Below are positions 1 to 64,000 of a DNA stretch of 64,000 nt, in pieces. The notes under the pieces are model-generated. The model saw nothing but the letters and a program-made list of their open reading frames with translations. It did not search any database and was not told the DNA's origin. The position numbers and the translations under genes are program-made. The first letter of the stretch is position 1. The number at the start of each line of letters is the position of its first letter. The DNA is from an uncultured Gammaproteobacteria bacterium (GTDB taxonomy: Bacteria; Pseudomonadota; Gammaproteobacteria; Steroidobacterales; UBA11654), in contig CACJRN010000008.1 of the NCBI GenBank assembly GCA_902595845.1, positions 2,153-66,152 of the forward strand, read 5' to 3'.

Positions 1-24
1 AGAAACATTTCATTTACTGTTTTT

Positions 25-351
25 ATGATTCTCCTGATTCTTTCATTTTTTATCTTTAATCCTGCTTGGGCTGATGAAAAAGACAATGGCATACAAAATC
101 AATATTGCTGGATCAAAGGCAAAAACTTTCATGATTTTAAAGATGCCATTAAAAAACAGTGCGAAAACGGGGACTTGCTCTGGGCAGTCTCAAGTGGTGA
201 ATCCATCAGTGCTTGGAACATAGAGCAAACAATTGGTCAGTATTGTGACTTTAATTTTGAAATTGTGAGAGGAACACGGGCAGACGGTGGTCATTATCTG
301 CAATGTATACTTCTTGATGAAAAATCCAGAAAAAGGAGAGTAAAGGAATGA
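25..351 (+). CDS. small exported protein, unknown function
   Basis: 108-aa ORF with a hydrophobic signal-like N-terminus (ILLILSFFIFNPAWA/DE) and 4 Cys. Its stop overlaps the next start (ATGA 348-351). No family recognised. Confidence 0.4.
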   Translation: MILLILSFFIFNPAWADEKDNGIQNQYCWIKGKNFHDFKDAIKKQCENGDLLWAVSSGESISAWNIEQTIGQYCDFNFEIVRGTRADGGHYLQCILLDEKSRKRRVKE

Positions 352-797
352 AAAAATTAATCTATGCACTATCGTTGATTATTGGTCTGAATGCCTATTC
401 TTATGAAATATCAGAAGAAACAGCAATCGCAAAACTCGAAGAGTTCTTCTATCTATTGGATGTCGATCGATATGAGAAAGATGATTTTTTCAAAGTGACC
501 ACCGAAGACTTTCAAATCTTTGAAGATGGTCTGGATCTCGACCGAGAAACATTCCATGAATTCATAGAGGAAGCAACAGGCTCAATAGTAGTGACAGATT
601 GGACGCTTTCTGATTTTAAAGTGACACTTGGAACCGATTCTGCTCACATTTCATATTACAACAATGGTGTATTCAAAACTTCTGATGGTGAATCGATTCA
701 CTCCTTCTGGATGGAGAGCGTTTTTTTGGTGGTCGAGGAAGGGGAACTGAAAGTCCAATTCCTTCAATCCGATATTGTTGAGCGTGAAATCAAATGA
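348..797 (+). CDS. exported protein, possibly NTF2/SnoaL-like fold, unknown function
   Basis: 149 aa with signal-like N-terminus MKKLIYALSLIIGLNAYS. ATGA overlaps at both ends. The fold guess rests only on size and sequence pattern. Confidence 0.4.
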   Translation: MKKLIYALSLIIGLNAYSYEISEETAIAKLEEFFYLLDVDRYEKDDFFKVTTEDFQIFEDGLDLDRETFHEFIEEATGSIVVTDWTLSDFKVTLGTDSAHISYYNNGVFKTSDGESIHSFWMESVFLVVEEGELKVQFLQSDIVEREIK

Positions 798-1024
798 TGA
801 AGAAACTACTGCTTCTCTCTGGCTGTGTAATCCTTATTGGTTGTGGAACTGCTATTAATGAAATAAATTTAAAAGAAAGAGACTTGCCTTCCTACTGCGT
901 GGACTTTGTGAGAGATGATAACTTTCTAAAGCATCAATCAAAGGTTCTTTCAGATAGTCGATATAGATCGGGTCAATACAAACAATGTACAGATTTAGTA
1001 ATGGAGAGAATAAAGAAAGATTGA
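794..1024 (+). CDS. small putative lipoprotein
   Basis: 76 aa. MMKKLLLLSGCVILIGCG contains a lipobox-like L-I-G-C. ATGA-coupled to the upstream ORF. Confidence 0.4.
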   Translation: MMKKLLLLSGCVILIGCGTAINEINLKERDLPSYCVDFVRDDNFLKHQSKVLSDSRYRSGQYKQCTDLVMERIKKD

Positions 1025-1026
1025 TT

Positions 1027-1080
1027 ATGAAAAAAATCATCCTCATATCAGCACTGTTGTTCAGCTTTAATGGTTGGGCA
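1027..1080 (+). repeat. signal-peptide cassette, copy 1 of 3
   Basis: atgaaaaaaatcatcctcatatcagcactgttgttcagctttaatggttgggca. About 48-49 of 54 nt identical to the copies at 1362 and 43226 (hand alignment). Confidence 0.8.
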
Positions 1081-1365
1081 CAGGATCTTCCTCCGGATGG
1101 AAAGTTCACCGTCAACCATAAAAATGGCGAGGTCTACCTCACTGGTGAGGTAAAAAATAGAAAAAAACATGGTACTTGGGAGTTTTATTATGAAACTGGA
1201 CAGCTTCAAGCAAGAGAAAAGTATAACGAGGGAAAACCCATTGGAGTATGGAAAACATTTTCTGCAAAAGGAAGGCTCATAGAAGAAAAGGATTTCTCAA
1301 ATATGAATCGAGGAAGACTGAATAGCCGAGGAAATCCATATGGTGCCAGTCAGGGCATAAAATGA
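1027..1365 (+). CDS. exported MORN-repeat (YwqK-like) protein
   Basis: ORF-track start 985 trimmed to ATG 1027, giving signal peptide MKKIILISALLFSFNGWA. MORN-type repeats are present (HGTWEFYYETGQL, PIGVWKTFSAKGRL). Confidence 0.5.
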   Translation: MKKIILISALLFSFNGWAQDLPPDGKFTVNHKNGEVYLTGEVKNRKKHGTWEFYYETGQLQAREKYNEGKPIGVWKTFSAKGRLIEEKDFSNMNRGRLNSRGNPYGASQGIK

Positions 1366-1415
1366 AAAAACTCATCCTCATATCAGCAATATTTTTCAGC
1401 TTTAATGGTTGGTCT
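1362..1415 (+). repeat. signal-peptide cassette, copy 2 of 3
   Basis: atgaaaaaactcatcctcatatcagcaatatttttcagctttaatggttggtct. Same module on an unrelated mature protein. Confidence 0.8.
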
Positions 1416-1826
1416 GTTACCGACTATAAACCTTATGATGAGACTGCTATAGCTGGTGAAGAAATTACTGAGGCATTAAAAAAAGCACAATCAAAGAACA
1501 GGTATGTTCTTCTTCAAATGGGTGGTAACTGGTGTCCTGATTGCAGGACATTGGGAGAATACTTTTCAAGGCCTGATATTAAAAAATGGTTGGATGAGAG
1601 AGTGATCTTGGTCTCAGTTGATGTTGGTGAGTGGGATAGAAATCTCGATATTGTAGAAGAATATGAAAATCCGATCAGTGAAGGCATCCCTGCTCTGGTA
1701 TTGCTTAATTCAAATAACGAGGTCATGTTTGCCACTCTTGCCGGTGAGCTTGCGAGTGCGAGAAGCATGAGCAAAAATGACCTAATTGACTGGCTAAATA
1801 AAAAAATTGAGCCCTTGATTGATTAG
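1362..1826 (+). CDS. exported thioredoxin-fold protein
   Basis: 154 aa with a signal peptide and the redox motif W-C-P-D-C (GGNWCPDCRTL). ATGA overlap with the upstream ORF. Confidence 0.65.
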   Translation: MKKLILISAIFFSFNGWSVTDYKPYDETAIAGEEITEALKKAQSKNRYVLLQMGGNWCPDCRTLGEYFSRPDIKKWLDERVILVSVDVGEWDRNLDIVEEYENPISEGIPALVLLNSNNEVMFATLAGELASARSMSKNDLIDWLNKKIEPLID

Positions 1827-1830
1827 GATC

Positions 1831-3996
1831 ATGTCCCGATTCTTTTCGACGATCCTTCTTCTCATTCCTTCAATATCTTTTTCGAATGGAGCAGAGTTAT
1901 TCAGCATCCACTGTAGTGGATGTCATGCATCAATTGAGATCCAATCAAACTGGTCTGAGCTATCCGAAGATGATTTTCTCAGCATAACATCCGAAACCAT
2001 GCCGCCCGATGCTGCAGGCTCACTTGAGGAAGATGAGTATTTAGCCATCAAAGATTACATCTTTGATCTTAAATATTCAGGATCTATCCAAAAGATAGAA
2101 AAATATCCCACAACTCAGTCATTCAAAGTCCCAAATAAAGAAAGTCGGCCTGAAATACCTTGGCAACATTTTGGTGGAAAAATAAATGCACAAAGGTACT
2201 CGCCCATTGATCTGATAGACAATGAAAATGTAAAAGATTTAGAAATTGCATGGCGATGGAAATCAAAGGAATTTGGTAATTTTCAAGAAATAAGAAATGT
2301 ATCGATGCCAATAATGAGAAATGGATTGGTTTTCATAGGAGTGGGATCGACCAGGAGCATCGCTGCAATTGATGCAGAGAATGGAGAGACAGTATGGATC
2401 TGGAATCCAAATGAGGGGGATCGCTTCTCAAGTGCTGCTAGAAAAGATTCAGGCAAAGGTGTTGCATATTTTGAAGATGGGAATGGAAAGAAAAGAGTCA
2501 TCGCCATCACTCCAGGTTATCAATTGGTCAGCCTGGATGCCGATACTGGCATTGCTGACAAAAACTTTGGTGTGAATGGAATTGTGGATCTAACCATAGG
2601 CATGAGAACCTCCGACACTCAAGAATTAGATGTTGGATCAACATCGCCTCCACTGGTTATTAATGATGTCATTGTTGTGGGATCGGCTCATAAAGCAAGT
2701 TTTGCGCCCATATCCAAGGCAAATGTCAAAGGAGATGTTAGAGGATATGACGTTCACAATGGAAACTTACTCTGGACCTTTAAAACCATACCCAGCAAAG
2801 GTGAATATGGATATGATACTTGGTTGAATGGATCAGCTGATTACACCGGAAACGCGAGTGTCTGGGCACCGATGTCTGCTGATGAGGATCTTGGTCTAGT
2901 CTATCTGCCAATTGAGTCAGCAACAGGGGATCGTTATGGAGGAGATCGTCCAGGTGATAATCTTTTTTCAAGCTCACTTGTTGCGGTGAATGTAAAAACT
3001 GGGAAATTGCAATGGCATTTTCAAATTGTTCATCATGATATCTGGGATTACGATAATTCATCTGCACCAATAGTGGCCGATCTCAATGAAAAGAAAGTTG
3101 TCATTCAATTAACGAAACAATCTTATGCTTTTGTCTTTGATAGAGAAACAGGTGAGCCTTATTGGCCAATTTATGAAGTTGAGGTTCCAAAATCTGATGT
3201 TCCAGGAGAGTGGACATCTCCCACTCAACCGATTCCGAGCCTGCCCGAGGCATATGATCGAAGTGGTGTAAGCAGGGATGATCTCATTGATTACACTCCA
3301 GAGATCAGTGAAGCAGTAGACAATCTCATTAAAGACTTCAGATTGGGTCCATTATATACACCGCCATCATTGGCAGATTCTACAGATGGAACAAAAGGCA
3401 CACTCTCACTGCCATTTCCAACAGGCGGTTCAAACTGGGAAGGAGGCGCTTATGACCCTGAAACAAAATTTTTGTATGTCCCCTCTCAAACCAAGCTCGC
3501 ACTGCTTTCATTAAAAGACGGCGGCGGCGCCACTGATATTAGCTACATTGCTTCTCCCTCACCTAAGCTTGAGGTCTTTGGCATACCCCTTGCAAAACCA
3601 CCTTGGGGTCGTATTACCGCAATTGACATGAACACAGGCAAGATAGAATGGAATATAGCCAATGGTGATACGCCTGAGTCGATCGTTGATAATCCATATC
3701 TTGAAGGAATAACAATACCAAGAACTGGCAAAGCAACTCGGGCAGGTATACTTCTCACTAAAACTTTGCTCTTCGCAGGTGAAGGATTTGGTGGGGCTCC
3801 TGTTTTTAGAGCTCATGACAAATCAACTGGGCAAATCATCACCGAGATTGTTTTACCTGGCTCTCAATCAAGCCCTCCGAGTACCTATATGATTAACAAT
3901 AGACAATTTATTATAATGACAACATCTGATGGTAAGTCTCCGGCAGAACTGATTGCCCTTTCTTTGCCAGAGCTAAGTAACAATGGATCACATTAA
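1831..3996 (+). CDS. PQQ-dependent dehydrogenase (glucose/quinate/shikimate-type propeller) with N-terminal cytochrome c domain
   Basis: Start trimmed from TTG 1819 to ATG 1831 (MSRFFSTILLLIPSISFS signal). Haem motif C-S-G-C-H plus a distal Met (ETMPP). Propeller hallmarks are present (AWRWKS, HHDIWDYD, repeated W-motifs). Confidence 0.75.
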   Translation: MSRFFSTILLLIPSISFSNGAELFSIHCSGCHASIEIQSNWSELSEDDFLSITSETMPPDAAGSLEEDEYLAIKDYIFDLKYSGSIQKIEKYPTTQSFKVPNKESRPEIPWQHFGGKINAQRYSPIDLIDNENVKDLEIAWRWKSKEFGNFQEIRNVSMPIMRNGLVFIGVGSTRSIAAIDAENGETVWIWNPNEGDRFSSAARKDSGKGVAYFEDGNGKKRVIAITPGYQLVSLDADTGIADKNFGVNGIVDLTIGMRTSDTQELDVGSTSPPLVINDVIVVGSAHKASFAPISKANVKGDVRGYDVHNGNLLWTFKTIPSKGEYGYDTWLNGSADYTGNASVWAPMSADEDLGLVYLPIESATGDRYGGDRPGDNLFSSSLVAVNVKTGKLQWHFQIVHHDIWDYDNSSAPIVADLNEKKVVIQLTKQSYAFVFDRETGEPYWPIYEVEVPKSDVPGEWTSPTQPIPSLPEAYDRSGVSRDDLIDYTPEISEAVDNLIKDFRLGPLYTPPSLADSTDGTKGTLSLPFPTGGSNWEGGAYDPETKFLYVPSQTKLALLSLKDGGGATDISYIASPSPKLEVFGIPLAKPPWGRITAIDMNTGKIEWNIANGDTPESIVDNPYLEGITIPRTGKATRAGILLTKTLLFAGEGFGGAPVFRAHDKSTGQIITEIVLPGSQSSPPSTYMINNRQFIIMTTSDGKSPAELIALSLPELSNNGSH

Positions 3997-4774
3997 AAAT
4001 AAAATTATAGTTATATCTGCAGGAGCCTCAGGCATTGGTGGTGAGATTGCTAAATCACTATCAGAAAACGGTGCATCGGTCATTGTGGGGGACAAAGATG
4101 AAGTTGCATTAAAGAGACTTGAAAATGATCATCCTGAAATTAGAACAAACCAAGTGGATGTTTCAAATGAATCAGAAGTGCTGGGATTTTTTGAGGACAT
4201 AACATCTCATTTTGGAAAAATTGATGTACTCATAAATAACGCTGGTGTCGCTGGTCCTTCAGCAATGCTTGGCGATACATCTCTTGAGGATTGGGAAAAA
4301 ACCATAAAAGTTAATTTGAACGGCACATTCTTGTGCTCTAAGTCTGCAATTCCACTGCTAAAAAAATCTGGAGGCGGATCAATCATCAATATGGGTTCTA
4401 CTTCATCTTTTATGGGCACACCACTCCGTTCAGCCTACACGGCATCTAAATGGGGGCTGATCGGTCTTACCAAGACATGGGCGATGGAGTATGGTGAGGA
4501 TAATATTCGAGTAAATACAATCTGTCCCACCTCAGTCAGTGGTGAAAGAATCGAAGGCGTGATTCAAAGAGATGCTGAGTATAGAGACACAAAACCAGAA
4601 AAAATAAGAGAAGCCTATCTAAATCAGACTTCTTTAAAAACTTTTGTTGATTCAGAAGAAATCGTGGGAATGGTAGTATATCTTTTGTCGCCTTTAGCAA
4701 AGAAAATTACTGGCCAAATGATGGTAATCGATGGCAACACAGAAACGCTTGCGATGCCAAAATTTGACGAGTGA
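3983..4774 (+). CDS. SDR-family oxidoreductase
   Basis: 263 aa with cofactor motif SAGASGIGGEIA, NNAG, and catalytic S...YTASK. 14-nt overlap with the PQQ dehydrogenase gene. Confidence 0.8.
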   Translation: MDHIKNKIIVISAGASGIGGEIAKSLSENGASVIVGDKDEVALKRLENDHPEIRTNQVDVSNESEVLGFFEDITSHFGKIDVLINNAGVAGPSAMLGDTSLEDWEKTIKVNLNGTFLCSKSAIPLLKKSGGGSIINMGSTSSFMGTPLRSAYTASKWGLIGLTKTWAMEYGEDNIRVNTICPTSVSGERIEGVIQRDAEYRDTKPEKIREAYLNQTSLKTFVDSEEIVGMVVYLLSPLAKKITGQMMVIDGNTETLAMPKFDE

Positions 4775-4777
4775 TCG

Positions 4778-4909
4778 ATGATCAAATTTGGAGCAATAAT
4801 TCTTTCGATATTGCTGATATATTTCTCGCTTCCTGATAACTCACTCCTGCACTATGCTTCGCTCTTTTCTGGAATCGGGTTATTTATTTATGCAGTAAAG
4901 TTTTTATGA
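4778..4909 (+). CDS. unannotated 43-aa two-helix membrane peptide (candidate)
   Basis: Hand translation gives MIKFGAIILSILLIYFSLPDNSLLHYASLFSGIGLFIYAVKFL*. It fills an otherwise empty 131-nt gap, and its stop overlaps the next start (ATGA 4906-4909). Confidence 0.3.
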   Translation: MIKFGAIILSILLIYFSLPDNSLLHYASLFSGIGLFIYAVKFL

Positions 4910-5280
4910 AGAGAGTCAAAATACTGTCGGTATTTGTAATGCTTGTATCGACACAGTCATATGCTTTCCCTGAAGCACTGGATAAAGCTATCTACTATTC
5001 GTTTGAAGTACCAATACATCTTGAGAAAAAGATCAATGATGAATGTTTTGGAATAGAAGATGACGATCAAAGCATGATGTTGATCACAGATTGTGGTGGA
5101 TACTTAAATGTGATTTTAGCCACACTGACGTTGGGATTTATAAAATCATCGAAAAAAACAAAGAATCGTTACAAAAATGCGGCACAAATATACTTGGATG
5201 ACAAAGTCCTCGAATGTACTATCATCAATGTAAAAGATTTGGGAGGAAGGATTTTCGAATTGGAGTATAACTGCCGCTAG
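4906..5280 (+). CDS. exported protein, unknown function
   Basis: 124 aa with signal peptide MKRVKILSVFVMLVSTQSYA/FP and 4 Cys. No family recognised. Confidence 0.4.
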   Translation: MKRVKILSVFVMLVSTQSYAFPEALDKAIYYSFEVPIHLEKKINDECFGIEDDDQSMMLITDCGGYLNVILATLTLGFIKSSKKTKNRYKNAAQIYLDDKVLECTIINVKDLGGRIFELEYNCR

Positions 5281-5316
5281 TCTGAAAAGCGGCCAATATC
5301 CTTAGAGGAACATAAA

Positions 5317-6297
5317 ATGAAAGCAGCTTGGTATGAAAAAATTGGTGCAGCTAATGAAGTACTTCAAATAGGAGAACTAGAGGATCCAATCCCTCAAGCA
5401 GGTGAAGTACTTGTCGAGATCAAAGCATCTGGCGTGAATCCATCGGATGTCAAAACCAGAGCAGGGGCAAGAGGTGAGCTTCAATTCCCAAAAATTATTC
5501 CTCATTCGGATGGTGGTGGAGTAATCACAGCCGTAGGTGAAGGTGTAGATCAAGATAGGATTGGAGAGAGTGTTTGGCTTTGGAATGCAGCATTTGGAAG
5601 AGCGGATGGTACATGTGCTGAGATGATTGCCCTACCCTCTGAGCAAGCAGTAAACCTGCCTGATGAAACCAGCTTTGAAGCAGCGGCCTGTCTTGGTATT
5701 CCAGCATCAACCGCCTTTTACGGAATGCTCTGTGACGGCTCAGTTGAGGGTCAGACTGTTTTGGTTACCGGTGGTGCAGGTGCTGTTGGATACTATGGGA
5801 TCCAGCTTGCTAAATGGTCTGGAGCTAATGTCATTGCAACTGTAAGCGGAGATGAAAAAGCAGCCATTGCAAATGGTGCCGGTGCCGACCTAATTATTAA
5901 TTACCGTGATGATGATGTTGCGACTGCTGTAAAAGATTTTACAAACGGGCATGGTGTCGATCGCATTCTTGAAGTTGAGTTCGGTGGAAATCTCTCTGTC
6001 AGTAAAGAAGTGATCAAACCCAATGGAACTATTGCAGCATATGGATCCGTTGCAGTCATGGAGCCCTCTTTGCCTTTTTATGATTTGATGTTTAAAGGGG
6101 TTAAATTGAATACCTATCTGATCTACATTGTTTCAGAGAGCGACAGAAATTCGATTATCAATGGGCTCAATCGTGCCATGGATGATGGAGCACTTAAGCA
6201 TCTCGTTACACAGACATATGCATTGGATGAAATCATAGATGCCCATGAATCCATGGAGAGCAATCAGGTGATTGGAAATATTGTTGTTCAGATCTAA
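5317..6297 (+). CDS. NADPH:quinone oxidoreductase-like medium-chain dehydrogenase/reductase
   Basis: 326 aa. GroES-like N-terminal domain (GEVLVEIKASGVNPSD) and Rossmann motif VLVTGGAGAVG. Lacks a full structural-Zn Cys cluster, so zeta-crystallin type. Confidence 0.8.
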   Translation: MKAAWYEKIGAANEVLQIGELEDPIPQAGEVLVEIKASGVNPSDVKTRAGARGELQFPKIIPHSDGGGVITAVGEGVDQDRIGESVWLWNAAFGRADGTCAEMIALPSEQAVNLPDETSFEAAACLGIPASTAFYGMLCDGSVEGQTVLVTGGAGAVGYYGIQLAKWSGANVIATVSGDEKAAIANGAGADLIINYRDDDVATAVKDFTNGHGVDRILEVEFGGNLSVSKEVIKPNGTIAAYGSVAVMEPSLPFYDLMFKGVKLNTYLIYIVSESDRNSIINGLNRAMDDGALKHLVTQTYALDEIIDAHESMESNQVIGNIVVQI

Positions 6298-6299
6298 AC

Positions 6300-7841
6300 A
6301 TGTCACGATTTTTTATAATTATCCTCCTTCTTATCGCTCTGCCACTTCAATCGGATGAGGTTGATATAACCGTAAATGCAAACGATGCAGAGGTGTTGGC
6401 TCATTTTGATGATGAGAGTGAATTATTTATATTCAGAGGTGTTCCATACGCCAAACCACCTGTGGGGAACCTTCGTTGGAAATCACCGGTTCCAGTTGAA
6501 AGAAAAACTCAGATTGATGCACGCTCATTCAAACCCGGATGCATGCAGGACACCTATATCACTGATTGGTATCACGATGTCATTGATTCTTTTGGCCAAG
6601 ACAAATCTTTGTTTCAACATACAGAGAATGTCAGTGAAGACTGTCTCTATCTAAATATTTGGACATCATCTGTAAATAAAAATGAAAAAAAACCTGTGAT
6701 GGTATGGGTACATGGTGGAGCAGACACAGGCGGGTGGTCATACGAGCCTGATTATCTCGGTCATCATTTGGCAAAAAAAGATGTTGTTGTGGTCTCCATT
6801 GGCTATCGATTGAATGTCTTTGGCTTCTTTAAACATCCAGAGATGACTGAAGAGACTGGTAACTTTGGATTGGAAGATGAAATACTCGCACTGAAATGGA
6901 TCAAAGAGAATATTGCAGATTTTGGTGGTGATCCATCAAATGTCACATACTTTGGTGAATCTGCTGGAGGCGCTCATGTCTCTTATCTTGCCACATCACC
7001 TGAGGCGAAAGGCCTATTTAAAAGAGGCATCATCCAGAGTGGTGGATATAATCTGTTCAATTGGCGTAGCATTGATGAAGCACATGAGCTCGCAATTCGA
7101 ACGCAAAGTATATCAGGTACAATTGATCTCAATGACCTCAAAAGCCTAGATGAGAATGCCCTTCTTCAAGCATCAAGAAATCTTTACCATCCTTATAGAC
7201 CAATCATTGATGGAAAAATAATCACTGATAATCTTGCCAAAAAATATATCGAAGGAAGTATCAATGATGTTGATCTAATGATTGGCAGCAATAAGAATGA
7301 GGATCTTCTATATGTCGAAGAAAATCCAACTTTAGATAGTTTCACAAAGAGAATAGCTGACTACTATCCAGAGCAAGTAGATGAAATTCTTGGGCTACTG
7401 GATACAACAGATCTTCGTCTAGCGATGGATCACTTCGGCTCAAATCAGCAAACAACATGTCCCTCAGTCCTGATTGCCAGATCCATGGCAAAAACAGGCA
7501 ATCACGTGTATCAATACTTCTTCACTCGAGAAAGAGAGGGAAGTGAGAAAATACTCGCCTATCATGGGGCAGAAATACCCTATGTTTTCAATACGCATGA
7601 TGCTTATCTCCCCACCAATGAAGATGATCTAAAGTTGACTGATCAAATGATGGAATATTGGACGCAGTTTGCAAAGAAAGGTACGCCAAATTCGATTGAG
7701 AATCCCATTACTTGGTATGAGTTTGGTGAAAATGAAAACTACCTTATTCTAGATACTGAAATCGAAAATGGTCAACGACTTGAAAGTGCGTTTTGCAATA
7801 TCATGATTGAAGAATTGGCCCAAAGATCTCAATCTGAATAA
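6300..7841 (+). CDS. exported carboxylesterase, type B family
   Basis: 513 aa with a signal peptide, oxyanion-hole motif VWVHGGA, nucleophile elbow G-E-S-A-G-G, and EDCLYLNIW. Confidence 0.85.
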   Translation: MSRFFIIILLLIALPLQSDEVDITVNANDAEVLAHFDDESELFIFRGVPYAKPPVGNLRWKSPVPVERKTQIDARSFKPGCMQDTYITDWYHDVIDSFGQDKSLFQHTENVSEDCLYLNIWTSSVNKNEKKPVMVWVHGGADTGGWSYEPDYLGHHLAKKDVVVVSIGYRLNVFGFFKHPEMTEETGNFGLEDEILALKWIKENIADFGGDPSNVTYFGESAGGAHVSYLATSPEAKGLFKRGIIQSGGYNLFNWRSIDEAHELAIRTQSISGTIDLNDLKSLDENALLQASRNLYHPYRPIIDGKIITDNLAKKYIEGSINDVDLMIGSNKNEDLLYVEENPTLDSFTKRIADYYPEQVDEILGLLDTTDLRLAMDHFGSNQQTTCPSVLIARSMAKTGNHVYQYFFTREREGSEKILAYHGAEIPYVFNTHDAYLPTNEDDLKLTDQMMEYWTQFAKKGTPNSIENPITWYEFGENENYLILDTEIENGQRLESAFCNIMIEELAQRSQSE

Positions 7842-7853
7842 AGCCAAACACTC

Positions 7854-8354
7854 ATGTTGAGAATATTTACCGAGGGAGATTATAACGAGAGTTATGTCTC
7901 TGATATCTACTCAATAAATCAAGATAATGTGCCTGAGGTTGGCTCATTGGATTCATTGGATCAACAAAGAAAGCTCTTATCCATTAGCTCCTATCACTCG
8001 ATCCTATTGAAAGATGGTGAATTAATTGGGTTTGCTATTTGTTTTAGGGAATCTCGCCCATATTGGTCAGAAAATTATAAGTATTTTGAAAACAAACTGG
8101 ATCAATTCTTATATGTGGATCGTATTGCGATTCGAAGTGAATATCGGAGACAAGGTCATGCAAGAAGAATGTATGAAGATATATTCATTTTTGCGAGCGA
8201 AGATGATCTGCTTGTAACTGCTGAAGTAAATACGAAACCACCAAATCAAGGCTCAATAGAATTTCATGAATACATGGGATTCAAAGAAGTTGGTCAGAGA
8301 TCATTTGATGACCATGATGTGGCATATTTTGAAGCAAATCCAAGCAAGAAATAA
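7854..8354 (+). CDS. GNAT-family N-acetyltransferase
   Basis: 166 aa. Acetyl-CoA motif A is IRSEYRRQGHARRMYE. C-terminal FHEYMGFKEVG. Confidence 0.7.
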   Translation: MLRIFTEGDYNESYVSDIYSINQDNVPEVGSLDSLDQQRKLLSISSYHSILLKDGELIGFAICFRESRPYWSENYKYFENKLDQFLYVDRIAIRSEYRRQGHARRMYEDIFIFASEDDLLVTAEVNTKPPNQGSIEFHEYMGFKEVGQRSFDDHDVAYFEANPSKK

Positions 8355-8416
8355 AAACGTATTTAATCCCAGGATTCATGTAGAATTCTCTCGAAATTAT
8401 AAATCCCAGAAGCCAA

Positions 8417-8848
8417 TTGAACGATTTAGATAAAGACATACATACTGCAAGGGAGACAAACAACCCTGTAGCTAAAATACTTTGGATTATCTTGGGATCA
8501 TTCTTTGTAGTCGTTGGCGCAATTGGTGCCGTGGTTCCTGGCCTTCCCACAACACTTTTCCTAATACTGGCAGCTGCTTGTTACATTAGGTCTTCACAGA
8601 AACTTTATGATTGGCTGATTACCAATAAAACTTTTGGCCCTTATTTAAAAGATTACAGAGAAGGAAGGGGTATGCCAAGAAATGCGAAGATACTTGCAGT
8701 CAGTATGATTATTCTATTCGCTGGCTATGCAGTAATTTTTGCAATTGATGAACTAATCATCAGAATTATTGTTGCGGTATCTGGATTAATTGGAATCTTT
8801 TATGTCACTTTTAAAGTTCCAGTAACAGAAGATTTCGATAAAGATTAA
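8417..8848 (+). CDS. YbaN/DUF454-family inner-membrane protein
   Basis: 143 aa with the family signature GAIGAVVPGLPTTLFLILAAACYIRSSQKLYDWL. TTG start, so the start is uncertain. Confidence 0.65.
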   Translation: MNDLDKDIHTARETNNPVAKILWIILGSFFVVVGAIGAVVPGLPTTLFLILAAACYIRSSQKLYDWLITNKTFGPYLKDYREGRGMPRNAKILAVSMIILFAGYAVIFAIDELIIRIIVAVSGLIGIFYVTFKVPVTEDFDKD

Positions 8849-8865
8849 TCTATCCCTTTTAGAGC

Positions 8866-9477
8866 CTATTTAATTTCATCATTCTGAAAGAGCATTGTGA
8901 CTTTATAGAGTATAGGTGTCATAAGAAGCCATGGAACTTGCCCATGTAAAGTAATCGTTCGATCACCATATTGAAATAAAACTGGGTTCATCCAAGGACC
9001 AGTTGGTGCCAATGGTGCCCATGATAGATCTTTTCCAACTGCAAGCTGATCATAGTAAAGAAACATTTCAACGAAGATATTTTGGCTAATGCACCAAATC
9101 AGAAGGATCAAAAAAGCATCAATGTTCCACTGATTAAATACTGTGCGATCAGATCCCAATAATTTACCTGTTAACAATATGCCACCAAGACTAATCGTTC
9201 CAGCATCTGCAAGTGAGTTCATGAGCCAATTGATATTTTTTGGTATGAATTGATTCAAAACCTCTGATCTTCTTAAATCAACTGGATCTCCAGCATATAG
9301 TCCATAGGTAAACCATAATTCCCAACCAAGGGCACAAATCAAAAAACTTGAGAGGTATATTTTGAGTATTGACTGAGACAGTTGATTCTTTAGATAAAGG
9401 TTGAAAAGTATGATGATTGGAACAATTGCGGTGGTGTAGACCACCACCACAACTCTTAGTTCCTCAAAAGTCATCAT
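8866..9477 (-). CDS. polytopic membrane protein, unknown function
   Basis: 203 aa with about 5 hydrophobic helices and many Trp. It lies downstream of and co-directional with the minus-arm amine operon. Confidence 0.45.
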   Translation of the reverse strand: MMTFEELRVVVVVYTTAIVPIIILFNLYLKNQLSQSILKIYLSSFLICALGWELWFTYGLYAGDPVDLRRSEVLNQFIPKNINWLMNSLADAGTISLGGILLTGKLLGSDRTVFNQWNIDAFLILLIWCISQNIFVEMFLYYDQLAVGKDLSWAPLAPTGPWMNPVLFQYGDRTITLHGQVPWLLMTPILYKVTMLFQNDEIK

Positions 9478-9502
9478 TCAGACCTGAAGATTGATTGAAG
9501 CT

Positions 9503-9910
9503 TTATTTGATAAAGACAGTGTGGTCTTTGTCTTTTTCTGTAATTCTTATAACCAGAAGACTTTGACAATCATCTTCGCTCATAGCGGGTGTATCTGAAT
9601 CTCCTCCATGCACCCAGTCAGTTCTTTCAAACCAGTACTCGTTTTTTGTGTATCTCTTCCACTCACCCGTTGACTTGGATTGCGAGACTCCATCAAGCAC
9701 ATAAACCAAGGTTCCAGAAGCTGGATGAAAATGCTTGGGTGTATCACCGCCACAGCTTTCTCTTCGCTCTACATGCATGTCCATTTTTCCATCTAAATCA
9801 AAGATTTCTGATGAGATAAGACCTTCAAAGCTTGGCTCAGAATCGTCATGGCCGCCAGCGTATAAACCGTGGCTCAAAAGTAGAATTGATATTGCAGTTA
9901 AATATTTCAT
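9503..9910 (-). CDS. exported cupin-domain protein
   Basis: 135 aa with signal peptide MKYLTAISILLLSHGLYA and a cupin-like metal motif region (PKHFHPASGTLVYVLDG ... WVHGG). Confidence 0.5.
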   Translation of the reverse strand: MKYLTAISILLLSHGLYAGGHDDSEPSFEGLISSEIFDLDGKMDMHVERRESCGGDTPKHFHPASGTLVYVLDGVSQSKSTGEWKRYTKNEYWFERTDWVHGGDSDTPAMSEDDCQSLLVIRITEKDKDHTVFIK

Positions 9911-9941
9911 GGTTACTCCTAACTTTTATATTAAATTTTCA

Positions 9942-11342
9942 TTAAATGGATCTAAGATACCATTCAAAGTCTTTGTTGCTAATTTGTGATGAGAAGCGAT
10001 CTAATTCACAAGTTCTGCAGTGATGAAATATACGACAGAACTCCTCATCAAAATATTGAGGCAGTATGGTTGCTTGATTGAATTCATCTAGGGAATCTTG
10101 CCATTTAACTGGCAATGTAACCTCTGGATCTATGACTTCACTTTCTTGAATCATCTCGGGTGGAGAGATCTCTTTTGTCAATCCGTGATGCATACCGGCC
10201 AAAACAGAAGCGACAACCAAATATGGATTCGCATCAGCACCTGCTGAACGATGCTCAATTCTGACATTGTCATCATCAGATAGTGGAATCCTTAGCGACA
10301 GATTTCTGTGATTAGGCCCCCAATTGGGTGTAATGGGTGCAAAAAATCCTGGTGCGAAACGTCTATAAGAGTTTGCGTTGGGGCAAAATATTGCCATGCC
10401 CTCTTTCATGGTCTCAGCAAGACCGCCCACTGCGTATTGGAGGTTTTCATTAAACCCAGTTGAGTCGCTCTCATCGTGAGCGAAAACAGGGTTTCCAGAA
10501 CTATCTTTCAAGCTCACATGAATGTGCATACCCGATCCTGCAGATTCCAAAAATGGTTTTGCCATGAATGTGGCTCCCATCCCAAACTCTCTAGCTGTCT
10601 CTTTGACTGCTCTTCTTAGAAGCATGGATTGATCACAAGCCAAAATAGCGTCTGATACATGATGCAGATTGGTTTCAAATTGCCCGGTTGAAAACTCAGA
10701 TATTGCCGTGCCCACTGGAATGTTTTGCTGATCGCATATTTCTTGGAGACGGTTAAAAAATGGATCAAGTTCCCTTAAGTCTTCTAGTGAGTAAACTTGA
10801 GGTCCAGCTTGATGCAAAATGGTACCAGGTGTTGGGCTGTGTCTTGGAGTGACCATTAAACCGTCATGATCCAGATAGAGGTAAAACTCGAGCTCTACTG
10901 CAATTGTTGCATGCAAGTCATCGTCTGCCAGTTTTTGCACGACTCGACTCAGTACATTTCTAGCTTCATGCGGATAAGCATTCCCCTCTTTATCAACCAA
11001 TGTAAGTAAGACTTGTGCCATTTCTTTTTCAAGCCATGGAACAGGAGCAAGTGATCCATCCACTGGATGACCAAATATATCTGGATCCCCATCATCACTT
11101 CCCAGTATCAGTCCATCAATGACATCGCCACCGGAATCCAATAAAGGAGTGGCGGCACAAAAGTTAAGTCCCTTTTCGAACAGAGACTGTGCTTCATGAA
11201 TATCGACTCTCTTGCCACGAATGATTCCATTGTTGTCTGGCATCATCACTTCAACGCCTACAGTATTTGGGTGTTTTTTAAGAAATTCTTTTAGTTCAGT
11301 CACGTTCAGTCGCCCTTTCCAAAAACGAGACTTCGTCTCCAT
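9942..11342 (-). CDS. glutamine-synthetase-family gamma-glutamyl-amine ligase (PuuA/PauA/GmaS-like)
   Basis: 466 aa with a GS catalytic-domain pattern (GSGMHIHVSL, NSYRRF, ADANPYL) and a PuuA-like N-terminus (LKKHPNTVGVEVMMPDNNGIIRGKRV). The ATG start overlaps the upstream gene by 37 nt. An alternative GTG at 11303 would remove the overlap. Confidence 0.75.
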   Translation of the reverse strand: METKSRFWKGRLNVTELKEFLKKHPNTVGVEVMMPDNNGIIRGKRVDIHEAQSLFEKGLNFCAATPLLDSGGDVIDGLILGSDDGDPDIFGHPVDGSLAPVPWLEKEMAQVLLTLVDKEGNAYPHEARNVLSRVVQKLADDDLHATIAVELEFYLYLDHDGLMVTPRHSPTPGTILHQAGPQVYSLEDLRELDPFFNRLQEICDQQNIPVGTAISEFSTGQFETNLHHVSDAILACDQSMLLRRAVKETAREFGMGATFMAKPFLESAGSGMHIHVSLKDSSGNPVFAHDESDSTGFNENLQYAVGGLAETMKEGMAIFCPNANSYRRFAPGFFAPITPNWGPNHRNLSLRIPLSDDDNVRIEHRSAGADANPYLVVASVLAGMHHGLTKEISPPEMIQESEVIDPEVTLPVKWQDSLDEFNQATILPQYFDEEFCRIFHHCRTCELDRFSSQISNKDFEWYLRSI

Positions 11343-12121
11343 TCAAGCGCTGCTTTGATGCCTTCTTTTTTGAGAATATCGTAAAACTCTGTTTTCTCAT
11401 CGTAATCGGTTGTCTCAAGCAGCATGTTCGCCTCTGATGCATCATCGAGTGCAGATCTCATGCCGCTGATTTCCATGGTTTTATTGATGGCTTTTTTGGT
11501 GATCGCTACAGACATCATGTCATTGGCTGCAATGGTTTCAGCGAATTCAATGCCTGTTGACTCAAGATTTTCGAGGTCAACGACTCGATTGATAAGGCCC
11601 ATCTCATAAATCCTTTGGGCAGGTATGCGTTTGTCTGCACAAAGCAATATTTCCTTGGCCAGTTTGGGTCCTGTTAACCAGGGTAAATTTAGCACCACGA
11701 TTCCGCTGGCTATGGATACTTCTGGCTCTCCAAACAGTGCACAACTTGAGGCAACGGTCAGATCACAACTCAAAGCCAACTCCATGGCTCCACCAAGACA
11801 GTATCCTTGAACACAAGCAATGGTTGGTTTGGGTGAATCCCAAAAACGCATGATCGTATCAAAGTCATTTTGCAGAGCAGCACGAATGTCCTCGTCTTTG
11901 TCTGATGACCAAACTTCATCGTCCAGATCAAATCCTGCTGAAAAAGATTTACCATTGGCTTTAACCACAATCGCTCGAATGGAATGATCTTCCTCTGCTT
12001 GATCCATTGCTGCATTCATCTCAGCCATCATGGCTGTATCGATTGCATTGAGCTTATCTGGCCTATTTAAAGTCAGCAGTGCAACAGGTCCATTGACCTC
12101 ATATGTGAGTGATTTACTCAC
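11306..12121 (-). CDS. enoyl-CoA hydratase/isomerase (crotonase) family protein
   Basis: 271 aa with crotonase motifs (LTLNRPDKLNA, KSFSAGFDL, GYCLGGAMELAL, FGEPEV). Confidence 0.85.
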   Translation of the reverse strand: MSKSLTYEVNGPVALLTLNRPDKLNAIDTAMMAEMNAAMDQAEEDHSIRAIVVKANGKSFSAGFDLDDEVWSSDKDEDIRAALQNDFDTIMRFWDSPKPTIACVQGYCLGGAMELALSCDLTVASSCALFGEPEVSIASGIVVLNLPWLTGPKLAKEILLCADKRIPAQRIYEMGLINRVVDLENLESTGIEFAETIAANDMMSVAITKKAINKTMEISGMRSALDDASEANMLLETTDYDEKTEFYDILKKEGIKAALEWRRSLVFGKGD

Positions 12122-12127
12122 AGATAT

Positions 12128-13648
12128 TTACCCGAGGTTATACCAAATCGATTTGCTTTGTGTGTATCCAAGCACTGACTCAAAGCATGAATCTTTGGTA
12201 TTGCCCGATTGCTTGTATCCACCAAACTCAAAGGTCATATCGCCAACATCGTAGCAGTTGACATAAACCATGCCTGACTCAATGGCTTTCGCCATGTTAT
12301 GAGCTCGACTGACATTGCTCGTCCAGACTGATGCGCAAAGACCATAGATTGTGTCATTGGCCATTTCGATGGCTTCTTCCTCAGAATCAAACGGAATAAT
12401 GGAAGCGACCGGTCCAAAGATCTCTTCACGACCAATGGTCATGTCATTGTTCACATCTGCAAACATGGTTGGTTCAACGAAACATCCAGACTCAAGTCCT
12501 GTTGGAATGTTTCCACCAAATTTGAGTTTCGCACCTTCATTTTTTCCTGATTCAATGAAGCCCAATACTCTTTTTTGAGCTTGTGCTGACATCAATGGAC
12601 CCATGTTTGTTTCTGGATCCAATGGATCACCAGGTGTATATGCACCTTGGCCTTCTGCAATGAATTGATCAACGAAATCAGCATAAATTGCTCTTTCAAC
12701 ATAGATCCTAGATCCTGCATTACAGACTTCGCCCATATTTGCATAGATTGAATCATAGGCTGTAGAGACAGCGAGTTCCATATCAGGTAAATCAGCGAAG
12801 TAAATCATGGGTGATTTCCCACCAGTCTCAAGGCTGACTTTTTTCATATTGGACTGACCGGCATATTGTAAAAGAAGTTTTCCAACTTCGGTTGATCCAG
12901 TGAATCCGATCTTCGAGACATCTTGATGGAGCGCCAAAGATTGTCCGGCCTCTTCACCATGTCCCGTGACCACATTGAATACCCCTGGAGGTCCACCTGC
13001 TTCGACAAAAAGCTCTGCCATTTTTATACACGAGTGAGGCGAATGCTCATCTGGTTTAAGAACAATTGAATTCCCTGCAGCCAATGCTGGAGCAATTTTC
13101 CAAACACCCATGAGAAGCGGATAATTCCATGGAGAAATCAATCCAACCACACCATATGGCTCTCTAACAGAAAGGTTCAGTGCTTTTTCATGTGTATTGG
13201 CAACTTTTCCATACATCTTATCGATACACTCTGCCATGAATCGAATGTTCACAGCTGAAGCTGGAACATCAACATTCAAACAATCGCTGATCGGCTTACC
13301 CATATTCATAGAATCCATGAGGGCAAGTTCAGCTGTATTTGCCTGAAGAAGATCGGCAAACTTCATCATGATTCCCATCCTTTTCCTGGGCGCCATCTTC
13401 CTCCAAGTCTTTGCTTTGAAGCTTTCTTTTGCTGCGGCAACGGCCTTATCTATATCTTTTTCATTTCCTGCTGCACATGTTCCACAAGCCTCGTTGGTTG
13501 CAGGATTGATGACTTCTATCTTTCCGCCATCTGCTGCATCAACATATTCACCATTAATGAAACATCTTCCTTCGAAGATACTATCGGCATCGCCCGCCAT
13601 CTTGGCCCAATCATCTTTAGACAATGCTTTTGCGCTTCTCGCATCCAT
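12128..13648 (-). CDS. NAD(P)-dependent aldehyde dehydrogenase
   Basis: 506 aa with LETGGKSP, catalytic Cys in GEVCNAGSR, EEIFGPV, and FTGSTEVG. Confidence 0.9.
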   Translation of the reverse strand: MDARSAKALSKDDWAKMAGDADSIFEGRCFINGEYVDAADGGKIEVINPATNEACGTCAAGNEKDIDKAVAAAKESFKAKTWRKMAPRKRMGIMMKFADLLQANTAELALMDSMNMGKPISDCLNVDVPASAVNIRFMAECIDKMYGKVANTHEKALNLSVREPYGVVGLISPWNYPLLMGVWKIAPALAAGNSIVLKPDEHSPHSCIKMAELFVEAGGPPGVFNVVTGHGEEAGQSLALHQDVSKIGFTGSTEVGKLLLQYAGQSNMKKVSLETGGKSPMIYFADLPDMELAVSTAYDSIYANMGEVCNAGSRIYVERAIYADFVDQFIAEGQGAYTPGDPLDPETNMGPLMSAQAQKRVLGFIESGKNEGAKLKFGGNIPTGLESGCFVEPTMFADVNNDMTIGREEIFGPVASIIPFDSEEEAIEMANDTIYGLCASVWTSNVSRAHNMAKAIESGMVYVNCYDVGDMTFEFGGYKQSGNTKDSCFESVLGYTQSKSIWYNLG

Positions 13649-13668
13649 TACTTTCTCCTAGTTTTTAT

Positions 13669-15756
13669 TTACTTTTGCTGATGCAAAGATATCAATGCAT
13701 CAACCGCTATACAAATATCGTTTCCTAATATTACGGGATTTAAATCAATTTCACATATCTGATTGCTCAACTTCAACGCAATCAAAGAGAACCTTGATGC
13801 AAAATCCGCAAATGCATCCAAATCAGCTGGTTCTGATCCGCGATAACCATCGAGCAATGTTTTCATTTTGAGTGATCCCAGCGCTTCCTTCGCAGCCTCT
13901 TTGGAAAAAGGAGGCATCAGGGTAACCGCATCATTCATTGCCTCAGCGTAGTAACCACCAAAACCAATTGTCACCATGGGGCCGAGTTGCTCATCTGTGG
14001 TCATGCCAATGATCATCTCAACTCCCTCAGATTCAATCATCCTTGCAAGCAAGGCATCGCCTGGCAGATTTTTCTGAAGCTCATTGTATGCACTGCTCAA
14101 TTTTTCTTCTGAATCGATGTTTAGGTAAACTCCACTCAACTCAGATTTATGGAAGACATCTTCAACGGCAGTTTTTAAGACCAAAGGAAAACCCATGTCC
14201 TTTGCTGATGACAATAATTCTTCTTCATTGGTGATGACATTGCTTTGATTGGTATTTAAGCCCAAATCAAAAAACATATTGAGCGCCTGTGCTTCACTCA
14301 CAAACTCACTTTTAGAGAGTTCATCTTGGTATTTTTTCAACTTATCAGAGTTGAGATCAGTATCGATGACATCTTCGTCCTTTATGAAATCTCTATACTG
14401 ATGAAGGCATCGAACACCTGCAAGAAATGAATGCATGCCATCCAATACTGGCATTCCTTTATTTGTGGCCTCAACTGCCAAAGGATGAATGCCTGTGCCT
14501 TGCCTATTTGAAACAAGGAATACTGGCTTACCAGTACGATCATTTGCCTGCTTCATATACTCATCAATGTATTCCTGATGTATCAGACCCAATGGCCCTC
14601 TATCCATGACGATTGCAGCCATAGAAGCATTTGGATCATCGAGCATTTCTGTGATGCTATCAGCCATGATTTGATCGGCGTCTCCCAATCCTTTGCCCCA
14701 TGCATCAAGAGGATTAACTGGGGGCAAACCAGGATCGAGAATCTCTTTAAGTTTTTGAGTGGTGCTATCCTCAAGCTTTGCAAATTCAACTCCTTGTTGA
14801 TCGGCAATATCAATGATGAGTTGCCTCTCTCCTCCGGAGTCATGAATGGAGACCATATTTCCATCTGCCAATTCAAAGGGTTGATCAAACATGATGAGAG
14901 TCGTGGCAAGTTCATCCATGTCTGCAACCCTTTGAATGCCATATTTTTTGAACAGTGCATTGTAGTAATCATCCACACCAGCCAAACCACCTGAGTGAGA
15001 AACTGTGAGCTCTGCAGACCGCTCGGTCCTGCCTGTCTTTAGAACGATGATTGGAATTTTTTTCTGTTTTGCTAGCTCAAATGCTTGGATCATTTTTTCC
15101 GGCTTTCGAATGGTTTCAAGAAACATACCAACCACAGTTGTGCTCTCTTGATGAAGAATATAATCAAGGTAATCTTCCGCACCAACGGTCAGCTCAGATC
15201 CAGATGAAACAGAAAGGTTGAGATTGATCCTTTCTTCACAATCAATGATCCCAGCAACCCCTGAACCCGATTGACTGATGATGCATACTCCTCCGGGTTC
15301 ATGATTCGGTCTAGAGAAGTGACCATTGACCCAAACACCTTTTTCAATATGAAAAAACCCCATTCCATTGGCGCCGCATAAGAGAATGTCAGCTGCTTTT
15401 AGTTTTGCCTGTAAACGATCTTTTAAATATGGCTTCTCATCATCATCTAAATAAAGCATCGACATGATTGACATGGCCTTCACGCCAGCCTCAATGGCAG
15501 CATCTACCACTCCTTCAATTCTTTCATCTGATACAGCAAAAATTGCATGCTCAACTTTCTCTGGCAGAGATTCAAAGTCGGGATAGCATGGCACACCAAA
15601 TGCCTCTTCGTTTTTTGGATGCAGTCCATATAACTTGCCTTTATACCCCCCGTGCTGAAGGTTTTTGATGATTCGACTCCCCATCCCGCCAGAGGTCGTT
15701 GCACCAACAACAACAATGCTTTCTGGGTTTAACAGTGAATCTAGGCGGTGCGGCAT
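13669..15756 (-). CDS. ADP-forming acyl-CoA synthetase (acetate--CoA ligase family, fused alpha/beta)
   Basis: 695 aa. N-terminal CoA-binding Rossmann (SIVVVGATTSGG), succinyl-CoA-synthetase-like middle domains, and a C-terminal ATP-grasp-like region. Confidence 0.8.
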   Translation of the reverse strand: MPHRLDSLLNPESIVVVGATTSGGMGSRIIKNLQHGGYKGKLYGLHPKNEEAFGVPCYPDFESLPEKVEHAIFAVSDERIEGVVDAAIEAGVKAMSIMSMLYLDDDEKPYLKDRLQAKLKAADILLCGANGMGFFHIEKGVWVNGHFSRPNHEPGGVCIISQSGSGVAGIIDCEERINLNLSVSSGSELTVGAEDYLDYILHQESTTVVGMFLETIRKPEKMIQAFELAKQKKIPIIVLKTGRTERSAELTVSHSGGLAGVDDYYNALFKKYGIQRVADMDELATTLIMFDQPFELADGNMVSIHDSGGERQLIIDIADQQGVEFAKLEDSTTQKLKEILDPGLPPVNPLDAWGKGLGDADQIMADSITEMLDDPNASMAAIVMDRGPLGLIHQEYIDEYMKQANDRTGKPVFLVSNRQGTGIHPLAVEATNKGMPVLDGMHSFLAGVRCLHQYRDFIKDEDVIDTDLNSDKLKKYQDELSKSEFVSEAQALNMFFDLGLNTNQSNVITNEEELLSSAKDMGFPLVLKTAVEDVFHKSELSGVYLNIDSEEKLSSAYNELQKNLPGDALLARMIESEGVEMIIGMTTDEQLGPMVTIGFGGYYAEAMNDAVTLMPPFSKEAAKEALGSLKMKTLLDGYRGSEPADLDAFADFASRFSLIALKLSNQICEIDLNPVILGNDICIAVDALISLHQQK

Positions 15757-15762
15757 ATCCGC

Positions 15763-16953
15763 TTAATAAAGTTCAGCTGGGGTGGTTCTTCTTCTTTCTG
15801 GATCAAAGAAAGGCTTGGTCACAATGGTTGCTTCCTCCATGACTCTATTCCATTCCAGATCTTTCTGATAGTAGATCTCAGCAATGATCTTATCCTTGTC
15901 TTTATTCCAAGGATCATGCAATGACGCATATGCGATATTTGCTTTTGCACTGGGAGAGAACATCGCTGAGGTCACTGTTCCAATTTTTTTATTGGCTTGA
16001 TTGTAAAGATAAGATCCATGTGCTGGTTTGTTACCCTTAATGTTTAGTTTTACAAATGTATATCTCGAGCCTTTTCTCTTCTCCTCAATCAGTGCTTCTC
16101 TTCCATTAAAGACTGGCTTAGATAAATCCACCAACCAAGATAACCCCAATTCAAATGGTGATCTAGTTGAGCCGGGCCTAATGGCATCTTCTGCAACCAT
16201 AAAGTCCTGGCCTGGAACCAGCAATCCTGCTTCTATTCTGACTAAATCCAGTGCATCCAATCCAAAAGGTTTGATGCCATATATTTCACCTTTTTCAAAC
16301 AATGCATCCCAGAAATCCAAGGCTACATCATTGGCCATACAAGCTTCATAACCAAGATCACCGGAAAAACCTGTTCTCGATATAATGATCTCTCGACCGC
16401 GGAAATCATAGTGCTTGATATCAAATGGTTTCAAAAACTCAATGCCTTCAAATCCAATGGCCTTCAGGATGCTACAAGAGGTCGGTCCTTGAATTCCAAG
16501 GCATGCTATGTCATCTGTAATTTCTTCTATTTTGACATCAAATCCAATTGCAGAATTCTCCAAGTTATCCAATTGTCTTTCAACGCATAAAAGCCAATAT
16601 TCATTCTCTCTAATGTGAAAGACAGTTCCGTCGTCGATCACCTGGCCTTCTTCATCACACCAAACCACATAACCCACTCTTCCGATTCCAATCTTATTCA
16701 TGTCTCGAGTAAAGAAACGATTCACAAACTCAGCAGCATCAGGTCCTGTTATTTTCTGTTTGACCATCGGCGTGTAATCAATCACCCCAGTGGTGTTTCT
16801 GACAGCAAAATACTCCAGATCTGTTCGAAAGTAATTTGTTGGAACGGTGTAATCCTTCCAGCGGGACCATTCATTGAGTATATTCAATTCTGATGTTCTC
16901 TCATGAAACGGTGTTTTATAAACTGATGTTTTGTAATGATCTTGTCGCAACAT
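15763..16953 (-). CDS. GcvT-family (aminomethyltransferase / folate-binding) protein
   Basis: Start trimmed from 16989 to ATG 16953 (MLRQDHYKTSVYKTPFHERT), with AGGAG 10 nt upstream and 1 nt after the upstream stop. GcvT-like length and pattern (TGFSGDLGYE, RIEAGL). Confidence 0.8.
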   Translation of the reverse strand: MLRQDHYKTSVYKTPFHERTSELNILNEWSRWKDYTVPTNYFRTDLEYFAVRNTTGVIDYTPMVKQKITGPDAAEFVNRFFTRDMNKIGIGRVGYVVWCDEEGQVIDDGTVFHIRENEYWLLCVERQLDNLENSAIGFDVKIEEITDDIACLGIQGPTSCSILKAIGFEGIEFLKPFDIKHYDFRGREIIISRTGFSGDLGYEACMANDVALDFWDALFEKGEIYGIKPFGLDALDLVRIEAGLLVPGQDFMVAEDAIRPGSTRSPFELGLSWLVDLSKPVFNGREALIEEKRKGSRYTFVKLNIKGNKPAHGSYLYNQANKKIGTVTSAMFSPSAKANIAYASLHDPWNKDKDKIIAEIYYQKDLEWNRVMEEATIVTKPFFDPERRRTTPAELY

Positions 16954-16954
16954 C

Positions 16955-18523
16955 CTAGGACTCCTTGCTGATGATTTCATTTGCTGCATTTCTTCCGGCC
17001 AAGCCCATTAATCCTCCACCGGGGTGTGAGCCTGCTCCACATAAATAAAGCGATTCAATCGGAGTTTTGTACTGAGCCATTTTTGGTATTGGTCTCAGCA
17101 TCAAGAATTGGTCAAACGTCAATTCACCATGATGCCATTGCCCTCCGGTTATGCCGTATTCATCTTCTATATCTTTAGGGGATAAGAGTTCAGCATGAAC
17201 AATTAATCCTTTGATTCCAGGCGCCATCTCTTCCAATTGATTGAGGCAGTTTTCAAGCACCACAGCATTGGACTGATCCCAGCCTTCTTTCAGCTCATAT
17301 GCCGTGTTATTGACAACGGCAGAGAGGACATGATGCCCTTTAGGTGCAAGTGTTTTGTCATGGATTGACGGAATGATGATTTCCATGGGTAGTTGGTCTG
17401 AGCACTCGCCATATTTGGTATGATCGTGAGCCAATTCGAGATATTTCATGCTGGGAGCATTGATGATTCGATGTCCCAAGTCTTCTGGCTCGACTCCCTT
17501 GAATTTTGGCAATCCACTTAATGCCAAGTGAAGTTTTGAGGTATTGCCTCTCATTCTTATGTTGTTCACTTTATGCACATAGTGGGATTCTAGATTCTTT
17601 GGTCCAACCAAACACATGAAAGTGCTCCTTGGGTCAATTCCAGAAACAACGATGTCAGCATTCACTTTCTCGCCAGATTCTAAAATGAGGCCATTAATTT
17701 TGTTCTCTTCATTTAAATCAATCTGTTTGACTGGTGAATTTGTGTGAATCTTGACTCCAGCCGATTCAGCAGCTTTTTGTAGCGCATTTGAGTAGGAACT
17801 CATTCCACCCTCAGGGATGGCATAGCTGCCTTGAACTCCATTCAGATCTCCAGTGAGTTGGTGTAAAAAAGTAATCGCACTGTTATTGGTCCTTGGCCCC
17901 AGTCGGTTCCCCAATAGCGCATCCAAAGCAATGGAGCCCTTCATGTGTTCGTGATCTGTAAATTCATTTAAAATATCATGAATATTTACGGCGATATATT
18001 TCAGCATCTGTCGCATGGATTTTTTGCCCATACTTCTCAGGTTCCAACCCAAACTCATCAAACGCGTCATGTCTTTGGTTTCATCCGATCCCAATCTTGG
18101 CGGTGCCGTCTGATAAGATTTTTTGAAAAAGCCTGCAAGCTTTTTCATCGCTTGTCTGAATTCCTTATATTCCGCTTGCTCTTTCATGGTGATGTCATCA
18201 CCAGTGACACTGTCGTCATCAAAAATCAAAGCGTTTCCTTTAGGATTGATGGATATTGTTTTCAAACCACTTGCAGCAAATGCGAGCCCATGCTTGTTCA
18301 GGTTTAATGATTTATGGATTTTGGAATCGGTTTGATGCAAAAGATGAGCTACGCCTGGGACCCTGTACCCATCGATTAATTCTTTGGTTGAAGCCATGCC
18401 GCCAACCTCTGAACGTGACTCATAAAGCTCCACATTAAAACCCGCCTTTGCCAAATAAGCCGCACTCACCAGGCTGTTATGTCCGCCTCCAATAATGGCT
18501 ATGTTTTTATTCTTTCTAGTCAT
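16955..18523 (-). CDS. FAD-dependent oxidoreductase, CrtI/phytoene-desaturase-like (PYROXD2-like), paralogue B
   Basis: Start trimmed from 18586 to ATG 18523 (MTRKNKNIAIIGGGHNSLVSAAYLAKAG, dinucleotide fold). C-terminal LYLCGAGSHPGGGLMG. 8-nt overlap with paralogue A. Confidence 0.75.
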   Translation of the reverse strand: MTRKNKNIAIIGGGHNSLVSAAYLAKAGFNVELYESRSEVGGMASTKELIDGYRVPGVAHLLHQTDSKIHKSLNLNKHGLAFAASGLKTISINPKGNALIFDDDSVTGDDITMKEQAEYKEFRQAMKKLAGFFKKSYQTAPPRLGSDETKDMTRLMSLGWNLRSMGKKSMRQMLKYIAVNIHDILNEFTDHEHMKGSIALDALLGNRLGPRTNNSAITFLHQLTGDLNGVQGSYAIPEGGMSSYSNALQKAAESAGVKIHTNSPVKQIDLNEENKINGLILESGEKVNADIVVSGIDPRSTFMCLVGPKNLESHYVHKVNNIRMRGNTSKLHLALSGLPKFKGVEPEDLGHRIINAPSMKYLELAHDHTKYGECSDQLPMEIIIPSIHDKTLAPKGHHVLSAVVNNTAYELKEGWDQSNAVVLENCLNQLEEMAPGIKGLIVHAELLSPKDIEDEYGITGGQWHHGELTFDQFLMLRPIPKMAQYKTPIESLYLCGAGSHPGGGLMGLAGRNAANEIISKES

Positions 18524-20132
18524 CGTTTTCAGCCTCAGGAACAATATTTTTTCGTTTAAGATCGTACAACATTTCTCTGGCAGCATTGGCTCCTGGAGCT
18601 GCCATCACACCTCCACCTGGGTGGGTGCTTGACCCGCACATGTAAAAGCCCTTAACGGGTCCTCTAAATTGTGCATATCCTGGAAAAGGTCTATTGAAGA
18701 ACATTTGATCCATGGTCAACTCACCTTGGAAGATATTCCCCTCGGTTAATCCGACTTCATTCTCTATGTCTTGAGGCGTTCGGATCTCTGCATGGACGAT
18801 CAAGTCTTTAAAATTAGGGCTGTATTGACCGATTTGATCAATGACGGTTTTACCAAAGCCTTCTCTGTCTTTGTCTGTCCACTCACCCGTTGCCAATTTT
18901 GGCGGCGCGTATTGAACAAACACAGACATATAGTGTTTCCCTGGTGGTGCCATTGTTGGGTCTGTCATTGTTGGTATGAGCGTATCGCAGTATGGATCTT
19001 GTGACCATCGACCGTTCTTCCAGTCATCGTAGGCTCTTTCAATCCTTTCAAGTGAATCAATGAAATGCATATCGGCATAAATCAGAGGATTGTCTTTGCC
19101 CATGGCTGGAAAATCTGGCAACCCATCCAAAGCAATATTTAGCTTTCCAGATGATCCATTGAATTTATAATTATCAACTTGCTTCAGTAGTTTTTCATTC
19201 AGATCTTCTGGATTAAATAAGTCTTGATAGGTTCTGCGAGCATCTAGGTTAGAGACCACATTTTTTGCATGATATTCGTCTCCATTTGCCAATACCACCC
19301 CAGTTGCTTTGCCATTCTTAACTTGGATTTGAGTGACTTCTGCCTCGGTTAGGATCTCACCATCATATTCCTGAAGAGCACCTGCTAGTGCTTTTGATAC
19401 TGAGCCCATTCCACCTCTTGCGAATCCCCAAGAGCCAATGCTTCCATCCACTTCTCCCATGTAGTGGTGCAGAAGAACGTAAGCCGTTCCAGGAGAGTAT
19501 GGTCCGAGAGCAGTACCAATGATACCGCTTCCAGATAAGGCTGCTTTGACTATGTCCGATTCAAAATATTCCTCGAGATACTCTGCAGCACTCATGGTAT
19601 AGAAACGGATCGTCTCATATATGGTCTGTTCACCCAAACCGTATAGTCGTTTAAACAACCAAACCAGTTCATTTAAATCTTTTGGTCTGAAAGAAGTTGG
19701 ATCTGGAGGAGTTCTTAATAAAAGTGGCTTAATGAAACGACACTGCTTAGATACGTCTCTTCCGAAACGAACATATGCATCGGCATCTTTCTTGGAAAAA
19801 CGACCAATTTCTCTTCGTTGCAAGTCATGATCAGAATATCCGCCAAAGATATTCCCATCTTCCATAAAGGTAACGCTGCCTCCATAAGCAATGACTTGAA
19901 GTCCATGCTTTTGTAAGTTGAGATCACGGTATATTTCAGGTCTCAATAAGCTGCAAACATAAGAGCAGTTAGAATATACCCAACCGTCATGTAACTCTCT
20001 GCTGACTGCTGCTCCACCTATGTAATCATTTTTTTCTAAAACCAAAACCTTTAAGCCGGATTTGGCGAGATAGGCTGCATTGGTCAATCCGTTATGGCCA
20101 GCGCCTATTACTATTGCATCATAGTTTTTCAA
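18516..20132 (-). CDS. FAD-dependent oxidoreductase, CrtI/phytoene-desaturase-like (PYROXD2-like), paralogue A
   Basis: 538 aa. TTG start in a TTGA overlap with the aminotransferase stop. N-terminus YDAIVIGAGHNGLTNAAYLAKSG and C-terminus FYMCGSSTHPGGGVMA. Confidence 0.8.
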   Translation of the reverse strand: MKNYDAIVIGAGHNGLTNAAYLAKSGLKVLVLEKNDYIGGAAVSRELHDGWVYSNCSYVCSLLRPEIYRDLNLQKHGLQVIAYGGSVTFMEDGNIFGGYSDHDLQRREIGRFSKKDADAYVRFGRDVSKQCRFIKPLLLRTPPDPTSFRPKDLNELVWLFKRLYGLGEQTIYETIRFYTMSAAEYLEEYFESDIVKAALSGSGIIGTALGPYSPGTAYVLLHHYMGEVDGSIGSWGFARGGMGSVSKALAGALQEYDGEILTEAEVTQIQVKNGKATGVVLANGDEYHAKNVVSNLDARRTYQDLFNPEDLNEKLLKQVDNYKFNGSSGKLNIALDGLPDFPAMGKDNPLIYADMHFIDSLERIERAYDDWKNGRWSQDPYCDTLIPTMTDPTMAPPGKHYMSVFVQYAPPKLATGEWTDKDREGFGKTVIDQIGQYSPNFKDLIVHAEIRTPQDIENEVGLTEGNIFQGELTMDQMFFNRPFPGYAQFRGPVKGFYMCGSSTHPGGGVMAAPGANAAREMLYDLKRKNIVPEAENDD

Positions 20133-21445
20133 GACTCATCTCCAAGTGTTCTTTCTAGTGCTGATTCAAATGCATCAAGCGTTGGTTGCATCGCATCCTT
20201 CGCATGAGCCTCACAAATGAACCAGGGCTCCCTAGGATCAAATTCGCATAATACCCCATCTTCGAGCATCTCTTCAGCAAGTTTTTCATAAAAAGGGTAG
20301 TTGGAATATCTAAAATCTCTTGCGTTAGTTGGGGGATTTTCTGAGAAAAAGAGTCCAGACATCGAAGGGTGCCCTGTAAAAGAATGTGCGATATCTCTTT
20401 TGCTCAATATATCGCTGATCCCTTGTTTTAAGTTCTCACCATAGTTCGCGACGGTTTCTAATGCATCGGTGTTTTGCAAAATCTCCAACGTCTTATTTGC
20501 TGCAGAAATTGCCACTGAATGCGCAGTGAATGTTCCGCCATGGAGGACTCCTCCATATTTGATATGTCTCATATACTCTTCCTTTCCTGCCAATGCAGCA
20601 ATGGGATAACCGTTGGCAATTGATTTTGCGAATGTGCATAGATCTGCTTCAACGCCATAGAGTTCCTGAACGCCTCCCTTGGCCACACGGAAACCAGTTT
20701 TCACCTCGTCTATGATCAGGATGATGTCGTATTTTGTACAGAGCTCTCGAACCGCTTGCATGTACTCTTGTGTTGCTGAAATTGAGCAACAATTGCCCAG
20801 AATAGGCTCAATCATCAGCGTTCCAATTTCATTGTGTTTCTTTTTCAAAAGATCTTCTAACGCATCCGCATCATTAAAAGGAACGAGTGAAACCAAGTCT
20901 TTAGTAATACCTGGAACTCCAGCACTCGATGATGTGATTTCTGGTTCCCCTTTCTCTGGATCCCATTCATCAATATCTATATCCCAAAGTGCTGCATCCC
21001 AAACTCCGTGATATCCACCCTCAACCATGATGTATCCATCCCGCTTACTAACCGCTCGTCCAACGCGTAGTGCCGCCATCACTGCTTCTGTGCCTGAGTT
21101 GGAGTATCGAACCAATTCGGCTGAAGGCACCATGGAAGAAATCTTCTTTGCGACTTCATATTCCAATTCTGTTGCCAGTGCAAAAACACCGCCGATCTCC
21201 ATGCCCTCTCTTGCAGCTTGATCGACCCTTTCATCGGCATAACCAAGAATGTATGGACCATATGCTAGACGATAATCAATGTATTCATTGTCATCCAAAT
21301 CCCATAATCTGCATCCCTTTGCACGCTTGATATAGATGGTGTCATCATCACCCCAATATCTGAAATTAGAAGTGACGCCTAGTGGGAGTTTGTTGAGTGC
21401 TTTTTTAAAATGTTCGTTGCTTTTTTTTAATGATCTTTTACTCAT
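20129..21445 (-). CDS. class-III (GSA-aminomutase-like) pyridoxal-phosphate aminotransferase
   Basis: 438 aa. PLP-lysine context is IIDEVKTGFR. Also SNSGTEA and the fold-type-I class-III pattern. Confidence 0.85.
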   Translation of the reverse strand: MSKRSLKKSNEHFKKALNKLPLGVTSNFRYWGDDDTIYIKRAKGCRLWDLDDNEYIDYRLAYGPYILGYADERVDQAAREGMEIGGVFALATELEYEVAKKISSMVPSAELVRYSNSGTEAVMAALRVGRAVSKRDGYIMVEGGYHGVWDAALWDIDIDEWDPEKGEPEITSSSAGVPGITKDLVSLVPFNDADALEDLLKKKHNEIGTLMIEPILGNCCSISATQEYMQAVRELCTKYDIILIIDEVKTGFRVAKGGVQELYGVEADLCTFAKSIANGYPIAALAGKEEYMRHIKYGGVLHGGTFTAHSVAISAANKTLEILQNTDALETVANYGENLKQGISDILSKRDIAHSFTGHPSMSGLFFSENPPTNARDFRYSNYPFYEKLAEEMLEDGVLCEFDPREPWFICEAHAKDAMQPTLDAFESALERTLGDES

Positions 21446-21501
21446 TCGAGTTCTCTTATTTGTTTTTTGAAATAGATTAGAATCGCCAAAGGCGAAAGAG
21501 A

Positions 21502-21545
21502 CAGAGATTAGTCTCTGGTGTAGATAATGTTGAATCGAGAATCGA
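21502..21545. promoter_or_regulatory. candidate operator region in the divergent promoter of the amine supercluster
   Basis: Perfect inverted repeat CAGAGA-ttag-TCTCTG (21502-21517), followed by tandem GAATCGA GAATCGA (21532-21545). Both lie in the 162-nt gap between the divergent first genes. Confidence 0.3.
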
Positions 21546-21607
21546 GTAAATACATCATATGGTTAAATATTATCCAAATAATTATTAGTTTCAAAGGAAA
21601 ATCGTCA

Positions 21608-22534
21608 ATGACACAAATTAGCAAAACATCAGACATCATTGATGCAGTTGAAACAATCAGAGTTCAGGCCAATGGAATTGACTTTGAAGTCGATACTCAA
21701 GGTGAGGGAGACAAAATGATTCTATGTCTTCATGGATGGCCAGAGCATAGCATTACCTGGCGTTTTCAAATGTCTCATTTTGCAAATCTGGGTTATCGAG
21801 TTTGGGCTCCTAATCTTCGAGGTTATGGAAATAGTGATGCCCCAAAAGGTATGAAAAATTATCAGATTGAGGTCCTGATGAGAGACGTCTCAGAAATGAT
21901 TGAAGCATCCGGTGCGAAAGAAATCATTCTTCTGTCACATGATTGGGGTGCGATGATTGCTTGGCACTTTGCAATGCGCTACCCAAATAAAATTGAGCGC
22001 CTGATCATTTGCAATGTCCCACACCCAGGGCCTTTTCTTAGTAGCATGAAGACTGTCGAACAATTGATGAGATCTTGGTATACATTATTTTTTCAATTGC
22101 CCTGGATTCCAGAGTTTTTAACTAGAAATTTTCGCCCGGGAAAATTGATCCGATCTGGTGCTGCAAGAAAAAGTAATTATTCAGATGAAGTTGTCAGTCT
22201 CTATGATGAAAATGGCGCAAGAAAAGAAAATCGAACTGCAATGTTTAATTATTATCGTGCATTTATGAGAGGTGGTGGACTCTATAGGCAATGGAAATTG
22301 GGTTTCCCAATGATTGAAACTCCGACCCTGATGCTATGGGGTGAAAAAGATATTGCTCTATCAATAAGAAGCACATTGGGTACAGAAAAATATGCTTCAA
22401 ATTTGACGCTTCGATATTTCAAAGGTATTTCTCATCATATTCAGCAAGACGCACCAGAGGAAGTGAATCAGATGATAGAAGCCTTTTTGAAAGATGAAGA
22501 TGTTCCTGAATATTTAGATATAAAAAATGGATGA
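21608..22534 (+). CDS. alpha/beta hydrolase, epoxide-hydrolase/dehalogenase-like
   Basis: Start trimmed from 21527 to ATG 21608 (MTQISK). Motif HGWPE, nucleophile-Asp elbow SHDWGA, and a C-terminal His (ISHHIQQD). Confidence 0.8.
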   Translation: MTQISKTSDIIDAVETIRVQANGIDFEVDTQGEGDKMILCLHGWPEHSITWRFQMSHFANLGYRVWAPNLRGYGNSDAPKGMKNYQIEVLMRDVSEMIEASGAKEIILLSHDWGAMIAWHFAMRYPNKIERLIICNVPHPGPFLSSMKTVEQLMRSWYTLFFQLPWIPEFLTRNFRPGKLIRSGAARKSNYSDEVVSLYDENGARKENRTAMFNYYRAFMRGGGLYRQWKLGFPMIETPTLMLWGEKDIALSIRSTLGTEKYASNLTLRYFKGISHHIQQDAPEEVNQMIEAFLKDEDVPEYLDIKNG

Positions 22535-22604
22535 TAATTTGTTATCAACTCTGATTGAATCAGAGTAAGATTTATTCTGACATTGATGTTGATGGAGAAA
22601 TTGA

Positions 22605-23768
22605 ATGCATATTAATTTACCAGATGATGTTAAAGAGTGGATAAAAACTGCTGAGAGCTTCCTTGAAGAAACAAAGCCTTGGGAAGTTGAGGCAGAAATG
22701 AATAGTGGCAAGGTCCCAGAAGAAATTGATAGCAAGCATCGGCAGATGGCAATTGATCTTGGATTATCAAGCATGGACATGCCAAAAAGCATTGGCGGAA
22801 AAGAATTATCTAATCTTCAACAAGTCGCTGTTTGGGAAGTCTTGGGCAGGAGTACAAATGCCCTGACATGGTGTTTCTCAGAACCTCAGAGATGGATGCT
22901 TGAGGCATGCAATGAAGAGCAAATTAAAAAATACATTCTGCCGATCATGGATGGAAGTCGACACGAATGCTATGCGATCACGGAATCTGAATCAGGTTCA
23001 GAGCTTGATGTTTCAGCCACTGCAAAAAAAGTGGATGGTGGATATATTGTCAATGGGGAGAAATGGTATGTAACTGGTGCCAATCATGCCGACTTCTTTT
23101 TTATCCAAGCAGTCATCCAAGATGGAGATGATGTAATTGGTGATGCTTTGTTTTTCTTGGATATGGATCAAGAAGGAATTGAGCATGTTCGAACACCGCT
23201 TTTCTCTCACACATTCGATAGCCATCATCCTATTTATAAATTCCATGATGTTTTCATACCCGACGAGAACTTAATCGGATCAGAAGAAGATGGAATGAGT
23301 TATTCGCTGGCATGGTTCAGAAGGGAACGCTTGATGATCGCTGCTAGATGCTGCGGTGCAGCTGCAAGATTAATAGAAGAAGCAACTGAATTTGCTCAAG
23401 CCAGAAAAGTTAAAGGCGGACTTTTATCAGAACAACAAGCCATTCAGTTCATGCTTGCTGACAGTGTCACTGAACTTTGGGCAACAAGACTGATGCTTTA
23501 TGAAACAGCTATGGCGCATGATCGTGAAGACGATGTCAAAGCACTTCATTATCGATGCTCTGCAGTCAAGCTTTATGCTTCAGAAATGGCCAATAAAGTT
23601 GCAGATAGAGTTGTGCAAATCTTTGGAGGCAGAGGCTACATGAGAGAATTTGCTGCCGAAAGATTTTATAGAGAGCTTAGAGTAGATCGAATCTGGGAAG
23701 GGACTTCAGAAGTTCAGCGTCTCATTATCGCTGGAGGCCTTCTTAAGAAAGGTCTTAAGGATCTCTAA
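22605..23768 (+). CDS. acyl-CoA dehydrogenase
   Basis: 387 aa with the ACAD pattern (CYAITESESGSE, GEKWYVTGA, QIFGGRGY) and a catalytic-base context IWEGTSEVQR. Confidence 0.85.
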   Translation: MHINLPDDVKEWIKTAESFLEETKPWEVEAEMNSGKVPEEIDSKHRQMAIDLGLSSMDMPKSIGGKELSNLQQVAVWEVLGRSTNALTWCFSEPQRWMLEACNEEQIKKYILPIMDGSRHECYAITESESGSELDVSATAKKVDGGYIVNGEKWYVTGANHADFFFIQAVIQDGDDVIGDALFFLDMDQEGIEHVRTPLFSHTFDSHHPIYKFHDVFIPDENLIGSEEDGMSYSLAWFRRERLMIAARCCGAAARLIEEATEFAQARKVKGGLLSEQQAIQFMLADSVTELWATRLMLYETAMAHDREDDVKALHYRCSAVKLYASEMANKVADRVVQIFGGRGYMREFAAERFYRELRVDRIWEGTSEVQRLIIAGGLLKKGLKDL

Positions 23769-23781
23769 CAGAGTCAGTCTC

Positions 23782-24666
23782 TTGAAAAATAAACCAGCCA
23801 TTCTTGATTGGGTCTCTATCATTGGACTTTCAGCTGTTTGGAGCAGCGCATTTGTTTTCATTAAACAAACAACGCCGATCTTTGGGGCAGTTGGTTTGGT
23901 CTTTATGCGACTATTCATTTCGGCAGTTATTCTTAGTCTGTTATTTATAAGACCAAAGCATATTAAAACCATCCGGGATAATATTATTCCAATTTTTATA
24001 GTCGGCGCTACAAATGTAACCATACCGTTTATGTTTTTTGCACTATCTGCCTATTACATCAATGCGGGATCAATGGCGGTCGTGAATGGAAGCACGCCAT
24101 TGTTTGCCTTTCTTTTCTCAATTCTATTATTGGGGTTCACATTCAGATGGATCCAATTTTTAGGTATTCTGATGGGCATTATTGGATTGATCATTTTTGT
24201 TGGTGTTGATGCATTGGAATTTCATCCAATGGCAAATCTCTCTGCTGTCATGGGTGCAATGATGTATGGCCTCTCAATGGTTTATATCTTTAAGTTAAAT
24301 TTCAAAGACACCAAGCTCATGGCAGCAGCAAGTATGGTTGCTGCAACTATTTGCATAGCTCCTCTATTGATTTTTTTCCCAATCCCTTGGGATATAGTTA
24401 CGACTGAATCGATGATCAGTGTTATTTATTTAGCTACTTTTTGTACTGGGTTGGCTTATATCCCCTACTTTATTTTGATTAGAAATGTTGGGCCTGTAAG
24501 CACATCAATTATTGCGATGCTAGTACCGGTATTCGGAATGCTATGGGCTTATGTTTTGCTCGAAGAAAAAATAACATTATTGATGTCCGTCGGTTGCTTG
24601 TTTATTGTTATAGGTATCTTGATGACCAATGTAATTGGAAATAATAACGATAAAAAATCTGCATAA
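23782..24666 (+). CDS. DMT-superfamily (EamA) transporter
   Basis: 294 aa with about 10 hydrophobic helices arranged as two EamA-like halves. TTG start. Confidence 0.7.
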   Translation: MKNKPAILDWVSIIGLSAVWSSAFVFIKQTTPIFGAVGLVFMRLFISAVILSLLFIRPKHIKTIRDNIIPIFIVGATNVTIPFMFFALSAYYINAGSMAVVNGSTPLFAFLFSILLLGFTFRWIQFLGILMGIIGLIIFVGVDALEFHPMANLSAVMGAMMYGLSMVYIFKLNFKDTKLMAAASMVAATICIAPLLIFFPIPWDIVTTESMISVIYLATFCTGLAYIPYFILIRNVGPVSTSIIAMLVPVFGMLWAYVLLEEKITLLMSVGCLFIVIGILMTNVIGNNNDKKSA

Positions 24667-24678
24667 ACCAATTTGATT

Positions 24679-25782
24679 ATGAAATTAAATTTGATCAAGG
24701 CTTTACTGCCTCTGCTATTTATTACACAGCTGTCACTGGCTGAGGGAGTTGTTAATTTCTACAATTGGGCAGATTACATTGGCGAATCAACCATCAAAGA
24801 TTTTGAAGAAGAGTATGGCATAAAAGTCAACTATGATGAGTATGATTCTTCTGAGATTGTCGAAGCAAAACTTTTAGCTGGAAACTCAGGATATGACCTA
24901 GTTGTTCACTCAAGCATGTATTCAAAAAGATTGATGCCGCTTAAAATATTTCATGAAATTGATCCTACGAAACTCTCAAACTTTGAAAAACTCGACCCAA
25001 TGCTTATGGAAATGCTCGATGAAATTGATTCTGGAAACAAAATCATGATTCCATACAGCTACGGATCAACAGGAGTCAGTTATGATGCAAAGAAAATCTT
25101 TGCCAGAGACCCCAACCCACCTATTGGCAGTGCTGACATGCTCTACGATGCTGATACGATCTCAAAATTTGCAGATTGCGGCATCAGCATCCTTGATTCG
25201 CCCACAGATGTCATCCCTCAAGCACTTGTCTATCTTGGTTATGATGACAGTTCAAAAGATCCAGATGAGCTCCAGGAAGCAGAGGATCTTTTACATGAGG
25301 CGAGACCATATATTAAAAAATTCACTTCAAGCACTTTGCTAAATGACTTGGCAAACGGTGATGTTTGTATCGCGATGAGTTGGGCTGGTGATTATGCCAC
25401 AGCCAGTGCTCGAGCAAGTGAAGCTGGTAAAGACATTGATTTAAGATATTTTGTGCCTGAGGAAGGTGGGCTGCTTTGGGTCGATATCATCGTGATTCCA
25501 AAAGATGCAAAGAATTTAGAGAATGCTTATTTATTACTTGATTATCTCCTGCGACCTGAAGTCAGTGCAGATTTTGTCAATTTGACTCATTATGCAAGTC
25601 CTGTTCCAGATGCAAAACCTTTCATCAAAGAAGAGGTACTCAATGACACGGCAGTTTACCCAACGCCTGAGATCATGGATCGACTCTTTTTCACAGAGGT
25701 AGATCCGCCAAAATATACAAGGATAAAGACAAGAATTTTTAGTCGATTCAAAACAGGAATTAAAAAACGAGAAAGAAAATGA
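24679..25782 (+). CDS. polyamine-type ABC transporter periplasmic binding protein (PotD/PotF family)
   Basis: Start moved from TTG 24673 to ATG 24679. Signal peptide, and a PotF-like N-terminal motif VNFYNWADYIGE. Confidence 0.85.
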   Translation: MKLNLIKALLPLLFITQLSLAEGVVNFYNWADYIGESTIKDFEEEYGIKVNYDEYDSSEIVEAKLLAGNSGYDLVVHSSMYSKRLMPLKIFHEIDPTKLSNFEKLDPMLMEMLDEIDSGNKIMIPYSYGSTGVSYDAKKIFARDPNPPIGSADMLYDADTISKFADCGISILDSPTDVIPQALVYLGYDDSSKDPDELQEAEDLLHEARPYIKKFTSSTLLNDLANGDVCIAMSWAGDYATASARASEAGKDIDLRYFVPEEGGLLWVDIIVIPKDAKNLENAYLLLDYLLRPEVSADFVNLTHYASPVPDAKPFIKEEVLNDTAVYPTPEIMDRLFFTEVDPPKYTRIKTRIFSRFKTGIKKRERK

Positions 25783-26876
25783 CAAGTGATGAAAAAAATT
25801 TCATTGAAATAAAAGGCGTCAGTAAACATTTTGGTGATGTTGTCGCTGTAGACAATGTTGATTTAGCAATCAAAAAGGGCGAGCTTTTTTCCATACTAGG
25901 TGCGTCAGGCTCAGGTAAAACAACCCTTTTGAGGATATTAGCTGGTTTAGAAATACCAAGCCAAGGAAGCATATTAATCGATGGCGTTGACATGACATCA
26001 GTGGCTCCATATAACAGACCTGTAAACATCATGTTTCAAAACTATGCTTTATTTCCCCACATGAGCGTCTTTGAGAATATTGCATACGGCTTAAAAAAAG
26101 AAGGCCTACAAAAAGAAAGCATTGAAGAAAAAGTTCAGAAAATGCTCGCTTTAGTGAAACTTGAGGGTTACGAGAATAGAAAACCCAATCAACTCTCTGG
26201 CGGACAGTCTCAAAGAGTCGCCCTAGCTAGATCGCTTGTCAAAGAGCCAAAAGTTCTTCTTCTAGATGAGCCCATGGCGGCGCTTGATAAAAAACTCAGA
26301 CAGAGCACTCAGTTTGAGCTGATGGATATTCATTATGAGCTTGGCATAACCTTTGTAATTGTCACACATGACCAAGAGGAAGCAATGACGCTCTCAGATC
26401 GAATTGCGATCATGGAGCAAGGGCAGTTTGTGCAAATAGGTTCTCCAAATTTAATTTATGAAAATCCAAGATCTAAGTTTGTGGCTGACTTCTTGGGTAA
26501 TATCAATCTCCTAGAAGCGACGATAACTGAACAAAATGACAAAGAGATCGTTGTCGACTGTGCTGCACTTGGAGGTGAGTTAAAGTTTGATCAAACTGAA
26601 CAAGCGAATGCATCTGAAATGACTGTGGCCTTGAGACCAGAGAAAGTAATGATTGAAAAAAACATACCAACGAATGATGACCAAAGTCATATTAAAGGCA
26701 TTGTTGAGGACTTTGGATACTTCGGTAATCTTTCTATTTATCGTGTCAAAACTGAGAGTGGGCATGTCATTCAGGTCAGTAAACAAAACAGAGATCGAGT
26801 TGAGCAGTCCATTAAGTGGGAAGATGAGGTTTACCTTTCTTGGGATAATGACAGCCTGATGTTATTGGGTGAATAG
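25779..26876 (+). CDS. polyamine-type ABC transporter ATPase (PotA/PotG-like)
   Basis: Walker A GASGSGKTT, signature LSGGQSQR, Walker B LLLDEP, and a C-terminal TOBE-like domain. ATGA overlap upstream. Confidence 0.9.
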   Translation: MTSDEKNFIEIKGVSKHFGDVVAVDNVDLAIKKGELFSILGASGSGKTTLLRILAGLEIPSQGSILIDGVDMTSVAPYNRPVNIMFQNYALFPHMSVFENIAYGLKKEGLQKESIEEKVQKMLALVKLEGYENRKPNQLSGGQSQRVALARSLVKEPKVLLLDEPMAALDKKLRQSTQFELMDIHYELGITFVIVTHDQEEAMTLSDRIAIMEQGQFVQIGSPNLIYENPRSKFVADFLGNINLLEATITEQNDKEIVVDCAALGGELKFDQTEQANASEMTVALRPEKVMIEKNIPTNDDQSHIKGIVEDFGYFGNLSIYRVKTESGHVIQVSKQNRDRVEQSIKWEDEVYLSWDNDSLMLLGE

Positions 26877-27802
26877 TGTCTGGTTTACTTGTAAATACAA
26901 ATAATTCAATCAGAGAAAATCTCTGGAGATACTTTATTGTTGCCATCCCTTATATTTGGCTACTGCTTTTCTTTCTGGCTCCCTTTGTCATTGTCTTCAA
27001 AATCAGTCTGGCTGATCCAATCATTGCTCAACCTCCATTTACTCCATTGTTCAATGAAAGCTCGGATGGTGGATTTTCAATTTATACGACATTTGATAAC
27101 TTCTTGTATTTATTTCAAGATTCGCTCTACTTCGTCACTTATCTTAATTCTGTAAAACTTGCCTTTATTGCAACTTTTTTTACTTTGCTGATTGGATATC
27201 CAATAGCATATGGCATAGCAAGATCACCACAGCCCACTCGAAACATTCTTCTATTACTGGTTGTTATACCTTTCTGGATTTCTTTTCTTTTAAGGGTTTA
27301 TTCTTGGATGGGAATTCTTAAAACAAATGGATTGATAAATGGGTTTTTGCTTTGGTTGGGCGTCATCGATCAACCCCTCGAGCTTCTATATACCGATACC
27401 GCTGTATACATTGGTATGGTTTATTCATACCTCCCGTATATGATACTTCCGCTTTATGCGAACCTGGTGAAGCTCGACGTGAGGCTGCTTGAAGCAGCTT
27501 CAGACTTGGGTGCGAAAAAATGGCAAGGGTTTTTGGATGTCACTTTGCCATTGTCAATGCCAGGAATCATTGCAGGGTGCTTATTGGTATTCATACCAGC
27601 GATCGGTGAATATGTTATACCTGCTCTTCTTGGCGGTGCAGATACATTAATGATTGGAAGGGTTCTCTTTGATGAATTTTTCCTCAATAGAGATTGGCCT
27701 GTTGCATCGGCAGTTGCGATTGTTCTTCTTTTATTACTGGTACTGCCAATTGTTTATTTTCAAAAGAAACAAGCACAAGAAACATCGGAGGCAACAGCGT
27801 AA
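26876..27802 (+). CDS. polyamine-type ABC transporter permease (PotB/PotH-like)
   Basis: 308 aa, GTG start overlapping the upstream stop. EAA loop LLEAASDLGAKKWQGFLDVTLP. Confidence 0.85.
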   Translation: MSGLLVNTNNSIRENLWRYFIVAIPYIWLLLFFLAPFVIVFKISLADPIIAQPPFTPLFNESSDGGFSIYTTFDNFLYLFQDSLYFVTYLNSVKLAFIATFFTLLIGYPIAYGIARSPQPTRNILLLLVVIPFWISFLLRVYSWMGILKTNGLINGFLLWLGVIDQPLELLYTDTAVYIGMVYSYLPYMILPLYANLVKLDVRLLEAASDLGAKKWQGFLDVTLPLSMPGIIAGCLLVFIPAIGEYVIPALLGGADTLMIGRVLFDEFFLNRDWPVASAVAIVLLLLLVLPIVYFQKKQAQETSEATA

Positions 27803-28611
27803 TGTTGAATCAGAGATCAAGATTCATCTTTTCTGCCCTTTGTTTCGGTTTTGCTTTTTTATACATCCCAATTCTTCTAGTCATCATTTACTCATTCAAT
27901 GACTCTCGATTGGTAACCGTATGGGGCGGATGGTCATTTAGATGGTATGTCGAGCTATTCAACAATGAGAATATTTTAAATGCAGCACTATTGAGTTTTC
28001 AGATAGCTGCCATCACAGCAACATTTGCAACAATCATGGGAACGATGGCTGGCTTTATCATGGCAAGAATAAAAAAATTCAGAGGAAGATTGTTATTCTC
28101 AGGAATGATTGCTTCTCCATTGGTGATGCCTGAAGTGATCACTGGGTTATCTCTACTTCTTTTATTTGTATCATTGCAAGATTTCATAGGTTGGCCAACT
28201 TCAAGAGGAATGAACACGATTACGATCGCGCACATCACATTTTCCATGGCCTATGTTGCAGTGATCATTCAGTCAAGATTAACTGAGATCAATGAATCAT
28301 TAGAAGAAGCCGCGATGGATTTAGGCGCAAGGCCACTTCGAGTTTTATGGGACATTACTCTTCCAATCATATTTCCTGCGATGATCTCTGGATGGCTTTT
28401 ATCATTCACCCTGTCTTTGGATGATCTAGTCATTGCCAGTTTTGTTTCTGGTCCTGGAGCAACCACTCTTCCTATGTTGATATTCTCCAAGGTTCGACTG
28501 GGTGTCTCACCAGATATAAATGCATTGGCCACAATCTTAATTGTTGTGGTCACATTAGGATTGTGTATTGCTGCTTGGATCACATCGAGGCAAAATAGGT
28601 CAGCCAAATAA
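27802..28611 (+). CDS. polyamine-type ABC transporter permease (PotC/PotI-like)
   Basis: Start trimmed from 27694 to ATG 27802 (TAATG overlap, MLNQRSRF). EAA loop LEEAAMDLGARPLRVLWDITLP. Confidence 0.85.
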   Translation: MLNQRSRFIFSALCFGFAFLYIPILLVIIYSFNDSRLVTVWGGWSFRWYVELFNNENILNAALLSFQIAAITATFATIMGTMAGFIMARIKKFRGRLLFSGMIASPLVMPEVITGLSLLLLFVSLQDFIGWPTSRGMNTITIAHITFSMAYVAVIIQSRLTEINESLEEAAMDLGARPLRVLWDITLPIIFPAMISGWLLSFTLSLDDLVIASFVSGPGATTLPMLIFSKVRLGVSPDINALATILIVVVTLGLCIAAWITSRQNRSAK

Positions 28612-28629
28612 TCCTTTTAAGAAAATACT

Positions 28630-30630
28630 ATGGTCAAAGATGAACACTCAGCCCTAAAGGCATCTTTCGAGAGAGCGCTCGAATTTTTGAATGCTGGTGA
28701 TCATGTCATGGCGGAAAAGATCTGCAGAAAAGCAATTAAAGAAATCTCCAACAGTGATCCAAACATACAGGTTCTGCTTGCTGTTTCCCTGATTAGACAA
28801 GGACGCTCAGGATCAGCTGTGAAACGATTAAAGCACACACTGAGAGCATTTCCAGATTTCCCGCCTGCTCATGAAGAATTAGGCAATGCGTTGTTGGCTC
28901 AAAATAAACCCGAAAATGCGATTGAAGCATTTAAAAAAGTACTCCAACTCAAACCAGATAATGCCGGTGCAATGATTAAACTCGGGAAAATATATAAACA
29001 ACTTGGAAGAAATGATGAGGCCAATGAATTTTATAAATCTGCACTCTCACTTGAGCCAACAAAAGAACGTCTTGCAACAGCTGCACAAGCATTCGCAAGG
29101 GGAGAAATAGAAAAAGCTGAAAAAATTACCAGAGAGACTTTAAGAGAGTATCCAGATGATGTGGACGGATTGAGATTACTGGCAAGCATTGCAAATAAGA
29201 TGGAACAAAGGCCCGATGCGATTACCCTTCTAGAAAGGGCAGTTCAAATCAAGCCAAGATTCGCAGGTGCATGGGCTGATCTAGCTGAAACATATACCGA
29301 ATCTGAGGATTATGGAAAGGCATTGGATGCAGTTCAAAGAGTGATCAAACTTCAGCCAAAATTACCATTCGGACATATGATCAGAGGAAGTATTCTAGGT
29401 AAAATGGATGATCATGAAGGCTCAATAAAATCCTATAAGAACGCTCTCGAAATAGAGCCCCAGCACATTGGAAGCAACATGGGCTTGGGCAATATTCTCA
29501 AGACCATTGGTCGATATGATGATGCTGTCGCTTCGTATAAAAAATGCATTGAAGCACAACCCATGTTCTCAGAAGCATATTGGAGTCTTGCGAATCTAAA
29601 AACATATACATTTGAAGAGTCAGAAATAGAGAAGATGGAGGAGCATATTCAGAATCCTGATCTCCCCCCAACAAGCAAAGCTTTTTTTCATATCGCGCTA
29701 GCCAACGCAAAAGAAAAACAAAAGAAATTCGGTGAGGCCTGGTATCACTTTTTCACAGGGAATGAACTGAGGAGGCAAACTGAAATCTATGATTCTGTGA
29801 CAACCCAAGTGACTCATGAAGCCTTGATGGAAACATTCACCAAAGACTTTGTTAAGACCACCAAAGGAAAGGGTTGTCAAAGTGATGCGCCAATATTTAT
29901 TCTTGGACTGCCAAGGTCAGGCTCAACATTGGTTGAGCAAATTCTGGCAAGCCATAGCAAAGTCGAAGGCACGAGAGAGTTGCCTGACATATCCCTGCTT
30001 GGAAGAAAGTTGACAAAAATAAAACCACCTGGGATCAAATATCCTGATGCTGTCAAACACATGACCGATGAAGAAATGACTGAATTTGGTGAAGATTATC
30101 TCAAAACATCGATGAGATACAGAACAGACAGGCCCTACTTCATTGATAAAATGCCCAATAACTTTGCACACATTGGATTCATTAAAACGATTCTTCCAAA
30201 TGCAAAAATCATCAATGCAAAAAGACATCCATTAGACAGCTGTGTCAGCTCATTCAAGCAATTATTTTATAAAGGTCAGTCTTGGAGCTATGACCTCTTT
30301 GAAATAGGAGAGTACTATCTTGAATATATTCGTTTGATGAACCACTGGCATGAAATATACCCAGGCGACATCTATGACATCAGTTATGAAAGCCTGATTG
30401 AAAATCAAGAAGAAGAAACAAAAAAACTAATTGATTACTGTGGTCTTGATTGGGAAGAAGGATGCCTAAAGTTCTATGAAAATAAACGATCGGTTAATAC
30501 CGCGAGCTCAGAACAAGTGAGACAACCAATCTATAAAGGTGCAATGTTCGCATGGAAGAATTATGAATCTGAATTGGGTCCACTGATTGAGATTTTAGAG
30601 CCCGTACTCGACGAGATACCAAAAGCTTAG
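28630..30630 (+). CDS. TPR-repeat protein fused to a PAPS-type sulfotransferase domain
   Basis: 666 aa. The N-terminal ~400 aa are TPR-like repeats. The C-terminal domain has a 5'-PSB-like motif LGLPRSGSTLVEQIL and a downstream RHPLDS motif. Confidence 0.8.
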   Translation: MVKDEHSALKASFERALEFLNAGDHVMAEKICRKAIKEISNSDPNIQVLLAVSLIRQGRSGSAVKRLKHTLRAFPDFPPAHEELGNALLAQNKPENAIEAFKKVLQLKPDNAGAMIKLGKIYKQLGRNDEANEFYKSALSLEPTKERLATAAQAFARGEIEKAEKITRETLREYPDDVDGLRLLASIANKMEQRPDAITLLERAVQIKPRFAGAWADLAETYTESEDYGKALDAVQRVIKLQPKLPFGHMIRGSILGKMDDHEGSIKSYKNALEIEPQHIGSNMGLGNILKTIGRYDDAVASYKKCIEAQPMFSEAYWSLANLKTYTFEESEIEKMEEHIQNPDLPPTSKAFFHIALANAKEKQKKFGEAWYHFFTGNELRRQTEIYDSVTTQVTHEALMETFTKDFVKTTKGKGCQSDAPIFILGLPRSGSTLVEQILASHSKVEGTRELPDISLLGRKLTKIKPPGIKYPDAVKHMTDEEMTEFGEDYLKTSMRYRTDRPYFIDKMPNNFAHIGFIKTILPNAKIINAKRHPLDSCVSSFKQLFYKGQSWSYDLFEIGEYYLEYIRLMNHWHEIYPGDIYDISYESLIENQEEETKKLIDYCGLDWEEGCLKFYENKRSVNTASSEQVRQPIYKGAMFAWKNYESELGPLIEILEPVLDEIPKA

Positions 30631-31190
30631 ACTGATTTTGCCTTATCTCTGATATCAGGAGGCATGTAATCAAATATAAATGTTATACGATCCTCTTTGC
30701 CTCGGTTCATAACACTGTGAGTGTTTTGATTGTTGACTTCATAAACCTTTCCAACTTCCAGATGGAATGGTCTACCACCTATGGTGAAGCGAACAAGGTC
30801 ATTGGTTGTGATGGGAATGTGAATTCTATGGGCAATATGAAATGAAGGATGCTTGTCTGTATGAGGTGTGATTCTCTCACCAGCAAAGAGTTTAGCAGCC
30901 ATGGCTCTGATGATTGTCCCGCCGGGCTCATAATGCTTTTTGATTATTTCATCCATTAATGGGACAGCAGCCTCAGCCAGATGATCCCATGCTTTTTCTT
31001 TTGACACGACCAGTTCTGGCCAGCCATCACAGAATATCATAACGAGTGAACTCGTCTTTTTATGAACATCAAACGTTTCCTGACGCTGCAGATTTTCATT
31101 CCAACTCGCATCTTCAAGTGAAAGAATCTTATCAATCAATGGTTTTGAATTGATTTCGCCAAGATCTCTAAGTGGTGTTCCAATATCCAT
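30627..31190 (-). CDS. aspartyl/asparaginyl beta-hydroxylase-family Fe(II)/2-oxoglutarate dioxygenase
   Basis: 187 aa. Facial triad context is ITPHTDKH ... NTHSV. Its stop overlaps the convergent sulfotransferase stop. Confidence 0.75.
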   Translation of the reverse strand: MDIGTPLRDLGEINSKPLIDKILSLEDASWNENLQRQETFDVHKKTSSLVMIFCDGWPELVVSKEKAWDHLAEAAVPLMDEIIKKHYEPGGTIIRAMAAKLFAGERITPHTDKHPSFHIAHRIHIPITTNDLVRFTIGGRPFHLEVGKVYEVNNQNTHSVMNRGKEDRITFIFDYMPPDIRDKAKSV

Positions 31191-31317
31191 AAATTACCTT
31201 TGTTTTCTTAGATTTTAATTATTGGAGTCACTTATACAATCAGAATTAAATATTTTTATTGTGTATATAATTATATTCATAAATATATCAATAACTTATG
31301 TAATGTATTTTTTAGTT

Positions 31318-31357
31318 ATGTTGGATAAATACAACATGATTTGCTCTCATTTGCTCT
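31318..31357. promoter_or_regulatory. candidate operator upstream of the TonB-dependent receptor
   Basis: Inverted repeat ATGTTG-n8-CAACAT (31318-31337) directly abutting two copies of ATTTGCTCT at 10-nt spacing (31339-31347, 31349-31357). It lies inside a 298-nt AT-rich leader. Confidence 0.3.
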
Positions 31358-31488
31358 AAATATAATAAAGAGATTCATTTTTTGCCTTGATTAAAGCTGA
31401 TTATTGTTTACTATTCATTTGTTAGTGGGTGAAGTTAGGTTTATCCACTCTTAATATTTTTAATTTAATTTTGATAGGAATTTAAATT

Positions 31489-33873
31489 ATGTCGACACTT
31501 ACAAATACACAAAAAGTAACGAGTGTTGCTGCAGCAGTTACCGCTGCATTGGCCGGTTACACAACAGCACAAGCTCAGCTTGAAGAAATTGTTGTTACAG
31601 CGACAAAGAAGTCTGAAAGCCTTCAAGACATCGCAGGTAGCGTACAAGCAATCACTGAGGATACCCTGAAAAAAGCCAATATCGTTGGTATGGAAGATTA
31701 TGCAAAACTCATCCCGAGCATGAGTTATGTAAATTACACGCCAGGTACAGGTAAAGTTTATTTTAGAGGAATTGCAGATGATAACGGCACGTTCATCTCT
31801 GAGGAATCCTCTGCTCTATATCTAAATGAGCAACCAATAACTCAAGCTGGTATGGCAGCTGACGTTAGAATGGTTGATGTCAATCGAATAGAGGCATTAG
31901 CAGGTCCACAAGGAACGCTTTATGGTTCAAGCGCACAATCAGGTGCAATCAGAATCATTACCAATAAGCCTGATACATCTGAATTCTCTGCTACTGGGGA
32001 CATCACACTTAAAATGATGGACGAAGGTGAAAGCAGCTATGATGTAAGCGGTGTTGTCAATATTCCTATCTCTGACAACTTCGCAATCAGAGCTGTTGGT
32101 TTCACAGCAGAAGATGGTGGATTCGTAGACGTTGTTGATGGTAACAGTGCTAGATTTGGACTCAACAATAACTCAACGTTTAACCCAAGTGTTGTAAGAG
32201 ATGATGTCAACTCATTCAAATCAACTGGTGGTCGTTTGGCTGGTCAGTGGGATATGGATGATGGTTATTATCTTGTTGAATTCGCAACTCAAAATAACAG
32301 CGCTGAAGGATATAGCTACTTTGATCCAAGTGTGGGTGATCTTCAAAGGGTATCATTCTATGATGAGCCAAGAGACGATGATTGGACACAAATTGCACTG
32401 ACAATTGAAAAAGACCTTGGTTGGGCAACGCTAATCTCAGCAACTTCATACTTTGATCGCGACGTTTTCTACGTCAATGACAGAAGCACGTACTCAATGT
32501 ATTTTGGTACGTTCTGCTACTACTATAATGGTTATGCAAGCACATCAAGATATTGCTTCCAGCCAGTAGGAGTGAGCTATGCTTATAATGATGTCCCAGG
32601 ATTCAATATCCTTGATCAGTGGAACAGTTCAAAAACACAAGAGTTTAGACTTTCCAACCAAACTGATGATCTAGATTGGATCGTTGGACTTTTCTACCAA
32701 GAAAGGGAAGAAGGATGGGATTTCGAAACGGAAACTCACAACTACAGAAATTCACTAGGTTATCAAAACCAAATGAACTATGTGGCAACTTATCTTCCAG
32801 ATAGATTGCCAGTTGCTCCGAATGATATCTGGTGGGCTTCATATGATAGAACTGAGTGGGAAACCATGGCGGTCTTCGGTGAAGTAAACTACCGATTCGA
32901 TGAGAACTGGGAACTGACTCTTGGTGGTCGTTACTTTGACCGTGAAGCCAAAAAGAATTACTGGGTAGAAAATCCTAAAGGCGCTCTAGCGGCAGACGGA
33001 ATACTACCTAAGAATAAAGCAGATAACCCAGGTGACAGTGACTTCGTACCTAAGGTCAGCATTAAATACAATGTAGACGATGATACGATGGTCTATGGTC
33101 TTTACTCTGAAGGTTATCGACCAGGTGGTGTAAACCGAGGACGATCAACAGCTCCATTCTATCCTGATGTTTATGAGTCAGACTATCTTGAGAACACTGA
33201 GATAGGTCTGAAGACAGTTCTGATGGATGGCAACATGCAGTTGAATGTCACTTACTTCTCAATGGATTGGAATAACTATCAGTTAGAAGTTGTTGATCCA
33301 AGTAACTTGCCTTGTGGATCACCTGAAGCATATCCTGCGCCTCAATGTGGTCAGCCATGGCAAAAAGTGGTTGCCAATGTTGGAGAAGCTTCATCTGATG
33401 GACTTCAGCTAGAAACATTGAATGCGGTTGGAGACAACATGGAAATTGGATTCAATGCACAATGGGTGACAGCAGAACTTGATGAGGATCTCTCAGATGG
33501 TTCAGCACCAGCTGGCTCAAGATTGCCTCAGGTTCCTGAGTTCAAAGCGAATCTTTGGTTAGATACTTCAATTGATACTCAAATGATGGGTGCAAATGAA
33601 GGATTCTTCAGAGCCTCAGTATCATATACTGGCGACACAGTGAGTGCGGTACAACCGGGTTCTCAATTCATTCAAAAATCATATAAGAGTATTGATCTTA
33701 AATATGGTTTATTGGGTGACGATTGGGAAGTTAACCTCTTCATCAACAACGTAAGTGATGAAAGAGCGGATATCGCAGTGAACGACTGGTACTTTGATTT
33801 CTTCTTTGGGAATGCACGTCAATACGTGAATAGACCAAGAGAGGTTGGAGTCAGATACGTGAAACGCTGGTAA
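31489..33873 (+). CDS. TonB-dependent outer-membrane receptor
   Basis: 794 aa with a signal peptide, TonB-box/plug start (LEEIVVTATKK), plug motif (GPQGTLYGSSA), a long beta-barrel, and an aromatic C-terminus (RYVKRW). Confidence 0.9.
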   Translation: MSTLTNTQKVTSVAAAVTAALAGYTTAQAQLEEIVVTATKKSESLQDIAGSVQAITEDTLKKANIVGMEDYAKLIPSMSYVNYTPGTGKVYFRGIADDNGTFISEESSALYLNEQPITQAGMAADVRMVDVNRIEALAGPQGTLYGSSAQSGAIRIITNKPDTSEFSATGDITLKMMDEGESSYDVSGVVNIPISDNFAIRAVGFTAEDGGFVDVVDGNSARFGLNNNSTFNPSVVRDDVNSFKSTGGRLAGQWDMDDGYYLVEFATQNNSAEGYSYFDPSVGDLQRVSFYDEPRDDDWTQIALTIEKDLGWATLISATSYFDRDVFYVNDRSTYSMYFGTFCYYYNGYASTSRYCFQPVGVSYAYNDVPGFNILDQWNSSKTQEFRLSNQTDDLDWIVGLFYQEREEGWDFETETHNYRNSLGYQNQMNYVATYLPDRLPVAPNDIWWASYDRTEWETMAVFGEVNYRFDENWELTLGGRYFDREAKKNYWVENPKGALAADGILPKNKADNPGDSDFVPKVSIKYNVDDDTMVYGLYSEGYRPGGVNRGRSTAPFYPDVYESDYLENTEIGLKTVLMDGNMQLNVTYFSMDWNNYQLEVVDPSNLPCGSPEAYPAPQCGQPWQKVVANVGEASSDGLQLETLNAVGDNMEIGFNAQWVTAELDEDLSDGSAPAGSRLPQVPEFKANLWLDTSIDTQMMGANEGFFRASVSYTGDTVSAVQPGSQFIQKSYKSIDLKYGLLGDDWEVNLFINNVSDERADIAVNDWYFDFFFGNARQYVNRPREVGVRYVKRW

Positions 33874-33889
33874 TAATCCAATCGGATAT

Positions 33890-33919
33890 AAAAAAAGCCC
33901 CTTTCGAGGGGCTTTTTTA
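33890..33919 (+). terminator. rho-independent terminator (bidirectional-looking)
   Basis: A-run, 7-bp GC-rich stem AGCCCCT/AGGGGCT with a TTCG loop, then a T-run. It starts 17 nt after the receptor stop. Confidence 0.75.
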
Positions 33920-33969
33920 TTTCTATAAGCAAGATACAATAAGTTAATCATTAATTGTTAAGGGGAGAT

Positions 33970-35430
33970 ATGATTGGCACAGGTCCATATGATTCACTGC
34001 GTGAATATGTCGAAGCTATAGAAGAGCACGGGAAACTAATTCGCATCGATGAAATTGATCAGGATGCATATGAGCTAACTGGCTTCATGTACAAGCTATT
34101 GGATAAATATGGGTGGCTAGGTGCGCCAGCAGTCATCGTTGAAAGAGTAAAAATAGATGGTGAATGGATGGAAGGACCAATCCTCATCAATCAATATGGT
34201 ATGGGCGGGCATGAAGCACTTGTTGTCGGTGTGCCTCTTGATGAAATTGATCCAGAGGATCATATTCTCAACTACAAAAAATCACTTGATAAGATGTTGA
34301 ATGAGGTGCCGATTGAGCCCAAGAAGACAAAGGAAGTAAAGGCATCTGATGCACCAAGTAAAGAAGTTATCTTGAAAGGAGATGAGATTGATATCTTAAG
34401 CTTCCCATTTATACAAACCAACCCGGCTGATAATGGTCGATTCATCAATACGGGAAACTTAATCACCATTGATCCTGATGGTGGAAGAAATGTCGGTACC
34501 TATAGAATGCAGATCAAAGGGCCCAGGAAAATTGGCATCAGTCCTGAAAGAAATCAGGATGGATGGAAGGCGTTGATGGCGCACAAAGAAGCAGGTGAAA
34601 CACATGCCAATGTTGCTGTTGTGCTTGGCACTGACCCAATCGTTTTTGCTATGAGTAGCTCCAAGACTGCTCGTTCAGGTCAAGATGAATTAGAGATTGC
34701 AGGTGGTTTTAAGGGTAAATCAATTGAAGTTGTCAAATGCGAAGACTCAGACATTATGGTTCCTGCCAATGTTGAAATGATCATCGAAGGAGAAATACCA
34801 TTGGATGATCTTGAAGAAGAAGGTCCGTTTGGTGAGATGTATGGGTACATGGGACTGCCTCATGATGCTACTTTTTATATGAATATCAAGACAGTAACTC
34901 ATAGAAAGAATCCAATCGTTGTGAATCAGTTCACTGGTGTGACTAGAGGTTTTGTCACATCCCCGGGTGAAGCAGCATCAGTAAAAGGCTTTCAGAAATT
35001 TATGCCAGAGCTAAGGGGCTTTCATATTCCAATAGATCATGTGGGTTTTCTTTTTATCAGCATTGAGAAAACCAAACCGCATCAAGCCTTAGAGATTGCA
35101 GAGAAATTTAATTTCCTGCCCATTGGTAAAATTGTGATCGTGGTTGATGAAGATGTGAATATTCATAGTACAAAAGAAGTCTTCCAAACTGTTGGGGCAA
35201 GATGGCAACCATTTCCAGGCGCAAAAACAATTGAGGATGGGCCAGGATTCTTTTTGGATCCAAGCGCACGAAATAGAGGCAAGTCCTCAAGAATATTAAT
35301 TGATGCAACAAGACAACTGCCTGAGGAGAATGGGCCAGATGTATATCCAAAGCTGAATCGTGAACATCTTTTAGAGCATGATCCAGAGATCTTAGAACTA
35401 GTAAATGAAAAATGGGGGCACTTAATCTAA
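33970..35430 (+). CDS. UbiD-family (prenylated-FMN-dependent) decarboxylase
   Basis: Start trimmed to ATG 33970, preceded by AAGGGGAG. UbiD-typical length and the motif EEEGPFGEMYGYMG. Confidence 0.8.
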   Translation: MIGTGPYDSLREYVEAIEEHGKLIRIDEIDQDAYELTGFMYKLLDKYGWLGAPAVIVERVKIDGEWMEGPILINQYGMGGHEALVVGVPLDEIDPEDHILNYKKSLDKMLNEVPIEPKKTKEVKASDAPSKEVILKGDEIDILSFPFIQTNPADNGRFINTGNLITIDPDGGRNVGTYRMQIKGPRKIGISPERNQDGWKALMAHKEAGETHANVAVVLGTDPIVFAMSSSKTARSGQDELEIAGGFKGKSIEVVKCEDSDIMVPANVEMIIEGEIPLDDLEEEGPFGEMYGYMGLPHDATFYMNIKTVTHRKNPIVVNQFTGVTRGFVTSPGEAASVKGFQKFMPELRGFHIPIDHVGFLFISIEKTKPHQALEIAEKFNFLPIGKIVIVVDEDVNIHSTKEVFQTVGARWQPFPGAKTIEDGPGFFLDPSARNRGKSSRILIDATRQLPEENGPDVYPKLNREHLLEHDPEILELVNEKWGHLI

Positions 35431-36387
35431 ATGAGCAAATCAGATATGAAAGCTTTTGAGAAAGGCGATATTTTAGTTGGCGCGACACTTCTTAATAATC
35501 CTGAAGATGACCATGCTGGGCCTGGAAGAATCATTCAATATGATTCTGATCTAAATCTCAAAGGAGTCCTATGGACTGAGAACACAACACATCTTGTTGG
35601 AGGTTTAAAGCTTGATTCAAATAAAGATCTTTGGGCCTTTGACAGCCAGAACTGCTCAGCAATCAAAGTAAGCTCATCTGGGGAGCAGATTGAACAAGCT
35701 GATTTTGGAGATCGATCATTCTCTAATGTGAATTTTTTGAGTAATGGTGAACTTTTACTCGGAGAGCATCTCACAGGTGATGAGAGCAATAATAAAGCAC
35801 TAGAGGGTCCAAGAAAATTAGGTACCGTGCTTCCTTTCATGCCTGGGACTGAAAGATATGGAGATGGAAACATCTATAAGTACTCTCAAGATGGTGATCA
35901 TATTGAAACTTTTGAGACTGAAACGCATGGCGGAATGCCAGGATTTCTCGGTGTCACCTCCTCTGCCATTACCCCAGATGAATCAAAAATTATTTATATC
36001 TCTGAATTGGGCAATCGCATTTTTCAGTTTGATATAGAGAATAATAAACAAATGGATGATCTCATTACATATGAACCCGATAGTGGGAATATGGTGATTG
36101 CAATTGCGTTCTCTTGTGTTGGAGACTTTTACTCCATCAAAGCAAACTTCAGAGAGGGCTTCTCTCTTTGTCGTCATGATCTTGAGTCTGGATCCATTCT
36201 TGATGAAAAAATCTTACCTGGACCTGGCTGGGCAACATTATGTCTATGCAATGATGGTCAACATGCTGTCATGGGCAACTTCTTTAACGGTCAAATTGGT
36301 AAATTTGAACTGGCATCAGGTCAAATGATTACGAGTGCTGAAACTGAAGTTGAGCGATCAGTGGCAGGCATTGCAGAATTTTCATAA
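35431..36387 (+). CDS. unknown protein, beta-propeller-like, translationally abutted to UbiD
   Basis: 318 aa. Its ATG immediately follows the UbiD stop (TAAATG). Repetitive beta-strand-like blocks, no signal peptide, no family recognised. Confidence 0.45.
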   Translation: MSKSDMKAFEKGDILVGATLLNNPEDDHAGPGRIIQYDSDLNLKGVLWTENTTHLVGGLKLDSNKDLWAFDSQNCSAIKVSSSGEQIEQADFGDRSFSNVNFLSNGELLLGEHLTGDESNNKALEGPRKLGTVLPFMPGTERYGDGNIYKYSQDGDHIETFETETHGGMPGFLGVTSSAITPDESKIIYISELGNRIFQFDIENNKQMDDLITYEPDSGNMVIAIAFSCVGDFYSIKANFREGFSLCRHDLESGSILDEKILPGPGWATLCLCNDGQHAVMGNFFNGQIGKFELASGQMITSAETEVERSVAGIAEFS

Positions 36388-36431
36388 TTGATAAAGTTTT
36401 TGAGAGGATATTAAATCCTCATGAATCCATT

Positions 36432-36473
36432 AAATCTCCTTATGCGAAAACCTTTCTCACCCATAGGAGATTT
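36432..36473 (+). promoter_or_regulatory. hairpin that would sequester the Shine-Dalgarno of a 26-codon ORF
   Basis: 9-bp perfect stem AAATCTCCT (36432-36440) / AGGAGATTT (36465-36473). The right arm contains the AGGAGA SD located 7 nt before ATG 36477. Confidence 0.3.
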
Positions 36474-36476
36474 ATC

Positions 36477-36557
36477 ATGAAAAAAGAAAATATGTTTGGC
36501 GCGTGTGCCTTTGTTGTTATCAGCTCAATGTTTTATGTAGTTGGATTGATTCTTTGA
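36477..36557 (+). CDS. candidate 26-aa hydrophobic peptide
   Basis: Hand translation gives MKKENMFGACAFVVISSMFYVVGLIL*. Strong SD. Not in the ORF track because of its length. Confidence 0.2.
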   Translation: MKKENMFGACAFVVISSMFYVVGLIL

Positions 36558-36564
36558 CAAAGCA

Positions 36565-37356
36565 CTACCAATCTATCGTTTTACCATTGTAGTTCAGATA
36601 TGCTGCAGTATTATCAAGATCAATATCTTCAATATTCTCTATCATATCTGTTACTGCTTCCTCTGTTGATCTCAAAGGAAAAGGAATCCCTCTCATAAAA
36701 TCTGTATCAGTTGGGCCTGGATTGACCAAACCTACAGCAATCCCTCTATTCTTTAATTGAAAAGCTAGGTTGACCATAACCATATTTAGGGCCGATTTAC
36801 TTGATCGATAAAAATACATCCGACCTGATTCGTCATCATATGCCCCACCAATTGAGCCTTCACTACTAGAAACACTGACGATCTTCTTTAAATTACTGCT
36901 TTTTATATGCGGATAGAATGCTTCTGCCATTTTGAGCGGTGCAACAGTATTGACAGCTAGAACTTGCTCAAATGAATCATAGTCAAGACGACCAAATATT
37001 TGATCAGGGATATATCCCGATATTCCAGCATTGTTTAAAAGCAGGTCAATGGGTTGTCCTTCCAATTCTTTTGCCAAAGCATCGATCCTTTCGTGATCAG
37101 TGACATCGAGTTGCTCTATGGATAGATAATCCGGATATTGAATCTCTAATTGTTTAAGATCCTCTGCCTTTTCAGGTTTACGTGCCGTTGCGATGACAGT
37201 CCAGCCCCGCTCTAGATACTGCTTCGTAAACTCCAACCCAATCCCTCGATTGGCTCCTGTAATAAATACTGTTCCAATTTCATCATCTGCTAATGTCATC
37301 ATTGATGATGCACTCAGCAAAAGAGCCAAAAATATATTCCTAAATGATTTGTTCAT
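36565..37356 (-). CDS. SDR-family oxidoreductase with an N-terminal signal/anchor sequence
   Basis: Start trimmed from 37386 to ATG 37356 (MNKSFRNIFLALLLSASSMMTLA/DDE). Motifs TGANRGIG, NNAG, and S...YRSSK. Confidence 0.8.
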   Translation of the reverse strand: MNKSFRNIFLALLLSASSMMTLADDEIGTVFITGANRGIGLEFTKQYLERGWTVIATARKPEKAEDLKQLEIQYPDYLSIEQLDVTDHERIDALAKELEGQPIDLLLNNAGISGYIPDQIFGRLDYDSFEQVLAVNTVAPLKMAEAFYPHIKSSNLKKIVSVSSSEGSIGGAYDDESGRMYFYRSSKSALNMVMVNLAFQLKNRGIAVGLVNPGPTDTDFMRGIPFPLRSTEEAVTDMIENIEDIDLDNTAAYLNYNGKTIDW

Positions 37357-37363
37357 AATGCAA

Positions 37364-38479
37364 TCAACTGGTTGGAATTTCGTCAATTACCCAACCTGTT
37401 TGTTTCTTTCTTAATGGAGATGGTATTGCATATGCTGTTTTTCCAGAAGCTTCGCTTACTGCATCTGAGTCTATCTTCCAGCCTTTCTTCTCCCATCCAC
37501 TCAATAACTTTCTATACCTGATACATGGTTCATCGGCAGGAACCAAAAACTCTTTTGTATTGGTCACAGGAGTAAATGTTGGCTCAACCTTCTCTAGAAC
37601 ATCGATATCTTGCTGAGCAACAACCATACAGCGATCAGCAATCGGCTTGTCCATAGCAGGATCAAGCATCATCTTTCTCATATTGACCAAAAAGATCTTC
37701 ACATGATTTTCTTCAACAGGGCATTCAAACATGTATTGCCTGAATTCAGATTTCTCATTGAATACGATGTAAGTCCACATCTGATTCGGTCCAACTATTC
37801 CAGAACCAGCCCATCGTTCCTCACTTGCTTCTTTAAGCTGCGGGCCTTCCTTTTTTGATGCAGGTGATTTGAAGGGATGCCAAAAACCAAATCCCCATTT
37901 CTTTGCAATACCAAACCTGCTGTCTTCAAATTTAAGTTCATTGACCTTATAGTCTTCATCTTCACCTTCATGACCATGTGTTGGGTGAACAAACTCATTG
38001 TGTGCTGCATCTAAACCATTTTCAATCGAGCGCTCATAGTTTATTTTTGCCTCATAAGTTAAGTAATTTGGTCGCCAGCCTTCCTCGTCTTCCAATTCTT
38101 CAATTGGCATGATTGGTGGCCTTTGTTTCTCAGGAAGATCGCCTAGGAATGCAAAAACAATTCCATATTTCTCTTCTGTTGGATAGGCATCGATTTTTGC
38201 ACGTTTAGGTATCTTTGCATCTTTTCCCAGTGAGGGTATTTTCTGACATATTCCTTTCCCATCAAACTGCCATCCATGATATGGACACTGGATACAGTCT
38301 TTTTTTACAAGGCCTTCTGACAAGGAAGCACCTCTATGAATACAAATATCATGCAGTGTATTTGGCTTTCCTTCTGAATCTCTAAAAACTACAAAATTTT
38401 GACCCAGCATTCTGACTTTTACTGGCTCTTCTTTTAATTCTTCCCCCAAAATTACTGGGTACCAAAAATTTATATACAC
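37364..38479 (-). CDS. Rieske [2Fe-2S] non-haem-iron oxygenase, alpha-only type
   Basis: 371 aa. Rieske motif C-I-H-x16-C-P-Y-H (CIHRGASLSEGLVKKDCIQCPYHGW). Mononuclear-iron motif DAAHNEFVHPTH. No beta subunit or reductase gene is adjacent. Confidence 0.85.
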   Translation of the reverse strand: MYINFWYPVILGEELKEEPVKVRMLGQNFVVFRDSEGKPNTLHDICIHRGASLSEGLVKKDCIQCPYHGWQFDGKGICQKIPSLGKDAKIPKRAKIDAYPTEEKYGIVFAFLGDLPEKQRPPIMPIEELEDEEGWRPNYLTYEAKINYERSIENGLDAAHNEFVHPTHGHEGEDEDYKVNELKFEDSRFGIAKKWGFGFWHPFKSPASKKEGPQLKEASEERWAGSGIVGPNQMWTYIVFNEKSEFRQYMFECPVEENHVKIFLVNMRKMMLDPAMDKPIADRCMVVAQQDIDVLEKVEPTFTPVTNTKEFLVPADEPCIRYRKLLSGWEKKGWKIDSDAVSEASGKTAYAIPSPLRKKQTGWVIDEIPTS

Positions 38480-38503
38480 TATGCACTCCCTATAAGAACT
38501 TAA

Positions 38504-38536
38504 ATTCTAACTACAGATTGTAGTCAATATTAGAAT
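38504..38536. promoter_or_regulatory. nested palindrome in a divergent promoter
   Basis: Inner repeat ACTACA-gat-TGTAGT (38510-38524), flanked by outer arms ATTCTAA (38504-38510) and TTAGAAT (38530-38536). Confidence 0.3.
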
Positions 38537-38621
38537 ACGATCATCATAAGGTAAAGGATTCTTAAAATTACAGTCAACCTTGATGTATATTAAATAGAGA
38601 AATTTTTAACAGGAGTACAAA

Positions 38622-39236
38622 ATGGCAATGATGCAAGGAAGCAATAAGCCTAAAAAAGGAGACAAACCAATGGGTGGACCGCCAGTAGAAATGATGAGAC
38701 CAGAGGTTCTAGCTCCACCGACCGGTATTGAAGGACGTGAAGTCGATGTAGCAGAATCAATGCAAGTTCTAGTAAGAACCATGCAAATACAAATCCCATA
38801 TCCTCATGACATGAATGATGCACTGCTCAAAGCACACCTCACAGCTATTCAATTTGCAAAAAATAATGGCATGTTAGAGCAATATGTTCAGCATGATAGA
38901 GAGACCATGCAGCCACTATTGGATCGAACAAAGAATATGATCGACAAAACGGGAAACAAAGAATTGGCTTTGGTCATGATCTTTGAAAGAACGGGTTGTT
39001 TCTTTCAGATGTGTTTGGATGCAAAAATTGAGCCAGGAAAGAGAACATTCACATTCCCATTCAAAAAAGTTTTAGACGCAGCAACTCGTCTGGGTCAATT
39101 TGATATGACTGAAAAAGAGCTGCTTGATAACTGGTGGAGACCTCGTTATGCAGGTTACGGTGAAGCAGTCGGTGTCAAATTCAATATTTCTGACATGGAT
39201 GAGAATGGCAAAGTCACAGTAACACTTGCTGACTGA
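38622..39236 (+). CDS. unknown cytoplasmic protein (204 aa)
   Basis: Good SD (AACAGGAG), no signal peptide, no motif recognised. Ends 5 nt before the flavin monooxygenase gene. Confidence 0.5.
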   Translation: MAMMQGSNKPKKGDKPMGGPPVEMMRPEVLAPPTGIEGREVDVAESMQVLVRTMQIQIPYPHDMNDALLKAHLTAIQFAKNNGMLEQYVQHDRETMQPLLDRTKNMIDKTGNKELALVMIFERTGCFFQMCLDAKIEPGKRTFTFPFKKVLDAATRLGQFDMTEKELLDNWWRPRYAGYGEAVGVKFNISDMDENGKVTVTLAD

Positions 39237-39241
39237 ATTCA

Positions 39242-40486
39242 ATGGCATTGGCTGAAAACAAAAGTCCAAGCTATATCCCTACTCGAGATGAGATCACTCA
39301 ACTCGCAAGAGATCTGATACCTGAGCTAAAAGAGAGAGCACAAGAAACTGAAGATATTCGAAAGATGCCAAAAGAAAATATGCAGGCACTCTTGGATGCA
39401 GGGATCCATAAAATCTTTACTCCAAAAAGATATGGTGGATATGAAATGGACTGGGGCACACAAGTTGATGTTGCTAGAGAGCTTGGGAAAGGGTGCGCAT
39501 CGACTTCATGGATGTCATCTGTAGTGATGTCACATACATGGAACTTTGGTCGTTTTCCTGCTGAAGCACAAGAAGAGTTTTGGCCTACTTGTCCTGATGC
39601 TGTCATAGCAACTGCATTTGCTGGTGGTGGTGAAATGACAGAAACAGATGGCGGATTCATACTAAATGGACTTTGGAAATTCGCCAGTGGAGTTGATCAC
39701 TCAGATGCTTCGATTGTGGCAGGTCAATTTAAGAATGCGCACTCTAAATCTGGAACAGCATTGGATTACAGAATGGCGCTCATCATGCCGGATCAATATG
39801 AAATCATTGATACCTGGGAAGCAGAGGGATTGAAAGGTACAGGAAGCAAAGATATTAAAGTGGTTGATGCTTTCGTACCTGAGTATAGAACGATTAAATC
39901 AATGGAAATGGGCGGAATAAACCCGCCAGGCTCATCACTGCATGAGAGTTATATTTATCGTGTAGAGATGGGTATGTACTTTAATACCCTACTCTCTGGC
40001 CCTACATTGGGTGCAACGCACGGGTTGATCAATGAATACCTAGAACAAACAAGGTCTAGGTTTGGAGCAATGTTGGGAGAAAAGGTCTCTGAACAAGAAT
40101 CGGTGCAGCAAAAAATTGGCGAGTCCTATGAGGAGCTCAGAATTGCAGATATGATCATTGATAACTTATGTGATTTTCTCCACGAAAAGGGCTCTAAGGA
40201 CGAGAGAATAACTGGAAGTGATCGACTGAAAGTAAGAAGAGAAACGTCAATGGCTTCTAAGCTCTGTATGGCTGCTGGAAACAGATTGGCAGGAATGATG
40301 GGTGTCTCATCTCAAACGGGAAGGAATGCAACTCAACGACACTTTAGAGACCTTAGAACCATGTCAATGCATGGTGGTGTACACTGGGAGAACGCAACCA
40401 CTCCAACTGGGAGATTTCTACTCGGTATTGAGACAGGAGATAAGCTCTTAGATCAGGGCAACCCTCACCTTCAAGAAAATGACTAA
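39242..40486 (+). CDS. acyl-CoA-dehydrogenase-fold, group-D flavin-dependent monooxygenase (oxygenase component, HsaA/HpaB-C2-like)
   Basis: 414 aa. The N-terminal region (PKENMQALLDAGIHKIFTPKRYGGYE) and GLWKFASGVDHSD resemble two-component monooxygenases rather than true ACADs. It has no C-terminal catalytic-Glu YEGT motif. Confidence 0.65.
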   Translation: MALAENKSPSYIPTRDEITQLARDLIPELKERAQETEDIRKMPKENMQALLDAGIHKIFTPKRYGGYEMDWGTQVDVARELGKGCASTSWMSSVVMSHTWNFGRFPAEAQEEFWPTCPDAVIATAFAGGGEMTETDGGFILNGLWKFASGVDHSDASIVAGQFKNAHSKSGTALDYRMALIMPDQYEIIDTWEAEGLKGTGSKDIKVVDAFVPEYRTIKSMEMGGINPPGSSLHESYIYRVEMGMYFNTLLSGPTLGATHGLINEYLEQTRSRFGAMLGEKVSEQESVQQKIGESYEELRIADMIIDNLCDFLHEKGSKDERITGSDRLKVRRETSMASKLCMAAGNRLAGMMGVSSQTGRNATQRHFRDLRTMSMHGGVHWENATTPTGRFLLGIETGDKLLDQGNPHLQEND

Positions 40487-40883
40487 AATTCATGGTCACT
40501 GCGAGTGTAAGAAAGTCTCATTTGAGATAGATCAAGAAATCAAATATTTTTCACATTGCCATTGCTCGCAATGCAGGCGTTCACATGGTGCAGCATTTGC
40601 AAGCTATATAAGGGTAGAAAGATCTTGTTTTAAATATAATTCAGGTGAAGACAGCATTAAATGCTATGCCTCATCCAAAAATAATCAGCGAATATTTTGT
40701 GAAAACTGTGGCTCCAATGTCATGTTTATTGATGGCAGAGATCCGGATGGATTCTATATTGCAATGGGTTTAATAAATGGCGAACCAGATTTGCCTTTAG
40801 CTCACCATATCTTTGTTGGTTCAAAGGCTCCTTGGCATGAAATTAATGATGATCTCAGACAACATGATGGAGACCCCTATTGA
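40479..40883 (+). CDS. GFA-family (glutathione-dependent formaldehyde-activating / CENP-V-like) zinc protein
   Basis: 134 aa with Cys clusters GHCECKKV, CHCSQCRR and CENCGS. 8-nt overlap with the upstream gene. Confidence 0.8.
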   Translation: MTKIHGHCECKKVSFEIDQEIKYFSHCHCSQCRRSHGAAFASYIRVERSCFKYNSGEDSIKCYASSKNNQRIFCENCGSNVMFIDGRDPDGFYIAMGLINGEPDLPLAHHIFVGSKAPWHEINDDLRQHDGDPY

Positions 40884-40900
40884 AAACGGCTATACAAAAA

Positions 40901-41980
40901 ATGAATCAATTGATGCTGCTTTTTTGTCTTTCACTATTCGTATTAGATTTAACATATGCCACTGATCAAAAAATCAATGCGGAGAATTTTGCCAAACTTG
41001 CATTGAATTGCGTTCATAAAGAATATCCAAATAAGATTTCTCATACGATGCAAAGTGACGCCGATATCATGCCGCCAAGAGAACTCTATCCATCTTTTTT
41101 TGGCTGTTATGATTGGCACTCTTCTGTTCATGGCCATTGGCTTTTAACTAGACTAGCAAGACTCTATCCAGATAGTGAACTTGCTCCAAAAGCAATATCA
41201 GCACTTGGTGTGAGTCTATCAAAAGAAAACCTTTTAAAAGAAAGCGTCTATGTATCTGGTAAGGGCAGAAAAGCATTCGAAAGACCCTATGGGATCGCAT
41301 GGTTGCTTCAATTGGCTGCTGAACTTGATGAATGGGATCATCCCTCAGCAAAACAATGGAGAACGAATATCAGACCTCTAGAAGAGGTGCTTGTCAGCAG
41401 AGTTGTCGAGTGGCTTCCCAAGCTGACTTATCCAGTGAGAAGCGGACAACATGCACAAACAGCTTTTGCGTTGGGTCTTATGCTTGATTGGTCTAGAACA
41501 ACAAAGAATAGTGATGTTGAATCATTGATTAGAAACAGGATTCTAGAGTTTTATGCCAATGACAAAGAATGTCCTATTCATTATGAGCCCTCTGGTGCTG
41601 ACTTTCTCTCGCCGTGTTTGGCTGAAGCAGATCTGATGAGAAGAGTAATGAGCCCATCTGAATTTGCTGTCTGGTTGAATGATTTTCTTGAAATCCCTAA
41701 TTCAAATTCATCTTGGCTTGAGCCTGCCATAGTCAGTGACCGATCCGATCCAAAACTGGCACACATTGATGGATTGAATCTCAGCAGAGCTTGGATGCTT
41801 GAGGGCATTGCGAGCGGATTACCTCCTAAAGATTTAAGGGTAAAAGCTTTAAATAGTGCTGCAGAAAAACATCAAACCTCGGGCCTTGTTGGTATCAATA
41901 GTGACTATTATGAGGGCGGACACTGGTTGGGCAGTTTTGCAACTTACTTGGTAACAAAAAGAGGAGTCATCAATGAATAA
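40901..41980 (+). CDS. exported DUF2891-like protein
   Basis: Start moved from TTG 40880 to ATG 40901 (MNQLMLLFCLSLFVLDLTYA). The region CVHKEYPNK...FFGCYDWHSSVHGHWLL matches my memory of DUF2891. Confidence 0.55.
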   Translation: MNQLMLLFCLSLFVLDLTYATDQKINAENFAKLALNCVHKEYPNKISHTMQSDADIMPPRELYPSFFGCYDWHSSVHGHWLLTRLARLYPDSELAPKAISALGVSLSKENLLKESVYVSGKGRKAFERPYGIAWLLQLAAELDEWDHPSAKQWRTNIRPLEEVLVSRVVEWLPKLTYPVRSGQHAQTAFALGLMLDWSRTTKNSDVESLIRNRILEFYANDKECPIHYEPSGADFLSPCLAEADLMRRVMSPSEFAVWLNDFLEIPNSNSSWLEPAIVSDRSDPKLAHIDGLNLSRAWMLEGIASGLPPKDLRVKALNSAAEKHQTSGLVGINSDYYEGGHWLGSFATYLVTKRGVINE

Positions 41981-42620
41981 AGTTAATGACTATATAAAAA
42001 TACTGATCACCATAACGATGATTCTTGTAGTTCTGGGACTGATTTTTCCAACCCCAGTAAGGGGCAATCTTTATGACTTATTTTTGACTCTTTATAATGC
42101 TGGCTTCATCGGCTTTCTAGTTGGAATATATGTTCTCCATGTATTCATTGTCATTCCCGTAAAAACAATCAAATCTATCTATGAATCGGGCGGTATCAAT
42201 GATCAGGCATTCCTAAAAATGAATATGAAATCCAGTTCTAAGATAGTGATCTGGTTTTGGAGAATATGGTTTGCTTTGGTCGTGATTGCTTTAATTGCAC
42301 CATATTTTGAAACGAGCGATGACAACTCTAATTCAGCCATAGAGAGAGCTGTAGAGAGTGTAATTAGAGATGAATGTAAAAATGAATACACAGATATTGA
42401 TGATATTGAGCTCTGCACTAATACAAGATTCACAAAGAGAAAATTAGAAGGCAGTATCCCGAAAACCATCACTCAGAAAATGGTCAGGGACTCAATTAGA
42501 TATGAGTGCGAAGAAGAATTATCAAATGAACAGGACATTGAGCTTTGCACGACTGAAAGATTTGATAAATTAATGAGCGAAATTAAAGAAACTTTAGAAA
42601 AAGCTAATTACAAAAGATGA
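41973..42620 (+). CDS. membrane protein with duplicated Cys-pair motif, unknown function
   Basis: 215 aa with 3-4 helices. The C-terminal tandem motif is R-D/Y-E-C-x9-10-D-I-E-L-C-T-x2-R-F. 8-nt overlap upstream. Confidence 0.45.
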   Translation: MNKVNDYIKILITITMILVVLGLIFPTPVRGNLYDLFLTLYNAGFIGFLVGIYVLHVFIVIPVKTIKSIYESGGINDQAFLKMNMKSSSKIVIWFWRIWFALVVIALIAPYFETSDDNSNSAIERAVESVIRDECKNEYTDIDDIELCTNTRFTKRKLEGSIPKTITQKMVRDSIRYECEEELSNEQDIELCTTERFDKLMSEIKETLEKANYKR

Positions 42621-42629
42621 AAAGTAATT

Positions 42630-43229
42630 GTGAATTTCGTTGAAAGCATATTTAACCCAGATTCAATTCAGAATTTTTTACTGCATAACCCAGAATATGC
42701 TTGGCTTACAGTATTTACACTTGCCTTTCTGGAATCGATGGTGATTACTGGGAGCATAGTACCCAGTATCGTTCTCTTTTCAATTTGTGTGTATCTATTC
42801 GATCAACAAATTCTTGCTCTTTATTTGATTGCACCCATAGCAATGATCGGGGCACACCTTGGGGATCTTGGAGGGTTTTTAGTCGGTAAATATTCTGGTG
42901 AGAAGGTTCTTTCCTTAACTTTCTTTCAAAAAAGGACAGCACTGATTGATAAGGCTACCTCTGCAGCTGACAGATTTGGGCCATTAGCAGTGGTTATTGG
43001 AAGATTTACACCGGCAATTCGAGCCATCATGCCTTTTTTCTTAGGATTAACAAGATTGGAATTAAAGCGTTTTTATTTTGCAGATCTTCTCGCTTGCTTT
43101 ACCTGGGGAATTGCTTTGATCTTAATGTTAAAAGGAGTCCAGGCTCTTGGTTTCATTAATACTATTTTAATTGCTGCTGTTGCAGTATTCTCCTTTATAT
43201 TTATTAGCAATAAGGCCACAAAGAAATGA
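42630..43229 (+). CDS. DedA-family membrane protein
   Basis: 199 aa, GTG start. DedA-like pattern (AFLESMVITGSIVPS, GRFTPAIRAIMPFFLG). Confidence 0.7.
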   Translation: MNFVESIFNPDSIQNFLLHNPEYAWLTVFTLAFLESMVITGSIVPSIVLFSICVYLFDQQILALYLIAPIAMIGAHLGDLGGFLVGKYSGEKVLSLTFFQKRTALIDKATSAADRFGPLAVVIGRFTPAIRAIMPFFLGLTRLELKRFYFADLLACFTWGIALILMLKGVQALGFINTILIAAVAVFSFIFISNKATKK

Positions 43230-43279
43230 AAAAACTCATCCTCATATCAGCACTGTTGTTCAGTTTGAATGGTTGGACT
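43226..43279 (+). repeat. signal-peptide cassette, copy 3 of 3
   Basis: atgaaaaaactcatcctcatatcagcactgttgttcagtttgaatggttggact. Matches the copies at 1027 and 1362. Confidence 0.8.
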
Positions 43280-43633
43280 GAGGAAAATGAGAGAAAGAGC
43301 ATCATGTTTGATGATGCGATTGTGAAAATAAAGATACCCAAAACTTTATCTAATGAAGCGATTCGAGGAAAGAAGATTTTTGAGTCTAACTGCATTGAAT
43401 GCCATGGAAAAAATGCTGTTGGAAGAAAAAAGGTAGGTCCGCCACTTGTGCATAAAATATATGAATCCAGTCATCACAATGATATGACATTCTATAGAGC
43501 AGTCGCTATGGGAGTGAGAGGACATCATTGGATGTTTGGGAATATGCCTGCCGTTGAAAATGTCTCCAGAGATGAAGTGAGTGCAATTATTACCTACATA
43601 AGAGAGCTGCAAAGAGAAAATAATATTTTCTAG
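43226..43633 (+). CDS. exported monohaem cytochrome c
   Basis: 135 aa with a signal peptide, haem motif C-I-E-C-H and distal Met (FGNMPA). ATGA overlap with dedA. Confidence 0.75.
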   Translation: MKKLILISALLFSLNGWTEENERKSIMFDDAIVKIKIPKTLSNEAIRGKKIFESNCIECHGKNAVGRKKVGPPLVHKIYESSHHNDMTFYRAVAMGVRGHHWMFGNMPAVENVSRDEVSAIITYIRELQRENNIF

Positions 43634-43650
43634 CTCTCAAGGAATCATCT

Positions 43651-44271
43651 GTGTCACCAGATTTAATTTTATTGTTCATTCCCACTATTGCATCTGTTTC
43701 ATTTACGCCAGGTCTTTGTATGACTTTGGCATTCACATTGGGTCTCTCGATAGGATATCGGCGAACATTATGGATGATGCTTGGAGAATTGAGTGGCGTT
43801 GCAACCGTATTCACTGCAACATTTTGGAGCCTAGGATGGCTGTTATCCCGAGATCCCATTTATTTTCAAATAGTATCTCTATTCGGAGGTGCTTATCTTT
43901 TATATCTCGCCTATCAATTATTTCGTCAAACACCTGAAGCCATGAAGGCTCGCAATCTTGAAAATACCAGTCCAATGGCACTAGCTATTCTCGGTTACAT
44001 AACAGCAGTCAGTAATCCCAAAGGTTGGGCTTTCCTGATAGCATTGCTTCCTGGTTTTGTTGCAAGTGATGGCCCACTTTTTCCTCAGTTCTTAATAATG
44101 ATGGGAATCATGCTGACAACTGAGTTCATTTCTATGACTGTCTATGCAACCGGAGGTCAATGGTTGGCAAGTAGACTAAGCGATGGCAGCGGAGTTATAA
44201 ATGCAAACCGAATAGCAGCAAGCATGCTAACGTTAGCAGCGTTATGGGTTTTAAGTGGTTCTCTGGGTTAA
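43651..44271 (+). CDS. LysE/RhtB-family amino-acid exporter
   Basis: 206 aa, GTG start, six helices, LysE-like N-terminal motif (SFTPGLCMTLAFTLG). Confidence 0.65.
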   Translation: MSPDLILLFIPTIASVSFTPGLCMTLAFTLGLSIGYRRTLWMMLGELSGVATVFTATFWSLGWLLSRDPIYFQIVSLFGGAYLLYLAYQLFRQTPEAMKARNLENTSPMALAILGYITAVSNPKGWAFLIALLPGFVASDGPLFPQFLIMMGIMLTTEFISMTVYATGGQWLASRLSDGSGVINANRIAASMLTLAALWVLSGSLG

Positions 44272-44339
44272 CTAAATCTAGTGTTTAATAAATACTGCGA
44301 ATATGCTCAATCATTCGATCATTTGATATCATCAGCTCT

Positions 44340-45044
44340 ATGACTTTAAAGGTAATAGGTGCAGGCTTTGGGAGAACAGGAACGCTCTCACTTAAAGAGG
44401 CATTAGAAAAACTTGGTTATGGTCCTTGTCATCACATGAAAGAGGTGTTTCTTAATTCCGATCAAACTGAATATTTCTATCTTGCATCAATGGGTGAAAA
44501 GGTGGATTGGGATGAAGTTTTCAAAGACTATAACTCAGCTGTCGATTGGCCTGCTGCCGCATACTACAAAGAGCTTTCAGATAAATATCCAGATGCAAAA
44601 GTCATTCTTGGCATGAGAGATGCCAATTCGTGGTACGACAGTGCAAGCACGACAATTTATCAAATGTCTCAAAACTTCCCGAAGTGGATCAGATTCATTT
44701 TTCCCAGAATAGGCAAACTCTTCACGATGATCGATAAAACTGTATTTGGAGAACCATTTTCATATCGATTTGAGAACAGAGAATCCGCAGTACAAGTTTT
44801 CAATGACCATGTTGAAGAAGTGAAGAGGGTTATTCCTAAAGAGAAGCTTCTGATGCATTCTGCAAAAGATGGATGGGAACCGCTTTGTGCATTTTTAGAT
44901 GTACCAGTTCCAGAAGAACCCTATCCGTGGGTAAATGACTCAAAGGTATTTGCAAGAAGGCTCATGTTTATTAAGTTTCTTAGCTGGCTTCCACTGATTA
45001 TTTTACTTTCAGTATTGGGCTTTATTCTCTCATCCAGAATCTAA
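44340..45044 (+). CDS. sulfotransferase-family protein with a C-terminal membrane anchor
   Basis: 234 aa. P-loop-like PAPS motif IGAGFGRTGTLSLKEAL. C-terminal hydrophobic helix FLSWLPLIILLSVLGFIL. Confidence 0.6.
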   Translation: MTLKVIGAGFGRTGTLSLKEALEKLGYGPCHHMKEVFLNSDQTEYFYLASMGEKVDWDEVFKDYNSAVDWPAAAYYKELSDKYPDAKVILGMRDANSWYDSASTTIYQMSQNFPKWIRFIFPRIGKLFTMIDKTVFGEPFSYRFENRESAVQVFNDHVEEVKRVIPKEKLLMHSAKDGWEPLCAFLDVPVPEEPYPWVNDSKVFARRLMFIKFLSWLPLIILLSVLGFILSSRI

Positions 45045-46133
45045 AAATTCTTTAATACTGGATCCAAAATTGTCATGATCGACCAAGAAAGAATCATGTC
45101 CATGCAGTGAGGGTAATTTCTTTATGGAAGCATCTTTAGAGGCGCTTTTGAATCCATTAAACAATTCTTCATGGCAATCGAAAGGAAAAAGATAATCCTC
45201 ATCCACGCCAATGATCAAAACGCGATCCATATTAAATTTCTCAACAGCCTCTTCAATGCTCTGGTTTTCCTCCAACAAATCAAACGTGTCGATGCATCTT
45301 GATAAATAAAGATATGAGTTGGGGTCAAAGTCAGTCACAAAATCATCTGATCTGCTCTTCAGGTAATCCTGTATTTCAAATCGATTACTAGAAAAATCTT
45401 CTGGCCTGGGAGTCGATTGTGATTTCTTTCTGCCGAATCGATTATTCCACTCCGTTGGCGATCGATAAGTAACCATCCCTAAATATCTGGCTTGTTTCAT
45501 TCCATTTAGCGGAAGATCTTCATCCCGATACTTCCCCTCATTCCAGTTCTGATCCGATGTGATCAACTTTCGCTGCAGTGATCTGACTGCAATAGAAAAA
45601 GGCCTGCATGCTGCAGCAGTCGAAATTAGAACGAGATTCTTTGTGATCGAAGGAAATTGTTTGACCAGGCTCAGAGCAGTCATTCCTCCCATCGAAGGCC
45701 CTATGATTGAGTAAAGAGTTTTGATGCCCAACTCATCAATCACGGGCTTCATGGACAGAGCAATGTCCTCAATTGTGACTTCAGGAAAGGAAAGTCCATA
45801 TCTTTCCTCTGTATCTGGCTTATGACTTGCTGGACCTGAGGAGCCGTAACAGCTGCCCAGAGAGTTAATACAGATCACGAAGTATTTTTGAGTATCAATA
45901 TATTTTCCCTCTCCCACTATTTCTTCCCACCATCCATCGGAAGGATCATCTAACGATGAGCATATATGAGCAGATGGAGACAAGCCTGTTGCAACGAGTA
46001 TGGCATTATCCTTTTTCTCATTGAGTACACCAGATGTCTCATAGGCAATGGTTATTGGATCATCAAATATATCCCCGTTTTTGAATGTAAATGGAGGATC
46101 AATTGTCACAAATTTCTTTGATGGATGATTCAT
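45030..46133 (-). CDS. metX: MetX-family homoserine (or serine) O-acyltransferase
   Basis: 367 aa, alpha/beta fold. Nucleophile elbow IIGPSMGGMTAL and C-terminal LHGHDSFLVD. The acyl donor and acceptor cannot be read from the sequence. Confidence 0.75.
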   Translation of the reverse strand: MNHPSKKFVTIDPPFTFKNGDIFDDPITIAYETSGVLNEKKDNAILVATGLSPSAHICSSLDDPSDGWWEEIVGEGKYIDTQKYFVICINSLGSCYGSSGPASHKPDTEERYGLSFPEVTIEDIALSMKPVIDELGIKTLYSIIGPSMGGMTALSLVKQFPSITKNLVLISTAAACRPFSIAVRSLQRKLITSDQNWNEGKYRDEDLPLNGMKQARYLGMVTYRSPTEWNNRFGRKKSQSTPRPEDFSSNRFEIQDYLKSRSDDFVTDFDPNSYLYLSRCIDTFDLLEENQSIEEAVEKFNMDRVLIIGVDEDYLFPFDCHEELFNGFKSASKDASIKKLPSLHGHDSFLVDHDNFGSSIKEFLDSG

Positions 46134-46269
46134 ATCAGTGAATTATCCATTAAGACAATTGATCAAGCCCAAATAAATAATTATATAGTTAGGCCTAAAA
46201 ATTCTAAGTAAGACAAAGCAAAGATATTAATATTGTTATAAATATAAAGAAAAAAGAGACTGCACAGGG

Positions 46270-47223
46270 ATGATTTACAACGACATAATTGAAACAATTG
46301 GCAATACTCCTATTGTCAAAATAAATAATATGGGGCCGAAGAATCAGGATATTTTTGTCAAATGTGAAGCCTTTAATCCATTGGCATCGGTAAAAGATCG
46401 ATTGGCATTGGCGATCATTAATGATGCGGAGAAATCTGGAAAACTTAAGCCTGGTCAAACAGTCATTGAAGCAACTTCAGGAAACACAGGCATAGCATTG
46501 GCCATGGTCTGTGCCGCTAGAGGATATCCATTTGTGGCAGTGATGGTGGAAACATTTTCAATTGAGCGAAGAAAAGTAATGAAGGCTCTTGGTGCAAAAG
46601 TGATCCTCACTCCTGCTGCAGAACGGGGAACGGGAATGGTGAAGAAAGCTACGGAATTAGCAGAAAAACATGGTTGGTTTCTGGCGGATCAATTTAGAAA
46701 TCCTGCCAATCCTGAATATCATAAAAATACGACCGCAGTTGAAATTTTGAGTGATTTCAGAAATCGTGATTTGGATTATTTTGTCAGCGGTTGGGGAACG
46801 GGCGGCACCATAACGGGAGTCGGTACGGTTTTGAAGACCGCCAGACCAGAGATAAAGATAATTGCCGTTGAGCCTGAGATGGCGCCTTTGCTATCGAAGA
46901 ATGAATGGCAACCGCATAAGATTCAAGGGTGGACTCCTGACTTTGTCCCAGAGGTATTGGATCAGAATGTCATAGATCAGTATCTACCCGTCAATGACGA
47001 TGCATCGATAGAAACGTCTATGGAACTAGCCAGAAAAGAAGGAATATTTACTGGAATATCAGGTGGAGCAACCATGCTTGCTGCATTAATGATTGCAAAA
47101 GAAGCAACAAAAAATAGTACTTTTTGCGTGATGTTGCCTGACACTGGAGAGCGATATCTTTCTTCACCGCTCTTTGAGGATATTTCAGAAGATAGTGATG
47201 ACGAGTGGTTGGTTGAACAATAG
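46270..47223 (+). CDS. cysK: cysteine synthase A-like O-acyl-serine sulfhydrylase
   Basis: 317 aa. PLP Lys in NPLASVKDR. Also ATSGNTGIALA and SGWGTGGTITG. Confidence 0.85.
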   Translation: MIYNDIIETIGNTPIVKINNMGPKNQDIFVKCEAFNPLASVKDRLALAIINDAEKSGKLKPGQTVIEATSGNTGIALAMVCAARGYPFVAVMVETFSIERRKVMKALGAKVILTPAAERGTGMVKKATELAEKHGWFLADQFRNPANPEYHKNTTAVEILSDFRNRDLDYFVSGWGTGGTITGVGTVLKTARPEIKIIAVEPEMAPLLSKNEWQPHKIQGWTPDFVPEVLDQNVIDQYLPVNDDASIETSMELARKEGIFTGISGGATMLAALMIAKEATKNSTFCVMLPDTGERYLSSPLFEDISEDSDDEWLVEQ

Positions 47224-47225
47224 TC

Positions 47226-47897
47226 CTATACTTCTTTCTTGAAAATAAGAATAAATCGGCTTGTTTGATCACGGATATCTTTCTCAAATACCATCTGATC
47301 CAATGGATCATCAGGATTCTCAAGTAGATCTGAATCATCATCGAAATAAAACCCTGCTCTCGAGACCTCCTCAATGACAAATGCTTTTTCAATTCGATGG
47401 ATTGAATGACAATCATCAATTCCATGGCCATCTTTTGCATGGTGATCCAAAATACAATAAGACCCGCCAGTTTTTAGAGAGTCAAAAATACTCTGATTCA
47501 TTTTTAATCGATCGGCTTTTGTCCACACTGTATCGTGATAGGTCATGCTATTGAAAATGATGTCCATCTCAGATGGAAAGTTTGGTGATTCCATCTCGCC
47601 CACTATTGGGATCAAGTTCTTTTGAGGATATGATTCTAATCGCTTCTCTATTGGATTGCCCTTCCATCTCTCAACGCTCTGTGGTGCGGTATGAGAATAT
47701 ACCTCGCCACTCTCTTCCAATGCATAAGCTGCTATTGCGCTTAGATACCCTCTTCCAGAATTCATTTCGCCAATCTTATGGCCTTCTTCTATACCAAAGA
47801 AGTTCAGGACCTCTGCGGGCAGTCTATTTTCATCTCTCTCTATATCTGTATCAGGCCTGCTTTTTTTCAATGCCAGCTTGATCTTTTTGATGTCCAC
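47226..47897 (-). CDS. putative class-I SAM-dependent methyltransferase
   Basis: 223 aa. Weak SAM-binding-like motif IGEMNSGRGY and an acidic-loop pattern. Assignment is tentative. Confidence 0.45.
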   Translation of the reverse strand: MDIKKIKLALKKSRPDTDIERDENRLPAEVLNFFGIEEGHKIGEMNSGRGYLSAIAAYALEESGEVYSHTAPQSVERWKGNPIEKRLESYPQKNLIPIVGEMESPNFPSEMDIIFNSMTYHDTVWTKADRLKMNQSIFDSLKTGGSYCILDHHAKDGHGIDDCHSIHRIEKAFVIEEVSRAGFYFDDDSDLLENPDDPLDQMVFEKDIRDQTSRFILIFKKEV

Positions 47898-47898
47898 T

Positions 47899-49485
47899 TT
47901 AATTTCCCTCTCTAAGTATTATTTTGCCAGGTAGATGGCCTGTCAACTCACCATTTTCGAGTACTTGCTTGCCATTCACCCAAACAGAATGAATTCCATC
48001 AGACAGAAGATTTGGCTGCTTATATGTTGCATTGTCTTGGATCTGATCAGGTTCAAAAAGAATCAAATCTGCATAGAAGCCTACCTTGATCTCTCCACGA
48101 TTTTGAATGCCTAAGTTTTTTGCTGTGAGTCCAGTCATTTTGTGGATCACTCTCTCAATTGAGCCCAATCCCTCATCGCCGATATAATCATCGATAACCT
48201 TCGTAAATGAACCGCATCCTCTGGGATGCAAACAATCCAATCCACCATCTGTGGTTACATTGGAGTATTCCCAATTAAGCAATGCCAGCACATCTTTCTC
48301 ATCCATACTTTTGCCAATGATTGATTCAATGGCTGATGCTCCCTGACTCATCTCAAAGCTTTCCTTAGCTACGATTGATAGCATCTGAGCAGGAGTTTTA
48401 TTGTTTTCAGAAGCAATTTGCCTCAATGTTTTATTGACATATTCTGGATGTAACTTGTGAGCCACAAATAAAATGTCATCCGGAGAACTTATATTCTCTA
48501 AAATAAATTCTGCTTCCCTAGGATCATCAAAATTCTTATCTGGGTATAAAACTGTGATTGTTGATTGCCATGCAGTATAAGGATAAATATCAGCTGTGAC
48601 ATCAACCCCTCTCTCTCGTGCATCATTTAGAATAGATATAAGATCTTTGTCCATGCCCCATAATGAAATAGCGGCCAACTTGAGATGATCAATATTTACA
48701 GAAATATTTGCCTTCTCCCCTATCTCTATAATCTCATTGACTGAATCCCAAAAATATCGATCTTCACTTCTCATATGGCTCTTGTATTTGCCTCCATATT
48801 TTGCAGCTACTTTTGCAAGAGTAATTACCTCATCCGTCGACGAGTAAATCCCTGGATCATACTCCAGACCAGTTGATAGCCCCAGGGCGCCAGATTGCAT
48901 ATCTGCCTCCACTAATTTTGACATTTTTTCTATATCTAGAGACGTCGCCTCTCTTCTAAAGTCATCCCTCAAAACCACTGATCGGATGCTATTGTGTGAT
49001 GAAAAGCTGGCAATATTGACAGCAGTAGAAATCTCCTTCATAAGATCATTAAATTCAATCACACTCAAATGATCTCCATAAACGATTGTATCTTTGCCAT
49101 CTGGTCTACCCGAGAATCCATCCATGCCCCTGATGATGGTTGTTATACCCTGAGTGATTGCAGATTTAGCATATGGCTGGGCTTTTAATCCTTGGTCAAA
49201 ATGACTGTGTGAATCTAGAAAACCAGGTGCAAGAACCATTCCCATGCCATCAACTAGATTATGGTGATTAAGATCATTTGAAGATCCTTGAAGTATTGAA
49301 GTAATCACATCACCTTTGATCAGAATACTGCCTGAATATGGTTCTGAACCTGTTCCATCGACAATCAAAACATTGGCAATCAGAGTTTCATCTTCTTGGG
49401 CTAAGATGGTTATTGAGAAAGAGAAAATGACCAGCGACATGCAAAAGCAGTGGATTATTTCTTTGTAGTTTTTCTTCATATTCAA
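47899..49485 (-). CDS. exported amidohydrolase, N-acyl-D-amino-acid deacylase (D-aminoacylase) family
   Basis: 528 aa with a signal/anchor sequence and metal motif PGFLDSHSHFD. D-aminoacylase-like length and C-terminal beta domain. Confidence 0.7.
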   Translation of the reverse strand: MNMKKNYKEIIHCFCMSLVIFSFSITILAQEDETLIANVLIVDGTGSEPYSGSILIKGDVITSILQGSSNDLNHHNLVDGMGMVLAPGFLDSHSHFDQGLKAQPYAKSAITQGITTIIRGMDGFSGRPDGKDTIVYGDHLSVIEFNDLMKEISTAVNIASFSSHNSIRSVVLRDDFRREATSLDIEKMSKLVEADMQSGALGLSTGLEYDPGIYSSTDEVITLAKVAAKYGGKYKSHMRSEDRYFWDSVNEIIEIGEKANISVNIDHLKLAAISLWGMDKDLISILNDARERGVDVTADIYPYTAWQSTITVLYPDKNFDDPREAEFILENISSPDDILFVAHKLHPEYVNKTLRQIASENNKTPAQMLSIVAKESFEMSQGASAIESIIGKSMDEKDVLALLNWEYSNVTTDGGLDCLHPRGCGSFTKVIDDYIGDEGLGSIERVIHKMTGLTAKNLGIQNRGEIKVGFYADLILFEPDQIQDNATYKQPNLLSDGIHSVWVNGKQVLENGELTGHLPGKIILREGN

Positions 49486-49553
49486 GATTCAAAAATTTTA
49501 AAGTCAAAAAAACATTATAATGTCTAAAGTTTTTTTTAGTCCAAGGAAAACAA

Positions 49554-50804
49554 ATGGCGCATTTAGTGAAATCATTTAAAGCACTTCGACCTCAGCCTTC
49601 AATGGCTAATGATGTCATTGCGCCACCCTATGATGTGATCAATTCCAACGAAGCATCAGAGTTAGCGAAAGATCGCCCAAATAGTTTCCTGCATATCTCA
49701 AAACCAGAAATAGATTTGGAAGATGGTATTGCTTATAACGATCCGGAAGTTTATGAAAAGGGTAAGCAAAATTTGGATCAAATGATTGAGAACGGAATAT
49801 TAATTGAGGATTCCGAAGATATGCTCTACCTATATGAGATGATCGATAATGACATCCATCAACTTGGAATTGCAGCAGTGGGTTCTGTTGATGCATATGA
49901 AAAGGAACTAATTAAGCGTCACGAATTTACGAAACCAGACAAAGAGCTCGATAGAGTCAATAATATTTCTTCTTTGAATGCTCAAACTGGTCCTGTTTTA
50001 CTGACATATTTGGACAATGAAGAGTTATCAAGCTTGCTTCACTCTGTGGCAAATAGGGAGACACCAATTTATGATGTTAAAGCAATAGACGGAGTCACTC
50101 ATCGAATCTATCGGGTGATTGAACCTCATGAGCAAGAAAAGATTCTTGGCATCATGAATTCAATGGATTCATTATTCATAGCCGATGGTCATCATCGCTC
50201 TGCAGCAGCTGGAGTTGTTAAGAAAAAAAGACAGTTGGAAAATCATCAGCATACGGGTCAAGAAAGCTATAACTATTTTTTAACGGTTTCATTTCCAGAG
50301 AGCCAAATGAATATTCTCGATTACAATCGGCTGATTAAAAACACTCATGGACTCTCTATCGATGAGATTTTAGAAAAGCTGGAAGAGAACTTTGAAATTA
50401 CTGAAGTTGATACTGCTTATAAGCCCACTGAAAGAAATCATTTCGGAATGTATAACAATCAACAATGGTATTGTTTGAAACTAAAGGGCTCAGAAACCAT
50501 CGATGATCCAGTCAAATCCTTGGATGTGAGCATACTTCATGACCTTATCCTTGCACCTGTATTTGGAATTGGGGATGAAAGAACTGATCCAAATATTGAT
50601 TTTGTTGGTGGAGCAAGAGGCATGGAGGGTCTTGAGCTAAGAGTGGACAGCAATGAGATGGATTTTGCCTTTTCCTTATATCCAACTCCAATTGAAGCAT
50701 TAATTAATGTAGCCAATGCTGGAATGATCATGCCACCAAAATCGACATGGTTTGAGCCGAAACTCTTGGATGGCCTATTGTCTCATCGTATAGATAAAGC
50801 TTAA
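49554..50804 (+). CDS. DUF1015-family protein
   Basis: 416 aa. N-terminal signature FKALRPQPSMANDVIAPPYDVINSNEA, and later IADGHHR. Confidence 0.7.
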   Translation: MAHLVKSFKALRPQPSMANDVIAPPYDVINSNEASELAKDRPNSFLHISKPEIDLEDGIAYNDPEVYEKGKQNLDQMIENGILIEDSEDMLYLYEMIDNDIHQLGIAAVGSVDAYEKELIKRHEFTKPDKELDRVNNISSLNAQTGPVLLTYLDNEELSSLLHSVANRETPIYDVKAIDGVTHRIYRVIEPHEQEKILGIMNSMDSLFIADGHHRSAAAGVVKKKRQLENHQHTGQESYNYFLTVSFPESQMNILDYNRLIKNTHGLSIDEILEKLEENFEITEVDTAYKPTERNHFGMYNNQQWYCLKLKGSETIDDPVKSLDVSILHDLILAPVFGIGDERTDPNIDFVGGARGMEGLELRVDSNEMDFAFSLYPTPIEALINVANAGMIMPPKSTWFEPKLLDGLLSHRIDKA

Positions 50805-50870
50805 GTTTGGCTTCCCGTTTAAGTGAATTTTTGACACAATCTAGTGATAACTAATTAAAGGATTAACAAA

Positions 50871-51071
50871 ATGGATGCAGAAGCAATAAAAGAAAAAGCA
50901 AATGCTGCAGCAGAAGGGATTACCTTCACAGACTGTGCATGTGAAACACTATCTCAAGTACCTGACTTTGCAATGGATATGGCAATCAGCCACATGGTCA
51001 ATGCTGCTACAGATCAGAATGTTGATACAATTTGCTGCGAATTTTTAGAAGCCAATAACCCTATGGGTTAA
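50871..51071 (+). CDS. small Cys-containing protein, unknown function
   Basis: 66 aa. SD-like AAAGGA upstream. Motifs C-x-C and C-C. No family recognised. Confidence 0.35.
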   Translation: MDAEAIKEKANAAAEGITFTDCACETLSQVPDFAMDMAISHMVNAATDQNVDTICCEFLEANNPMG

Positions 51072-51076
51072 ATCTT

Positions 51077-51153
51077 TGGTGGAGATGGGTGGACTTGAAC
51101 CACCGACCTTCGCGTTATGAGTGCGACGCTCTAACCAGCTGAGCTACATCTCC
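51077..51153 (-). tRNA. tRNA-Met (anticodon CAT), elongator-type; the Ile2 lysidine type is not excluded
   Basis: The reverse complement folds as a cloverleaf: GGAGATG-TA-GCTC AGCTGGTTA GAGC-G-TCGCA CTCATAA CGCGA-AGGTC-GGTGG TTCAAGT CCACC-CATCTCC-A-CCA. G1-C72 is paired and there is no GGG/CCC anticodon stem, so it is not an initiator. Confidence 0.9.
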
Positions 51154-51221
51154 ATAAATCACTGAAAGATGGATTTTCAACATCTAAATCCATTCTGTCA
51201 AGTGTGACGGAATAATAACTT

Positions 51222-52421
51222 ATGAATAAAACGACAATTATTAAATCTATAGCGCCTATAGTCTGCTCTATTTCATTTATTTTGCCCCTGACTGCAGAAG
51301 AATTTCCTGGTGAATCATGGTCTGTGAAAAATCCTGAAGAACTTGGAGTTGATGCCTCAAAAGTAGAAAAACTTTTTGATCTGTCATTCCAAGATGATGC
51401 CACCCAATCTGTGGTGCTGATCAAAGATGGGTACATTATTGCTGAAAGATATGCCGATGGTTATGACAAAGATTCCATTGGTACATCCTGGTCTATGGCG
51501 AAGAGCTTTTATGCCAGTCTCATTGGAATTTCCATAGAGAGAGGAGAAATCGGTAGTTTAGATGACAAAGTTAGTGACTACTTGGACTATTTCAATGAAG
51601 ATCGAAAAGACATCACCATAAGAGAAGTGCTTGATATGACCAGTGGTCTAGAGAATCCAGATCACGAGCATGAAATCATGTTCTTTAAAGATGATCACTT
51701 GAGCTACGCCAAAGATATAAAACGAGACAAAGAAACCAACACTGTTTTTGAATACAACAACATAAATTCACTTTTGCTTGGAGACATCCTTCTTGTCGCC
51801 ACAGGCAAGAAAGCAGATGATCTTTTGAAAGAACGTGTTCTCGATCCGATAGGCACAAAAAATTATGTCCTTTGGAGAGATGCAGCGGATAACGTATTAA
51901 GCTATTGCTGTATCGATATGTCAGCAAGGGATTACTCACGCTTTGGTCTTCTATTCTCCAGAAATGGTGCTTGGAATGATCAGCAGATAGTGCCATATGA
52001 TTTTGTTCAAGAAACCTATGATCCGAGATGGTTAAGTACATCCGATCGAGCTGGTATGGATAGAAGGGGTTACGGTTTGCACTGGTGGTTCTCTAAGAAT
52101 GATGATGAAGGAAAGATCATGAATGCCAGTGGTAAATTTGGTCAATATATTTTTATCGACCAAGCCAATGATGTCATCTTTACTCGAATAACCAAATACA
52201 AATCAACAGGCGGATCCAAGCAAGATTGGGGGCCGATAAGAGATTATGAGATCAGTAATATGGGTCGTTTCCTCAGATTCTTTAAATTCTTAGAAAAGAT
52301 TGGTTGGTATAACGTAGAAAGAGATATTGTATCGCCTGTCACACTGGAAGATGGGGAATCAAAAGAATTTTATGAAAATTACAATGAAATCATAAATGCA
52401 ATGGCTGACCTGAGCCGCTGA
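51222..52421 (+). CDS. exported serine hydrolase, beta-lactamase/transpeptidase-like (class C fold)
   Basis: 399 aa with a signal peptide, S-x-x-K (SMAK) and Y-x-N (YNN) motifs. Confidence 0.8.
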   Translation: MNKTTIIKSIAPIVCSISFILPLTAEEFPGESWSVKNPEELGVDASKVEKLFDLSFQDDATQSVVLIKDGYIIAERYADGYDKDSIGTSWSMAKSFYASLIGISIERGEIGSLDDKVSDYLDYFNEDRKDITIREVLDMTSGLENPDHEHEIMFFKDDHLSYAKDIKRDKETNTVFEYNNINSLLLGDILLVATGKKADDLLKERVLDPIGTKNYVLWRDAADNVLSYCCIDMSARDYSRFGLLFSRNGAWNDQQIVPYDFVQETYDPRWLSTSDRAGMDRRGYGLHWWFSKNDDEGKIMNASGKFGQYIFIDQANDVIFTRITKYKSTGGSKQDWGPIRDYEISNMGRFLRFFKFLEKIGWYNVERDIVSPVTLEDGESKEFYENYNEIINAMADLSR

Positions 52422-52425
52422 TAAG

Positions 52426-52689
52426 TTGGTTGTCAAAGAAAAAAATCCTGAAAGCCAGAAATTTATTTACAGTAGTGAGCTCGTCAAACCCTTATGGGTC
52501 ATAGCATTTTCAATCTCTATCCCTGTAATTGTAATTTCAATCATTGCCGCAACAGCATTAATCATTGAGATCTCTCAAGGTGAAAGAGGGAATCCTGTGA
52601 GATCAGAACATCTTCAACAACATAAAGATGATCATGAGAAGTATGATCGAATGATTGAGCTTCTAGAGGAAATGAACGAAGAAGAATAG
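52426..52689 (+). CDS. small single-pass membrane protein, unknown function
   Basis: 87 aa, TTG start without a clear SD. One helix (LWVIAFSISIPVIVISIIAATALII) and an acidic tail. Confidence 0.3.
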   Translation: MVVKEKNPESQKFIYSSELVKPLWVIAFSISIPVIVISIIAATALIIEISQGERGNPVRSEHLQQHKDDHEKYDRMIELLEEMNEEE

Positions 52690-52714
52690 AGTCCTTCTAT
52701 AGACTCAACTGCTG

Positions 52715-53134
52715 TTAGTCATGGCACGATGAACAATCAAGACTCTTGCAAGCTTGATGATTTTTAAAATGTGCGTAACAAACTAAAATAGATCCTGTCA
52801 GTGTTGTAATCTTCTCACCTGATTCGCCAAGAAAGCTTTCACCTAAAATAACAGCTGAAACTAAAATCAATAACCCTCCAATTCCTATGAAAAGAAAAGA
52901 AAGAATCTTATGATTCTTATAGCCCAGTCCCAATGCATAAAGACTCACTGGAATCGCTATCAACAGAATGATCTTATGAATCAGTTCATTATCGATTGAT
53001 GTAAAAAGCACCCCAGAGGTTACAATGAAAAAAGATGGCATGAAAAAGCAATGGATAGCGCATGCCAACGATATAGTCGCTGCAAACTTATCTGTCTTGA
53101 GTTGAGTTTTATAGTCCATTTCTTTTTTTACCAT
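52715..53134 (-). CDS. MerC-domain-like four-helix membrane protein with Cys/His termini (putative metal transporter)
   Basis: 139 aa. N-terminal helix motif LACAIHCFFMP. C-terminal tail HFKNHQACKSLDCSSCHD. Co-directional with and 105 nt downstream of the His-rich receptor. Confidence 0.5.
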   Translation of the reverse strand: MVKKEMDYKTQLKTDKFAATISLACAIHCFFMPSFFIVTSGVLFTSIDNELIHKIILLIAIPVSLYALGLGYKNHKILSFLFIGIGGLLILVSAVILGESFLGESGEKITTLTGSILVCYAHFKNHQACKSLDCSSCHD

Positions 53135-53142
53135 ACTATATT

Positions 53143-53168
53143 CTGAGGGTTTATAAACAGACCCTCAG
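53143..53168 (-). terminator. hairpin between the His-rich receptor and the MerC-like gene (weak terminator or processing site)
   Basis: 8-bp perfect stem CTGAGGGT/ACCCTCAG with a 10-nt loop. No clear U-run on the transcribed strand. Confidence 0.3.
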
Positions 53169-53239
53169 AAAAGTGATTCCCCCAACAAATTTTAGGAGGG
53201 GTGAAACGTTTAAAAATGCAAGGGGAATCTAGGGGATTA

Positions 53240-55597
53240 CTAAAACTTCATATTGAAGCGTAGCCCTATATTTCTCCCTGGCAAAGGCACTTGATCTTTC
53301 ACAAAAGATGAATGATTTCGTGCAACTTCATCGAGTATGTTTTTAGCATACAAAGTCACAAGCATCTCACTGTCTCCAGACATAATTGGAATGCTCTGAG
53401 AGACTTTCATGTCAAGCATGTTGTAAGACTCAGTTGGTGTCTCATTCAATGATAGTTTGTTTTGAGACTTTACATTCCTTAGAGTCAGGGAAGCACTGTA
53501 ACCTTCTTTTGCATATTCGATTGAGAAAATATGCCTTCTTGGATTAATCCTTGGGACATATCCTCCGTCTTTAAACTTCGCATTGACATAATCCATGCCA
53601 TAAGAGAAAGACATAGAGCCGCCATTAAGATTAATGGAACGACCCAGTTCAAACTCATATCCATTGAATTCTGCATCCTTTTGCATGTAGTTTGAAAGAA
53701 TCAACCCACCATGATCATCATGTCCATCGTGATCGTCATGATCATCGTGTCCATCATGGTCATCATGATCTTCATCGTGATGATCCTCTTCATGCATCTC
53801 ATGCTCCTCTTCAGATTCATCTAGCAGGTAGATATAGTCATCCACGTCATTTCTGAAGATTGTTGCGGTTGCAAAGAAACCATTGTTTTCATAATCAAAT
53901 GTGAGATCAATGTTATTTGAAGTCTCTGATTTCAAAGTGACATCACCCACTTCAAAGCGTCCAGTGGCTAAATGCGCTCCATTCATGAAAAGCTCAACAG
54001 CAGATGGTGCTCTTTTAACACTCGCCAAACCAAGGTTCACAACCGTATTTTCATTGAGCTCTCTATCAATGGATAGAGCAATGCTGGTTTCATTGCGATC
54101 GATGTCATAAGCTTCCATTTCTTCTTCATCATGGTGCTCATCATCATGTTCTTCATCATGATCCTCGTCGTGATGCTCATCTTCATCATGATGTTCTTCT
54201 TCCTCGTGATGGGCCACTGTACCTTTGCGATTCACACGATCGTGTCGAATACCCAAATGAAGATCCAAGCCCATTAAGCTTGTACCGACATAATAACCAA
54301 TCATCTTTTCAGAAGAATCCACAGGATTCATGAAAGCTTCTGCTCCAATAATGGAGACATCTTCATTCATGTTTTGTAAAACGAGTTTCTGAGTGAGTGA
54401 ATCATCGCCGAAATCCAATATCAGACCAAATTCATCCGACTCATTGCTGAAGACTGTTGGCCCTTCTTCATGTCCATGACCATCGTGATCATCATCATGC
54501 TCTTCATCATGCTCTTCACCTTCATGGCCTTCTTCTTCTGCATGTTGCTCAGTCAAAGAGTAATCAGAGTTTCTGTAGTAATATCTCATGTTGTTTAGAC
54601 TGTCATTATTGAAGATATAAGAACCCTCAATATTGAATACATCAGAGTCAGTGGTAGAGAATATCCTTTCTCCTTCATGCTCATCATGGCCTCCATCGTG
54701 ATCATCATCATGATCTTCATCGTGGTCTTCATCATGATCATCGTGGCCGCCATGACCTTCATGGCCTTCGCCATGATAAGGAATGCCATAAACACTTTCA
54801 GTATTTAGATAAGAAGCTCCGAAGTAACCCCAATCACCAGTAGTTGAAAGGCCCAGTCGGTGTGTTTTTGATTCAAAATCTGAGTTTTCAAGAAAGCCCA
54901 TGTCTTCATCATGATCTTCGTCGTGGTCTTCCTCGTGACCTTCTTCATGCTCTTCTGAATGAATGACTGCCCCTTTGGGAATATCATAATTCTCAAGCGA
55001 GCTGTCTTTGTAAGCATATGAAAGATTCAAGCCGCCCAAATTTTCTTTGTAACTGAATCCACCGATCTTTCCATCGTTTGCTGACTGCGCTTCTAGGTCA
55101 ATTCTTAAATCTCTATCAGCAAAATCTTCTCTTGCAATGGTGTCATCAACAATATTCACAATCCCACCAATTGCACCATTAGAATACATCAGTGATGATG
55201 GGCCTCTAATGATTTCAATTTGCTTGACTGCGTTTAAGTCGACTTCATTCACATGGTCTATACCAATCCCTGACATGTCACGAACGACTAGGCCGTTGTT
55301 TAAGACCTTTACTCTGCTGCCTGACATGCCTCGAATGATTGGTTGTCCAACTGCTGCACCATAGTCTGCAGATGAAACACCCAATAAACTATCGATGGTC
55401 TCACCCAAGCTCTGAGTTGAGTTAGTCGCTAGCTCTTCTTCACTTAGGATATGAATTGGATCATTAGCCGCATCATCGCTATGGGAAACATATGATGACG
55501 TGACTGTGATCTCCTCAATGGAATCTTGTGCAATCAGTCCTGTTGAAATGATGGTGGAAATAAGTACCACCATATATAAATTAATATGCGTTCTCAT
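53240..55597 (-). CDS. TonB-dependent receptor with five His/Asp/Glu-rich inserts (putative divalent-metal receptor, ZnuD-like concept)
   Basis: 785 aa with a signal peptide, TonB-box/plug (IEEITVTSS, IRGPSSLMYSNGAIGG), a barrel, and C-terminal FNMKF. The inserts are at residues ~213-233, 275-310, 351-378, 463-494 and 594-631. Confidence 0.85.
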   Translation of the reverse strand: MRTHINLYMVVLISTIISTGLIAQDSIEEITVTSSYVSHSDDAANDPIHILSEEELATNSTQSLGETIDSLLGVSSADYGAAVGQPIIRGMSGSRVKVLNNGLVVRDMSGIGIDHVNEVDLNAVKQIEIIRGPSSLMYSNGAIGGIVNIVDDTIAREDFADRDLRIDLEAQSANDGKIGGFSYKENLGGLNLSYAYKDSSLENYDIPKGAVIHSEEHEEGHEEDHDEDHDEDMGFLENSDFESKTHRLGLSTTGDWGYFGASYLNTESVYGIPYHGEGHEGHGGHDDHDEDHDEDHDDDHDGGHDEHEGERIFSTTDSDVFNIEGSYIFNNDSLNNMRYYYRNSDYSLTEQHAEEEGHEGEEHDEEHDDDHDGHGHEEGPTVFSNESDEFGLILDFGDDSLTQKLVLQNMNEDVSIIGAEAFMNPVDSSEKMIGYYVGTSLMGLDLHLGIRHDRVNRKGTVAHHEEEEHHDEDEHHDEDHDEEHDDEHHDEEEMEAYDIDRNETSIALSIDRELNENTVVNLGLASVKRAPSAVELFMNGAHLATGRFEVGDVTLKSETSNNIDLTFDYENNGFFATATIFRNDVDDYIYLLDESEEEHEMHEEDHHDEDHDDHDGHDDHDDHDGHDDHGGLILSNYMQKDAEFNGYEFELGRSINLNGGSMSFSYGMDYVNAKFKDGGYVPRINPRRHIFSIEYAKEGYSASLTLRNVKSQNKLSLNETPTESYNMLDMKVSQSIPIMSGDSEMLVTLYAKNILDEVARNHSSFVKDQVPLPGRNIGLRFNMKF

Positions 55598-55643
55598 GAA
55601 GTACCTCCTGTAACGAACGTTTTAAATTAAAATTAGATTTAAT

Positions 55644-55916
55644 TTAAATTTTTGGAGGTGCTCTGGACTCAAATAAGTGGTTAGTTGCTGTGTAGAGGTA
55701 ACTTTGTTTGAATTCTTCAACAATAACAGGACTCAGTTCGACCCTTTTTATCGGATCACTCAAGTCGGTCTCAATGACCTTATTATTGTTGAATGGACAT
55801 TCATATTCATGCCCATGATTGTCATCGGCATGCACGTGCGAGACTGCATCAAGTGATACAGTTGTCACAAAGAAAAATGTAGCCAATAAGGCGCTGAATG
55901 TTCTTATGTTATGCAT
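55644..55916 (-). CDS. small exported His-rich protein (possible periplasmic metal-binding partner)
   Basis: 90 aa. A signal peptide is followed directly by SHVHADDNHGHEYEC. It ends 46 nt upstream of the receptor gene on the same strand. Confidence 0.5.
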   Translation of the reverse strand: MHNIRTFSALLATFFFVTTVSLDAVSHVHADDNHGHEYECPFNNNKVIETDLSDPIKRVELSPVIVEEFKQSYLYTATNHLFESRAPPKI

Positions 55917-56010
55917 TTATTGGCATTCTATTCTAAAGCAATCGGTTTTGAAATCATTTTATGCCTGATAGAGCTTATTCAGCCATCCTCAAGCAATGAA
56001 GTCTGGAAAT

Positions 56011-56541
56011 TTATGCTGATTCATTTTCATTGATTTGGATATCAATGCTCACCTCGCCAGAGAGACCTTTGACTGCATCATTCACAGAATCAACGATGTC
56101 TTCTGTGAGCGATTGAATATCTTCATCGCTTTTTTCACTCTGCACGTTGACACTGATATTGACACTTAAATCTTTCATGACATCGCCGATATCATCAGCA
56201 ACATCGTCAATGATTTCTGTTATGGTTTCTTCAATTGAATCAGAATCATCTGATTTCATTTTGATGATAATTTTTCGATCTTCTTCATGTCCAGGCATGG
56301 GTTTTTTCATCTTTTTCATGACGATATGTTTCTCGCCGTCATCGGTCAAAAAGACCATATTCTTATCGCCAAGAGACATCTCACCCATTTCCTTGTCAAT
56401 CCAAGCCATCGGTGTTTGAGGCGTTGGTGGTGATTCATGCATGCGGTGATGCGGCCTGTAATCATCCTTTTGACTGATAATAAATGCCGCAGCGATTATG
56501 CCCACAGCTATGATTGTGGAACCCACTATTGTTTCTCTCAT
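56011..56541 (-). CDS. membrane-anchored acidic protein, unknown function
   Basis: 176 aa. N-terminal helix (GSTIIAVGIIAAAFII), then HHRMHE, then a highly acidic repetitive tail (DDVADDIGDVMKD..., EDIVDSVNDAVKG...). Confidence 0.5.
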   Translation of the reverse strand: MRETIVGSTIIAVGIIAAAFIISQKDDYRPHHRMHESPPTPQTPMAWIDKEMGEMSLGDKNMVFLTDDGEKHIVMKKMKKPMPGHEEDRKIIIKMKSDDSDSIEETITEIIDDVADDIGDVMKDLSVNISVNVQSEKSDEDIQSLTEDIVDSVNDAVKGLSGEVSIDIQINENESA

Positions 56542-56637
56542 GTTCTTACTCCAATTGCTTTTAAGTAGATACTACATTGGTTTTGACAGACAAAGTATGG
56601 TTTTATTGTGAAGAGAATACGGATGTGGTACCTAGAT

Positions 56638-57033
56638 ATGAAGATGTACTTTCTGTTGATTTATTTCCTTCTTGGCTCGAGTGATATCGAGGCAAAAGCA
56701 GAGTCGTATGAATGCACTTTCAGCTTCATTCCATTTCTCACAAAAGTCTTTCCTTGCAGAACAGATGCAGAGCAATCATTGGAAAGTCTCAGAGTGTATT
56801 GGAAATCAGAGGATGACGGCACACTTTGTCACTATTTCTATTTCCCAATGGCTGATCCCAGTGCTTCTAAAAAACTGCTACTGGATAATTACAAAATCAT
56901 GGCAACTGAGATTGAAAAGAGAGGCATTGACTGCATAAAGGATCACAGAAATATATTTTGGTACAGGGGAAAGAATACCAAAAGCATGTTGGAAAAATTC
57001 TCAAAGTGGGATGAGAGCAAGTCAAGCAGATGA
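56638..57033 (+). CDS. exported protein, unknown function
   Basis: Start trimmed from GTG 56608 to ATG 56638 (MKMYFLLIYFLLGSSDIEA). 4 Cys. ATGA-type overlap with the next gene. Confidence 0.4.
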   Translation: MKMYFLLIYFLLGSSDIEAKAESYECTFSFIPFLTKVFPCRTDAEQSLESLRVYWKSEDDGTLCHYFYFPMADPSASKKLLLDNYKIMATEIEKRGIDCIKDHRNIFWYRGKNTKSMLEKFSKWDESKSSR

Positions 57034-57479
57034 ATTTAAGATTCAAAGCATACTCAAAAGAAAACTATGAGCAGTGCTTGGAATTATTTGACCTCAATTG
57101 CCCAAAATATTTTGCCTCGATAGAAAAGAATGATTACATCGAATTCCTCAATCAAACAAAGGAAGAGTATGTAACCATCCATCACGATTCGATTTTAATC
57201 GGTGCCTATGGGGTCCATAAAACATCATCTGAATCTGCCTCTCAAAGTTGGACCCTCATCCATCCAAAATACCAAAATCAGGGCATCGGTCGCTTGATTA
57301 TGGAAAGAGTATTTTCATTTTTGGAGAGCAATCAATTGGACAAACTATTTCTTTCTACAAGTCAGCAAACAGAGGCATTCTTTGTGAAATTTGGGGCAAT
57401 TAGAATTGATTATATTGAAAATGGTTGGGGTGAAGGCCTGCATCGAATTGAGATGAAGATTGAGAGAGCTATACGTTGA
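57030..57479 (+). CDS. GNAT-family N-acetyltransferase
   Basis: 149 aa. Motif A is IHPKYQNQGIGRLIME. Confidence 0.7.
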   Translation: MNLRFKAYSKENYEQCLELFDLNCPKYFASIEKNDYIEFLNQTKEEYVTIHHDSILIGAYGVHKTSSESASQSWTLIHPKYQNQGIGRLIMERVFSFLESNQLDKLFLSTSQQTEAFFVKFGAIRIDYIENGWGEGLHRIEMKIERAIR

Positions 57480-58566
57480 ACTTAAAGTGCATCACATCGC
57501 CCTCTTGCACAATATAATCCTTTCCTTCGAGTCTGAGCTTGCCAGCTGACTTAGCGCCCTGTTCTCCTCCATGCTCAATGTAGTCATCGAAACCAATCAC
57601 TTCCGCTTTTATAAAACCCCTCTCAAAATCGGTGTGAATCGTCCCTGCTGCTTGTGGCGCCAATGATTGCTTTCTAACTGGCCAAGCGCGAACCTCTTTG
57701 GGTCCAGCCGTAAAGAAAGTTTGTAGATTGAGTAAATCATATGAGGCACGAATCAGCTTATTGATTGCGGGCTCTTCCAAATTCAGTTCATCCAGAAACT
57801 CTTTCATCTCAGATGGCTCAAGGGTACTGATTTCAAGCTCAAGTGAGACACAGAGTTTGAGAAGCTCTGCATCTTCAACTGACTTCACTTTCTCTTTTAA
57901 AGCTTGCAAGCCCTCTGTTTCATCGGTGATGCTCGACTCATCAATATTTGCAAGACACAACATGGGTTTCTTGGTCAAAAGAGAAAGCTCTTTCATGATC
58001 CCTTCTTGGTCTTTCTCAACATTGAATGTTCTCGCTGGAAGATCATCATTGAGATGTTCCAAAAGAGACTCCAAAAAAGCATGCTTTGCCAACATCGCTT
58101 TGTCGCCAGCCTTTGACTGCTTCCCTGCTCTCTCCAGATTTCGCTCAACTGTTTGAATATCGGCCAGCAGCAGTTCGGTATTGATGATTTCAAAGTCATT
58201 CACGGGATTGATTTCATCAGAGACATGGGTGACATTCTTGTCCTCAAAGCACCGGACCACATGGATGATTGCATCCGTTTCTCGAATATTTGCCAAAAAC
58301 TTATTTCCAAGACCTTCGCCTTGTGAAGCACCTTCAACCAATCCGGCAATATCGACAAACTCAACAATGGACGGAATCACTTCTTCAGGATTATTGATGG
58401 CAGACAATTGATCCAGGCGTGAATCGGGGACCATGACAACTCCAACATTGGGCTCGATGGTACAAAAGGGATAATTCGCCGCCTCTGCCTTTCCTTCTGA
58501 AAGAATATTAAATAGGGATGATTTACCAACGTTTGGAAGCCCTACAATGCCGCACTTGATACCCAT
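57469..58566 (-). CDS. ychF: ribosome-binding ATPase YchF
   Basis: 365 aa. G1 motif GIVGLPNVGKSSLFN, a TGS-like C-terminus, and conserved synteny next to pth. Confidence 0.95.
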   Translation of the reverse strand: MGIKCGIVGLPNVGKSSLFNILSEGKAEAANYPFCTIEPNVGVVMVPDSRLDQLSAINNPEEVIPSIVEFVDIAGLVEGASQGEGLGNKFLANIRETDAIIHVVRCFEDKNVTHVSDEINPVNDFEIINTELLLADIQTVERNLERAGKQSKAGDKAMLAKHAFLESLLEHLNDDLPARTFNVEKDQEGIMKELSLLTKKPMLCLANIDESSITDETEGLQALKEKVKSVEDAELLKLCVSLELEISTLEPSEMKEFLDELNLEEPAINKLIRASYDLLNLQTFFTAGPKEVRAWPVRKQSLAPQAAGTIHTDFERGFIKAEVIGFDDYIEHGGEQGAKSAGKLRLEGKDYIVQEGDVMHFKFNV

Positions 58567-58628
58567 ATGCCTTGATTTATTGAATAGTCGATTTAAAGTG
58601 AGTGGAGTTTAACAAGATATTCATCGAA

Positions 58629-59657
58629 ATGGCGAAAATATTTAAAGCGACAACGGCTGGCAGCTTACCTAAGCCCAATTGGCTGGCTGAAACTGAAAAG
58701 CTCTGGCCTGCTTGGGTGGATTCGGGCGATTCTCTCATTGAGAAAAAAAAGGAATCGACTGCCATGTGGATCAAGGAGCAGGAGAAATCAGGCATAGAAA
58801 TCATCTCTGAAGGTGAGCAATTCAGAATCCATTTTGTCCATGGTTTCTTAGAGACCATTGAAGGGATCAATTGGGATAAAAAGACACAAATGGGGATTCG
58901 AAATGATCGTTATGTTGTTGAAGTGCCAACTGTGACAGATCCATTAAGAAAGGCAGGTAGTGTTCATATTGAGGAAGCAAAGTTTCTAAGATCCAATACA
59001 GAAAAGCTCACTAAATTTACACTCCCTGGACCCATGACAATAGCTGATACCATTGCGAATGATTACTATGCCAATAAGGAAGAAATGGCCATGGAATTTG
59101 CAAAACTCTTGAATGATGAGGCCAAATCATTGTGTGAAGTGGGTATCGATATCATTCAATTTGATGAACCTGCTTTCAATAGTTTTTTAAAAGAAAGTAC
59201 CGAATGGGGAATGGACGCAATGGAAATGGCAATTGATGGTCTTGATTGTAAAACTGCAGTTCATATTTGTTATGGCTATGGCATTGAAGAAAACCTCAAT
59301 TGGAAAAAAACATTGGGCGATCAATGGAGGCAATATGAAGAACTTTTCCCCGCCATCAATCAAAGCAATATTGATCAAGTCTCACTCGAATTTGCAGGCT
59401 CCAAAGTCCCCGCTGAATTGATGAGGCTGCTGCCTGATAAAGAGATCATGGTTGGTGTTATCTCTGTTGTTAAAGATCACATCGAAACTGCAGAAGAGGT
59501 TGAAATGAATATCATTGCTGCACTCGATCACGTTGAAAAAGAACGACTTATACCTTGTACTAATTGCGGAATGGCTCCAATCTCAGTAGAGACAGCAAAA
59601 CAAAAACTAAAAGCTCTGGGAGAAGGAGCGATGAGAGCTGAGAAGAGAATCAGTTAA
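58629..59657 (+). CDS. single-domain (core) MetE-family homocysteine methyltransferase-like protein
   Basis: Start trimmed from 58602 to ATG 58629. About 342 aa, so only the C-terminal catalytic half of the ~750-aa MetE. Zn-ligand contexts are VHICYGYG and PCTNCGMAP. Confidence 0.7.
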   Translation: MAKIFKATTAGSLPKPNWLAETEKLWPAWVDSGDSLIEKKKESTAMWIKEQEKSGIEIISEGEQFRIHFVHGFLETIEGINWDKKTQMGIRNDRYVVEVPTVTDPLRKAGSVHIEEAKFLRSNTEKLTKFTLPGPMTIADTIANDYYANKEEMAMEFAKLLNDEAKSLCEVGIDIIQFDEPAFNSFLKESTEWGMDAMEMAIDGLDCKTAVHICYGYGIEENLNWKKTLGDQWRQYEELFPAINQSNIDQVSLEFAGSKVPAELMRLLPDKEIMVGVISVVKDHIETAEEVEMNIIAALDHVEKERLIPCTNCGMAPISVETAKQKLKALGEGAMRAEKRIS

Positions 59658-60231
59658 ATTGATTCATGGTCTCATCAAGACCATTTTTTAATAGCGAATC
59701 CATCATGTCGACCGCCTGATGAATGGATTGCTCTAAAATTTCCTTTTCCCCTTTTTTAGGCTTGGATAAAACATAATCAATTACTTCATCTTTCTCAGGA
59801 TGCCCAATGCCCATTCGGATACGAATGAAATCTTTGCTCCCACATGCTTGTATGATGTCTCTCAAACCATTGTGGCCCCCATGACCACCTGAATATTTGA
59901 TTCTGACCTCTCCTACGTCTAAATCCAGGTCATCATGGATGATGCAGATATCTTGCATGCTGATATTTCGATATTTCCTGAGCCGATTCACAGAAAGTCC
60001 ACTCTCATTCATGTATCGAGATGATTTGAACAATAAAAATTCTTTTTCATGGAGGGTAGATTTAAGGATTGATCCATCCGATTTTTTATCATCTTTTAAA
60101 TCGCCCAACATATGCCTCTCTACAAAGGAGTCAATAGAAAGATATCCTAGATTGTGTCGAGTATGCTGATATCGATCGCCTGGATTGCCAAGACCGATAA
60201 AAATTTTTGGGATGATGTTTGCAGGACGCAT
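59650..60231 (-). CDS. pth: peptidyl-tRNA hydrolase
   Basis: 193 aa with FIGLGNPGDRYQHTRHNLGY and HGGHNGLRD. Confidence 0.9.
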   Translation of the reverse strand: MRPANIIPKIFIGLGNPGDRYQHTRHNLGYLSIDSFVERHMLGDLKDDKKSDGSILKSTLHEKEFLLFKSSRYMNESGLSVNRLRKYRNISMQDICIIHDDLDLDVGEVRIKYSGGHGGHNGLRDIIQACGSKDFIRIRMGIGHPEKDEVIDYVLSKPKKGEKEILEQSIHQAVDMMDSLLKNGLDETMNQFN

Positions 60232-60248
60232 GGTCTACAAGAGAATAT

Positions 60249-60965
60249 TTATTCCTCTTTGCTGTCCTCAGATTCTCCTTCAGATTCTGAAGACTCAGAA
60301 CCTTCTTCACCAGCAGCTGCAGCCTCAATGCCCTCTTCGCCCTCTTCGCCTTCAGCCAATTCTTCAACTTCAGGCTCTTCTTGGATTTGCAGTAATCTGA
60401 CCGCAACAATGGGTTCATTGGCTGGCTCTTCTTGCGTCAGAAGTGAAATTTCAACTCCTTCAGGAAGAACAATGTCTTCAAGGTAAAGCATGTCATCCAA
60501 TTCAAGTGATTCAACATCGACTTCAAGCCTCTCTGGAAGATCTTTTGGCAGACAACTGATTTCAACTTCATTCATCAATGGTGTAACCGTTCCGCCACCC
60601 ATTTTCACACCAACCGCAATATCATCATTGATGAAGGCAAGAGGTACAGAAACCTTGATGGCAACATCTGAACGAACTCTCTGTAAGTCCAAATGCATAA
60701 CTTGTCTTCTTGCTGGATGAACTTGAATGTCTTTGATCAAGACAGATTCTTCTTTGCCATCGACCGCGATGTTCAAAATACTATTAAGGAATGCTTCATT
60801 GTTTAACTTTTTAAGTAATTCATTATGACTAATGGATACCTTGACACTGTCTTTACCAGCACCATAGACTACAGCAGGAACCATGCCGTCACGCCTCATT
60901 CTTCTTGAATGACTAGTGCCAGCATCTTCTCTTGAGACTGTATTCAGATCGTAATCTGTTGCCAT
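60249..60965 (-). CDS. rplY: 50S ribosomal protein L25 / general stress protein Ctc form, with an acidic C-terminal tail
   Basis: 238 aa. N-terminus RRMRRDGMVPAVVYG, a Ctc-type second domain, and a ~45-aa E/S/G-rich tail. Confidence 0.9.
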   Translation of the reverse strand: MATDYDLNTVSREDAGTSHSRRMRRDGMVPAVVYGAGKDSVKVSISHNELLKKLNNEAFLNSILNIAVDGKEESVLIKDIQVHPARRQVMHLDLQRVRSDVAIKVSVPLAFINDDIAVGVKMGGGTVTPLMNEVEISCLPKDLPERLEVDVESLELDDMLYLEDIVLPEGVEISLLTQEEPANEPIVAVRLLQIQEEPEVEELAEGEEGEEGIEAAAAGEEGSESSESEGESEDSKEE

Positions 60966-61060
60966 TAGTTAATTCCTCAAAATCTGTTAATTCGAAAATG
61001 GTCGCAAATGATAACCGAAGTTAAGCAATGACGCTAGAGAAAAGTAAGGATAAAATTGCC

Positions 61061-62014
61061 TTATTCTGCGTATAGAGAACTGACGGATTGATCTGCCACT
61101 ATTCTCTCTATCGTTTCACCTAGAAGCTCAGCAATTGAAAGTTGTCTAATTTTGCCTGTATCTTTTGCTTCCTGCATCAAAGGTATGGTGTCAGTCACAA
61201 CCAACTCATCGAGTTCAGAATCAGCTATTCTCTCTATTGCAGGCCCTGAAAGCACAGGGTGTGCAGCATAAGCCACTGTCTTCAGTGCGCCTTTCTCTTT
61301 GAGTGCGGCGGCTGCATTACAAAGCGTTCCAGCTGTATCGACCATGTCATCAAATATGATCGCTGTTTTTTGATCAACATCACCGATGATATTCATCACT
61401 TCAGACTTATTCGCTGCTTCCCTTCTTTTATCGATGATTGCCAAACTCGCATTTCCTAATCTTCTGGCGATTGCTCTTGCCCTTTGTACACCACCTACAT
61501 CTGGAGAAACAATCACCTGATCTGGATAACCTTGTTTCCACATGTCACTCATCAAAATGGTTGAGGAGTAAATATTATCAACTGGAATTGAGAAGAAACC
61601 TTCAATCTGATCTGCATGAAGATCCACAGTGATCACTCTTTTGATATCTGCTGTTTCAATCAAATCCGCTACCAATTTTGCAGAAACAGGGCCTCTGGTA
61701 TTCCTTGGTCTTCTGTCTTGCCTAGAATAACCAAAATAAGGAATGACAGCTGAAACAGAATTAGCCGATGCTCTTTTGCATGCATCTGCCATCAATAGAA
61801 GCTGCATCAGATGTTCATTGCCTGGTTGATAAGTCGATTGAACCAAAAATACATCCATCCCCCTGATGTTTTGAGAAATCTCAATGCTGGTTTCACCATC
61901 GCTGAAGGCTCCAACCTGGATATAACCAAGTGGTTCATTTAAATATCTAGCAATTTGTGAACCCAAGTCTTTTGATGCTGGACCCGCAAAAAGAATTAGC
62001 TTTTCTTTCTTCAT
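61061..62014 (-). CDS. prs: ribose-phosphate pyrophosphokinase
   Basis: 317 aa with DLHADQIEGFF and PRPP loop IIFDDMVDTAGT. Confidence 0.95.
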   Translation of the reverse strand: MKKEKLILFAGPASKDLGSQIARYLNEPLGYIQVGAFSDGETSIEISQNIRGMDVFLVQSTYQPGNEHLMQLLLMADACKRASANSVSAVIPYFGYSRQDRRPRNTRGPVSAKLVADLIETADIKRVITVDLHADQIEGFFSIPVDNIYSSTILMSDMWKQGYPDQVIVSPDVGGVQRARAIARRLGNASLAIIDKRREAANKSEVMNIIGDVDQKTAIIFDDMVDTAGTLCNAAAALKEKGALKTVAYAAHPVLSGPAIERIADSELDELVVTDTIPLMQEAKDTGKIRQLSIAELLGETIERIVADQSVSSLYAE

Positions 62015-62053
62015 ATTACCTCAATAAATTGAGTCATTTTATGCAGTTATGAG

Positions 62054-62128
62054 TGGCTGGGGTGGTAGGATTCGAACCTACGCATCACGGGATCAAAACC
62101 CGTTGCCTTACCGCTTGGCTACACCCCA
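62054..62128 (-). tRNA. tRNA-Gln (anticodon TTG)
   Basis: The reverse complement is TGGGGTGTAGCCAAGCGGTAAGGCAACGGGTTTTGATCCCGTGATGCGTAGGTTCGAATCCTACCACCCCAGCCA. It is close to the E. coli tRNA-Gln architecture, with the anticodon loop TTTTGAT. Confidence 0.9.
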
Positions 62129-62201
62129 ACAATCTACATAAGTTGCAGAAATGTCATTCTGAAGACGGCGAACCTATGTGTCAAGAATGGAGTGATTTAT
62201 G

Positions 62202-62774
62202 TTAGGTAAATTTGAGATTTTTAATAGTCAATTTGAGCTCGTAATCATTGCCAATGACACTTATTGTCCTAGGTATTACATATGAATGGATTATCTGAGA
62301 ACCTTTATAAGTGATTGATATGTTGAGCTTTGATTTCATTACCTCAACATCATCGATTGCGAGAAGAATCGATGAAAAGCTACCCCATTCTTGAAAGTAT
62401 TGATAAATCTCTAAAGATGCCTTGTCCAACTGACTAATCAAGTCATTATTTATAGCGGGATCAGCAAGAAAAACTTTCCTTCCAAAAATATCATTGACTT
62501 GGAATGATTCCTGAAGCCCATTTTCAAGAGTATATGACCCAATGAAGTTTCCAGCATTTGATTTGATTGAGAGGGAGCCAGAGATAATAAAGGATTGATT
62601 GAGAAATTCTGCATCCATTTTCTTATTGATTAATTGATTCTGATTGGTTGCGCAACCATTCAGGAGCAGAATAAATGATAAAAATATAATGGCTCTAAAA
62701 TCAGCAGCACTAAGAATTTTTTTGTGTATAAAATACCGGTCAGTATAAGATTGAAATAGCATGAAAAAATCCAT
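62202..62774 (-). CDS. lolB: outer-membrane lipoprotein LolB-like
   Basis: 190 aa with lipobox LLNGC. Size and position (divergent from prfA, beside tRNA-Gln/prs) fit lolB. The start could be ATG 62774 or 62762. Sequence similarity was not verifiable by eye. Confidence 0.55.
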   Translation of the reverse strand: MDFFMLFQSYTDRYFIHKKILSAADFRAIIFLSFILLLNGCATNQNQLINKKMDAEFLNQSFIISGSLSIKSNAGNFIGSYTLENGLQESFQVNDIFGRKVFLADPAINNDLISQLDKASLEIYQYFQEWGSFSSILLAIDDVEVMKSKLNISITYKGSQIIHSYVIPRTISVIGNDYELKLTIKNLKFT

Positions 62775-63843
62775 TGTTAAAAAATTAGCGCTTATTCAAG
62801 AACAATACCATTCTATTGCAAATCAGTTGGCAGATGAAGGCATACAATCGGATGGTAAAAAAATGGTCGAGCTTTCTAAGGAATTCTCGAGGATTGAGCC
62901 TGTCGTTGTGCTTTTTGAAAAATATCAATCACTAGAAGAAGAAAAAGAGGCAGCAGAAGAGCTCATAAAGGATGATGATGGCAGCATGAGTGATCTTGCA
63001 AAGGAAGAGATTGATAGTATTTCAGAGCAACTTTTAAAGATTGAGGATGAGATTACTCCTATGCTTTTGAGTAGCGACCCAAGAGACGGGAGCAATGTTT
63101 TTCTTGAAATCCGTGCAGGCACTGGGGGTGATGAAGCAGCGATATTTGCCGGAGATGTTTTTAGGATGTATGCACGTTTTTGCGAAAAAAATGGTTGGTC
63201 ACTGGAGATCCTCAATCAAAATGAAACAGGGCAAGGTGGCTTTAAAGAAGTCATAGCTAAAGTTGAAGGAAGCGGTGTCTTTTCAAAATTAAAATTTGAA
63301 TCAGGCACTCATCGTGTGCAAAGAATACCGAAGACAGAATCACAGGGAAGAATCCATACTTCTGCATGCACTGTTGCAATCATTGCTGAAGCAGATGAGA
63401 TGAATGAAGTAGAGATCAGCAATAATGATATCAGGGTTGATACCTTTAGGGCATCAGGTGCTGGAGGTCAGCATGTTAATAAAACTGACTCTGCTGTTAG
63501 ACTTACTCATATTCCTACCGGGATTGTTGCAGAATGTCAGGACAATCGATCACAACATAAGAATCGAGCTAAAGCATTGTCACTTTTAAAAGCAAAGATT
63601 TATGACATGGAACAAAAGAAGATCCAAGATCAACAAGCTGAGGAACGTAAGATGCTGGTTGGGAGCGGAGATCGATCTGAGAGGATCAGGACCTATAATT
63701 ATCCACAAGGTAGAATCACAGATCATAGGATTAATCTCACTCAATATAATCTTGCAGAGTTTATGGAGGGGGATCTTGACACCATGATTGATACACTGGT
63801 TCAAGAAAATGCTGCAAAGCAGATGGCGCAACTTGATGATTGA
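62761..63843 (+). CDS. prfA: peptide chain release factor 1
   Basis: 360 aa with the GGQ motif (SGAGGQHVNK) and the RF1-type PxT tripeptide (IPKTESQGRIHTS). Confidence 0.95.
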   Translation: MKKSIVKKLALIQEQYHSIANQLADEGIQSDGKKMVELSKEFSRIEPVVVLFEKYQSLEEEKEAAEELIKDDDGSMSDLAKEEIDSISEQLLKIEDEITPMLLSSDPRDGSNVFLEIRAGTGGDEAAIFAGDVFRMYARFCEKNGWSLEILNQNETGQGGFKEVIAKVEGSGVFSKLKFESGTHRVQRIPKTESQGRIHTSACTVAIIAEADEMNEVEISNNDIRVDTFRASGAGGQHVNKTDSAVRLTHIPTGIVAECQDNRSQHKNRAKALSLLKAKIYDMEQKKIQDQQAEERKMLVGSGDRSERIRTYNYPQGRITDHRINLTQYNLAEFMEGDLDTMIDTLVQENAAKQMAQLDD

Positions 63844-64000
63844 AGAATCAGCATTAAATAATGCAGAATCATTGATCCAATCTGGAACGAAAAAACTATC
63901 ATCTATATCTAATGTTCCCAGACTAGAAGCAGAAGTTCTTTTGTCTTACTTGCTTGATATCACGCCAATAAAATTTCATACAGATAACATTTGTATAAAC
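63836..64000 (+). CDS. prmC: release-factor glutamine methyltransferase PrmC, N-terminal fragment (runs off the window)
   Basis: Hand translation from ATG 63836 (8-nt overlap with prfA) gives MIEESALNNAESLIQSGTKKLSSISNVPRLEAEVLLSYLLDITPIKFHTDN... The EAEVLL motif and the position after prfA fit PrmC. Confidence 0.6.
   Translation, partial: MIEESALNNAESLIQSGTKKLSSISNVPRLEAEVLLSYLLDITPIKFHTDNICIN

Follow-up and report, generated by a model that had tools for sequence, protein, structure and literature searches.

Two tightly packed and divergent gene arms in the genome of an uncultured gammaproteobacterium raise the question of whether they work as one unit and, if so, which amine they take up and degrade. 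The stretch analysed, hereafter the window, comprises 64,000 nucleotides.

Architecture of the two arms

The region 8866-28611 is a real two-armed gene island, common to many marine and soil bacteria. The 18 genes reported by the first-pass annotation, together with their family assignments, were all borne out by open reading frames and family searches. The features of the island and its downstream neighbours are:

8866..9477, minus strand: 203-aa membrane protein (open reading frame)
9503..9910, minus strand: small secreted cupin (weak Cupin_2 match and signal peptide)
9942..11303, minus strand: GS-like ATP-dependent ligase, probable start GTG 11303 (Pfam Gln-synt_C)
11306..12121, minus strand: crotonase-family enoyl-CoA hydratase, ECH (Pfam ECH_1)
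12128..13648, minus strand: aldehyde dehydrogenase (ALDH) of aminoaldehyde type, PuuC/BADH-like (NCBIfam)
13669..15756, minus strand: fused ADP-forming acyl-CoA synthetase, ACD (family searches)
15763..16953, minus strand: GcvT-like folate-binding protein (Pfam GCV_T and GCV_T_C)
16955..18523, minus strand: CrtI-like flavoprotein B with its own GGGHNS motif (ATG 18523; overlaps A by 8 nt)
18516..20132, minus strand: CrtI-like flavoprotein A, FAD Rossmann motif GAGHNG (Pfam Amino_oxidase/NAD_binding_8; overlaps AT3 by 4 nt)
20129..21445, minus strand: class-III aminotransferase (AT3) of the HemL/GntE-like subgroup, first minus-arm gene (Pfam Aminotran_3)
21446..21607, no strand: divergent promoter region between the arms (junction coordinates)
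21608..22534, plus strand: alpha/beta hydrolase (Pfam Abhydrolase_1; HGWP and SHDWG motifs)
22605..23768, plus strand: acyl-CoA dehydrogenase (ACAD) with MCAD-type catalytic Glu (Pfam)
23782..24666, plus strand: EamA-family transporter, lineage-specific insertion (Pfam EamA)
24673-28611, plus strand: PotFGHI-type importer, four genes together (family searches)
24673..25782, plus strand: predicted periplasmic polyamine-binding protein, SpuE/PotF type (PDB search)
25779..26876, plus strand: polyamine ABC transporter ATPase, PotG/PotA-like (TIGR01187 potA subfamily)
26876..27802, plus strand: PotH-like ABC permease (NCBIfam PotH, 403 bits; cut-off 489)
27802..28611, plus strand: PotI-like ABC permease, probable start ATG 27802 (NCBIfam PotI, 360 bits; cut-off 476)
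28630..30630, plus strand: TPR-sulfotransferase, 18 nt past the PotI-like gene (Pfam)
30627..31190, minus strand: small AspH-like 2-oxoglutarate oxygenase (Pfam Asp_Arg_Hydrox)

The length of 162 nt given for the divergent region was upheld, since the start at 21608 assigned to the hydrolase is backed by an AAGGAA ribosome-binding site; about 105 nt on the hydrolase side are kept in four related contigs, the remainder is not conserved, and no Rfam match was found in 21446..21607. The tight minus-arm junctions of -4, -8, +1, +6, +20 and +6 nt were correct when the start codons behind all six were checked. The two CrtI-like genes and the GcvT-like gene, hereafter the trio, directly follow the aminotransferase gene and are coupled by overlaps of 4 and 8 nt and a gap of 1 nt. 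The junction between the crotonase and GS-like genes is also tight, as had been claimed, but its probable value is +2 rather than -37, which is a longest-ORF artefact: the alternative start, GTG 11303, is preceded by GGAAAGGG and agrees with how the gene is called in a close relative (456 aa).

Conserved core and lineage-specific genes

The first-pass annotation had allowed that non-synteny in relatives would make the two arms chance neighbours. This was examined in 80 related genome loci, with the both-arm count limited to the 38 loci with enough flank, and both arms were found together in 19 of these. The two-arm synteny spans Steroidobacterales/Woeseiaceae, other Gammaproteobacteria and one Rhodovibrionaceae MAG, and the 17-gene order is identical in close pelagic relatives. 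Synteny of the block across many genomes takes the arrangement beyond chance, and the two arms are one functional unit.

The number of genes co-occurring as a block had been put at about 17; only about 13 do so, namely those for AT3, the trio, ACD, ALDH, the crotonase, the GS-like ligase, ACAD and PotFGHI. The trio is near-invariant, with CrtI-like B directly after CrtI-like A in 43/44 loci and the GcvT-like gene present in 44/44, and AT3 lies upstream of it in 38/53. In the minus arm, ACD was found in 25/44 loci, the ALDH and GS-like genes in 19/44 each, and the crotonase gene in 16/44. In the plus arm, ACAD and the binding-protein gene occur in 34/53 loci each, the PotG-like and PotH-like genes in 33/53 each and the PotI-like gene in 30/53. 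Relatives of CrtI-like A are encoded at more than 582 genome loci; no description of the trio was found in the literature, and a search for a CrtI-GcvT fusion protein, as a sign of a physical complex, found none.

On the other hand, the hydrolase, EamA, cupin, membrane-protein and TPR-sulfotransferase genes are specific to this lineage. The cupin and membrane-protein genes, into which the minus arm had been suggested to continue, were each counted in 1/44 loci, and neither belongs to the core. The cupin occurs only in L002 and is missing from the close relative L087, and the membrane protein, which has no Pfam or NCBIfam match, has homologs downstream of the GS-like gene in both L002 and L087 and is an accessory of close relatives only. 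The hydrolase, EamA and TPR-sulfotransferase genes were found in 2/53 loci each, the last being an adjacent neighbour in the closest relatives only and lying outside the conserved block. AspH-like homologs were observed just ahead of the trio, or of its TetR gene, in L003, L010, L030, L075 and L076, and this oxygenase is possibly a loose associate of the island.

The island had also been called regulator-less. No regulator lies between the arms in the window, but this is a derived state, since a BetI-like TetR (111 bits) occupies that position in 27 related loci, at the slot held here by the hydrolase, whose HGWP and SHDWG motifs indicate an enzyme of epoxide-hydrolase/dehalogenase type. Relatives also carry a GbcA-like Rieske oxygenase (285 bits). 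It is proposed that the pelagic lineage lost the ancestral repressor and oxygenase and gained the hydrolase and EamA genes by insertion. Elsewhere, the trio is accompanied by DgcA-like (in alphaproteobacterial loci, where no GS-like gene was found), DMGDH-like, second Rieske and SpdH-like genes, and acetylpolyamine-amidohydrolase-like genes recur near it. In OM182 loci, it is enclosed by Puu-like genes, which encode a GS-like protein, DAO, GATase, ALDH and a SpuC-like aminotransferase. L003 and L009 have, beside the cluster, a gene for an acrylyl-CoA reductase that is a true AcuI (537 bits, cut-off 440), and in the Fuscovulum operon, headed by an AT3 of the same subtype, a 'DMSP lyase family' cupin replaces ACD. 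Neither Rieske oxygenase nor AcuI genes, which in relatives support the breakdown route proposed below, were found in the window. A paralogous ECH-ACD-HADH-CrtI-like-GcvT operon was observed in Shinella sumterensis, and the ACD-ACAD pair was found again on a Paracoccaceae plasmid.

Candidate substrate and competing readings

No island protein reached an NCBIfam equivalog cut-off, and PotG passed the subfamily cut-off for polyamine ABC ATPases (409 > 355.6 bits). The binding protein best matches SpuE (PDB 3ttl, 315 bits), and across 28 orthologs its residues W32, D34, Y35, W237, D240, W269 (the SpuE-type Trp) and D271 do not vary. CrtI-like A, which among PDB entries comes closest to CrtI (4dgk, E 1.6e-20), shares 32.5% identity with B. 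The GcvT-like protein, the proposed C1 acceptor, has as its nearest matches the TMAO-demethylase C-terminal domain and T-protein, and both the catalytic Asp of T-protein (T. maritima D96, 'IDDG') and Y83 are conserved in it. The best NCBIfam match of AT3 is GntE (448 bits, cut-off 525), and its nearest PDB entries are glutamate-1-semialdehyde aminomutases. ALDH scores 538 bits against PuuC (cut-off 850) and 470 against BADH, and ACD stands at the same distance from 3HP-CoA ligase, 4HB-CoA ligase and the DMSP lyase DddX. Catalytic residues are intact in both the crotonase (Glu pair E114 and E134 kept in 13 orthologs) and ACAD ('IWEGTSE' motif invariant in 29 orthologs). The GS-like protein, probably a gamma-glutamyl-amine synthetase, is below every equivalog cut-off, including those of type III GS, its best NCBIfam match (190/469 bits), and of the PuuA type, gamma-glutamylputrescine synthetase (174/650).

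We tentatively favour, at a little under an even chance, uptake and catabolism of a cationic polyamine-like amine with N-methyl groups and/or aminopropyl ends. The binding protein and PotGHI would import the amine, as the conserved ligand-binding residues suggest. The CrtI-like pair and the GcvT-like protein may then oxidise N-methyl groups, with tetrahydrofolate receiving the C1 unit, a step suggested by the invariant linkage of the trio, the retained T-protein Asp and the N-demethylase neighbours in relatives. AT3 would turn a terminal primary amine into an aldehyde and ALDH would turn the aldehyde into an acid, by which an aminopropyl end would become an N-substituted beta-alanine, and ACD would form the CoA thioester. 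The C-N bond could be cleaved either by DddX-type beta-elimination, yielding acryloyl-CoA, or by ACAD and the crotonase in the manner of DmdC/DmdD, through dehydrogenation and then hydration, and a shortened amine and a C3-CoA would be freed in both cases. In the least certain step, the GS-like ligase may gamma-glutamylate the other amino end, as protection in the Puu/Pau manner, or a small released amine.

An N-methylated and/or aminopropyl polyamine had been the first candidate proposed, and it is tentatively favoured here. The N-methyl theme is supported by the T-protein Asp and TMAO-demethylase likeness of the GcvT-like protein and by the BetI-like and GbcA-like genes in relatives and the DgcA-like, DMGDH-like, second Rieske and SpdH-like genes in other trio contexts; the polyamine theme by the SpuE-like binding protein, the PotG score, the OM182 context and the acetylpolyamine-amidohydrolase-like neighbours; and the C3/acryloyl-CoA theme by DddX residues in ACD, the flanking AcuI genes and the Fuscovulum cupin. 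Counting against this reading are the failure of every island enzyme to reach equivalog level, the variability of the Glu432 position among ACD orthologs, the likeness of the CrtI-like proteins to carotenoid desaturases, the negative search for a CrtI-GcvT fusion and the absence of Rieske oxygenase and AcuI genes from the window. In addition, natural N-methylated small polyamines are, to our knowledge, poorly documented except for the long-chain polyamines of biosilica. Another proposed candidate, cadaverine via glutaryl-CoA, found no support, ACAD scoring 111 bits against a cut-off of 470 with the sole glutaryl-CoA dehydrogenase model matched.

Catabolism of a quaternary-ammonium or omega-amino-acid betaine, such as gamma-butyrobetaine or beta-alanine betaine, the nitrogen analogue of DMSP, is unlikely. 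Its methyl groups would be removed one after another by Rieske, DgcA-like and trio proteins, the acyl part would go through ACD, ACAD and ECH in a Cai/Dmd-like manner, and deamination of the beta- or omega-amino acid so produced would fall to the aminotransferase. The repressor and oxygenase of relatives, the alphaproteobacterial DgcA-like flavoprotein, the parallel of GcvT/ACD/ACAD/ECH to DmdA-D with a weak CaiA match of ACAD, the fold subgroup that AT3 shares with beta-amino-acid transaminases and the Shinella operon all agree with it. However, the binding protein is of SpuE/PotF rather than ProX/OpuAC type, with all acidic diamine-binding residues invariant, the window contains no Rieske oxygenase, and the aminoaldehyde-type ALDH and amine-end transaminase point to import of an amine that is not yet an acid. 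An ordinary putrescine/spermidine pathway (gamma-glutamylation or transaminase, Puu/Spu/Pau-like) with the extra genes as passengers would account for the GS-like ligase, PuuC-like ALDH, class-III aminotransferase, PotFGHI-like transporter and SpuE-like binding protein, but it is quite unlikely, considering that the supposedly extra trio is better conserved than the GS-like and ALDH genes and is packed straight after AT3, that PuuB and PuuD homologs are absent from the window and that the GS-like protein falls short of the PuuA-type cut-off.

We regard as very improbable the catabolism of DMSP or a sulfonium amine (e.g., DMSP-amine) by Dmd-like demethylation and/or a DddX-like lyase, despite the family parallel with DmdA-D, the residues common to ACD and DddX, AcuI near two loci and the Fuscovulum cupin: the GcvT-like protein scores 144 bits against the DmdA cut-off of 410, the transporter is of polyamine rather than BCCT or ProX type, and sulfonium demethylation leaves the flavoprotein pair, BetI-like repressor and GbcA-like oxygenase without a role. 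Least probable is methylamine oxidation, where the GS-like protein would be a gamma-glutamylmethylamide synthetase, the trio would replace N-methylglutamate synthase/dehydrogenase and the other genes would yield methylamines from a larger precursor. The GS-like gene immediately follows the GcvT-like gene in several lineages, its product best matches type III GS, and methanimine capture fits T-protein-like chemistry; against this stand the sub-cut-off score of that match, the alphaproteobacterial trio loci without a GS-like gene and the tight coupling of the aminotransferase to the trio, from which a primary-amine product of larger size would be expected.

Relation to known systems

The island shares with Puu/Spu pathways the core of GS-like ligase, PuuC-like ALDH, class-III aminotransferase and PotFGHI-like transporter, but homologs of the PuuB-type DAO oxidase and PuuD-type hydrolase were not found in the window, and its earlier separation from a plain Puu/Spu pathway holds. 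In comparison with DddX, the phosphohistidine (SHSG; DddX His292) and the equivalent of W391, a cation-pi Trp common to both enzymes, are invariant in 32/32 ACD orthologs, although this 'NPLDAW' Trp is not diagnostic since other bacterial ACD clades have it too. The catalytic base Glu432 of DddX corresponds to Glu in the window ACD but in only 6/32 orthologs, and Phe435 aligns with Asp. The families match DmdA-D one-to-one (GcvT with DmdA, ACD with DmdB, ACAD with DmdC and ECH with DmdD), although the GcvT-like protein is nearer to Tdm/T-protein than to DmdA. The CrtI-like proteins are closer in sequence to carotenoid desaturases than to amine oxidases, so C-C desaturation could be their chemistry instead. 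In the favoured reading of a methylated and/or aminopropyl polyamine, the proposed logic, N-methyl oxidation with transfer to folate, would be the same as that of dimethylglycine/sarcosine oxidase, carried out by a different flavoprotein family.

Gene content and the conserved core of the island

All of the genes that the first-pass annotation had named in the two arms were recovered in Pfam and NCBIfam scans, and the start codons underlying its quoted junctions were checked. An AAGGAA ribosome-binding site at the hydrolase start (21608) supports a divergent region of 162 nt, and the junctions linking the class-III aminotransferase (AT3), the two CrtI-like flavoproteins (CrtI_A and CrtI_B) and the GcvT-like protein are -4, -8 and +1 nt. 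The -37 junction ahead of the glutamine-synthetase-like (GS-like) gene proved to be an artefact of longest-ORF choice and was corrected to +2; the alternative GTG start at 11303 is accompanied by a GGAAAGGG site and matches the gene of 456 aa called in a close relative. Relatives of CrtI_A are encoded at more than 582 loci, as found by a pattern scan across 185,579 species genomes, and the best 80 of these loci were retained and mapped by tblastn. Since these are the best-scoring loci, the synteny fractions describe the relatives of this cluster and not the whole family. A flank of 9.5 kb or more was required for counting the genes downstream of CrtI_A (44 loci), and one of 8.5 kb or more for those upstream of it (53 loci).

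Genes of the island, with the number of loci in which each lies downstream (of 44) or upstream (of 53) of CrtI_A; all counts are among the best 80 of more than 582 loci
8866-9477, minus arm: membrane protein, 203 aa; downstream in 1/44
9503-9910, minus arm: small, secreted cupin; downstream in 1/44
9942-11342 as the longest ORF, minus arm: GS-like ligase, Gln-synt_C fold; downstream in 19/44
11306-12121, minus arm: crotonase (Pfam and NCBIfam); downstream in 16/44
12128-13648, minus arm: aldehyde dehydrogenase, ALDH (Pfam and NCBIfam); downstream in 19/44
13669-15756, minus arm: fused ADP-forming acyl-CoA synthetase, ACD (CoA_binding, Succ_CoA_lig and ATP-grasp_5 domains); downstream in 25/44
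15763-16953, minus arm: GcvT-like protein (Pfam and NCBIfam); downstream in 44/44
16955-18523, minus arm: CrtI_B, CrtI-like flavoprotein (Pfam and NCBIfam); downstream in 43/44
18516-20132, minus arm: CrtI_A, CrtI-like flavoprotein (Pfam and NCBIfam)
20129-21445, minus arm: AT3, class-III aminotransferase (Pfam and NCBIfam); upstream in 38/53
21608-22534, plus arm: alpha/beta hydrolase with HGWP and SHDWG motifs; upstream in 2/53
Next on the plus arm: acyl-CoA dehydrogenase, ACAD; upstream in 34/53
Next on the plus arm: EamA transporter; upstream in 2/53
24673-28611, plus arm: PotFGHI importer; PotF upstream in 34/53, PotG in 33/53, PotH in 33/53, PotI in 30/53
18 nt further on, plus arm: TPR-sulfotransferase; upstream in 2/53

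The motifs of the hydrolase place it in the epoxide-hydrolase/dehalogenase type. None of the island proteins reached an NCBIfam equivalog cut-off, and therefore every island enzyme is taken as a paralogue of its named family; the GS-like protein, for instance, scored 174 bits against 650 for GGputSyn and 190 against 469 for type III glutamine synthetase. PotG lies above the polyamine ABC ATPase subfamily cut-off (NCBIfam TIGR01187, 409 > 355.6). The cupin was considered as a DMSP-lyase-type cupin and rejected, its HxHxxxxE metal motif being incomplete and its gene occurring in one relative only.

Both arms, represented by PotF, ACAD, AT3 and ACD, were found together in 19 of the 38 loci having both flanks (among the best 80 of more than 582), and these two-armed loci belong to Steroidobacteraceae, Woeseiaceae, other Gammaproteobacteria and one Rhodovibrionaceae MAG. 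The arms, which had been proposed to act as one unit, are therefore syntenic in relatives and have been conserved as a unit, which excludes a chance juxtaposition. Of the ~17 genes whose co-occurrence as a block was to be checked, about 13 make up the core; the hydrolase, EamA transporter, cupin, membrane protein and TPR-sulfotransferase genes lie outside it, are rare in relatives and are recent additions in this lineage.

The nearest genome loci (L001 and L002) come from an uncultured 'Woeseia sp.' MAG and a marine single-cell genome, and the identical 17-gene order is present on two Tara Oceans contigs (L087 and L088). Identity to the nearest genome, L002, is 100% for ALDH, 99% for the crotonase and 97% for ACAD, but 88% for CrtI_A, 63% for CrtI_B, 79% for the GcvT-like protein and 67% for the hydrolase, and the trio formed by the CrtI-like pair and the GcvT-like protein is nearer to L001 (96%, 83% and 88%, respectively). 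This mosaic, examined at 15763-20132 and 21608-22534, indicates a probable recombination tract or a chimeric assembly across the trio. Either the CrtI pair or the entire trio is duplicated in some genomes: at one locus (L010), a further CrtI pair lies inverted some 8 kb from the first, and in the NORP44 MAG two contigs (L055 and L056) each have the trio among the same neighbours. Additionally, the TPR-sulfotransferase and a small AspH-like 2-oxoglutarate oxygenase (28630-31190) are repeatedly found together close to the cluster, in lineages that are not related to one another (L030, L060, L003, L010, L075 and L076), the AspH-like gene often lying directly upstream of the trio or of the trio's TetR.

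The flavoprotein trio and the CoA module

CrtI_A and CrtI_B are 32.5% identical, and a dinucleotide-binding motif is found in each. By sequence, both are nearer to CrtI/CrtO than to amine oxidases (nearest PDB entries 4dgk and 4rep), and no DAO-family flavoprotein catalytic subunit was found as a trio partner, the partners belonging to the CrtI/phytoene-desaturase family. Nevertheless, assignment to CrtO was rejected (298 and 218 bits against an NCBIfam cut-off of 1000), as was membership of the crtI_fam subfamily (136 and 124 bits against 238), and carotenoid genes were absent from every related locus examined. An AlphaFold model of CrtI_A built on an 8-sequence alignment was too poor to use (mean pLDDT 50.7).

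The GcvT-like protein is nearest to T-protein and to the C-terminal domain of TMAO demethylase (Tdm), which is a formaldehyde-capturing domain, and on these grounds, as well as by its score (NF009133, 144 bits against 410), it is not DmdA. Its catalytic Asp is kept, with 'IDDG' aligning with D96 of the T. maritima T-protein, and Y83 is also conserved. To our knowledge, all characterised GcvT-fold proteins move a C1 unit to folate, with the exception of the YgfZ/IBA57 iron-sulfur-cluster branch. Considering this role together with the constant flavoprotein linkage, the trio is best read, by analogy, as a system that oxidises N-methyl (or similar) groups and whose product, an iminium or formaldehyde, would be trapped by folate. 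Dimethylglycine oxidase and sarcosine oxidase follow this logic, but with a flavoprotein of the DAO family and not of the CrtI family. In other genomes, the trio is found beside GbcA-like Rieske oxygenases, DgcA/StcD-like OYE flavoproteins, a DMGDH-like fusion protein, SpdH-like proteins, omega-aminotransferases and Pot-type transporters, and these demethylase- and polyamine-type neighbours support the N-demethylation reading. In OM182 loci, it lies within a fuller Puu-like set comprising GS-like, DAO, GATase, two ALDH and SpuC-like aminotransferase genes. A Rosetta-stone test among the best 150 GcvT-like representatives gave no CrtI-like/GcvT fusion; the fusions present were tandem GcvT, Tdm-like (DUF1989+GcvT) and HTH only.

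As regards the CoA module, PDB matches of about 230 bits each place the ACD at the same distance from the archaeal 3-hydroxypropionate-CoA ligase, the 4-hydroxybutyrate-CoA ligase and DddX. It was previously demonstrated that DddX forms the CoA thioester of DMSP, from which it eliminates DMS, leaving acryloyl-CoA (PMC8163506). The SHSG His equivalent to the DddX phosphohistidine His292 is invariant in the ACD orthologs (32/32), and so is the equivalent of Trp391, which makes a cation-pi contact with the sulfonium; this Trp is absent from the archaeal ligases but also occurs in other bacterial ACD clades, and its use as a diagnostic marker was downgraded. Glu432, the proposed catalytic base of DddX, corresponds to Glu in the window ACD, and to Glu in 6 of the 32 orthologs, Ser in 13, Gly in 6 and Asp in 3, while Phe435, another cation-pi residue, aligns with an Asp that has invariant Tyr residues nearby. 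Both Trp391 and Glu432 are missing from one DddX-like enzyme whose lyase activity is proven (PMC13543886). Taken together, the ACD residues point to a putatively cationic substrate and stop short of proving lyase activity.

Three independent observations bear on the product. An AcuI acrylyl-CoA reductase adjoins the cluster in two relatives (L003:12462-13454 and L009:20303-21337; NCBIfam 537 bits > cut-off 440), the Fuscovulum ytuae operon (L083), with its two Rieske genes, ends in a 'DMSP lyase family' cupin (HHHPAPELY motif) where the ACD would be expected, and GcvT, ACD, ACAD and crotonase form the same family series as DmdA-D. These observations point to a 3-substituted propionyl-CoA or acryloyl-CoA as the probable intermediate. 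The Glu base of ACAD and both catalytic Glu residues of the crotonase are kept and are conserved in orthologs. The earlier suggestion of cadaverine degradation via glutaryl-CoA is not sustained, as ACAD has no meaningful similarity to glutaryl-CoA dehydrogenase. An MDR dehydrogenase of the window (5317-6297) was considered as AcuI and found not to be AcuI-like.

Related modules are found on several plasmids. An ACD-ACAD pair recurs on that of Paracoccaceae La 6 (L090), beside an acetylpolyamine amidohydrolase and with a DgcA-like flavoprotein and a CrtI-like gene nearby, and the plasmid of Shinella sumterensis (L085, 11123-17843) carries a paralogous ECH-ACD-HADH-CrtI-like-GcvT operon with one CrtI-like gene. 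These paralogous modules indicate that the association of CrtI-like, GcvT and ACD proteins is older than this cluster. In the F. ytuae plasmid (10641-25098), AT3, CrtI_A, CrtI_B, GcvT-like, two Rieske oxygenase, PotFGHI, cupin and amidohydrolase genes form a single operon downstream of a divergent TetR.

Control, import and a candidate route

No regulator is encoded in or near the island, according to Pfam and NCBIfam scans of the window including flank ORFs, and none of the 20 flank ORFs scanned gave a transcription factor. With Rfam at E<=1, the only matches were two of chance level, both within coding sequence. In 27 related loci, however, the place between ACAD and AT3 that is taken by the hydrolase in the window is occupied exactly by a TetR, which most resembles the choline repressor BetI (111 bits). 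Therefore, the cluster is indeed regulator-less, as had been noted, but this is a derived, streamlined state. Additionally, a Rieske oxygenase most similar to the glycine betaine monooxygenase GbcA (285 bits) follows PotI in 28 loci. Genes for AcuI, the BetI-like TetR and the GbcA-like Rieske protein were sought in the window and none was found, the sole related gene being a distant VanA-type Rieske (37364-38479). About 105 nt beside the hydrolase (21503-21607) are conserved in four related contigs, while the AT3-side half is not, which suggests a retained control element that would be read by a factor encoded elsewhere.

The divergent region also contains a tandem GAATCGA repeat (21532-21545) and an AGAGAC...GTCTCT palindrome (21497-21516), which may act as an operator if the gene of a matching regulator lies elsewhere. 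Fewer Sigma-70-like promoter matches occur in 8400-28390 than in shuffles (22 versus a shuffle mean of 46.6, sd 6.2), and the best of them (10/12) falls in the divergent region and is directed toward AT3. The flanks (1819-8848 and 33955-49485) hold unrelated catabolic genes, namely those for a PQQ alcohol dehydrogenase, SDRs, a carboxylesterase, GNAT, DUF454, a UbiD-like decarboxylase, a VanA-type Rieske oxygenase with an SDR, a second ACAD-like protein, DUF2891, a Sulfotransfer_4 protein and an amidohydrolase.

The importer is of the PotF/SpuD/SpuE polyamine type: PotG passes TIGR01187, and the best PDB match of the binding protein is SpuE (315 bits), the spermidine-preferring receptor of P. 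aeruginosa. In PotF/SpuE, the nitrogens of the polyamine are bound by the equivalents of residues W32, D34, Y35, W237, D240 and D271; all of these are invariant in 28 orthologs, as is W269, the SpuE/PotD-type Trp at the PotF F276 position. This invariance argues for a genuine di- or polyamine as the probable ligand rather than a zwitterionic betaine. Alphaproteobacterial trio loci on plasmids of Parasedimentitalea, Rhizobium sp. SL42 and Shinella zoogloeoides (L081, L082 and L084) have a different Pot-like binding-protein subfamily without the acidic diamine-binding residues (WAGY, WNET and WVCG versus WxDY, WAGD and WVD), which hints at a ligand of different charge. In many Steroidobacteraceae loci, a TonB-dependent receptor gene lies downstream of PotI in the same orientation.

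The island is very probably one conserved amine-catabolic unit and not a plain putrescine pathway. The earlier claim of a complete route for an amine other than simple putrescine is upheld to that extent, PuuB and PuuD being absent and the extra genes being the most conserved, while the substrate itself is only a candidate. The overall scheme of import, demethylation and C3-CoA formation, whose chemistry we infer throughout from gene content, synteny and residue conservation, is put forward tentatively, at a little below even likelihood. A polyamine-like cation would be imported, and the trio would strip its N-methyl groups and pass the C1 units to folate, with Rieske and OYE demethylases added in relatives for quaternary and tertiary nitrogens. 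AT3 would then transaminate the terminal primary amine and the PuuC/BADH-like ALDH would oxidise the aminoaldehyde, turning an aminopropyl end into an N-substituted beta-alanine, of which ACD would form the thioester. Subsequently, either beta-elimination would break the C-N bond to give acryloyl-CoA, or ACAD dehydrogenation would be followed by crotonase hydration, as with DmdC/DmdD on the sulfur analogue, and in both cases a shortened amine and a C3-CoA would result. The GS-like ligase may protect the distal amine, as in Puu/Pau, or trap the small amine released.

Other substrates have to be weighed against this scheme. A betaine such as beta-alanine betaine or gamma-butyrobetaine would fit the BetI/GbcA/DgcA context and Dmd/Cai-like chemistry, but the SpuE-type binding pocket and the amine-to-acid enzymes are at odds with it, and it is considered unlikely. 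That the island is an ordinary Puu/Spu pathway with passenger genes is improbable: the core Puu/Spu families are present, yet the supposed passengers are its most conserved genes and PuuB and PuuD are absent. Catabolism of organosulfur compounds (DMSP or DMSP-amine) is highly improbable despite the family parallels with DmdA-D and DddX, since it fails on the DmdA score and the regulator, oxygenase and transporter are of nitrogen type. Least probable of these is a methylamine/GmaS system, which would account for a GS-like gene coming after the GcvT-like gene but fails on the GS-like score, and some trio loci have no GS-like gene.

The demethylation and C3-CoA scheme can be carried further. The island and its relatives' Rieske, DgcA-like and TonB-receptor genes could conceivably serve the iterative degradation of N-methylated oligo-propyleneimine polyamines, such as the long-chain polyamines of diatom and sponge biosilica, a speculative extension to which we assign a low probability. 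In each cycle, the CrtI-pair/GcvT module would demethylate the terminal nitrogen, with the C1 going to folate, the aminopropyl end would be transaminated and oxidised, and CoA activation would allow a C3-CoA unit to be cleaved off, exposing the next N-methyl amine. The presence of all the enzyme classes needed, in the cluster or its relatives, and the co-oriented TonB-dependent receptor support this extension. If true, no earlier proposal would exist for a pathway that recycles biosilica-bound nitrogen, and a CrtI-family/GcvT demethylase would gain its first assigned function.

In the sea and in soils, polyamines and methylated amines are a significant source of dissolved nitrogen, and their catabolism past putrescine is poorly mapped. 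The island, built from familiar enzyme families, links a polyamine importer to a three-protein module that probably feeds N-methyl carbon to folate and to a DddX-related CoA ligase. It is widespread: the lead flavoprotein occurs in more than 582 genome loci, close copies lie on Tara Oceans contigs, and the carriers include Woeseiaceae/Steroidobacterales, OM182, Halieaceae, roseobacters and rhizobia, several of them cultured, which makes the model directly testable. If correct, the scheme would represent a new type of amine demethylase, in which a CrtI-family flavoprotein replaces the DAO-family one, and a nitrogen counterpart of the Dmd/DddX chemistry of DMSP.

Comparison with known systems

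The island is a combination of Puu/Spu core families, a Dmd/DddX-like CoA module and a sarcosine-oxidase-like logic of folate-coupled demethylation, each of which has a precedent. The combination of these three elements and the CrtI-pair/GcvT module appear to be new, as a full-text search of the literature (8 million texts) found no description of the trio or of the cluster.

With E. coli Puu and Pseudomonas Spu/Pau, the island has in common a GS-like ligase, a PuuC-group aminoaldehyde dehydrogenase, a class-III aminotransferase and a PotF/SpuE-type ABC importer, although its GS-like and ALDH proteins fall under the equivalog cut-offs. Unlike those systems, it has no DAO-type PuuB/PauB oxidase, the CrtI-like proteins being the only flavoproteins in 8866-28611 and DAO-type genes occurring in some relatives only, and no PuuD/SpuA/PauD class-I amidotransferase-type hydrolase (GATase1), whereas a GATase is present in the OM182 loci. 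Its extras are the CrtI-like pair, the GcvT-like protein, the ADP-forming CoA ligase, ACAD and the crotonase.

In the N-methylglutamate pathway (GmaS, MgsABC and MgdABCD), a GS-like ligase is likewise genetically linked to a folate-dependent demethylating flavoenzyme, which is predicted in the island; however, Mgs and Mgd homologs are absent from the island and its GS-like protein is under the type III glutamine synthetase cut-off. The GbcAB-DgcAB-SoxBDAG chain and dimethylglycine oxidase perform stepwise N-demethylation with C1 capture by folate via a GcvT-fold module, as proposed for the island, and BetI-like, GbcA-like and DgcA-like genes in its relatives provide a further link. In contrast to that chain, the flavoprotein partner in the island is a heteromeric CrtI-family pair, the GcvT-like protein is a separate polypeptide and the imported substrate is predicted to be polyamine-like.

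DmdABCD of Ruegeria pomeroyi and SAR11 runs through the same order of protein families as the island: a GcvT-family protein that passes C1 to folate, a CoA-activating enzyme, an acyl-CoA dehydrogenase and a crotonase, a succession that by analogy would free a heteroatom group from a 3-substituted propionyl-CoA. Putative family-level counterparts of DmdC/DmdD are the ACAD, which keeps its Glu base, and the crotonase, in which the two catalytic Glu residues are retained. However, DmdB is an AMP-forming MMPA-CoA ligase, whereas the only CoA ligase of the island is the ADP-forming ACD, the GcvT-like protein is accompanied by flavoproteins, and the transporter and the relatives' regulators point to nitrogen and not to sulfur. 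Finally, the ACD is no closer to DddX (Psychrobacter sp. D2; PDB 7cm9), in its 230-bit match, than to the archaeal ligases, and its context is of polyamine type and not BCCT/dddBC. Nevertheless, it shares with DddX and a roseobacter DddX-like enzyme the fused architecture of the superfamily, the phosphohistidine and the Trp391 equivalent, and the DddX product, acryloyl-CoA, is also the product proposed for the island, which fits the AcuI gene found beside the cluster in two relatives.

Follow-up and report, generated by a model that had tools for sequence, protein, structure and literature searches.

A conserved trio of two PYROXD2-like flavoproteins and a stand-alone GcvT-family protein points to an undescribed amine-demethylating enzyme

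Two flavoproteins of the PYROXD2/CrtI type and a stand-alone GcvT-family protein form a conserved trio in amine-catabolism clusters, which points to an undescribed amine-demethylating enzyme. Neither a curated family model nor a description in the literature searched was found for it. The trio was analysed in a stretch of 64,000 nucleotides (the window) from an uncultured gammaproteobacterium. Its more specific assignment as a split, tetrahydrofolate (THF)-coupled oxidative N-demethylase for a methylated polyamine-like amine is given about an even chance of being right. The minus strand carries four genes in the following order:

20129..21445, minus strand, class-III (GSA-aminomutase/GntE-like) aminotransferase, first of the coupled block (Pfam Aminotran_3, 215 bits)
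18516..20132, minus strand, flavoprotein A, PYROXD2-like with a CrtI fold, proposed catalytic subunit (538 aa)
16955..18523, minus strand, flavoprotein B, an ancient divergent paralogue of A (522 aa)
15763..16953, minus strand, predicted stand-alone GcvT-family folate-binding protein, proposed C1 acceptor (396 aa)

The four genes are translationally coupled through overlaps of 4 and 8 nt and then a gap of 1 nt. The aminotransferase and flavoprotein A share the 4-nt junction TTGA, the latter using a TTG start, and the stop of flavoprotein A and the start of flavoprotein B are both contained in the 8-nt overlap ATGACTAG. The stop codon TAG of flavoprotein B (16957-16955) is followed by a single G and the ATG of the GcvT-like gene at 16953, with AAGGAG located 8 nt 5' of this ATG. 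The start of flavoprotein B was set at the ATG at 18523, although the mechanical open reading frame reaches 18586, because the homologues are called at 522 aa. The sequence-only reading had described this layout as two overlapping paralogous flavoproteins of about 520-540 aa with a shared C-terminal motif, followed after 1 nt by a GcvT-family protein with its own ribosome-binding site, and each of these points was borne out.

Both flavoproteins belong to the PF01593 amine-oxidase superfamily with the CrtI fold. Flavoprotein A (N-terminus MKNYDAIVIGAGHNGL, C-terminus CGSSTHPGGG) contains the Pfam domains Amino_oxidase, DAO and the Rossmann domain NAD_binding_8, and flavoprotein B (N-terminus MTRKNKNIAIIGGGHNSL, C-terminus CGAGSHPGGG) contains Amino_oxidase and NAD_binding_8. 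With 33% identity (291 bits, E 9e-97), the two are true paralogues. Flavoprotein A is closer to mouse PYROXD2 (38% identity, 368 bits, full length) than to its neighbour B, which is 30% identical to PYROXD2 and forms its own clade with 100% bootstrap support rather than a sister group of A. In genome pairs from distant Gammaproteobacteria where A retains 64-74% identity, B retains only 40-48%, and its FAD-type motifs are intact, including GxGxx[GS], the Glu at the end of beta-2 and HPGGG.

The best NCBIfam names for flavoprotein A are those of carotenoid enzymes, and the best PDB folds for its AF2 model (pLDDT 68.8, medium confidence only) are the carotenoid desaturases 4REP and 4DGK, followed by MAO, NicA2 and putrescine oxidase. 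These matches would suit a pair of CrtI/CrtO-type desaturases or ketolases beside an unrelated GcvT gene. However, the scores lie far below the cut-offs (CrtO, 298 versus 1000 bits; crtI_fam, 136 versus 238 bits). The Pfam scan of almost all larger open reading frames of the window revealed no phytoene synthase, GGPP synthase or lycopene cyclase, in agreement with the earlier claim that carotenoid genes are lacking, and none occurs in the related loci, in all of which the pair is tied to the GcvT-like gene and to amine-catabolic genes. The carotenoid role is thus effectively refuted, with a negligible probability.

Every related locus that extends far enough upstream (at least 3.3 kb) keeps the order A-B-GcvT, a recurrence that places it far above chance. 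The loci are spread over Woeseiaceae, Steroidobacteraceae, Halieaceae, Lysobacterales and one Gemmatimonadota, and also over cultured Alphaproteobacteria (Rhizobiaceae and Paracoccaceae). The linkage of the GcvT-like gene to the flavoprotein pair holds across bacterial classes and as the GcvT-like identity falls from 95% to 42%. In six loci (L046, L060, L068, L071, L083 and L085) the trio survives the replacement of all other cluster genes.

The GcvT-like protein matches Pfam GCV_T (185.7 bits) and GCV_T_C (41.6 bits), and all of its NCBIfam scores are below cut-off, the best being the C-terminal half of trimethylamine N-oxide (TMAO) demethylase with 242 bits. Its AF2 model (pLDDT 72.5) aligned with T-proteins at target-normalised TM scores of 0.76-0.78. 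Phylogenetic placement, proposed in the sequence-only reading as a check, set the GcvT-like proteins in a separate clade with 100% bootstrap support, outside the true GcvT clade (98%) and apart from the single DmdA-like sequence tested (29% identity). This placement and the conserved linkage to the flavoprotein pair, the two computational outcomes by which that reading could have been refuted, thus both favour it. The nearest relative is the C-terminal domain of the TMAO demethylase Tdm (32-34% identity), with a bootstrap of only 57% for the sister grouping. This Tdm domain binds THF and makes methylene-THF from channelled formaldehyde (PMC13619132). The THF-type motifs are intact: the clade shows no variation at DD107/108 (part of DDGT), E203 and R239, all of which it shares with GcvT, Tdm and SoxA, whereas ND replaces DD in the DmdA-like protein. 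The PDB entries 3A8K (D97N, T-protein) and 3GSI (D552A, dimethylglycine oxidase, DMGO) show that this Asp was picked as a mutational target in both enzymes.

The same residues bear on a direct methyl transfer of the DmdA/LigM type, in which the GcvT-like protein would move a sulfonium or other onium methyl group (for instance of DMSP-amine, or of DMSP derived from it) to THF without oxidation, and the flavoprotein pair would carry out an unrelated redox step. The CoA ligase, acyl-CoA dehydrogenase and crotonase of the cluster represent the reaction types of DmdB, DmdC and DmdD; a DmdA-like gene of Phaeobacter adjoins a crotonase and an acyl-CoA synthetase, a Fuscovulum cluster contains a DMSP-lyase-family gene, and DmdA (3TFH) is among the structural neighbours of the GcvT-like model. 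Nevertheless, the GcvT-like protein scored 144 bits on the DmdA model with a cut-off of 410, its low identity and separate tree position set it apart from the DmdA-like sequence, and its DD motif is the methylene-forming one. Direct transfer also leaves unexplained the co-translation of the flavoproteins and their co-inheritance in loci devoid of the CoA enzymes, and is considered unlikely.

The remaining genes of the cluster lie on both sides of the coupled block:

9942..11342, minus strand, glutamine-synthetase (GS)-like ligase, gamma-glutamyl-amine synthetase type (Pfam Gln-synt_C, 294 bits)
11306..12121, minus strand, enoyl-CoA hydratase/crotonase (Pfam ECH_1)
12128..13648, minus strand, PuuC-like aldehyde dehydrogenase (Pfam Aldedh, 544 bits)
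13669..15756, minus strand, NDP-forming acyl-CoA synthetase, 695 aa (Pfam CoA_binding, Succ_CoA_lig, ATP-grasp_5)
21527..22534, plus strand, divergently transcribed alpha/beta hydrolase (Pfam Abhydrolase_1)
22605..23768, plus strand, acyl-CoA dehydrogenase (Acyl-CoA_dh domains of the 85% identical homologue in locus L001)
23782..24666, plus strand, EamA-family membrane transporter (EamA domains of the L001 homologue)
24673..28611, plus strand, whole PotF/SpuE-type polyamine ABC transporter (similarity to SpuE and PotF)
24673-25782, plus strand, its binding protein (315 bits to Pseudomonas aeruginosa SpuE, 294 to PotF)
25779-26876, plus strand, its ATPase
26876-27802 and 27694-28611, plus strand, its permeases

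The aminotransferase, whose best NCBIfam match is GntE (448 bits, below the cut-off of 525), is present in 56 of the 70 related loci that reach far enough upstream, and 63 of 82 loci have the acyl-CoA synthetase, likened below NCBIfam cut-offs to 3-hydroxypropionate-, 4-hydroxybutyrate- and acetate-CoA ligases, immediately 3' of the GcvT-like gene. Among 58 loci, the aldehyde dehydrogenase (PuuC, 538 bits versus a cut-off of 850) and the crotonase each occur in 40, and the acyl-CoA dehydrogenase and the polyamine transporter each in 43; the alpha/beta hydrolase and the EamA transporter are kept solely in the window's own clade. The binding protein aligns with PotF and SpuE at YNW-x-DY, WAGD and W-x-D, which we take to be their ligand-contacting residues, and by its sequence looks like an ordinary putrescine/spermidine receptor. 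Genes for a BetI-like TetR regulator (40/58 loci) and GbcA-like Rieske oxygenases (28/45), both absent from the window's own clade, and for a 678-aa Fe-S/OYE-type flavoenzyme in the alphaproteobacterial clusters give the trio a context that resembles the stepwise betaine demethylation by GbcA, DgcA and Sox. The polyamine-type transporter, the BetI-like repressor and the GbcA-like oxygenases support methylated-amine catabolism.

The GS-like ligase (41/58 loci) scored nearly equally on the type III GS model (191 bits), which presumably covers GmaS-type ligases, and the gamma-glutamylputrescine synthetase model (174 bits). In the Cellvibrionales locus L071, it is the sole catabolic neighbour of the trio, the minimal set being a BetI-like TetR, A, B, the GcvT-like protein and the ligase. 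Such a set might constitute a new methylamine-handling module in place of N-methylglutamate synthase and dehydrogenase, where the ligase would convert methylamine released upstream into gamma-glutamylmethylamide (or another gamma-glutamyl-N-methylamide), which the trio would oxidatively demethylate to glutamine and methylene-THF. The alphaproteobacterial trio clusters, however, have an aminotransferase and no nearby GS-like gene, the ligase scores far below both family cut-offs, and the translationally coupled partner is the aminotransferase instead of the ligase; this module is judged improbable.

In the preferred oxidative N-demethylase, flavoprotein A, aided by or complexed with B, would use FAD to oxidise an N-methyl C-N bond in a polyamine-like amine or in an amino-acyl-CoA derived from it, yielding an iminium or formaldehyde. 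With THF bound, the GcvT-like protein would trap this carbon as 5,10-methylene-THF, the role that its homologous domains play in TMAO demethylase, sarcosine oxidase and dimethylglycine oxidase. The co-translated aminotransferase would then remove the demethylated primary amine, the carbon skeleton would pass to the aldehyde dehydrogenase, the NDP-forming CoA ligase, the acyl-CoA dehydrogenase and the crotonase, and the GS-like ligase may gamma-glutamylate the free amino group or the released amine. We infer the complex of A and B (perhaps with the GcvT-like protein), the N-methyl oxidation, the THF dependence, the electron acceptor and the substrate; neither ETF nor ETF-QO is encoded near the trio. 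Against this assignment, the binding protein is of the ordinary putrescine/spermidine type, and since unmethylated polyamines contain no C1 unit, a methylated substrate is postulated rather than observed. The sequence-only interpretation is partly supported. It had called the architecture undescribed, which stands for the PYROXD2/CrtI-type partner and not for the separate GcvT-like acceptor, because the known dmmDABC operon already combines a non-DAO N-demethylase with DmmD, a GcvT-domain protein that stands alone.

Most single-copy relatives of A have no GcvT gene next to them and adjoin genes for acyl-CoA ligases, acyl-CoA dehydrogenases and amidases, so the chemistry of the flavoprotein family may be broader or different, and their adjacency to acyl-CoA ligases suggests that a CoA thioester, and not the free amine as imported, could be the substrate. 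Classical CrtI-family chemistry concerns C-C bonds, not C-N bonds. The pair might be conceived as a polyamine or amino-acyl-CoA oxidase/desaturase that attacks spermidine-type substrates at a secondary amine or at a C-C bond, with the GcvT-like protein serving, for example, as scaffold or in aldehyde handling. PF01593 is common to polyamine oxidases, CrtI-fold enzymes desaturate C-C bonds, single-copy members are found directly 3' of acyl-CoA ligases with no GcvT gene, and the binding protein is SpuE-like down to a Trp that we assume to determine the spermidine preference of SpuE. Yet all characterised catalytic GcvT-family members among the matches listed transfer C1 units to or from folate, the invariant folate and catalytic residues ill suit a mere scaffold, and the BetI-like and GbcA-like neighbours indicate N-methyl chemistry, leaving this oxidase/desaturase only a slim chance.

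The PYROXD2 locus is associated with the levels of N6-methyl-lysine, N6,N6-dimethyl-lysine and trimethylamine. The link to methylated amines raised in the sequence-only reading is thereby upheld, together with the homology of flavoprotein A, and the bacterial trio offers a testable function for the human disease gene PYROXD2.

The trio occupies a block on the minus strand of the window, made up of two flavoproteins and a stand-alone folate-family protein.

15763 to 16953, minus strand, GcvT-like protein
16955 to 18523, minus strand, flavoprotein B, paralogue of A
18516 to 20132, minus strand, flavoprotein A, PYROXD2-like

Direct reading of the junctions bore out the gene arrangement claimed in the sequence-only reading. 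The TGA stop of the class-III aminotransferase gene (20129 to 21445) overlaps the apparent TTG start of A (TTGA, 4 nt; window 20130-20132), the stop of A and the start of B form ATGACTAG with an 8-nt overlap, and the ATG of the GcvT-like gene follows the TAG of B after a single G, with AAGGAG located 8 nt upstream. These starts give proteins of 538, 522 and 396 aa, the same lengths as called for homologues in public assemblies. In the related locus L001, the homologue of A is called with an 8-nt overlap to the aminotransferase gene, compared with 4 nt in the window.

Linkage of the three genes was followed in one genome per GTDB species and in alphaproteobacterial replicons. The genome scan found 567 relatives, the best 80 of which come from Woeseiaceae, Steroidobacteraceae, Lysobacterales, Halieaceae/Cellvibrionales and one Gemmatimonadota, while the window itself is 95-100% identical to MAG UBA11654 (Woeseiaceae). 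The same 15-gene cluster recurs in the closest public relatives (Tara contigs and a marine gammaproteobacterial MAG; GcvT-like protein 78% identical), a 57%-identical relative retains the aminotransferase, A, B, the GcvT-like protein, CoA ligase, crotonase, GS-like ligase, acyl-CoA dehydrogenase and transporter, and thousands of metagenomic proteins match, Tara Oceans samples included. When all loci were searched with the window proteins (tblastn), 82 of 86 had A and then B immediately ahead of the GcvT-like gene; in three of the four exceptions the upstream sequence is shorter than 800 nt and the fourth, L041, has frameshifted A and B, so the trio is present in every locus with enough upstream DNA, which speaks for the proposal of the sequence-only reading. 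A lower count of 61/76, obtained by merging HSPs, was an artefact of cross-matching paralogues, since A- and B-like sequence fills the 3.2 kb upstream in 15/15 flagged loci.

L041 was rejected as a locus devoid of A and B. Its aminotransferase, A and B (5459-9970) lie in many frame-shifted pieces between mostly intact flanking genes, which is probably a long-read assembly error, with pseudogenisation as the alternative.

Among cultured Alphaproteobacteria, the trio is carried on replicons of Rhizobium sp. SL42, Shinella zoogloeoides ATCC 19623, Ensifer adhaerens, Parasedimentitalea marina and Fuscovulum ytuae, with A 58-62% and the GcvT-like protein 42-46% identical to those of the window. The order of the trio stays intact in six loci in which all other neighbours change (L046, L060, L068, L071, L083 and L085), indicating that the three genes are a functional unit.

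The GcvT-like protein belongs to the GcvT-fold folate-binding superfamily, as judged from its domains (GCV_T 185.7 and GCV_T_C 41.6 bits, above the Pfam gathering scores), its three-domain fold and its Asp/Glu/Arg residues. The best NCBIfam match was the C-terminal half of TMAO demethylase (Tdm; 242 bits against a cut-off of 1100, covering model positions 372-761 only, with no DUF1989 in the 396 aa), followed by GcvT (PRK00389 216.5, cut-off 300; TIGR00528 173.8, cut-off 235.85), SoxA of the heterotetrameric sarcosine oxidase (154.8, cut-off 1164) and DmdA (143.9, cut-off 410), all of them below cut-off. An AF2 model of medium confidence (pLDDT 72.5) aligned with the T-proteins 1WOO and 1YX2 at target-normalised TM values of 0.76-0.78, and also matched the folate domains of sarcosine oxidase, DMGDH, DMGO and DmdA.

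A neighbour-joining tree (500 bootstrap replicates, support as bipartition counts) was built from 13 trio-type proteins and annotated references from plasmid records, namely three GcvTs, two Tdm-like proteins, one SoxA, one DMGDH-like and one DmdA-like protein. The 13 trio-type proteins were monophyletic with 100% bootstrap, the GcvT clade excluded them with 98%, and their nearest relative, weakly (57%), was the Tdm domain. Identity to the window protein is at least 42% within the clade, 32-34% for Tdm, 29% for the DmdA-like protein and 24-28% for GcvT, SoxA and the DMGDH-like protein. D107/D108 of the window protein align with the conserved Asp-Asp of the E. coli T-protein, one Asp of which (D97) is mutated in PDB 3A8K and has as its DMGO equivalent D552, mutated in 3GSI. 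This pair is invariant in the trio-type clade together with E203 (the Glu of SRTG(F/Y)(T/S)G(D/E)LGYE) and R239 (the Arg of R(I/L)E(A/T)G), whereas the DmdA-like protein has Asn-Asp in place of Asp-Asp.

An assignment as bona fide GcvT was rejected by the scores, by the 98% exclusion in the tree and by the 25-28% identity to the three annotated GcvTs; no gcvH or gcvP was found in the window or the related loci by Pfam scans and locus annotations. DmdA was likewise rejected on its score, on the 29% identity, on the lack of grouping and on DD versus ND, the comparison being with one DmdA-like reference identified by annotation. The clade of its own, the exclusion from the GcvT clade and the DD/ND difference thus leave the protein outside GcvT and away from the DmdA-like sequence, the two placements that would have spoken against the N-dealkylase proposal of the sequence-only reading. 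One rival explanation combines DmdA-like methyl transfer by the GcvT-like protein with an unrelated redox step by the flavoproteins; it is in keeping with the structural match to DmdA, and is given lower weight beside the Asp-Asp pair of the clade and the constancy of the trio.

The two flavoproteins proved to be paralogues, as had been claimed, with 33% identity and 291 bits, and the N- and C-terminal motifs described for them are both present. A and B contain an N-terminal Rossmann dinucleotide-binding domain (Pfam) and belong to the flavin amine oxidoreductase family PF01593 (61.3 and 65.7 bits, cut-off 19.8). The dinucleotide motif reads GxGxxG in A and GxGxx[GS] in B, each with a conserved Glu, from which FAD binding is predicted for both, and the HPGGG block is kept in both proteins. 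Their best curated NCBIfam names are the CrtO and CrtI families at a fraction of the cut-offs: A scores 136.3 with TIGR02734 (cut-off 238.1) and 298.0 with CrtO (cut-off 1000), and B 123.6 and 218.1, which places neither protein in CrtI or CrtO. No gene of the carotenoid pathway turned up when nearly all larger ORFs of the window were scanned with Pfam, in agreement with the initial claim, and a carotenoid desaturase or ketolase role was rejected on the scores and the missing crt genes.

The only solved relatives of A and B by sequence are CrtI (4DGK) and gamma-carotenoid desaturase (4REP). An AF2 model of A, of medium confidence (pLDDT 68.8), matched 4REP and 4DGK first, followed by monoamine oxidases, a nicotine oxidoreductase and putrescine oxidase. 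A has the fold of its best PDB matches (4REP, E 1e-23, query-normalised TM 0.71), but differs from them in the 18-21% identity, the missed family cut-offs and the absence of a carotenoid context. The family tree shows monophyletic A and B clades (100% each) without a sister relationship between them: A clusters with mammalian PYROXD2 and single-copy bacterial homologues, and B is the outlier. B diverges much faster (40-48% identity where A has 64-74%) and has lost several family-invariant residues. A is likely the catalytic subunit, and B may provide a further active site, take part in electron transfer or serve a structural purpose.

For the comparison with PYROXD2, only retrieved database sequences were used, the references being entries named PYROXD2 by NCBI/UniRef and 98% identical to the human sequence used as query. 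A aligns with mouse PYROXD2 from end to end (38% over 550 columns, 368 bits), a match exceeding that of A to B, and B aligns at 30% and 269 bits. The full-length homology and the conserved blocks common to A and PYROXD2 (YDA(I/V)VIGAGHNGL, SLLRP(E/Q)I, YVLLHH and HPGGGVM) place A in the PYROXD2 family; orthology is not supported, as PYROXD2 was the specific sister of the A clade with 1% bootstrap only. Human PYROXD2 is mitochondrial, and differs from A in that no B-type partner or dedicated GcvT-like partner was encountered for it in the material examined. The link of PYROXD2 to methylated-amine levels, which had been raised in the sequence-only reading, is confirmed by the literature: the locus is reproducibly associated with N6-methyl-lysine and N6,N6-dimethyl-lysine (PMC9730628), and with trimethylamine metabolism, with the precise protein function stated as unknown (PMC8777681).

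Single-copy PYROXD2-like members mostly have no GcvT neighbour and lie beside acyl-CoA ligases, acyl-CoA dehydrogenases and amidases. Two loci, L102 (6001-9638) and L103 (1347-8449), exemplify such genes with no GcvT gene beside them, their neighbours being acyl-CoA ligases, an acyl-CoA dehydrogenase, amidases, a PuuC-like dehydrogenase, an aminotransferase and an acetylpolyamine amidohydrolase; the acyl-CoA-ligase neighbours suggest that some family members may act on amino-acyl-CoA thioesters. A single-copy PYROXD2-like gene directly beside a GcvT gene was looked for in plasmids and found only in Shinella sumterensis (L099 3026-12164, plasmid NZ_CP132306.1), in the order crotonase, NDP-forming CoA ligase, 3-hydroxyacyl-CoA dehydrogenase, PYROXD2-like, GcvT, aldolase and BKACE. 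This GcvT is of a different lineage, with 35-36% identity to true GcvTs and 27% to the window protein, and the locus, a carnitine/butyrobetaine-like cluster of one species, may show that the two families became paired independently a second time.

The surroundings of the trio combine polyamine-type uptake with CoA-dependent enzymes, and their frequencies were counted only in loci with enough flank.

Genes accompanying the trio (loci with the gene/assessable loci)
Aminotransferase, 56/70
NDP-forming CoA ligase (window 13669 to 15756), 63/82
Aldehyde dehydrogenase, 40/58
Crotonase, 40/58
GS-like ligase (window 9942 to 11342), 41/58
Acyl-CoA dehydrogenase, 43/58
PotF-type binding protein (window transporter 24673 to 28611), 43/58
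BetI-like TetR, 40/58
GbcA-like Rieske oxygenase, 28/45

The binding protein of the window is closest to SpuE/SpuD of P. aeruginosa and PotF of E. coli and agrees with PotF and SpuE at the W-x-D-Y, WAGD and W-x-D motifs, which we take to be ligand-contacting residues in the PotF and SpuE structures. These residues look like ordinary polyamine binding, compatible with a ligand range that includes N-methylated amines or one that does not. A polyamine or acyl-CoA oxidase pair, accompanied by a GcvT-like protein with a non-C1 role, would suit this receptor, the PF01593 domain common to the pair and polyamine oxidases, and the acyl-CoA enzymes beside single-copy relatives; it is weighted below the split N-demethylase, to which the folate-site motif and the co-inheritance of the trio point.

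The GS-like ligase, the PuuC-like aldehyde dehydrogenase and the PotF/SpuE-type transporter recall the Puu/Pau gamma-glutamylation pathway, but the ligase and dehydrogenase fall short of its models (GGputSyn 174 versus 650; PuuC 538.5 versus 850), and the cluster differs in having no PuuB/PauB DAO-type oxidase and no PuuD amidase, with CoA-dependent enzymes and the trio in addition. A gamma-glutamylmethylamide module formed by the trio and the GS-like ligase would account for the frequent presence of this ligase; it too is given lower weight. The CoA ligase, acyl-CoA dehydrogenase and crotonase could strip a 3-carbon N-substituent, by analogy with the DmdB/C/D chemistry on methylmercaptopropionate.

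Related clusters add elements of methylated-amine metabolism. One BetI-like TetR scores 115.9 with the BetI model (cut-off 118), and the best model of the Rieske oxygenases is glycine-betaine monooxygenase (128-304 bits, under the cut-off); the window's own clade is free of both genes. Alphaproteobacterial clusters contribute a 678-aa Fe-S/OYE flavoenzyme, presumably related, in a broad sense, to DgcA and trimethylamine dehydrogenase, as well as a second omega-aminotransferase, an acetylpolyamine-amidohydrolase-type deacetylase and a BKACE enzyme. The Rieske, Fe-S flavoenzyme and Sox logic of glycine-betaine demethylation is thereby mirrored, here tied to a polyamine-type transporter and aminotransferases.

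Several further genes were observed around the trio. In the window, a carboxylesterase flanking the cluster (6300-7841, plus strand) recurs at 51-66% in L001-L003, L010, L012, L014 and L015, and a 203-aa predicted membrane protein (8866-9477, minus strand), which has no Pfam or NCBIfam match, recurs at 67-68% in L012 and L015. A GNAT acetyltransferase (7854-8354, plus strand) lies just past the GS-like gene; a GNAT gene also occurs in the Parasedimentitalea trio cluster, along with a gene of the histone-deacetylase family (acetylpolyamine amidohydrolase type), and together these hint at N-acetylated amine intermediates. A 666-aa TPR and sulfotransferase protein (28630-30630, plus strand) directly follows the last transporter gene and has homologues of 36-39% identity at most 8 kb from the trio in distant Steroidobacteraceae/Gammaproteobacteria (L058 ~12, L068 2098-4122, L083 ~2087), either by functional linkage or by coincidence. 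About 17 kb from the cluster (36565-40486), an SDR (36565-37386, minus strand), a VanA-type Rieske oxygenase (37364-38479, minus strand) and an acyl-CoA-dehydrogenase-like protein (39242-40486, plus strand) may represent another demethylase system, unlinked to the trio. Downstream of the cluster in L004 (17079-18947; also L005 and L006), a 622-aa call joining TetR_N/TetR_C_6 to Rieske/Ring_hydroxyl_A adjoins a DAO-family oxidase and an SNF-family transporter; the call represents either a genuine fusion of regulator and oxygenase or a merging of two genes. On the Rhizobium sp. SL42 plasmid (L087 4239-6913), a MocD/MocE/MocF-like set (fatty-acid-desaturase-family protein, MocE-type ferredoxin and FAD oxidoreductase) with an inositol dehydrogenase is found 5 kb upstream of the trio; this set is reminiscent of rhizopine catabolism and probably has nothing to do with the trio.

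In the proposed mechanism, A, together with B, would oxidise an N-CH3 group, the carbon would be taken up by the GcvT-like protein to give methylene-THF, and the primary amine would pass to the co-translated aminotransferase. Coupling and co-inheritance of the genes suggest such a split THF-coupled N-demethylase, as do the folate-site motif, the fold of the amine-oxidase superfamily, a setting among methylated-amine genes and the genetics of PYROXD2. Counting against it are the ordinary-looking polyamine receptor, the BetI- and Rieske-free clade of the window, the single-copy relatives that mostly stand without GcvT beside acyl-CoA enzymes and amidases, and the lack of an electron acceptor encoded in the cluster.

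The same logic, flavin-dependent N-methyl oxidation with THF capture by a GcvT fold, operates in SoxABDG, dimethylglycine oxidase/dehydrogenase and 4-methylaminobutyrate oxidase; SoxA, DMGDH and DMGO are structural neighbours of the GcvT-like model, and Sox also has two different Rossmann-type subunits alongside its folate module. The enzymes of this group differ in their DAO-family flavin subunit and in the fusion of the GcvT module to SoxA or the DAO domain, whereas the partners here are of the CrtI/PYROXD2 family; no sox genes were found in the trio cluster, equivalents of soxD and soxG included. To our knowledge, folate-capture oxidative N-demethylation employs only DAO-family flavoenzymes (sarcosine and dimethylglycine enzymes, MABO) or non-flavin partners (Tdm, Dmm). 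The C-terminal THF domain of Tdm has the DDGT(L/I)F motif in common with the GcvT-like protein and turns formaldehyde from N-demethylation into methylene-THF (PMC13619132), but it is fused to a Zn-containing, flavin-free DUF1989 core, whereas the protein here stands alone with two FAD-type enzymes as partners. DmmD of dmmDABC, likened to the GcvT-like protein by description only, is a GcvT-domain protein that stands alone, shares its operon with a non-DAO N-demethylase and is proposed to conjugate formaldehyde to THF (PMC5520151); its partners are DmmABC instead of CrtI-like flavoproteins.

THF-coupled N-demethylation being well known, and DmmD being a stand-alone precedent, the functional category is not new. 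The novelty lies in a catalytic family with the CrtI/PYROXD2 fold in place of DAO, in the obligate pairing of two paralogues and in a GcvT clade of its own; of the undescribed architecture claimed at the outset, the CrtI/PYROXD2-type partner pair therefore stands, while the separate GcvT-domain acceptor has its precedent in DmmD. No trio protein reaches any cut-off in NCBIfam (June 2026 release), public annotations are generic, and a full-text literature search, with most subscription papers outside it, returned no description of a CrtI/PYROXD2-like protein with a GcvT module. That the trio represents an unrecognised class of THF-coupled N-demethylase on the PYROXD2/CrtI fold is put forward tentatively, as a possibility that we rate somewhat below an even chance.

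Such an enzyme would add a new family to C1 and amine metabolism. Abundant pelagic and sediment bacteria carry the trio in clusters for polyamine uptake, which bears on the turnover of marine and soil dissolved organic nitrogen; if the reading is true, the trio would be the missing step for the use of N-methylated di- and polyamines by abundant Gamma- and Alphaproteobacteria of oceans, sediments and soils. Speculatively, one source of such amines might be diatom silica, through fragments of its N-methylated long-chain polyamines. Cultured carriers (S. zoogloeoides ATCC 19623, P. marina W43, F. ytuae YMD61 and Rhizobium sp. SL42) make direct testing possible. The trio also offers the first gene-neighbourhood-based hypothesis for PYROXD2, a human mitochondrial disease gene whose strong, replicated associations with methyl-lysines and trimethylamine are still without a biochemical explanation, and as a widespread module it makes this long-open function directly testable. 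If true, it would give a function to the whole PYROXD2 family, with human PYROXD2 as a mitochondrial oxidoreductase demethylating N-methyl amines such as N6-methyl-lysine.

Follow-up and report, generated by a model that had tools for sequence, protein, structure and literature searches.

A ZnuD-like TonB-dependent receptor of marine Gammaproteobacteria with five His-rich tracts in predicted extracellular loops, encoded behind a putative RAPP arrest-peptide leader

A TonB-dependent receptor with five acidic, His-rich tracts is encoded, behind a small leader ORF and ahead of a MerC-family gene, in the 64,000-nucleotide stretch of uncultured gammaproteobacterial DNA analyzed here (the window). 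We consider it probable, at about 0.6, that these genes form a module in which a ZnuD-type receptor takes up a divalent metal, with zinc favored, in which the receptor is switched on by ribosome stalling on the leader, and in which the MerC-like protein acts as a partner.

53240..55597 (-): TonB-dependent receptor ORF, 785 aa, with signal peptide, TonB box, plug and barrel

The ORF bears out a preliminary description of this DNA, which had recognized a 785-residue TonB receptor with plug, barrel and terminal Phe. Pfam searches identified a Plug domain (aa 47-146, E = 8.9e-17) and a TonB-dependent barrel (E = 1.3e-22); the TonB box reads EEITVTSS and the C-terminus ends in NMKF. With these features and a barrel of 22 strands in the structure model, the protein is a member of the TonB-dependent receptor superfamily, and it is placed in the ZnuD/haem-receptor clade. 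It contains 53 His, 91 Asp, 85 Glu and no Cys, with 43 of the 53 His falling inside five tracts rich in H/D/E/G (5 + 10 + 7 + 10 + 11). The same five strings and about 43 His had been reported before, and all five proved exact. This His enrichment is far above chance, since the window's second TonB-dependent receptor (31489-33873, +) has a single His in 794 aa.

54899..54961 (-): tract 1, aa 213-233, 5 His, predicted extracellular loop L2
54668..54775 (-): tract 2, aa 275-310, 10 His, predicted extracellular loop L3
54464..54547 (-): tract 3, aa 351-378, 7 His, predicted extracellular loop L4
54116..54211 (-): tract 4, aa 463-494, 10 His, predicted extracellular loop L6
53705..53818 (-): tract 5, aa 594-631, 11 His, predicted extracellular loop L8

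Together the tracts comprise about 155 residues, are strongly acidic and carry His mostly at every third or fourth residue. Successive tracts are separated by 40-99 residues, and tract 3 is directly preceded by an invariant TEQH-x-E motif. In the structure model, where periplasmic turns are 2-7 aa long, all five tracts are odd-to-even strand connections; the model has a mean pLDDT of 61.9 with the tracts themselves unmodelled, and loops L3, L6 and L11 were anchored on the solved ZnuD structure. On this model all five are predicted to be extracellular, one per barrel loop (L2, L3, L4, L6 and L8), in agreement with the earlier expectation that each insert occupies a separate loop. Tandem Repeats Finder returned only degenerate codon-phase arrays from the tract DNA (periods 9-27, 69-90% matches). 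We therefore rejected a simple tandem-repeat origin, and the previous characterization of this DNA as irregular is a fair one; a slippage-type expansion is likely to lie behind the tracts.

The receptor family is large, with more than 4,800 database matches and relatives in at least 527 species genomes. The homologue survey proposed in the preliminary description showed that the five tract positions are shared by nearly all close homologues, found in SAR86, SAR92/Porticoccaceae, Luminiphilus and other marine Gammaproteobacteria. Five tracts are present in most close relatives, and across the wider ZnuD-like superfamily the number varies continuously from 0 to 6, with one relative carrying a 171-aa tract that holds 66 His. 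What had been read as an extreme adaptation of one receptor is instead a conserved trait of a large marine family. Among relatives the tract positions stay fixed but tract length and sequence drift, and in one relative (P0026) few of the tract His remain. Homologues at identities anywhere from about 41% to 95%, drawn from several orders, retain all five loop positions and the H/D/E composition, which argues for selection.

Sequence and fold both point to ZnuD as the closest characterized relative, which upholds the comparison first drawn on general grounds. ZnuD was the top match in a PDB sequence search (E = 1e-34 with a single sequence, 6e-58 with a profile) and the best fold match to the receptor model in Foldseek (E = 1.8e-32, TM 0.67/0.74). 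It is also the best NCBIfam family (NF038289), at 195.8 bits, far under the cut-off of 950, and the two proteins share only some 20% identity. Cluster 1 of ZnuD loop 3 (HSHEYDDCH) aligns with the beginning of tract 2, with H275 opposite ZnuD H241, and the position of tract 4 corresponds to ZnuD loop 6. Cluster 1 binds cadmium in the ZnuD crystal. We know of no characterized receptor with five such loops, and the view that this protein goes beyond the characterized single-loop examples stands.

The buried high-affinity zinc site of ZnuD consists of D99, H100, E340 and H499 (PMC4557270). Three of these four ligands have counterparts in the receptor (D114, H115 and H542) that were invariant in an alignment of 32 homologues, with ZnuD residues numbered by a constant 14-residue tag offset that was checked at three sites.

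55253..55258 (-): D114-H115 codons, plug apical loop, mapping onto ZnuD zinc ligands D99/H100
53972..53974 (-): H542 codon, motif NGxHLATGRFE, mapping onto ZnuD zinc ligand H499

When E340 was sought with a tract-deleted sub-query, the C-terminal part of ZnuD alone was aligned and E340 stayed unmapped; the invariant E350 or E354 of the receptor are candidate counterparts only.

Directly upstream of the receptor, on the same strand, lies a small ORF whose codons near the stop encode a putative arrest motif.

55644..55916 (-): leader ORF, 90 aa, with putative export signal, His/Cys motif and C-terminal RAPP
55653..55664 (-): RAPP codons AGA GCA CCT CCA, putative ribosome-arrest site

By its sequence the leader resembles a CruR/CutF-like metal-sensing arrest peptide. 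Its putative sensor motif SHVHADDNHGHEYEC is His-rich and contains a single Cys (C40, in the context ECPF), the second Cys of a CXXC being absent. In the leader this Cys is accompanied by four His, and R85-A86-P87-P88 is followed by two residues before the stop. A six-frame scan of the window found no other ORF with R[AG]PP near its stop. Of about 77 related loci, 60-63 have a comparable ORF immediately 5' of the receptor gene and in the same orientation. The alignment of these leaders (A2) has a mean identity of 20%, with C40, A86 and P88 invariant and H27, R85 and P87 conserved at 90% or above. All 63 leaders match the pattern [RQ]A[PS]P, 59 of them at 2-4 residues from the C-terminus, and 40-43 residues separate the Cys motif from RAPP. 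CXXC occurs in 42/63 leaders and a single Cys in the other 21, the window's leader among these. On inspection of the alignment every leader has a hydrophobic N-terminal segment, a putative export signal. Searches of Pfam and NCBIfam gave the window's leader no significant match that would name it, and no match to Pfam DUF2946 (PF11162) at E <= 1. Of 30 relatives, five match DUF2946 weakly (best 9.4e-4), and none of 106 database relatives is annotated or carries PF11162.

Ribosome arrest by RAPP motifs is established (PMC10951233, PMC12992588, PMC9426467), and the arrest peptides CruR and CutF have been studied experimentally (PMC9426467, PMC9973294, PMC12992588, bioRxiv 10.1101/2025.02.05.636593). 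These two characterized relatives of the leader sense copper, not zinc. Copper specificity is not universal among CutF-like proteins, some His-only leaders adjoining HupE/UreJ Ni/Co transporters, and RAPP uORFs are widespread ahead of TonB-dependent receptors and copper genes.

Two features of the nucleic acid around the leader were examined.

55599..55663 (-): leader-receptor junction RNA structure, outer stem with inner AU-rich hairpin (predicted fold)
55925..55952 (-): promoter-like site TTCAAA, 16 nt, TAGAAT, just 5' of the leader (consensus scan)

In the predicted junction fold the outer stem pairs 55654-55663, within the leader Pro codons, with 55599-55608, which includes the receptor Shine-Dalgarno GGAGG at 55604-55608; the RAPP codons thus double as the 5' arm (ACCUCC) of an anti-Shine-Dalgarno stem, and the inner hairpin covers the leader stop codon. 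The fold has a minimum free energy of -15.6 kcal/mol (z = -3.36), with 0/200 shuffles equally stable. Pairing of the Shine-Dalgarno with the leader 3' end was predicted in 56/61 loci. Because Pro codons are inherently complementary to GGAGG, shuffled controls pair often too, and the margin is modest (0.83 in real sequences versus 0.72). A CCUCUAAA/UUUAGAGG stem persists in Porticoccaceae loci, where one change is compensatory. In the main leader group (cluster c1), to which the window's leader belongs, RNAalifold gave no consensus structure because the AU-rich spacers fail to align, so the case for the stem rests on per-sequence folds. Taken from these models, the 46-nt gap is predicted to hold a Shine-Dalgarno-sequestering stem of the CutF type.

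The promoter-like site is also seen, in an upstream alignment made by eye, in an 88%-identical relative (L003). Since the number of promoter consensus matches in the scanned region is not above shuffle expectation, the site is weak evidence. A check for Zur, Fur or NikR boxes upstream of 55916, recommended earlier, found none: over about 390 positions tested the best matches (13/23, 11/19 and 24/28, respectively) were unremarkable, lying within the top 0.3-1% of all window positions. Among 63 related loci scanned for Zur boxes, one alone was convincing. In this locus, L033, the sequence GTTATATTATAAC is a perfect palindrome of the Zur type; it lies 5 nt ahead of the leader ATG, and its score was not equalled in any of the other, background 160-nt windows of the fetched loci. 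The excess of Zur-like matches of at least 11/15 in the remaining loci probably reflects AT-rich promoters. It seems more likely that control of the receptor runs via the RAPP leader than via a Zur, Fur or NikR box.

Downstream of the receptor, on the same strand, the window encodes a small Cys/His membrane protein.

52715..53134 (-): MerC-family membrane protein, 139 aa (Pfam MerC, E = 5.8e-24)
53179..53198 (-): putative terminator-like hairpin in the gap between the receptor and the MerC-like gene (consensus scan)

Cys and His residues of the MerC-like protein form an invariant C-x2-HC in TM1 and a further cluster at the C-terminus. A MerC homologue is present in the fetched receptor flanks in 12/80 loci (about 15%) from several lineages, and in five loci, the window included, the gene lies 66-112 nt downstream of the receptor. 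We regard its product as a candidate inner-membrane metal permease partnering the receptor. No PepSY-like cluster was found among the recurrent neighbors of the receptor loci. Other flanking genes (hisB/hisH, mutY, RNase R, rlmB, alcohol dehydrogenase and others) were rejected as parts of the system, being housekeeping genes that vary between lineages.

We propose that the five disordered, acidic, His-rich loops act as a low-affinity, multi-site "fishing net", which would gather a divalent transition-metal ion, either by concentrating it out of seawater or by removing it from weak organic ligands, and could give the receptor a high capacity for metal harvesting. The captured ion would pass to a buried site formed by D114 and H115 at the plug apex and H542 of the barrel, as in ZnuD, and TonB-driven movement of the plug would free it into the periplasm. 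The substrate is most likely zinc, with copper the main rival. The MerC-family Cys/His protein of this genome would probably move the ion over the inner membrane. When the metal is scarce, ribosomes would stall at the C-terminal RAPP of the leader; a ribosome stalled there would mask the Pro codons and so keep them from pairing with the receptor's Shine-Dalgarno, allowing the receptor to be translated. Metal bound to the His/Cys motif of the nascent, exported leader would relieve the stall, so that the stem re-forms and translation stops.

A more specific form of this proposal is possible, but we advance it tentatively. In it, the nascent leader would sense zinc, or at any rate a metal other than copper, and gate receptor translation directly, replacing Zur-type control in streamlined marine bacteria, SAR86 and SAR92 among them. 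It would represent a divergent, unannotated branch of RAPP arrest peptides with a zinc-type set of His/Cys ligands, and would act through its own Pro codons, which contain an anti-Shine-Dalgarno that is alternately masked and exposed. The five-loop net would capture free or weakly complexed seawater zinc and be the main route of zinc entry.

Copper is the strongest challenge to a zinc substrate, though on balance we think it rather unlikely that the module, under a CruR-type sensor, supplies haem-copper oxidases and further copper enzymes by importing Cu(II) or chelated Cu. Much of the leader evidence can be read this way: the architecture is that of CruR and CutF, most family members have the CXXC, copper causes CruR to repress a TonB-dependent transporter, whereas Fe and Zn do little, DUF2946 genes are co-fit with copper receptors, and RAPP uORFs commonly precede copper genes as well as TonB-dependent receptors. 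The Cys clusters of the MerC-like protein would suit soft metals, and the Irving-Williams series favors Cu(II) on His-rich peptides, so that His/carboxylate loops would capture Cu(II) more tightly than zinc. The receptor itself, however, falls outside the known copper-receptor families. Membership of OprC/NosA (TIGR01778) was rejected at 55.4 bits against a cut-off of 472 and with zero Cys, hence no Cys/Met site. Membership of CrtA was rejected too, as there is no PepSY_TM neighbor, and PDB chains of TonB-dependent receptors other than ZnuD match the plug only. The buried D/H/H ligands fit the zinc site of ZnuD, the leaders add conserved His residues, CutF-like proteins are not all copper-specific, and one locus (L033) carries a Zur box. 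Import of nickel or cobalt, or broad scavenging of divalent metals, is highly unlikely. His-rich tracts do bind Ni and Co, and the window's leader, His-rich with a single Cys, recalls the His-only leaders beside HupE/UreJ transporters; but the region upstream of 55916 lacks a NikR box, no Ni/Co genes (HupE/UreJ, CbiMNQO, urease or hydrogenase) were seen near the locus, and the closest characterized homologue transports zinc.

Least probable is that the tracts are no capture devices at all, being either a polyanionic brush, which might bind Ca/Mg or shield the cell against phage, grazers or toxic copper, or neutral slippage expansions on a receptor that may import, for example, haem. The freely varying tract length and sequence, the degenerate codon repeats in the DNA and the His-poor tracts of P0026 would all suit such an account. 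It fits less well with the long retention of loop positions and composition described above, with the metal binding of ZnuD's own His/Asp clusters, and with an operon headed by a leader that has metal-ligand residues. As for haem, haem-receptor families are the next-best matches and have the same plug-His/barrel-His clamp, which is present in ZnuD and haem receptors alike; yet the scores are far under the cut-offs (104.5 versus 323.75 bits for TIGR01785 and 92.1 versus 316.85 bits for TIGR01786), and membership of these haem/haemoglobin receptor families was rejected.

SAR86 and SAR92/Porticoccaceae are among the most abundant surface-ocean heterotrophs, and how they acquire Zn, Cu, Co and Ni at picomolar free concentrations is, to our knowledge, poorly known. 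The locus described here is a conserved, abundant module so far annotated merely as "TonB-dependent receptor" and "hypothetical protein". If our reading of a ZnuD-type, leader-controlled module is right, it brings a ZnuD-like receptor, and possibly a metal other than copper, within the scope of RAPP arrest-peptide regulation. The tracts may also be useful as sequence markers by which metal stress can be followed in metatranscriptomes and metaproteomes, and the parts of the module (loop peptides, the leader-receptor junction, culturable relatives) are directly testable.

Among known systems, ZnuD of Neisseria meningitidis (PDB 4RDR/4RDT/4RVW; NCBIfam NF038289) shares the TonB-dependent fold and clade of the receptor, the Asp-His at the plug apex and the barrel His of its zinc site, and loop-3 His/Asp/Glu clusters that coincide with the start of tract 2; the idea of a "fishing-net loop" also comes from ZnuD. 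A single ZnuD loop bears two short clusters, compared with five long tracts spread over five loops of the receptor. Zur represses ZnuD, which comes from host-associated pathogens; the receptor has an arrest-peptide leader in place of a Zur box and comes from free-living marine plankton. By the description of their function, the Caulobacter zinc receptors ZnuK and ZnuL, dedicated to scavenging of free zinc, are comparable TonB-dependent receptors, but these too are Zur-regulated. The His-rich loops of ZnuA follow a common chemical logic, although ZnuA is a periplasmic binding protein.

The copper transporters CrtA (BfrG) and OprC/NosA are outer-membrane TonB-dependent metal importers, as the receptor would be. 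CrtA operons are often headed by cruR, much as the receptor is headed by a CruR-like leader, but PepSY_TM follows crtA in more than 75% of loci where a MerC-like gene follows the receptor here. Cu chelates enter CrtA by way of a cavity in which one His is essential; CrtA has no poly-His loops, and the Cys/Met site of OprC is absent from the receptor. The leader itself is most like CruR (Bp2923) of Bordetella pertussis and CutF of Rhodobacter capsulatus, which are likewise small, exported and first in their operons, with a Cys/His motif set a constant distance from the C-terminal arrest motif, which is RAPP or Pro-rich. CruR, too, heads an operon for a TonB-dependent transporter, although the gene that follows the leader here is ZnuD-like rather than CrtA- or OprC-like. 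The Cys-RAPP spacing is slightly shorter than the 45 +/- 2 residues of CruR, and DUF2946, the CruR/CutF family, matches relatives of the leader weakly and the window's leader not at all. With an intergenic gap of 46 nt rather than the 162 nt of CruR, the window has no long region of the CruR type and CruR-like Rho-dependent termination is unlikely. CutF, by comparison, melts a stem-loop that shields the downstream ribosome-binding site, and a similar stem is predicted at the junction between the leader and the receptor.

The TonB-dependent receptor proved to be a real ORF, its product ending in NMKF, and the five insert strings of the preliminary description (tracts 1–5, counted from the N-terminus) were each found exactly where they had been placed, with 5, 10, 7, 10 and 11 His residues (43 in total). 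The genes of the window that concern us most are as follows.

Receptor, leader and two further genes of the window
31489-33873, + strand: second TonB-dependent receptor, 794 aa, Plug and barrel domains, downstream of a TPR-sulfotransferase protein (28630-30630)
52715-53134, - strand: MerC-family membrane protein (Pfam E 5.8e-24), 106 nt downstream of the receptor
53240-55597, - strand: receptor, 785 aa, Plug domain (Pfam, aa 47-146) and TonB-dependent barrel
55644-55916, - strand: leader, 90-aa ORF upstream of the receptor, single Cys (C40), C-terminal RAPP

The whole receptor contains 53 His, 91 Asp, 85 Glu, 50 Lys plus Arg and no Cys; as an internal composition control, the second TonB-dependent receptor has 1 His in 794 aa. 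Tandem Repeats Finder reported solely degenerate codon-phase arrays in the tract DNA (periods 9–27, 69–90% matches), so the tracts are imperfect, slippage-prone codon repeats and, as had been claimed, not a simple tandem repeat.

An AlphaFold2 model of the receptor was built from the homologue alignment. Its mean pLDDT was low (61.9) because the tracts and part of the plug scored below 50; barrel strands were mostly at 70–90. DSSP assigned 22 barrel strands to the model, in which every even-to-odd connection (periplasmic turn) spans 2–7 residues and the odd-to-even connections L2, L3, L4, L6 and L8 hold the five tracts. This loop numbering agrees independently with solved ZnuD, the Neisseria zinc receptor: tract 2 begins where cluster 1 (HSHEYDDCH) of ZnuD loop 3 aligns, the strand directly following tract 4 is the one aligned after ZnuD loop 6, and L11 aligns to ZnuD loop 11. 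Given this placement and agreement, the prediction that the tracts occupy separate loops and face outward is well supported by the model.

ZnuD was the best match in every search of the receptor, at 195.8 bits for NCBIfam NF038289, 1e-34 by sequence and 6e-58 by profile against the PDB, and E 1.8e-32 (TM 0.67/0.74) when the model was compared by Foldseek; haem receptors and OprC ranked after it. The noted likeness to ZnuD thus holds, but not as family membership, as the NF038289 score is far under the curated 950-bit cut-off and identity to ZnuD is about 20%; the receptor is therefore a distant relative within the ZnuD/haem-receptor clade and no ZnuD orthologue. After correction for the 14-residue tag offset of the ZnuD PDB chain (verified at three independent sites), D114, H115 and H542, which are invariant in the receptor family, line up with the ZnuD zinc ligands D99, H100 and H499. 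For the fourth ligand, E340, no counterpart could be aligned; the invariant E350 and E354 (TEQH-x-E motif, top of strand 7) are candidates only. An OprC-type copper site was excluded, since the receptor lacks Cys and has a low TIGR01778 score. Within a limited collection of papers, we found no report of several poly-His loops on a ZnuD-like receptor, or of such a receptor preceded by a RAPP leader.

More than 4,800 proteins matched at E ≤ 1e-10 when 5.8 billion were searched, and five H/D/E/G tracts recur at identical positions in nearly all of the 120 best matches (about 50–95% identity). Scanning one genome per species placed relatives in at least 527 stretches, the closest being a Mediterranean MAG (88% identical); the 80 best came from SAR86, SAR92/Porticoccaceae (including isolate HTCC2207), Luminiphilus and other marine gammaproteobacterial MAGs. 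When 32 sequences were aligned, the tract flanks proved strongly conserved (GIPFHGEGH...HEGERIF, SLTEQHAEE...EGPT, DETEEEHE...HGGLI), whereas tract length and sequence vary freely. Five tracts occur in 33 of 70 full-length receptors from the scanned genomes, four tracts in 16 and six in 5. The tracts consist of roughly 32% Glu, 27% His, 23% Asp and 10% Gly, and 61% of the His–His spacings in them are of 3 or 4 residues. Searching 1.84 billion cluster representatives with a profile yielded 23,382 relatives; the 133 best full-length ones have from 0 to 6 tracts, most commonly one tract, in loop 3. This receptor, proposed to be an "extreme adaptation", therefore sits towards the top of a graded series in a trait that its family shares; judged from these sequences, the five-tract state is typical of the receptor's marine clade, and the receptor is not singular. 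A distant relative among the representatives (P0231, 868 aa) has a single 171-residue H/D/E tract in loop 3, far exceeding any here, and 66 His in all. Another homologue (P0026, 703 aa, 64% identical) is a decayed variant that keeps the five loop positions with shortened tracts and Pro, Asp or Glu in place of most tract His; it could be a natural loss of function or a change of specificity.

When the neighbourhoods of 80 related loci and the window were compared, the sole strongly conserved neighbour was the ORF just ahead of the receptor, co-oriented with it and about 90 aa long, present in 60–63 of about 77 loci with upstream sequence. Other neighbours were rejected as system parts, being lineage-specific housekeeping genes only. 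The leaders are mutually about 20% identical, and all have a hydrophobic N-terminal export signal, then His residues, then Cys (CXXC in 42/63, a single Cys in 21/63, the window's ECPF among the latter). In the C-terminal RAPP, A and the second P are invariant, and conservation of R and of the first P reaches at least 90% across the aligned leaders; the motif usually lies 2–4 residues before the stop, and its spacing from the Cys motif is tight at 40–43 residues. Across all six frames of the window, the leader is the only ORF with R[AG]PP near its stop. By sequence, this architecture is that of the DUF2946 arrest peptides. In Bordetella pertussis CruR, copper sensed via CXXC is reported to relieve a RAPP-dependent translation arrest, which shuts off the downstream TonB-dependent transporter (PMC9426467); the arrest was later shown in vitro (PMC12992588). 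For CutF of Rhodobacter, stalling is proposed to melt a stem-loop shielding the next gene's ribosome-binding site. Because Pfam misses the window's leader, matches DUF2946 weakly in 5/30 of its relatives, and 0/106 database relatives are annotated, we regard the leader as an unrecognised, divergent branch of the DUF2946 family.

Two overlapping TAGAAT −10 candidates (55925-55935, − strand) end about 9–14 nt before the leader ATG at 55916, where no Shine-Dalgarno is visible, so the mRNA may be leaderless or almost so; the closest related locus (L003) is arranged likewise. In five SAR86 loci (L057, L064, L066, L079, L080) the called leader ORF extends over the 3′ end of a gene for a zinc-type alcohol dehydrogenase, reflecting either a later true ATG or co-transcription with that gene. 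Further upstream of the leader, a 176-aa ORF (56011-56541, −) opens with a membrane helix, contains an HHRMH motif and has a very acidic tail rich in Asp, Ser and Ile; it matched no family and is conserved in L003 only.

The gap between leader and receptor is 46 nt in the window, 32–52 nt in one leader type and 68–91 nt in Porticoccaceae. In the predicted junction fold the leader Pro codons (ACCUCC) pair with the receptor Shine-Dalgarno (GGAGGU), with an MFE of −15.6 kcal/mol (z = −3.36; 0/200 shuffles equally stable). The Shine-Dalgarno had a mean pairing probability of 0.83 over 61 loci and of 0.72 in shuffles of matched composition (Wilcoxon p = 1.6e-7), with the leader 3′ end as predicted partner in 56 loci; forcing the stalled-ribosome footprint single-stranded lowered the pairing in the loci to 0.53. 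In Porticoccaceae a conserved stem, CCUCUAAA/UUUAGAGG, joins the leader stop region to the Shine-Dalgarno and shows one compensatory change (C-G to U-A). As any Pro codons tend by their nature to complement GGAGG, and the main leader group, which includes the window's leader, yielded no alignable consensus structure, the support for this predicted pairing, though real, is modest. Reasoning from CruR and the logic of uptake systems, scarce metal would stall the ribosome on the leader and so switch receptor expression on.

Downstream, a terminator-like hairpin separates the receptor from the MerC-family gene. Proteins of the MerC family import thiophilic metal ions across the inner membrane. Homologues occur in the fetched flanks of 12/80 loci from several lineages and share an invariant C-x2-HC in helix 1 and a Cys/His cluster at the C-terminus; the protein is a plausible, not universal, inner-membrane partner of the receptor. 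Three kb from the receptor lies a 351-aa protein (58602-59657, +) carrying a cobalamin-independent methionine synthase catalytic domain (Meth_synt_2), which we take to belong to a zinc-enzyme family; this closeness is not conserved in other loci. A zinc-requiring MetE-type enzyme is upregulated in a Caulobacter zur mutant. The 725-aa PQQ-dependent dehydrogenase at 1819-3996 (+; Pfam PQQ, E 2e-166) belongs to ordinary metabolism and is unrelated to the receptor.

We put the probability that zinc is the metal of this receptor and leader at about 0.5. The ZnuD homology with its conserved Asp/His/His site and the mixed His/Cys ligand set of the leaders point to zinc, as does a perfect Zur-type palindrome (GTTATATTATAAC) 5 nt before the leader ATG of one related locus (L033), found in 1/63 loci and scoring higher than any other (background) 160-nt window of the fetched loci. 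In that locus, from single-cell genome AG-319-E21 (labelled Woeseiaceae), the palindrome CGTTATATTATAACA (4890-4910) heads a leader-receptor-MerC operon. A search for a Zur, Fur or NikR box, as had been suggested for the receptor, found none in the window, and regulation is probably by nascent peptide, not repressor box. Copper, sensed by the characterised leaders of this architecture, is the main alternative, about half as likely as zinc: most leaders here keep CXXC, and Cu(II) is the tightest binder of His/carboxylate peptides. Published surveys describe CutF-like leaders whose motifs are Cys-based, His-based or mixed, and not every one of them is specific for copper. The remaining probability falls to other readings.

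Of the proposed metal-harvesting surface, the predicted outward tracts and ZnuD-like protein stand, while the trait is family-wide and zinc is the favoured candidate metal. Though the receptor-leader locus is not categorically new, it is abundant among key bacteria of the ocean and lends itself unusually well to testing. By analogy, the receptor would work like ZnuD, although it fails the curated ZnuD family test, and the leader would work like CruR and CutF, although the Pfam model does not recognise it. The leader differs from these two in Cys motif, spacing and intergenic design, the 162-nt Rho-dependent intergenic region of CruR being unlike the gaps found here (46 nt in the window).
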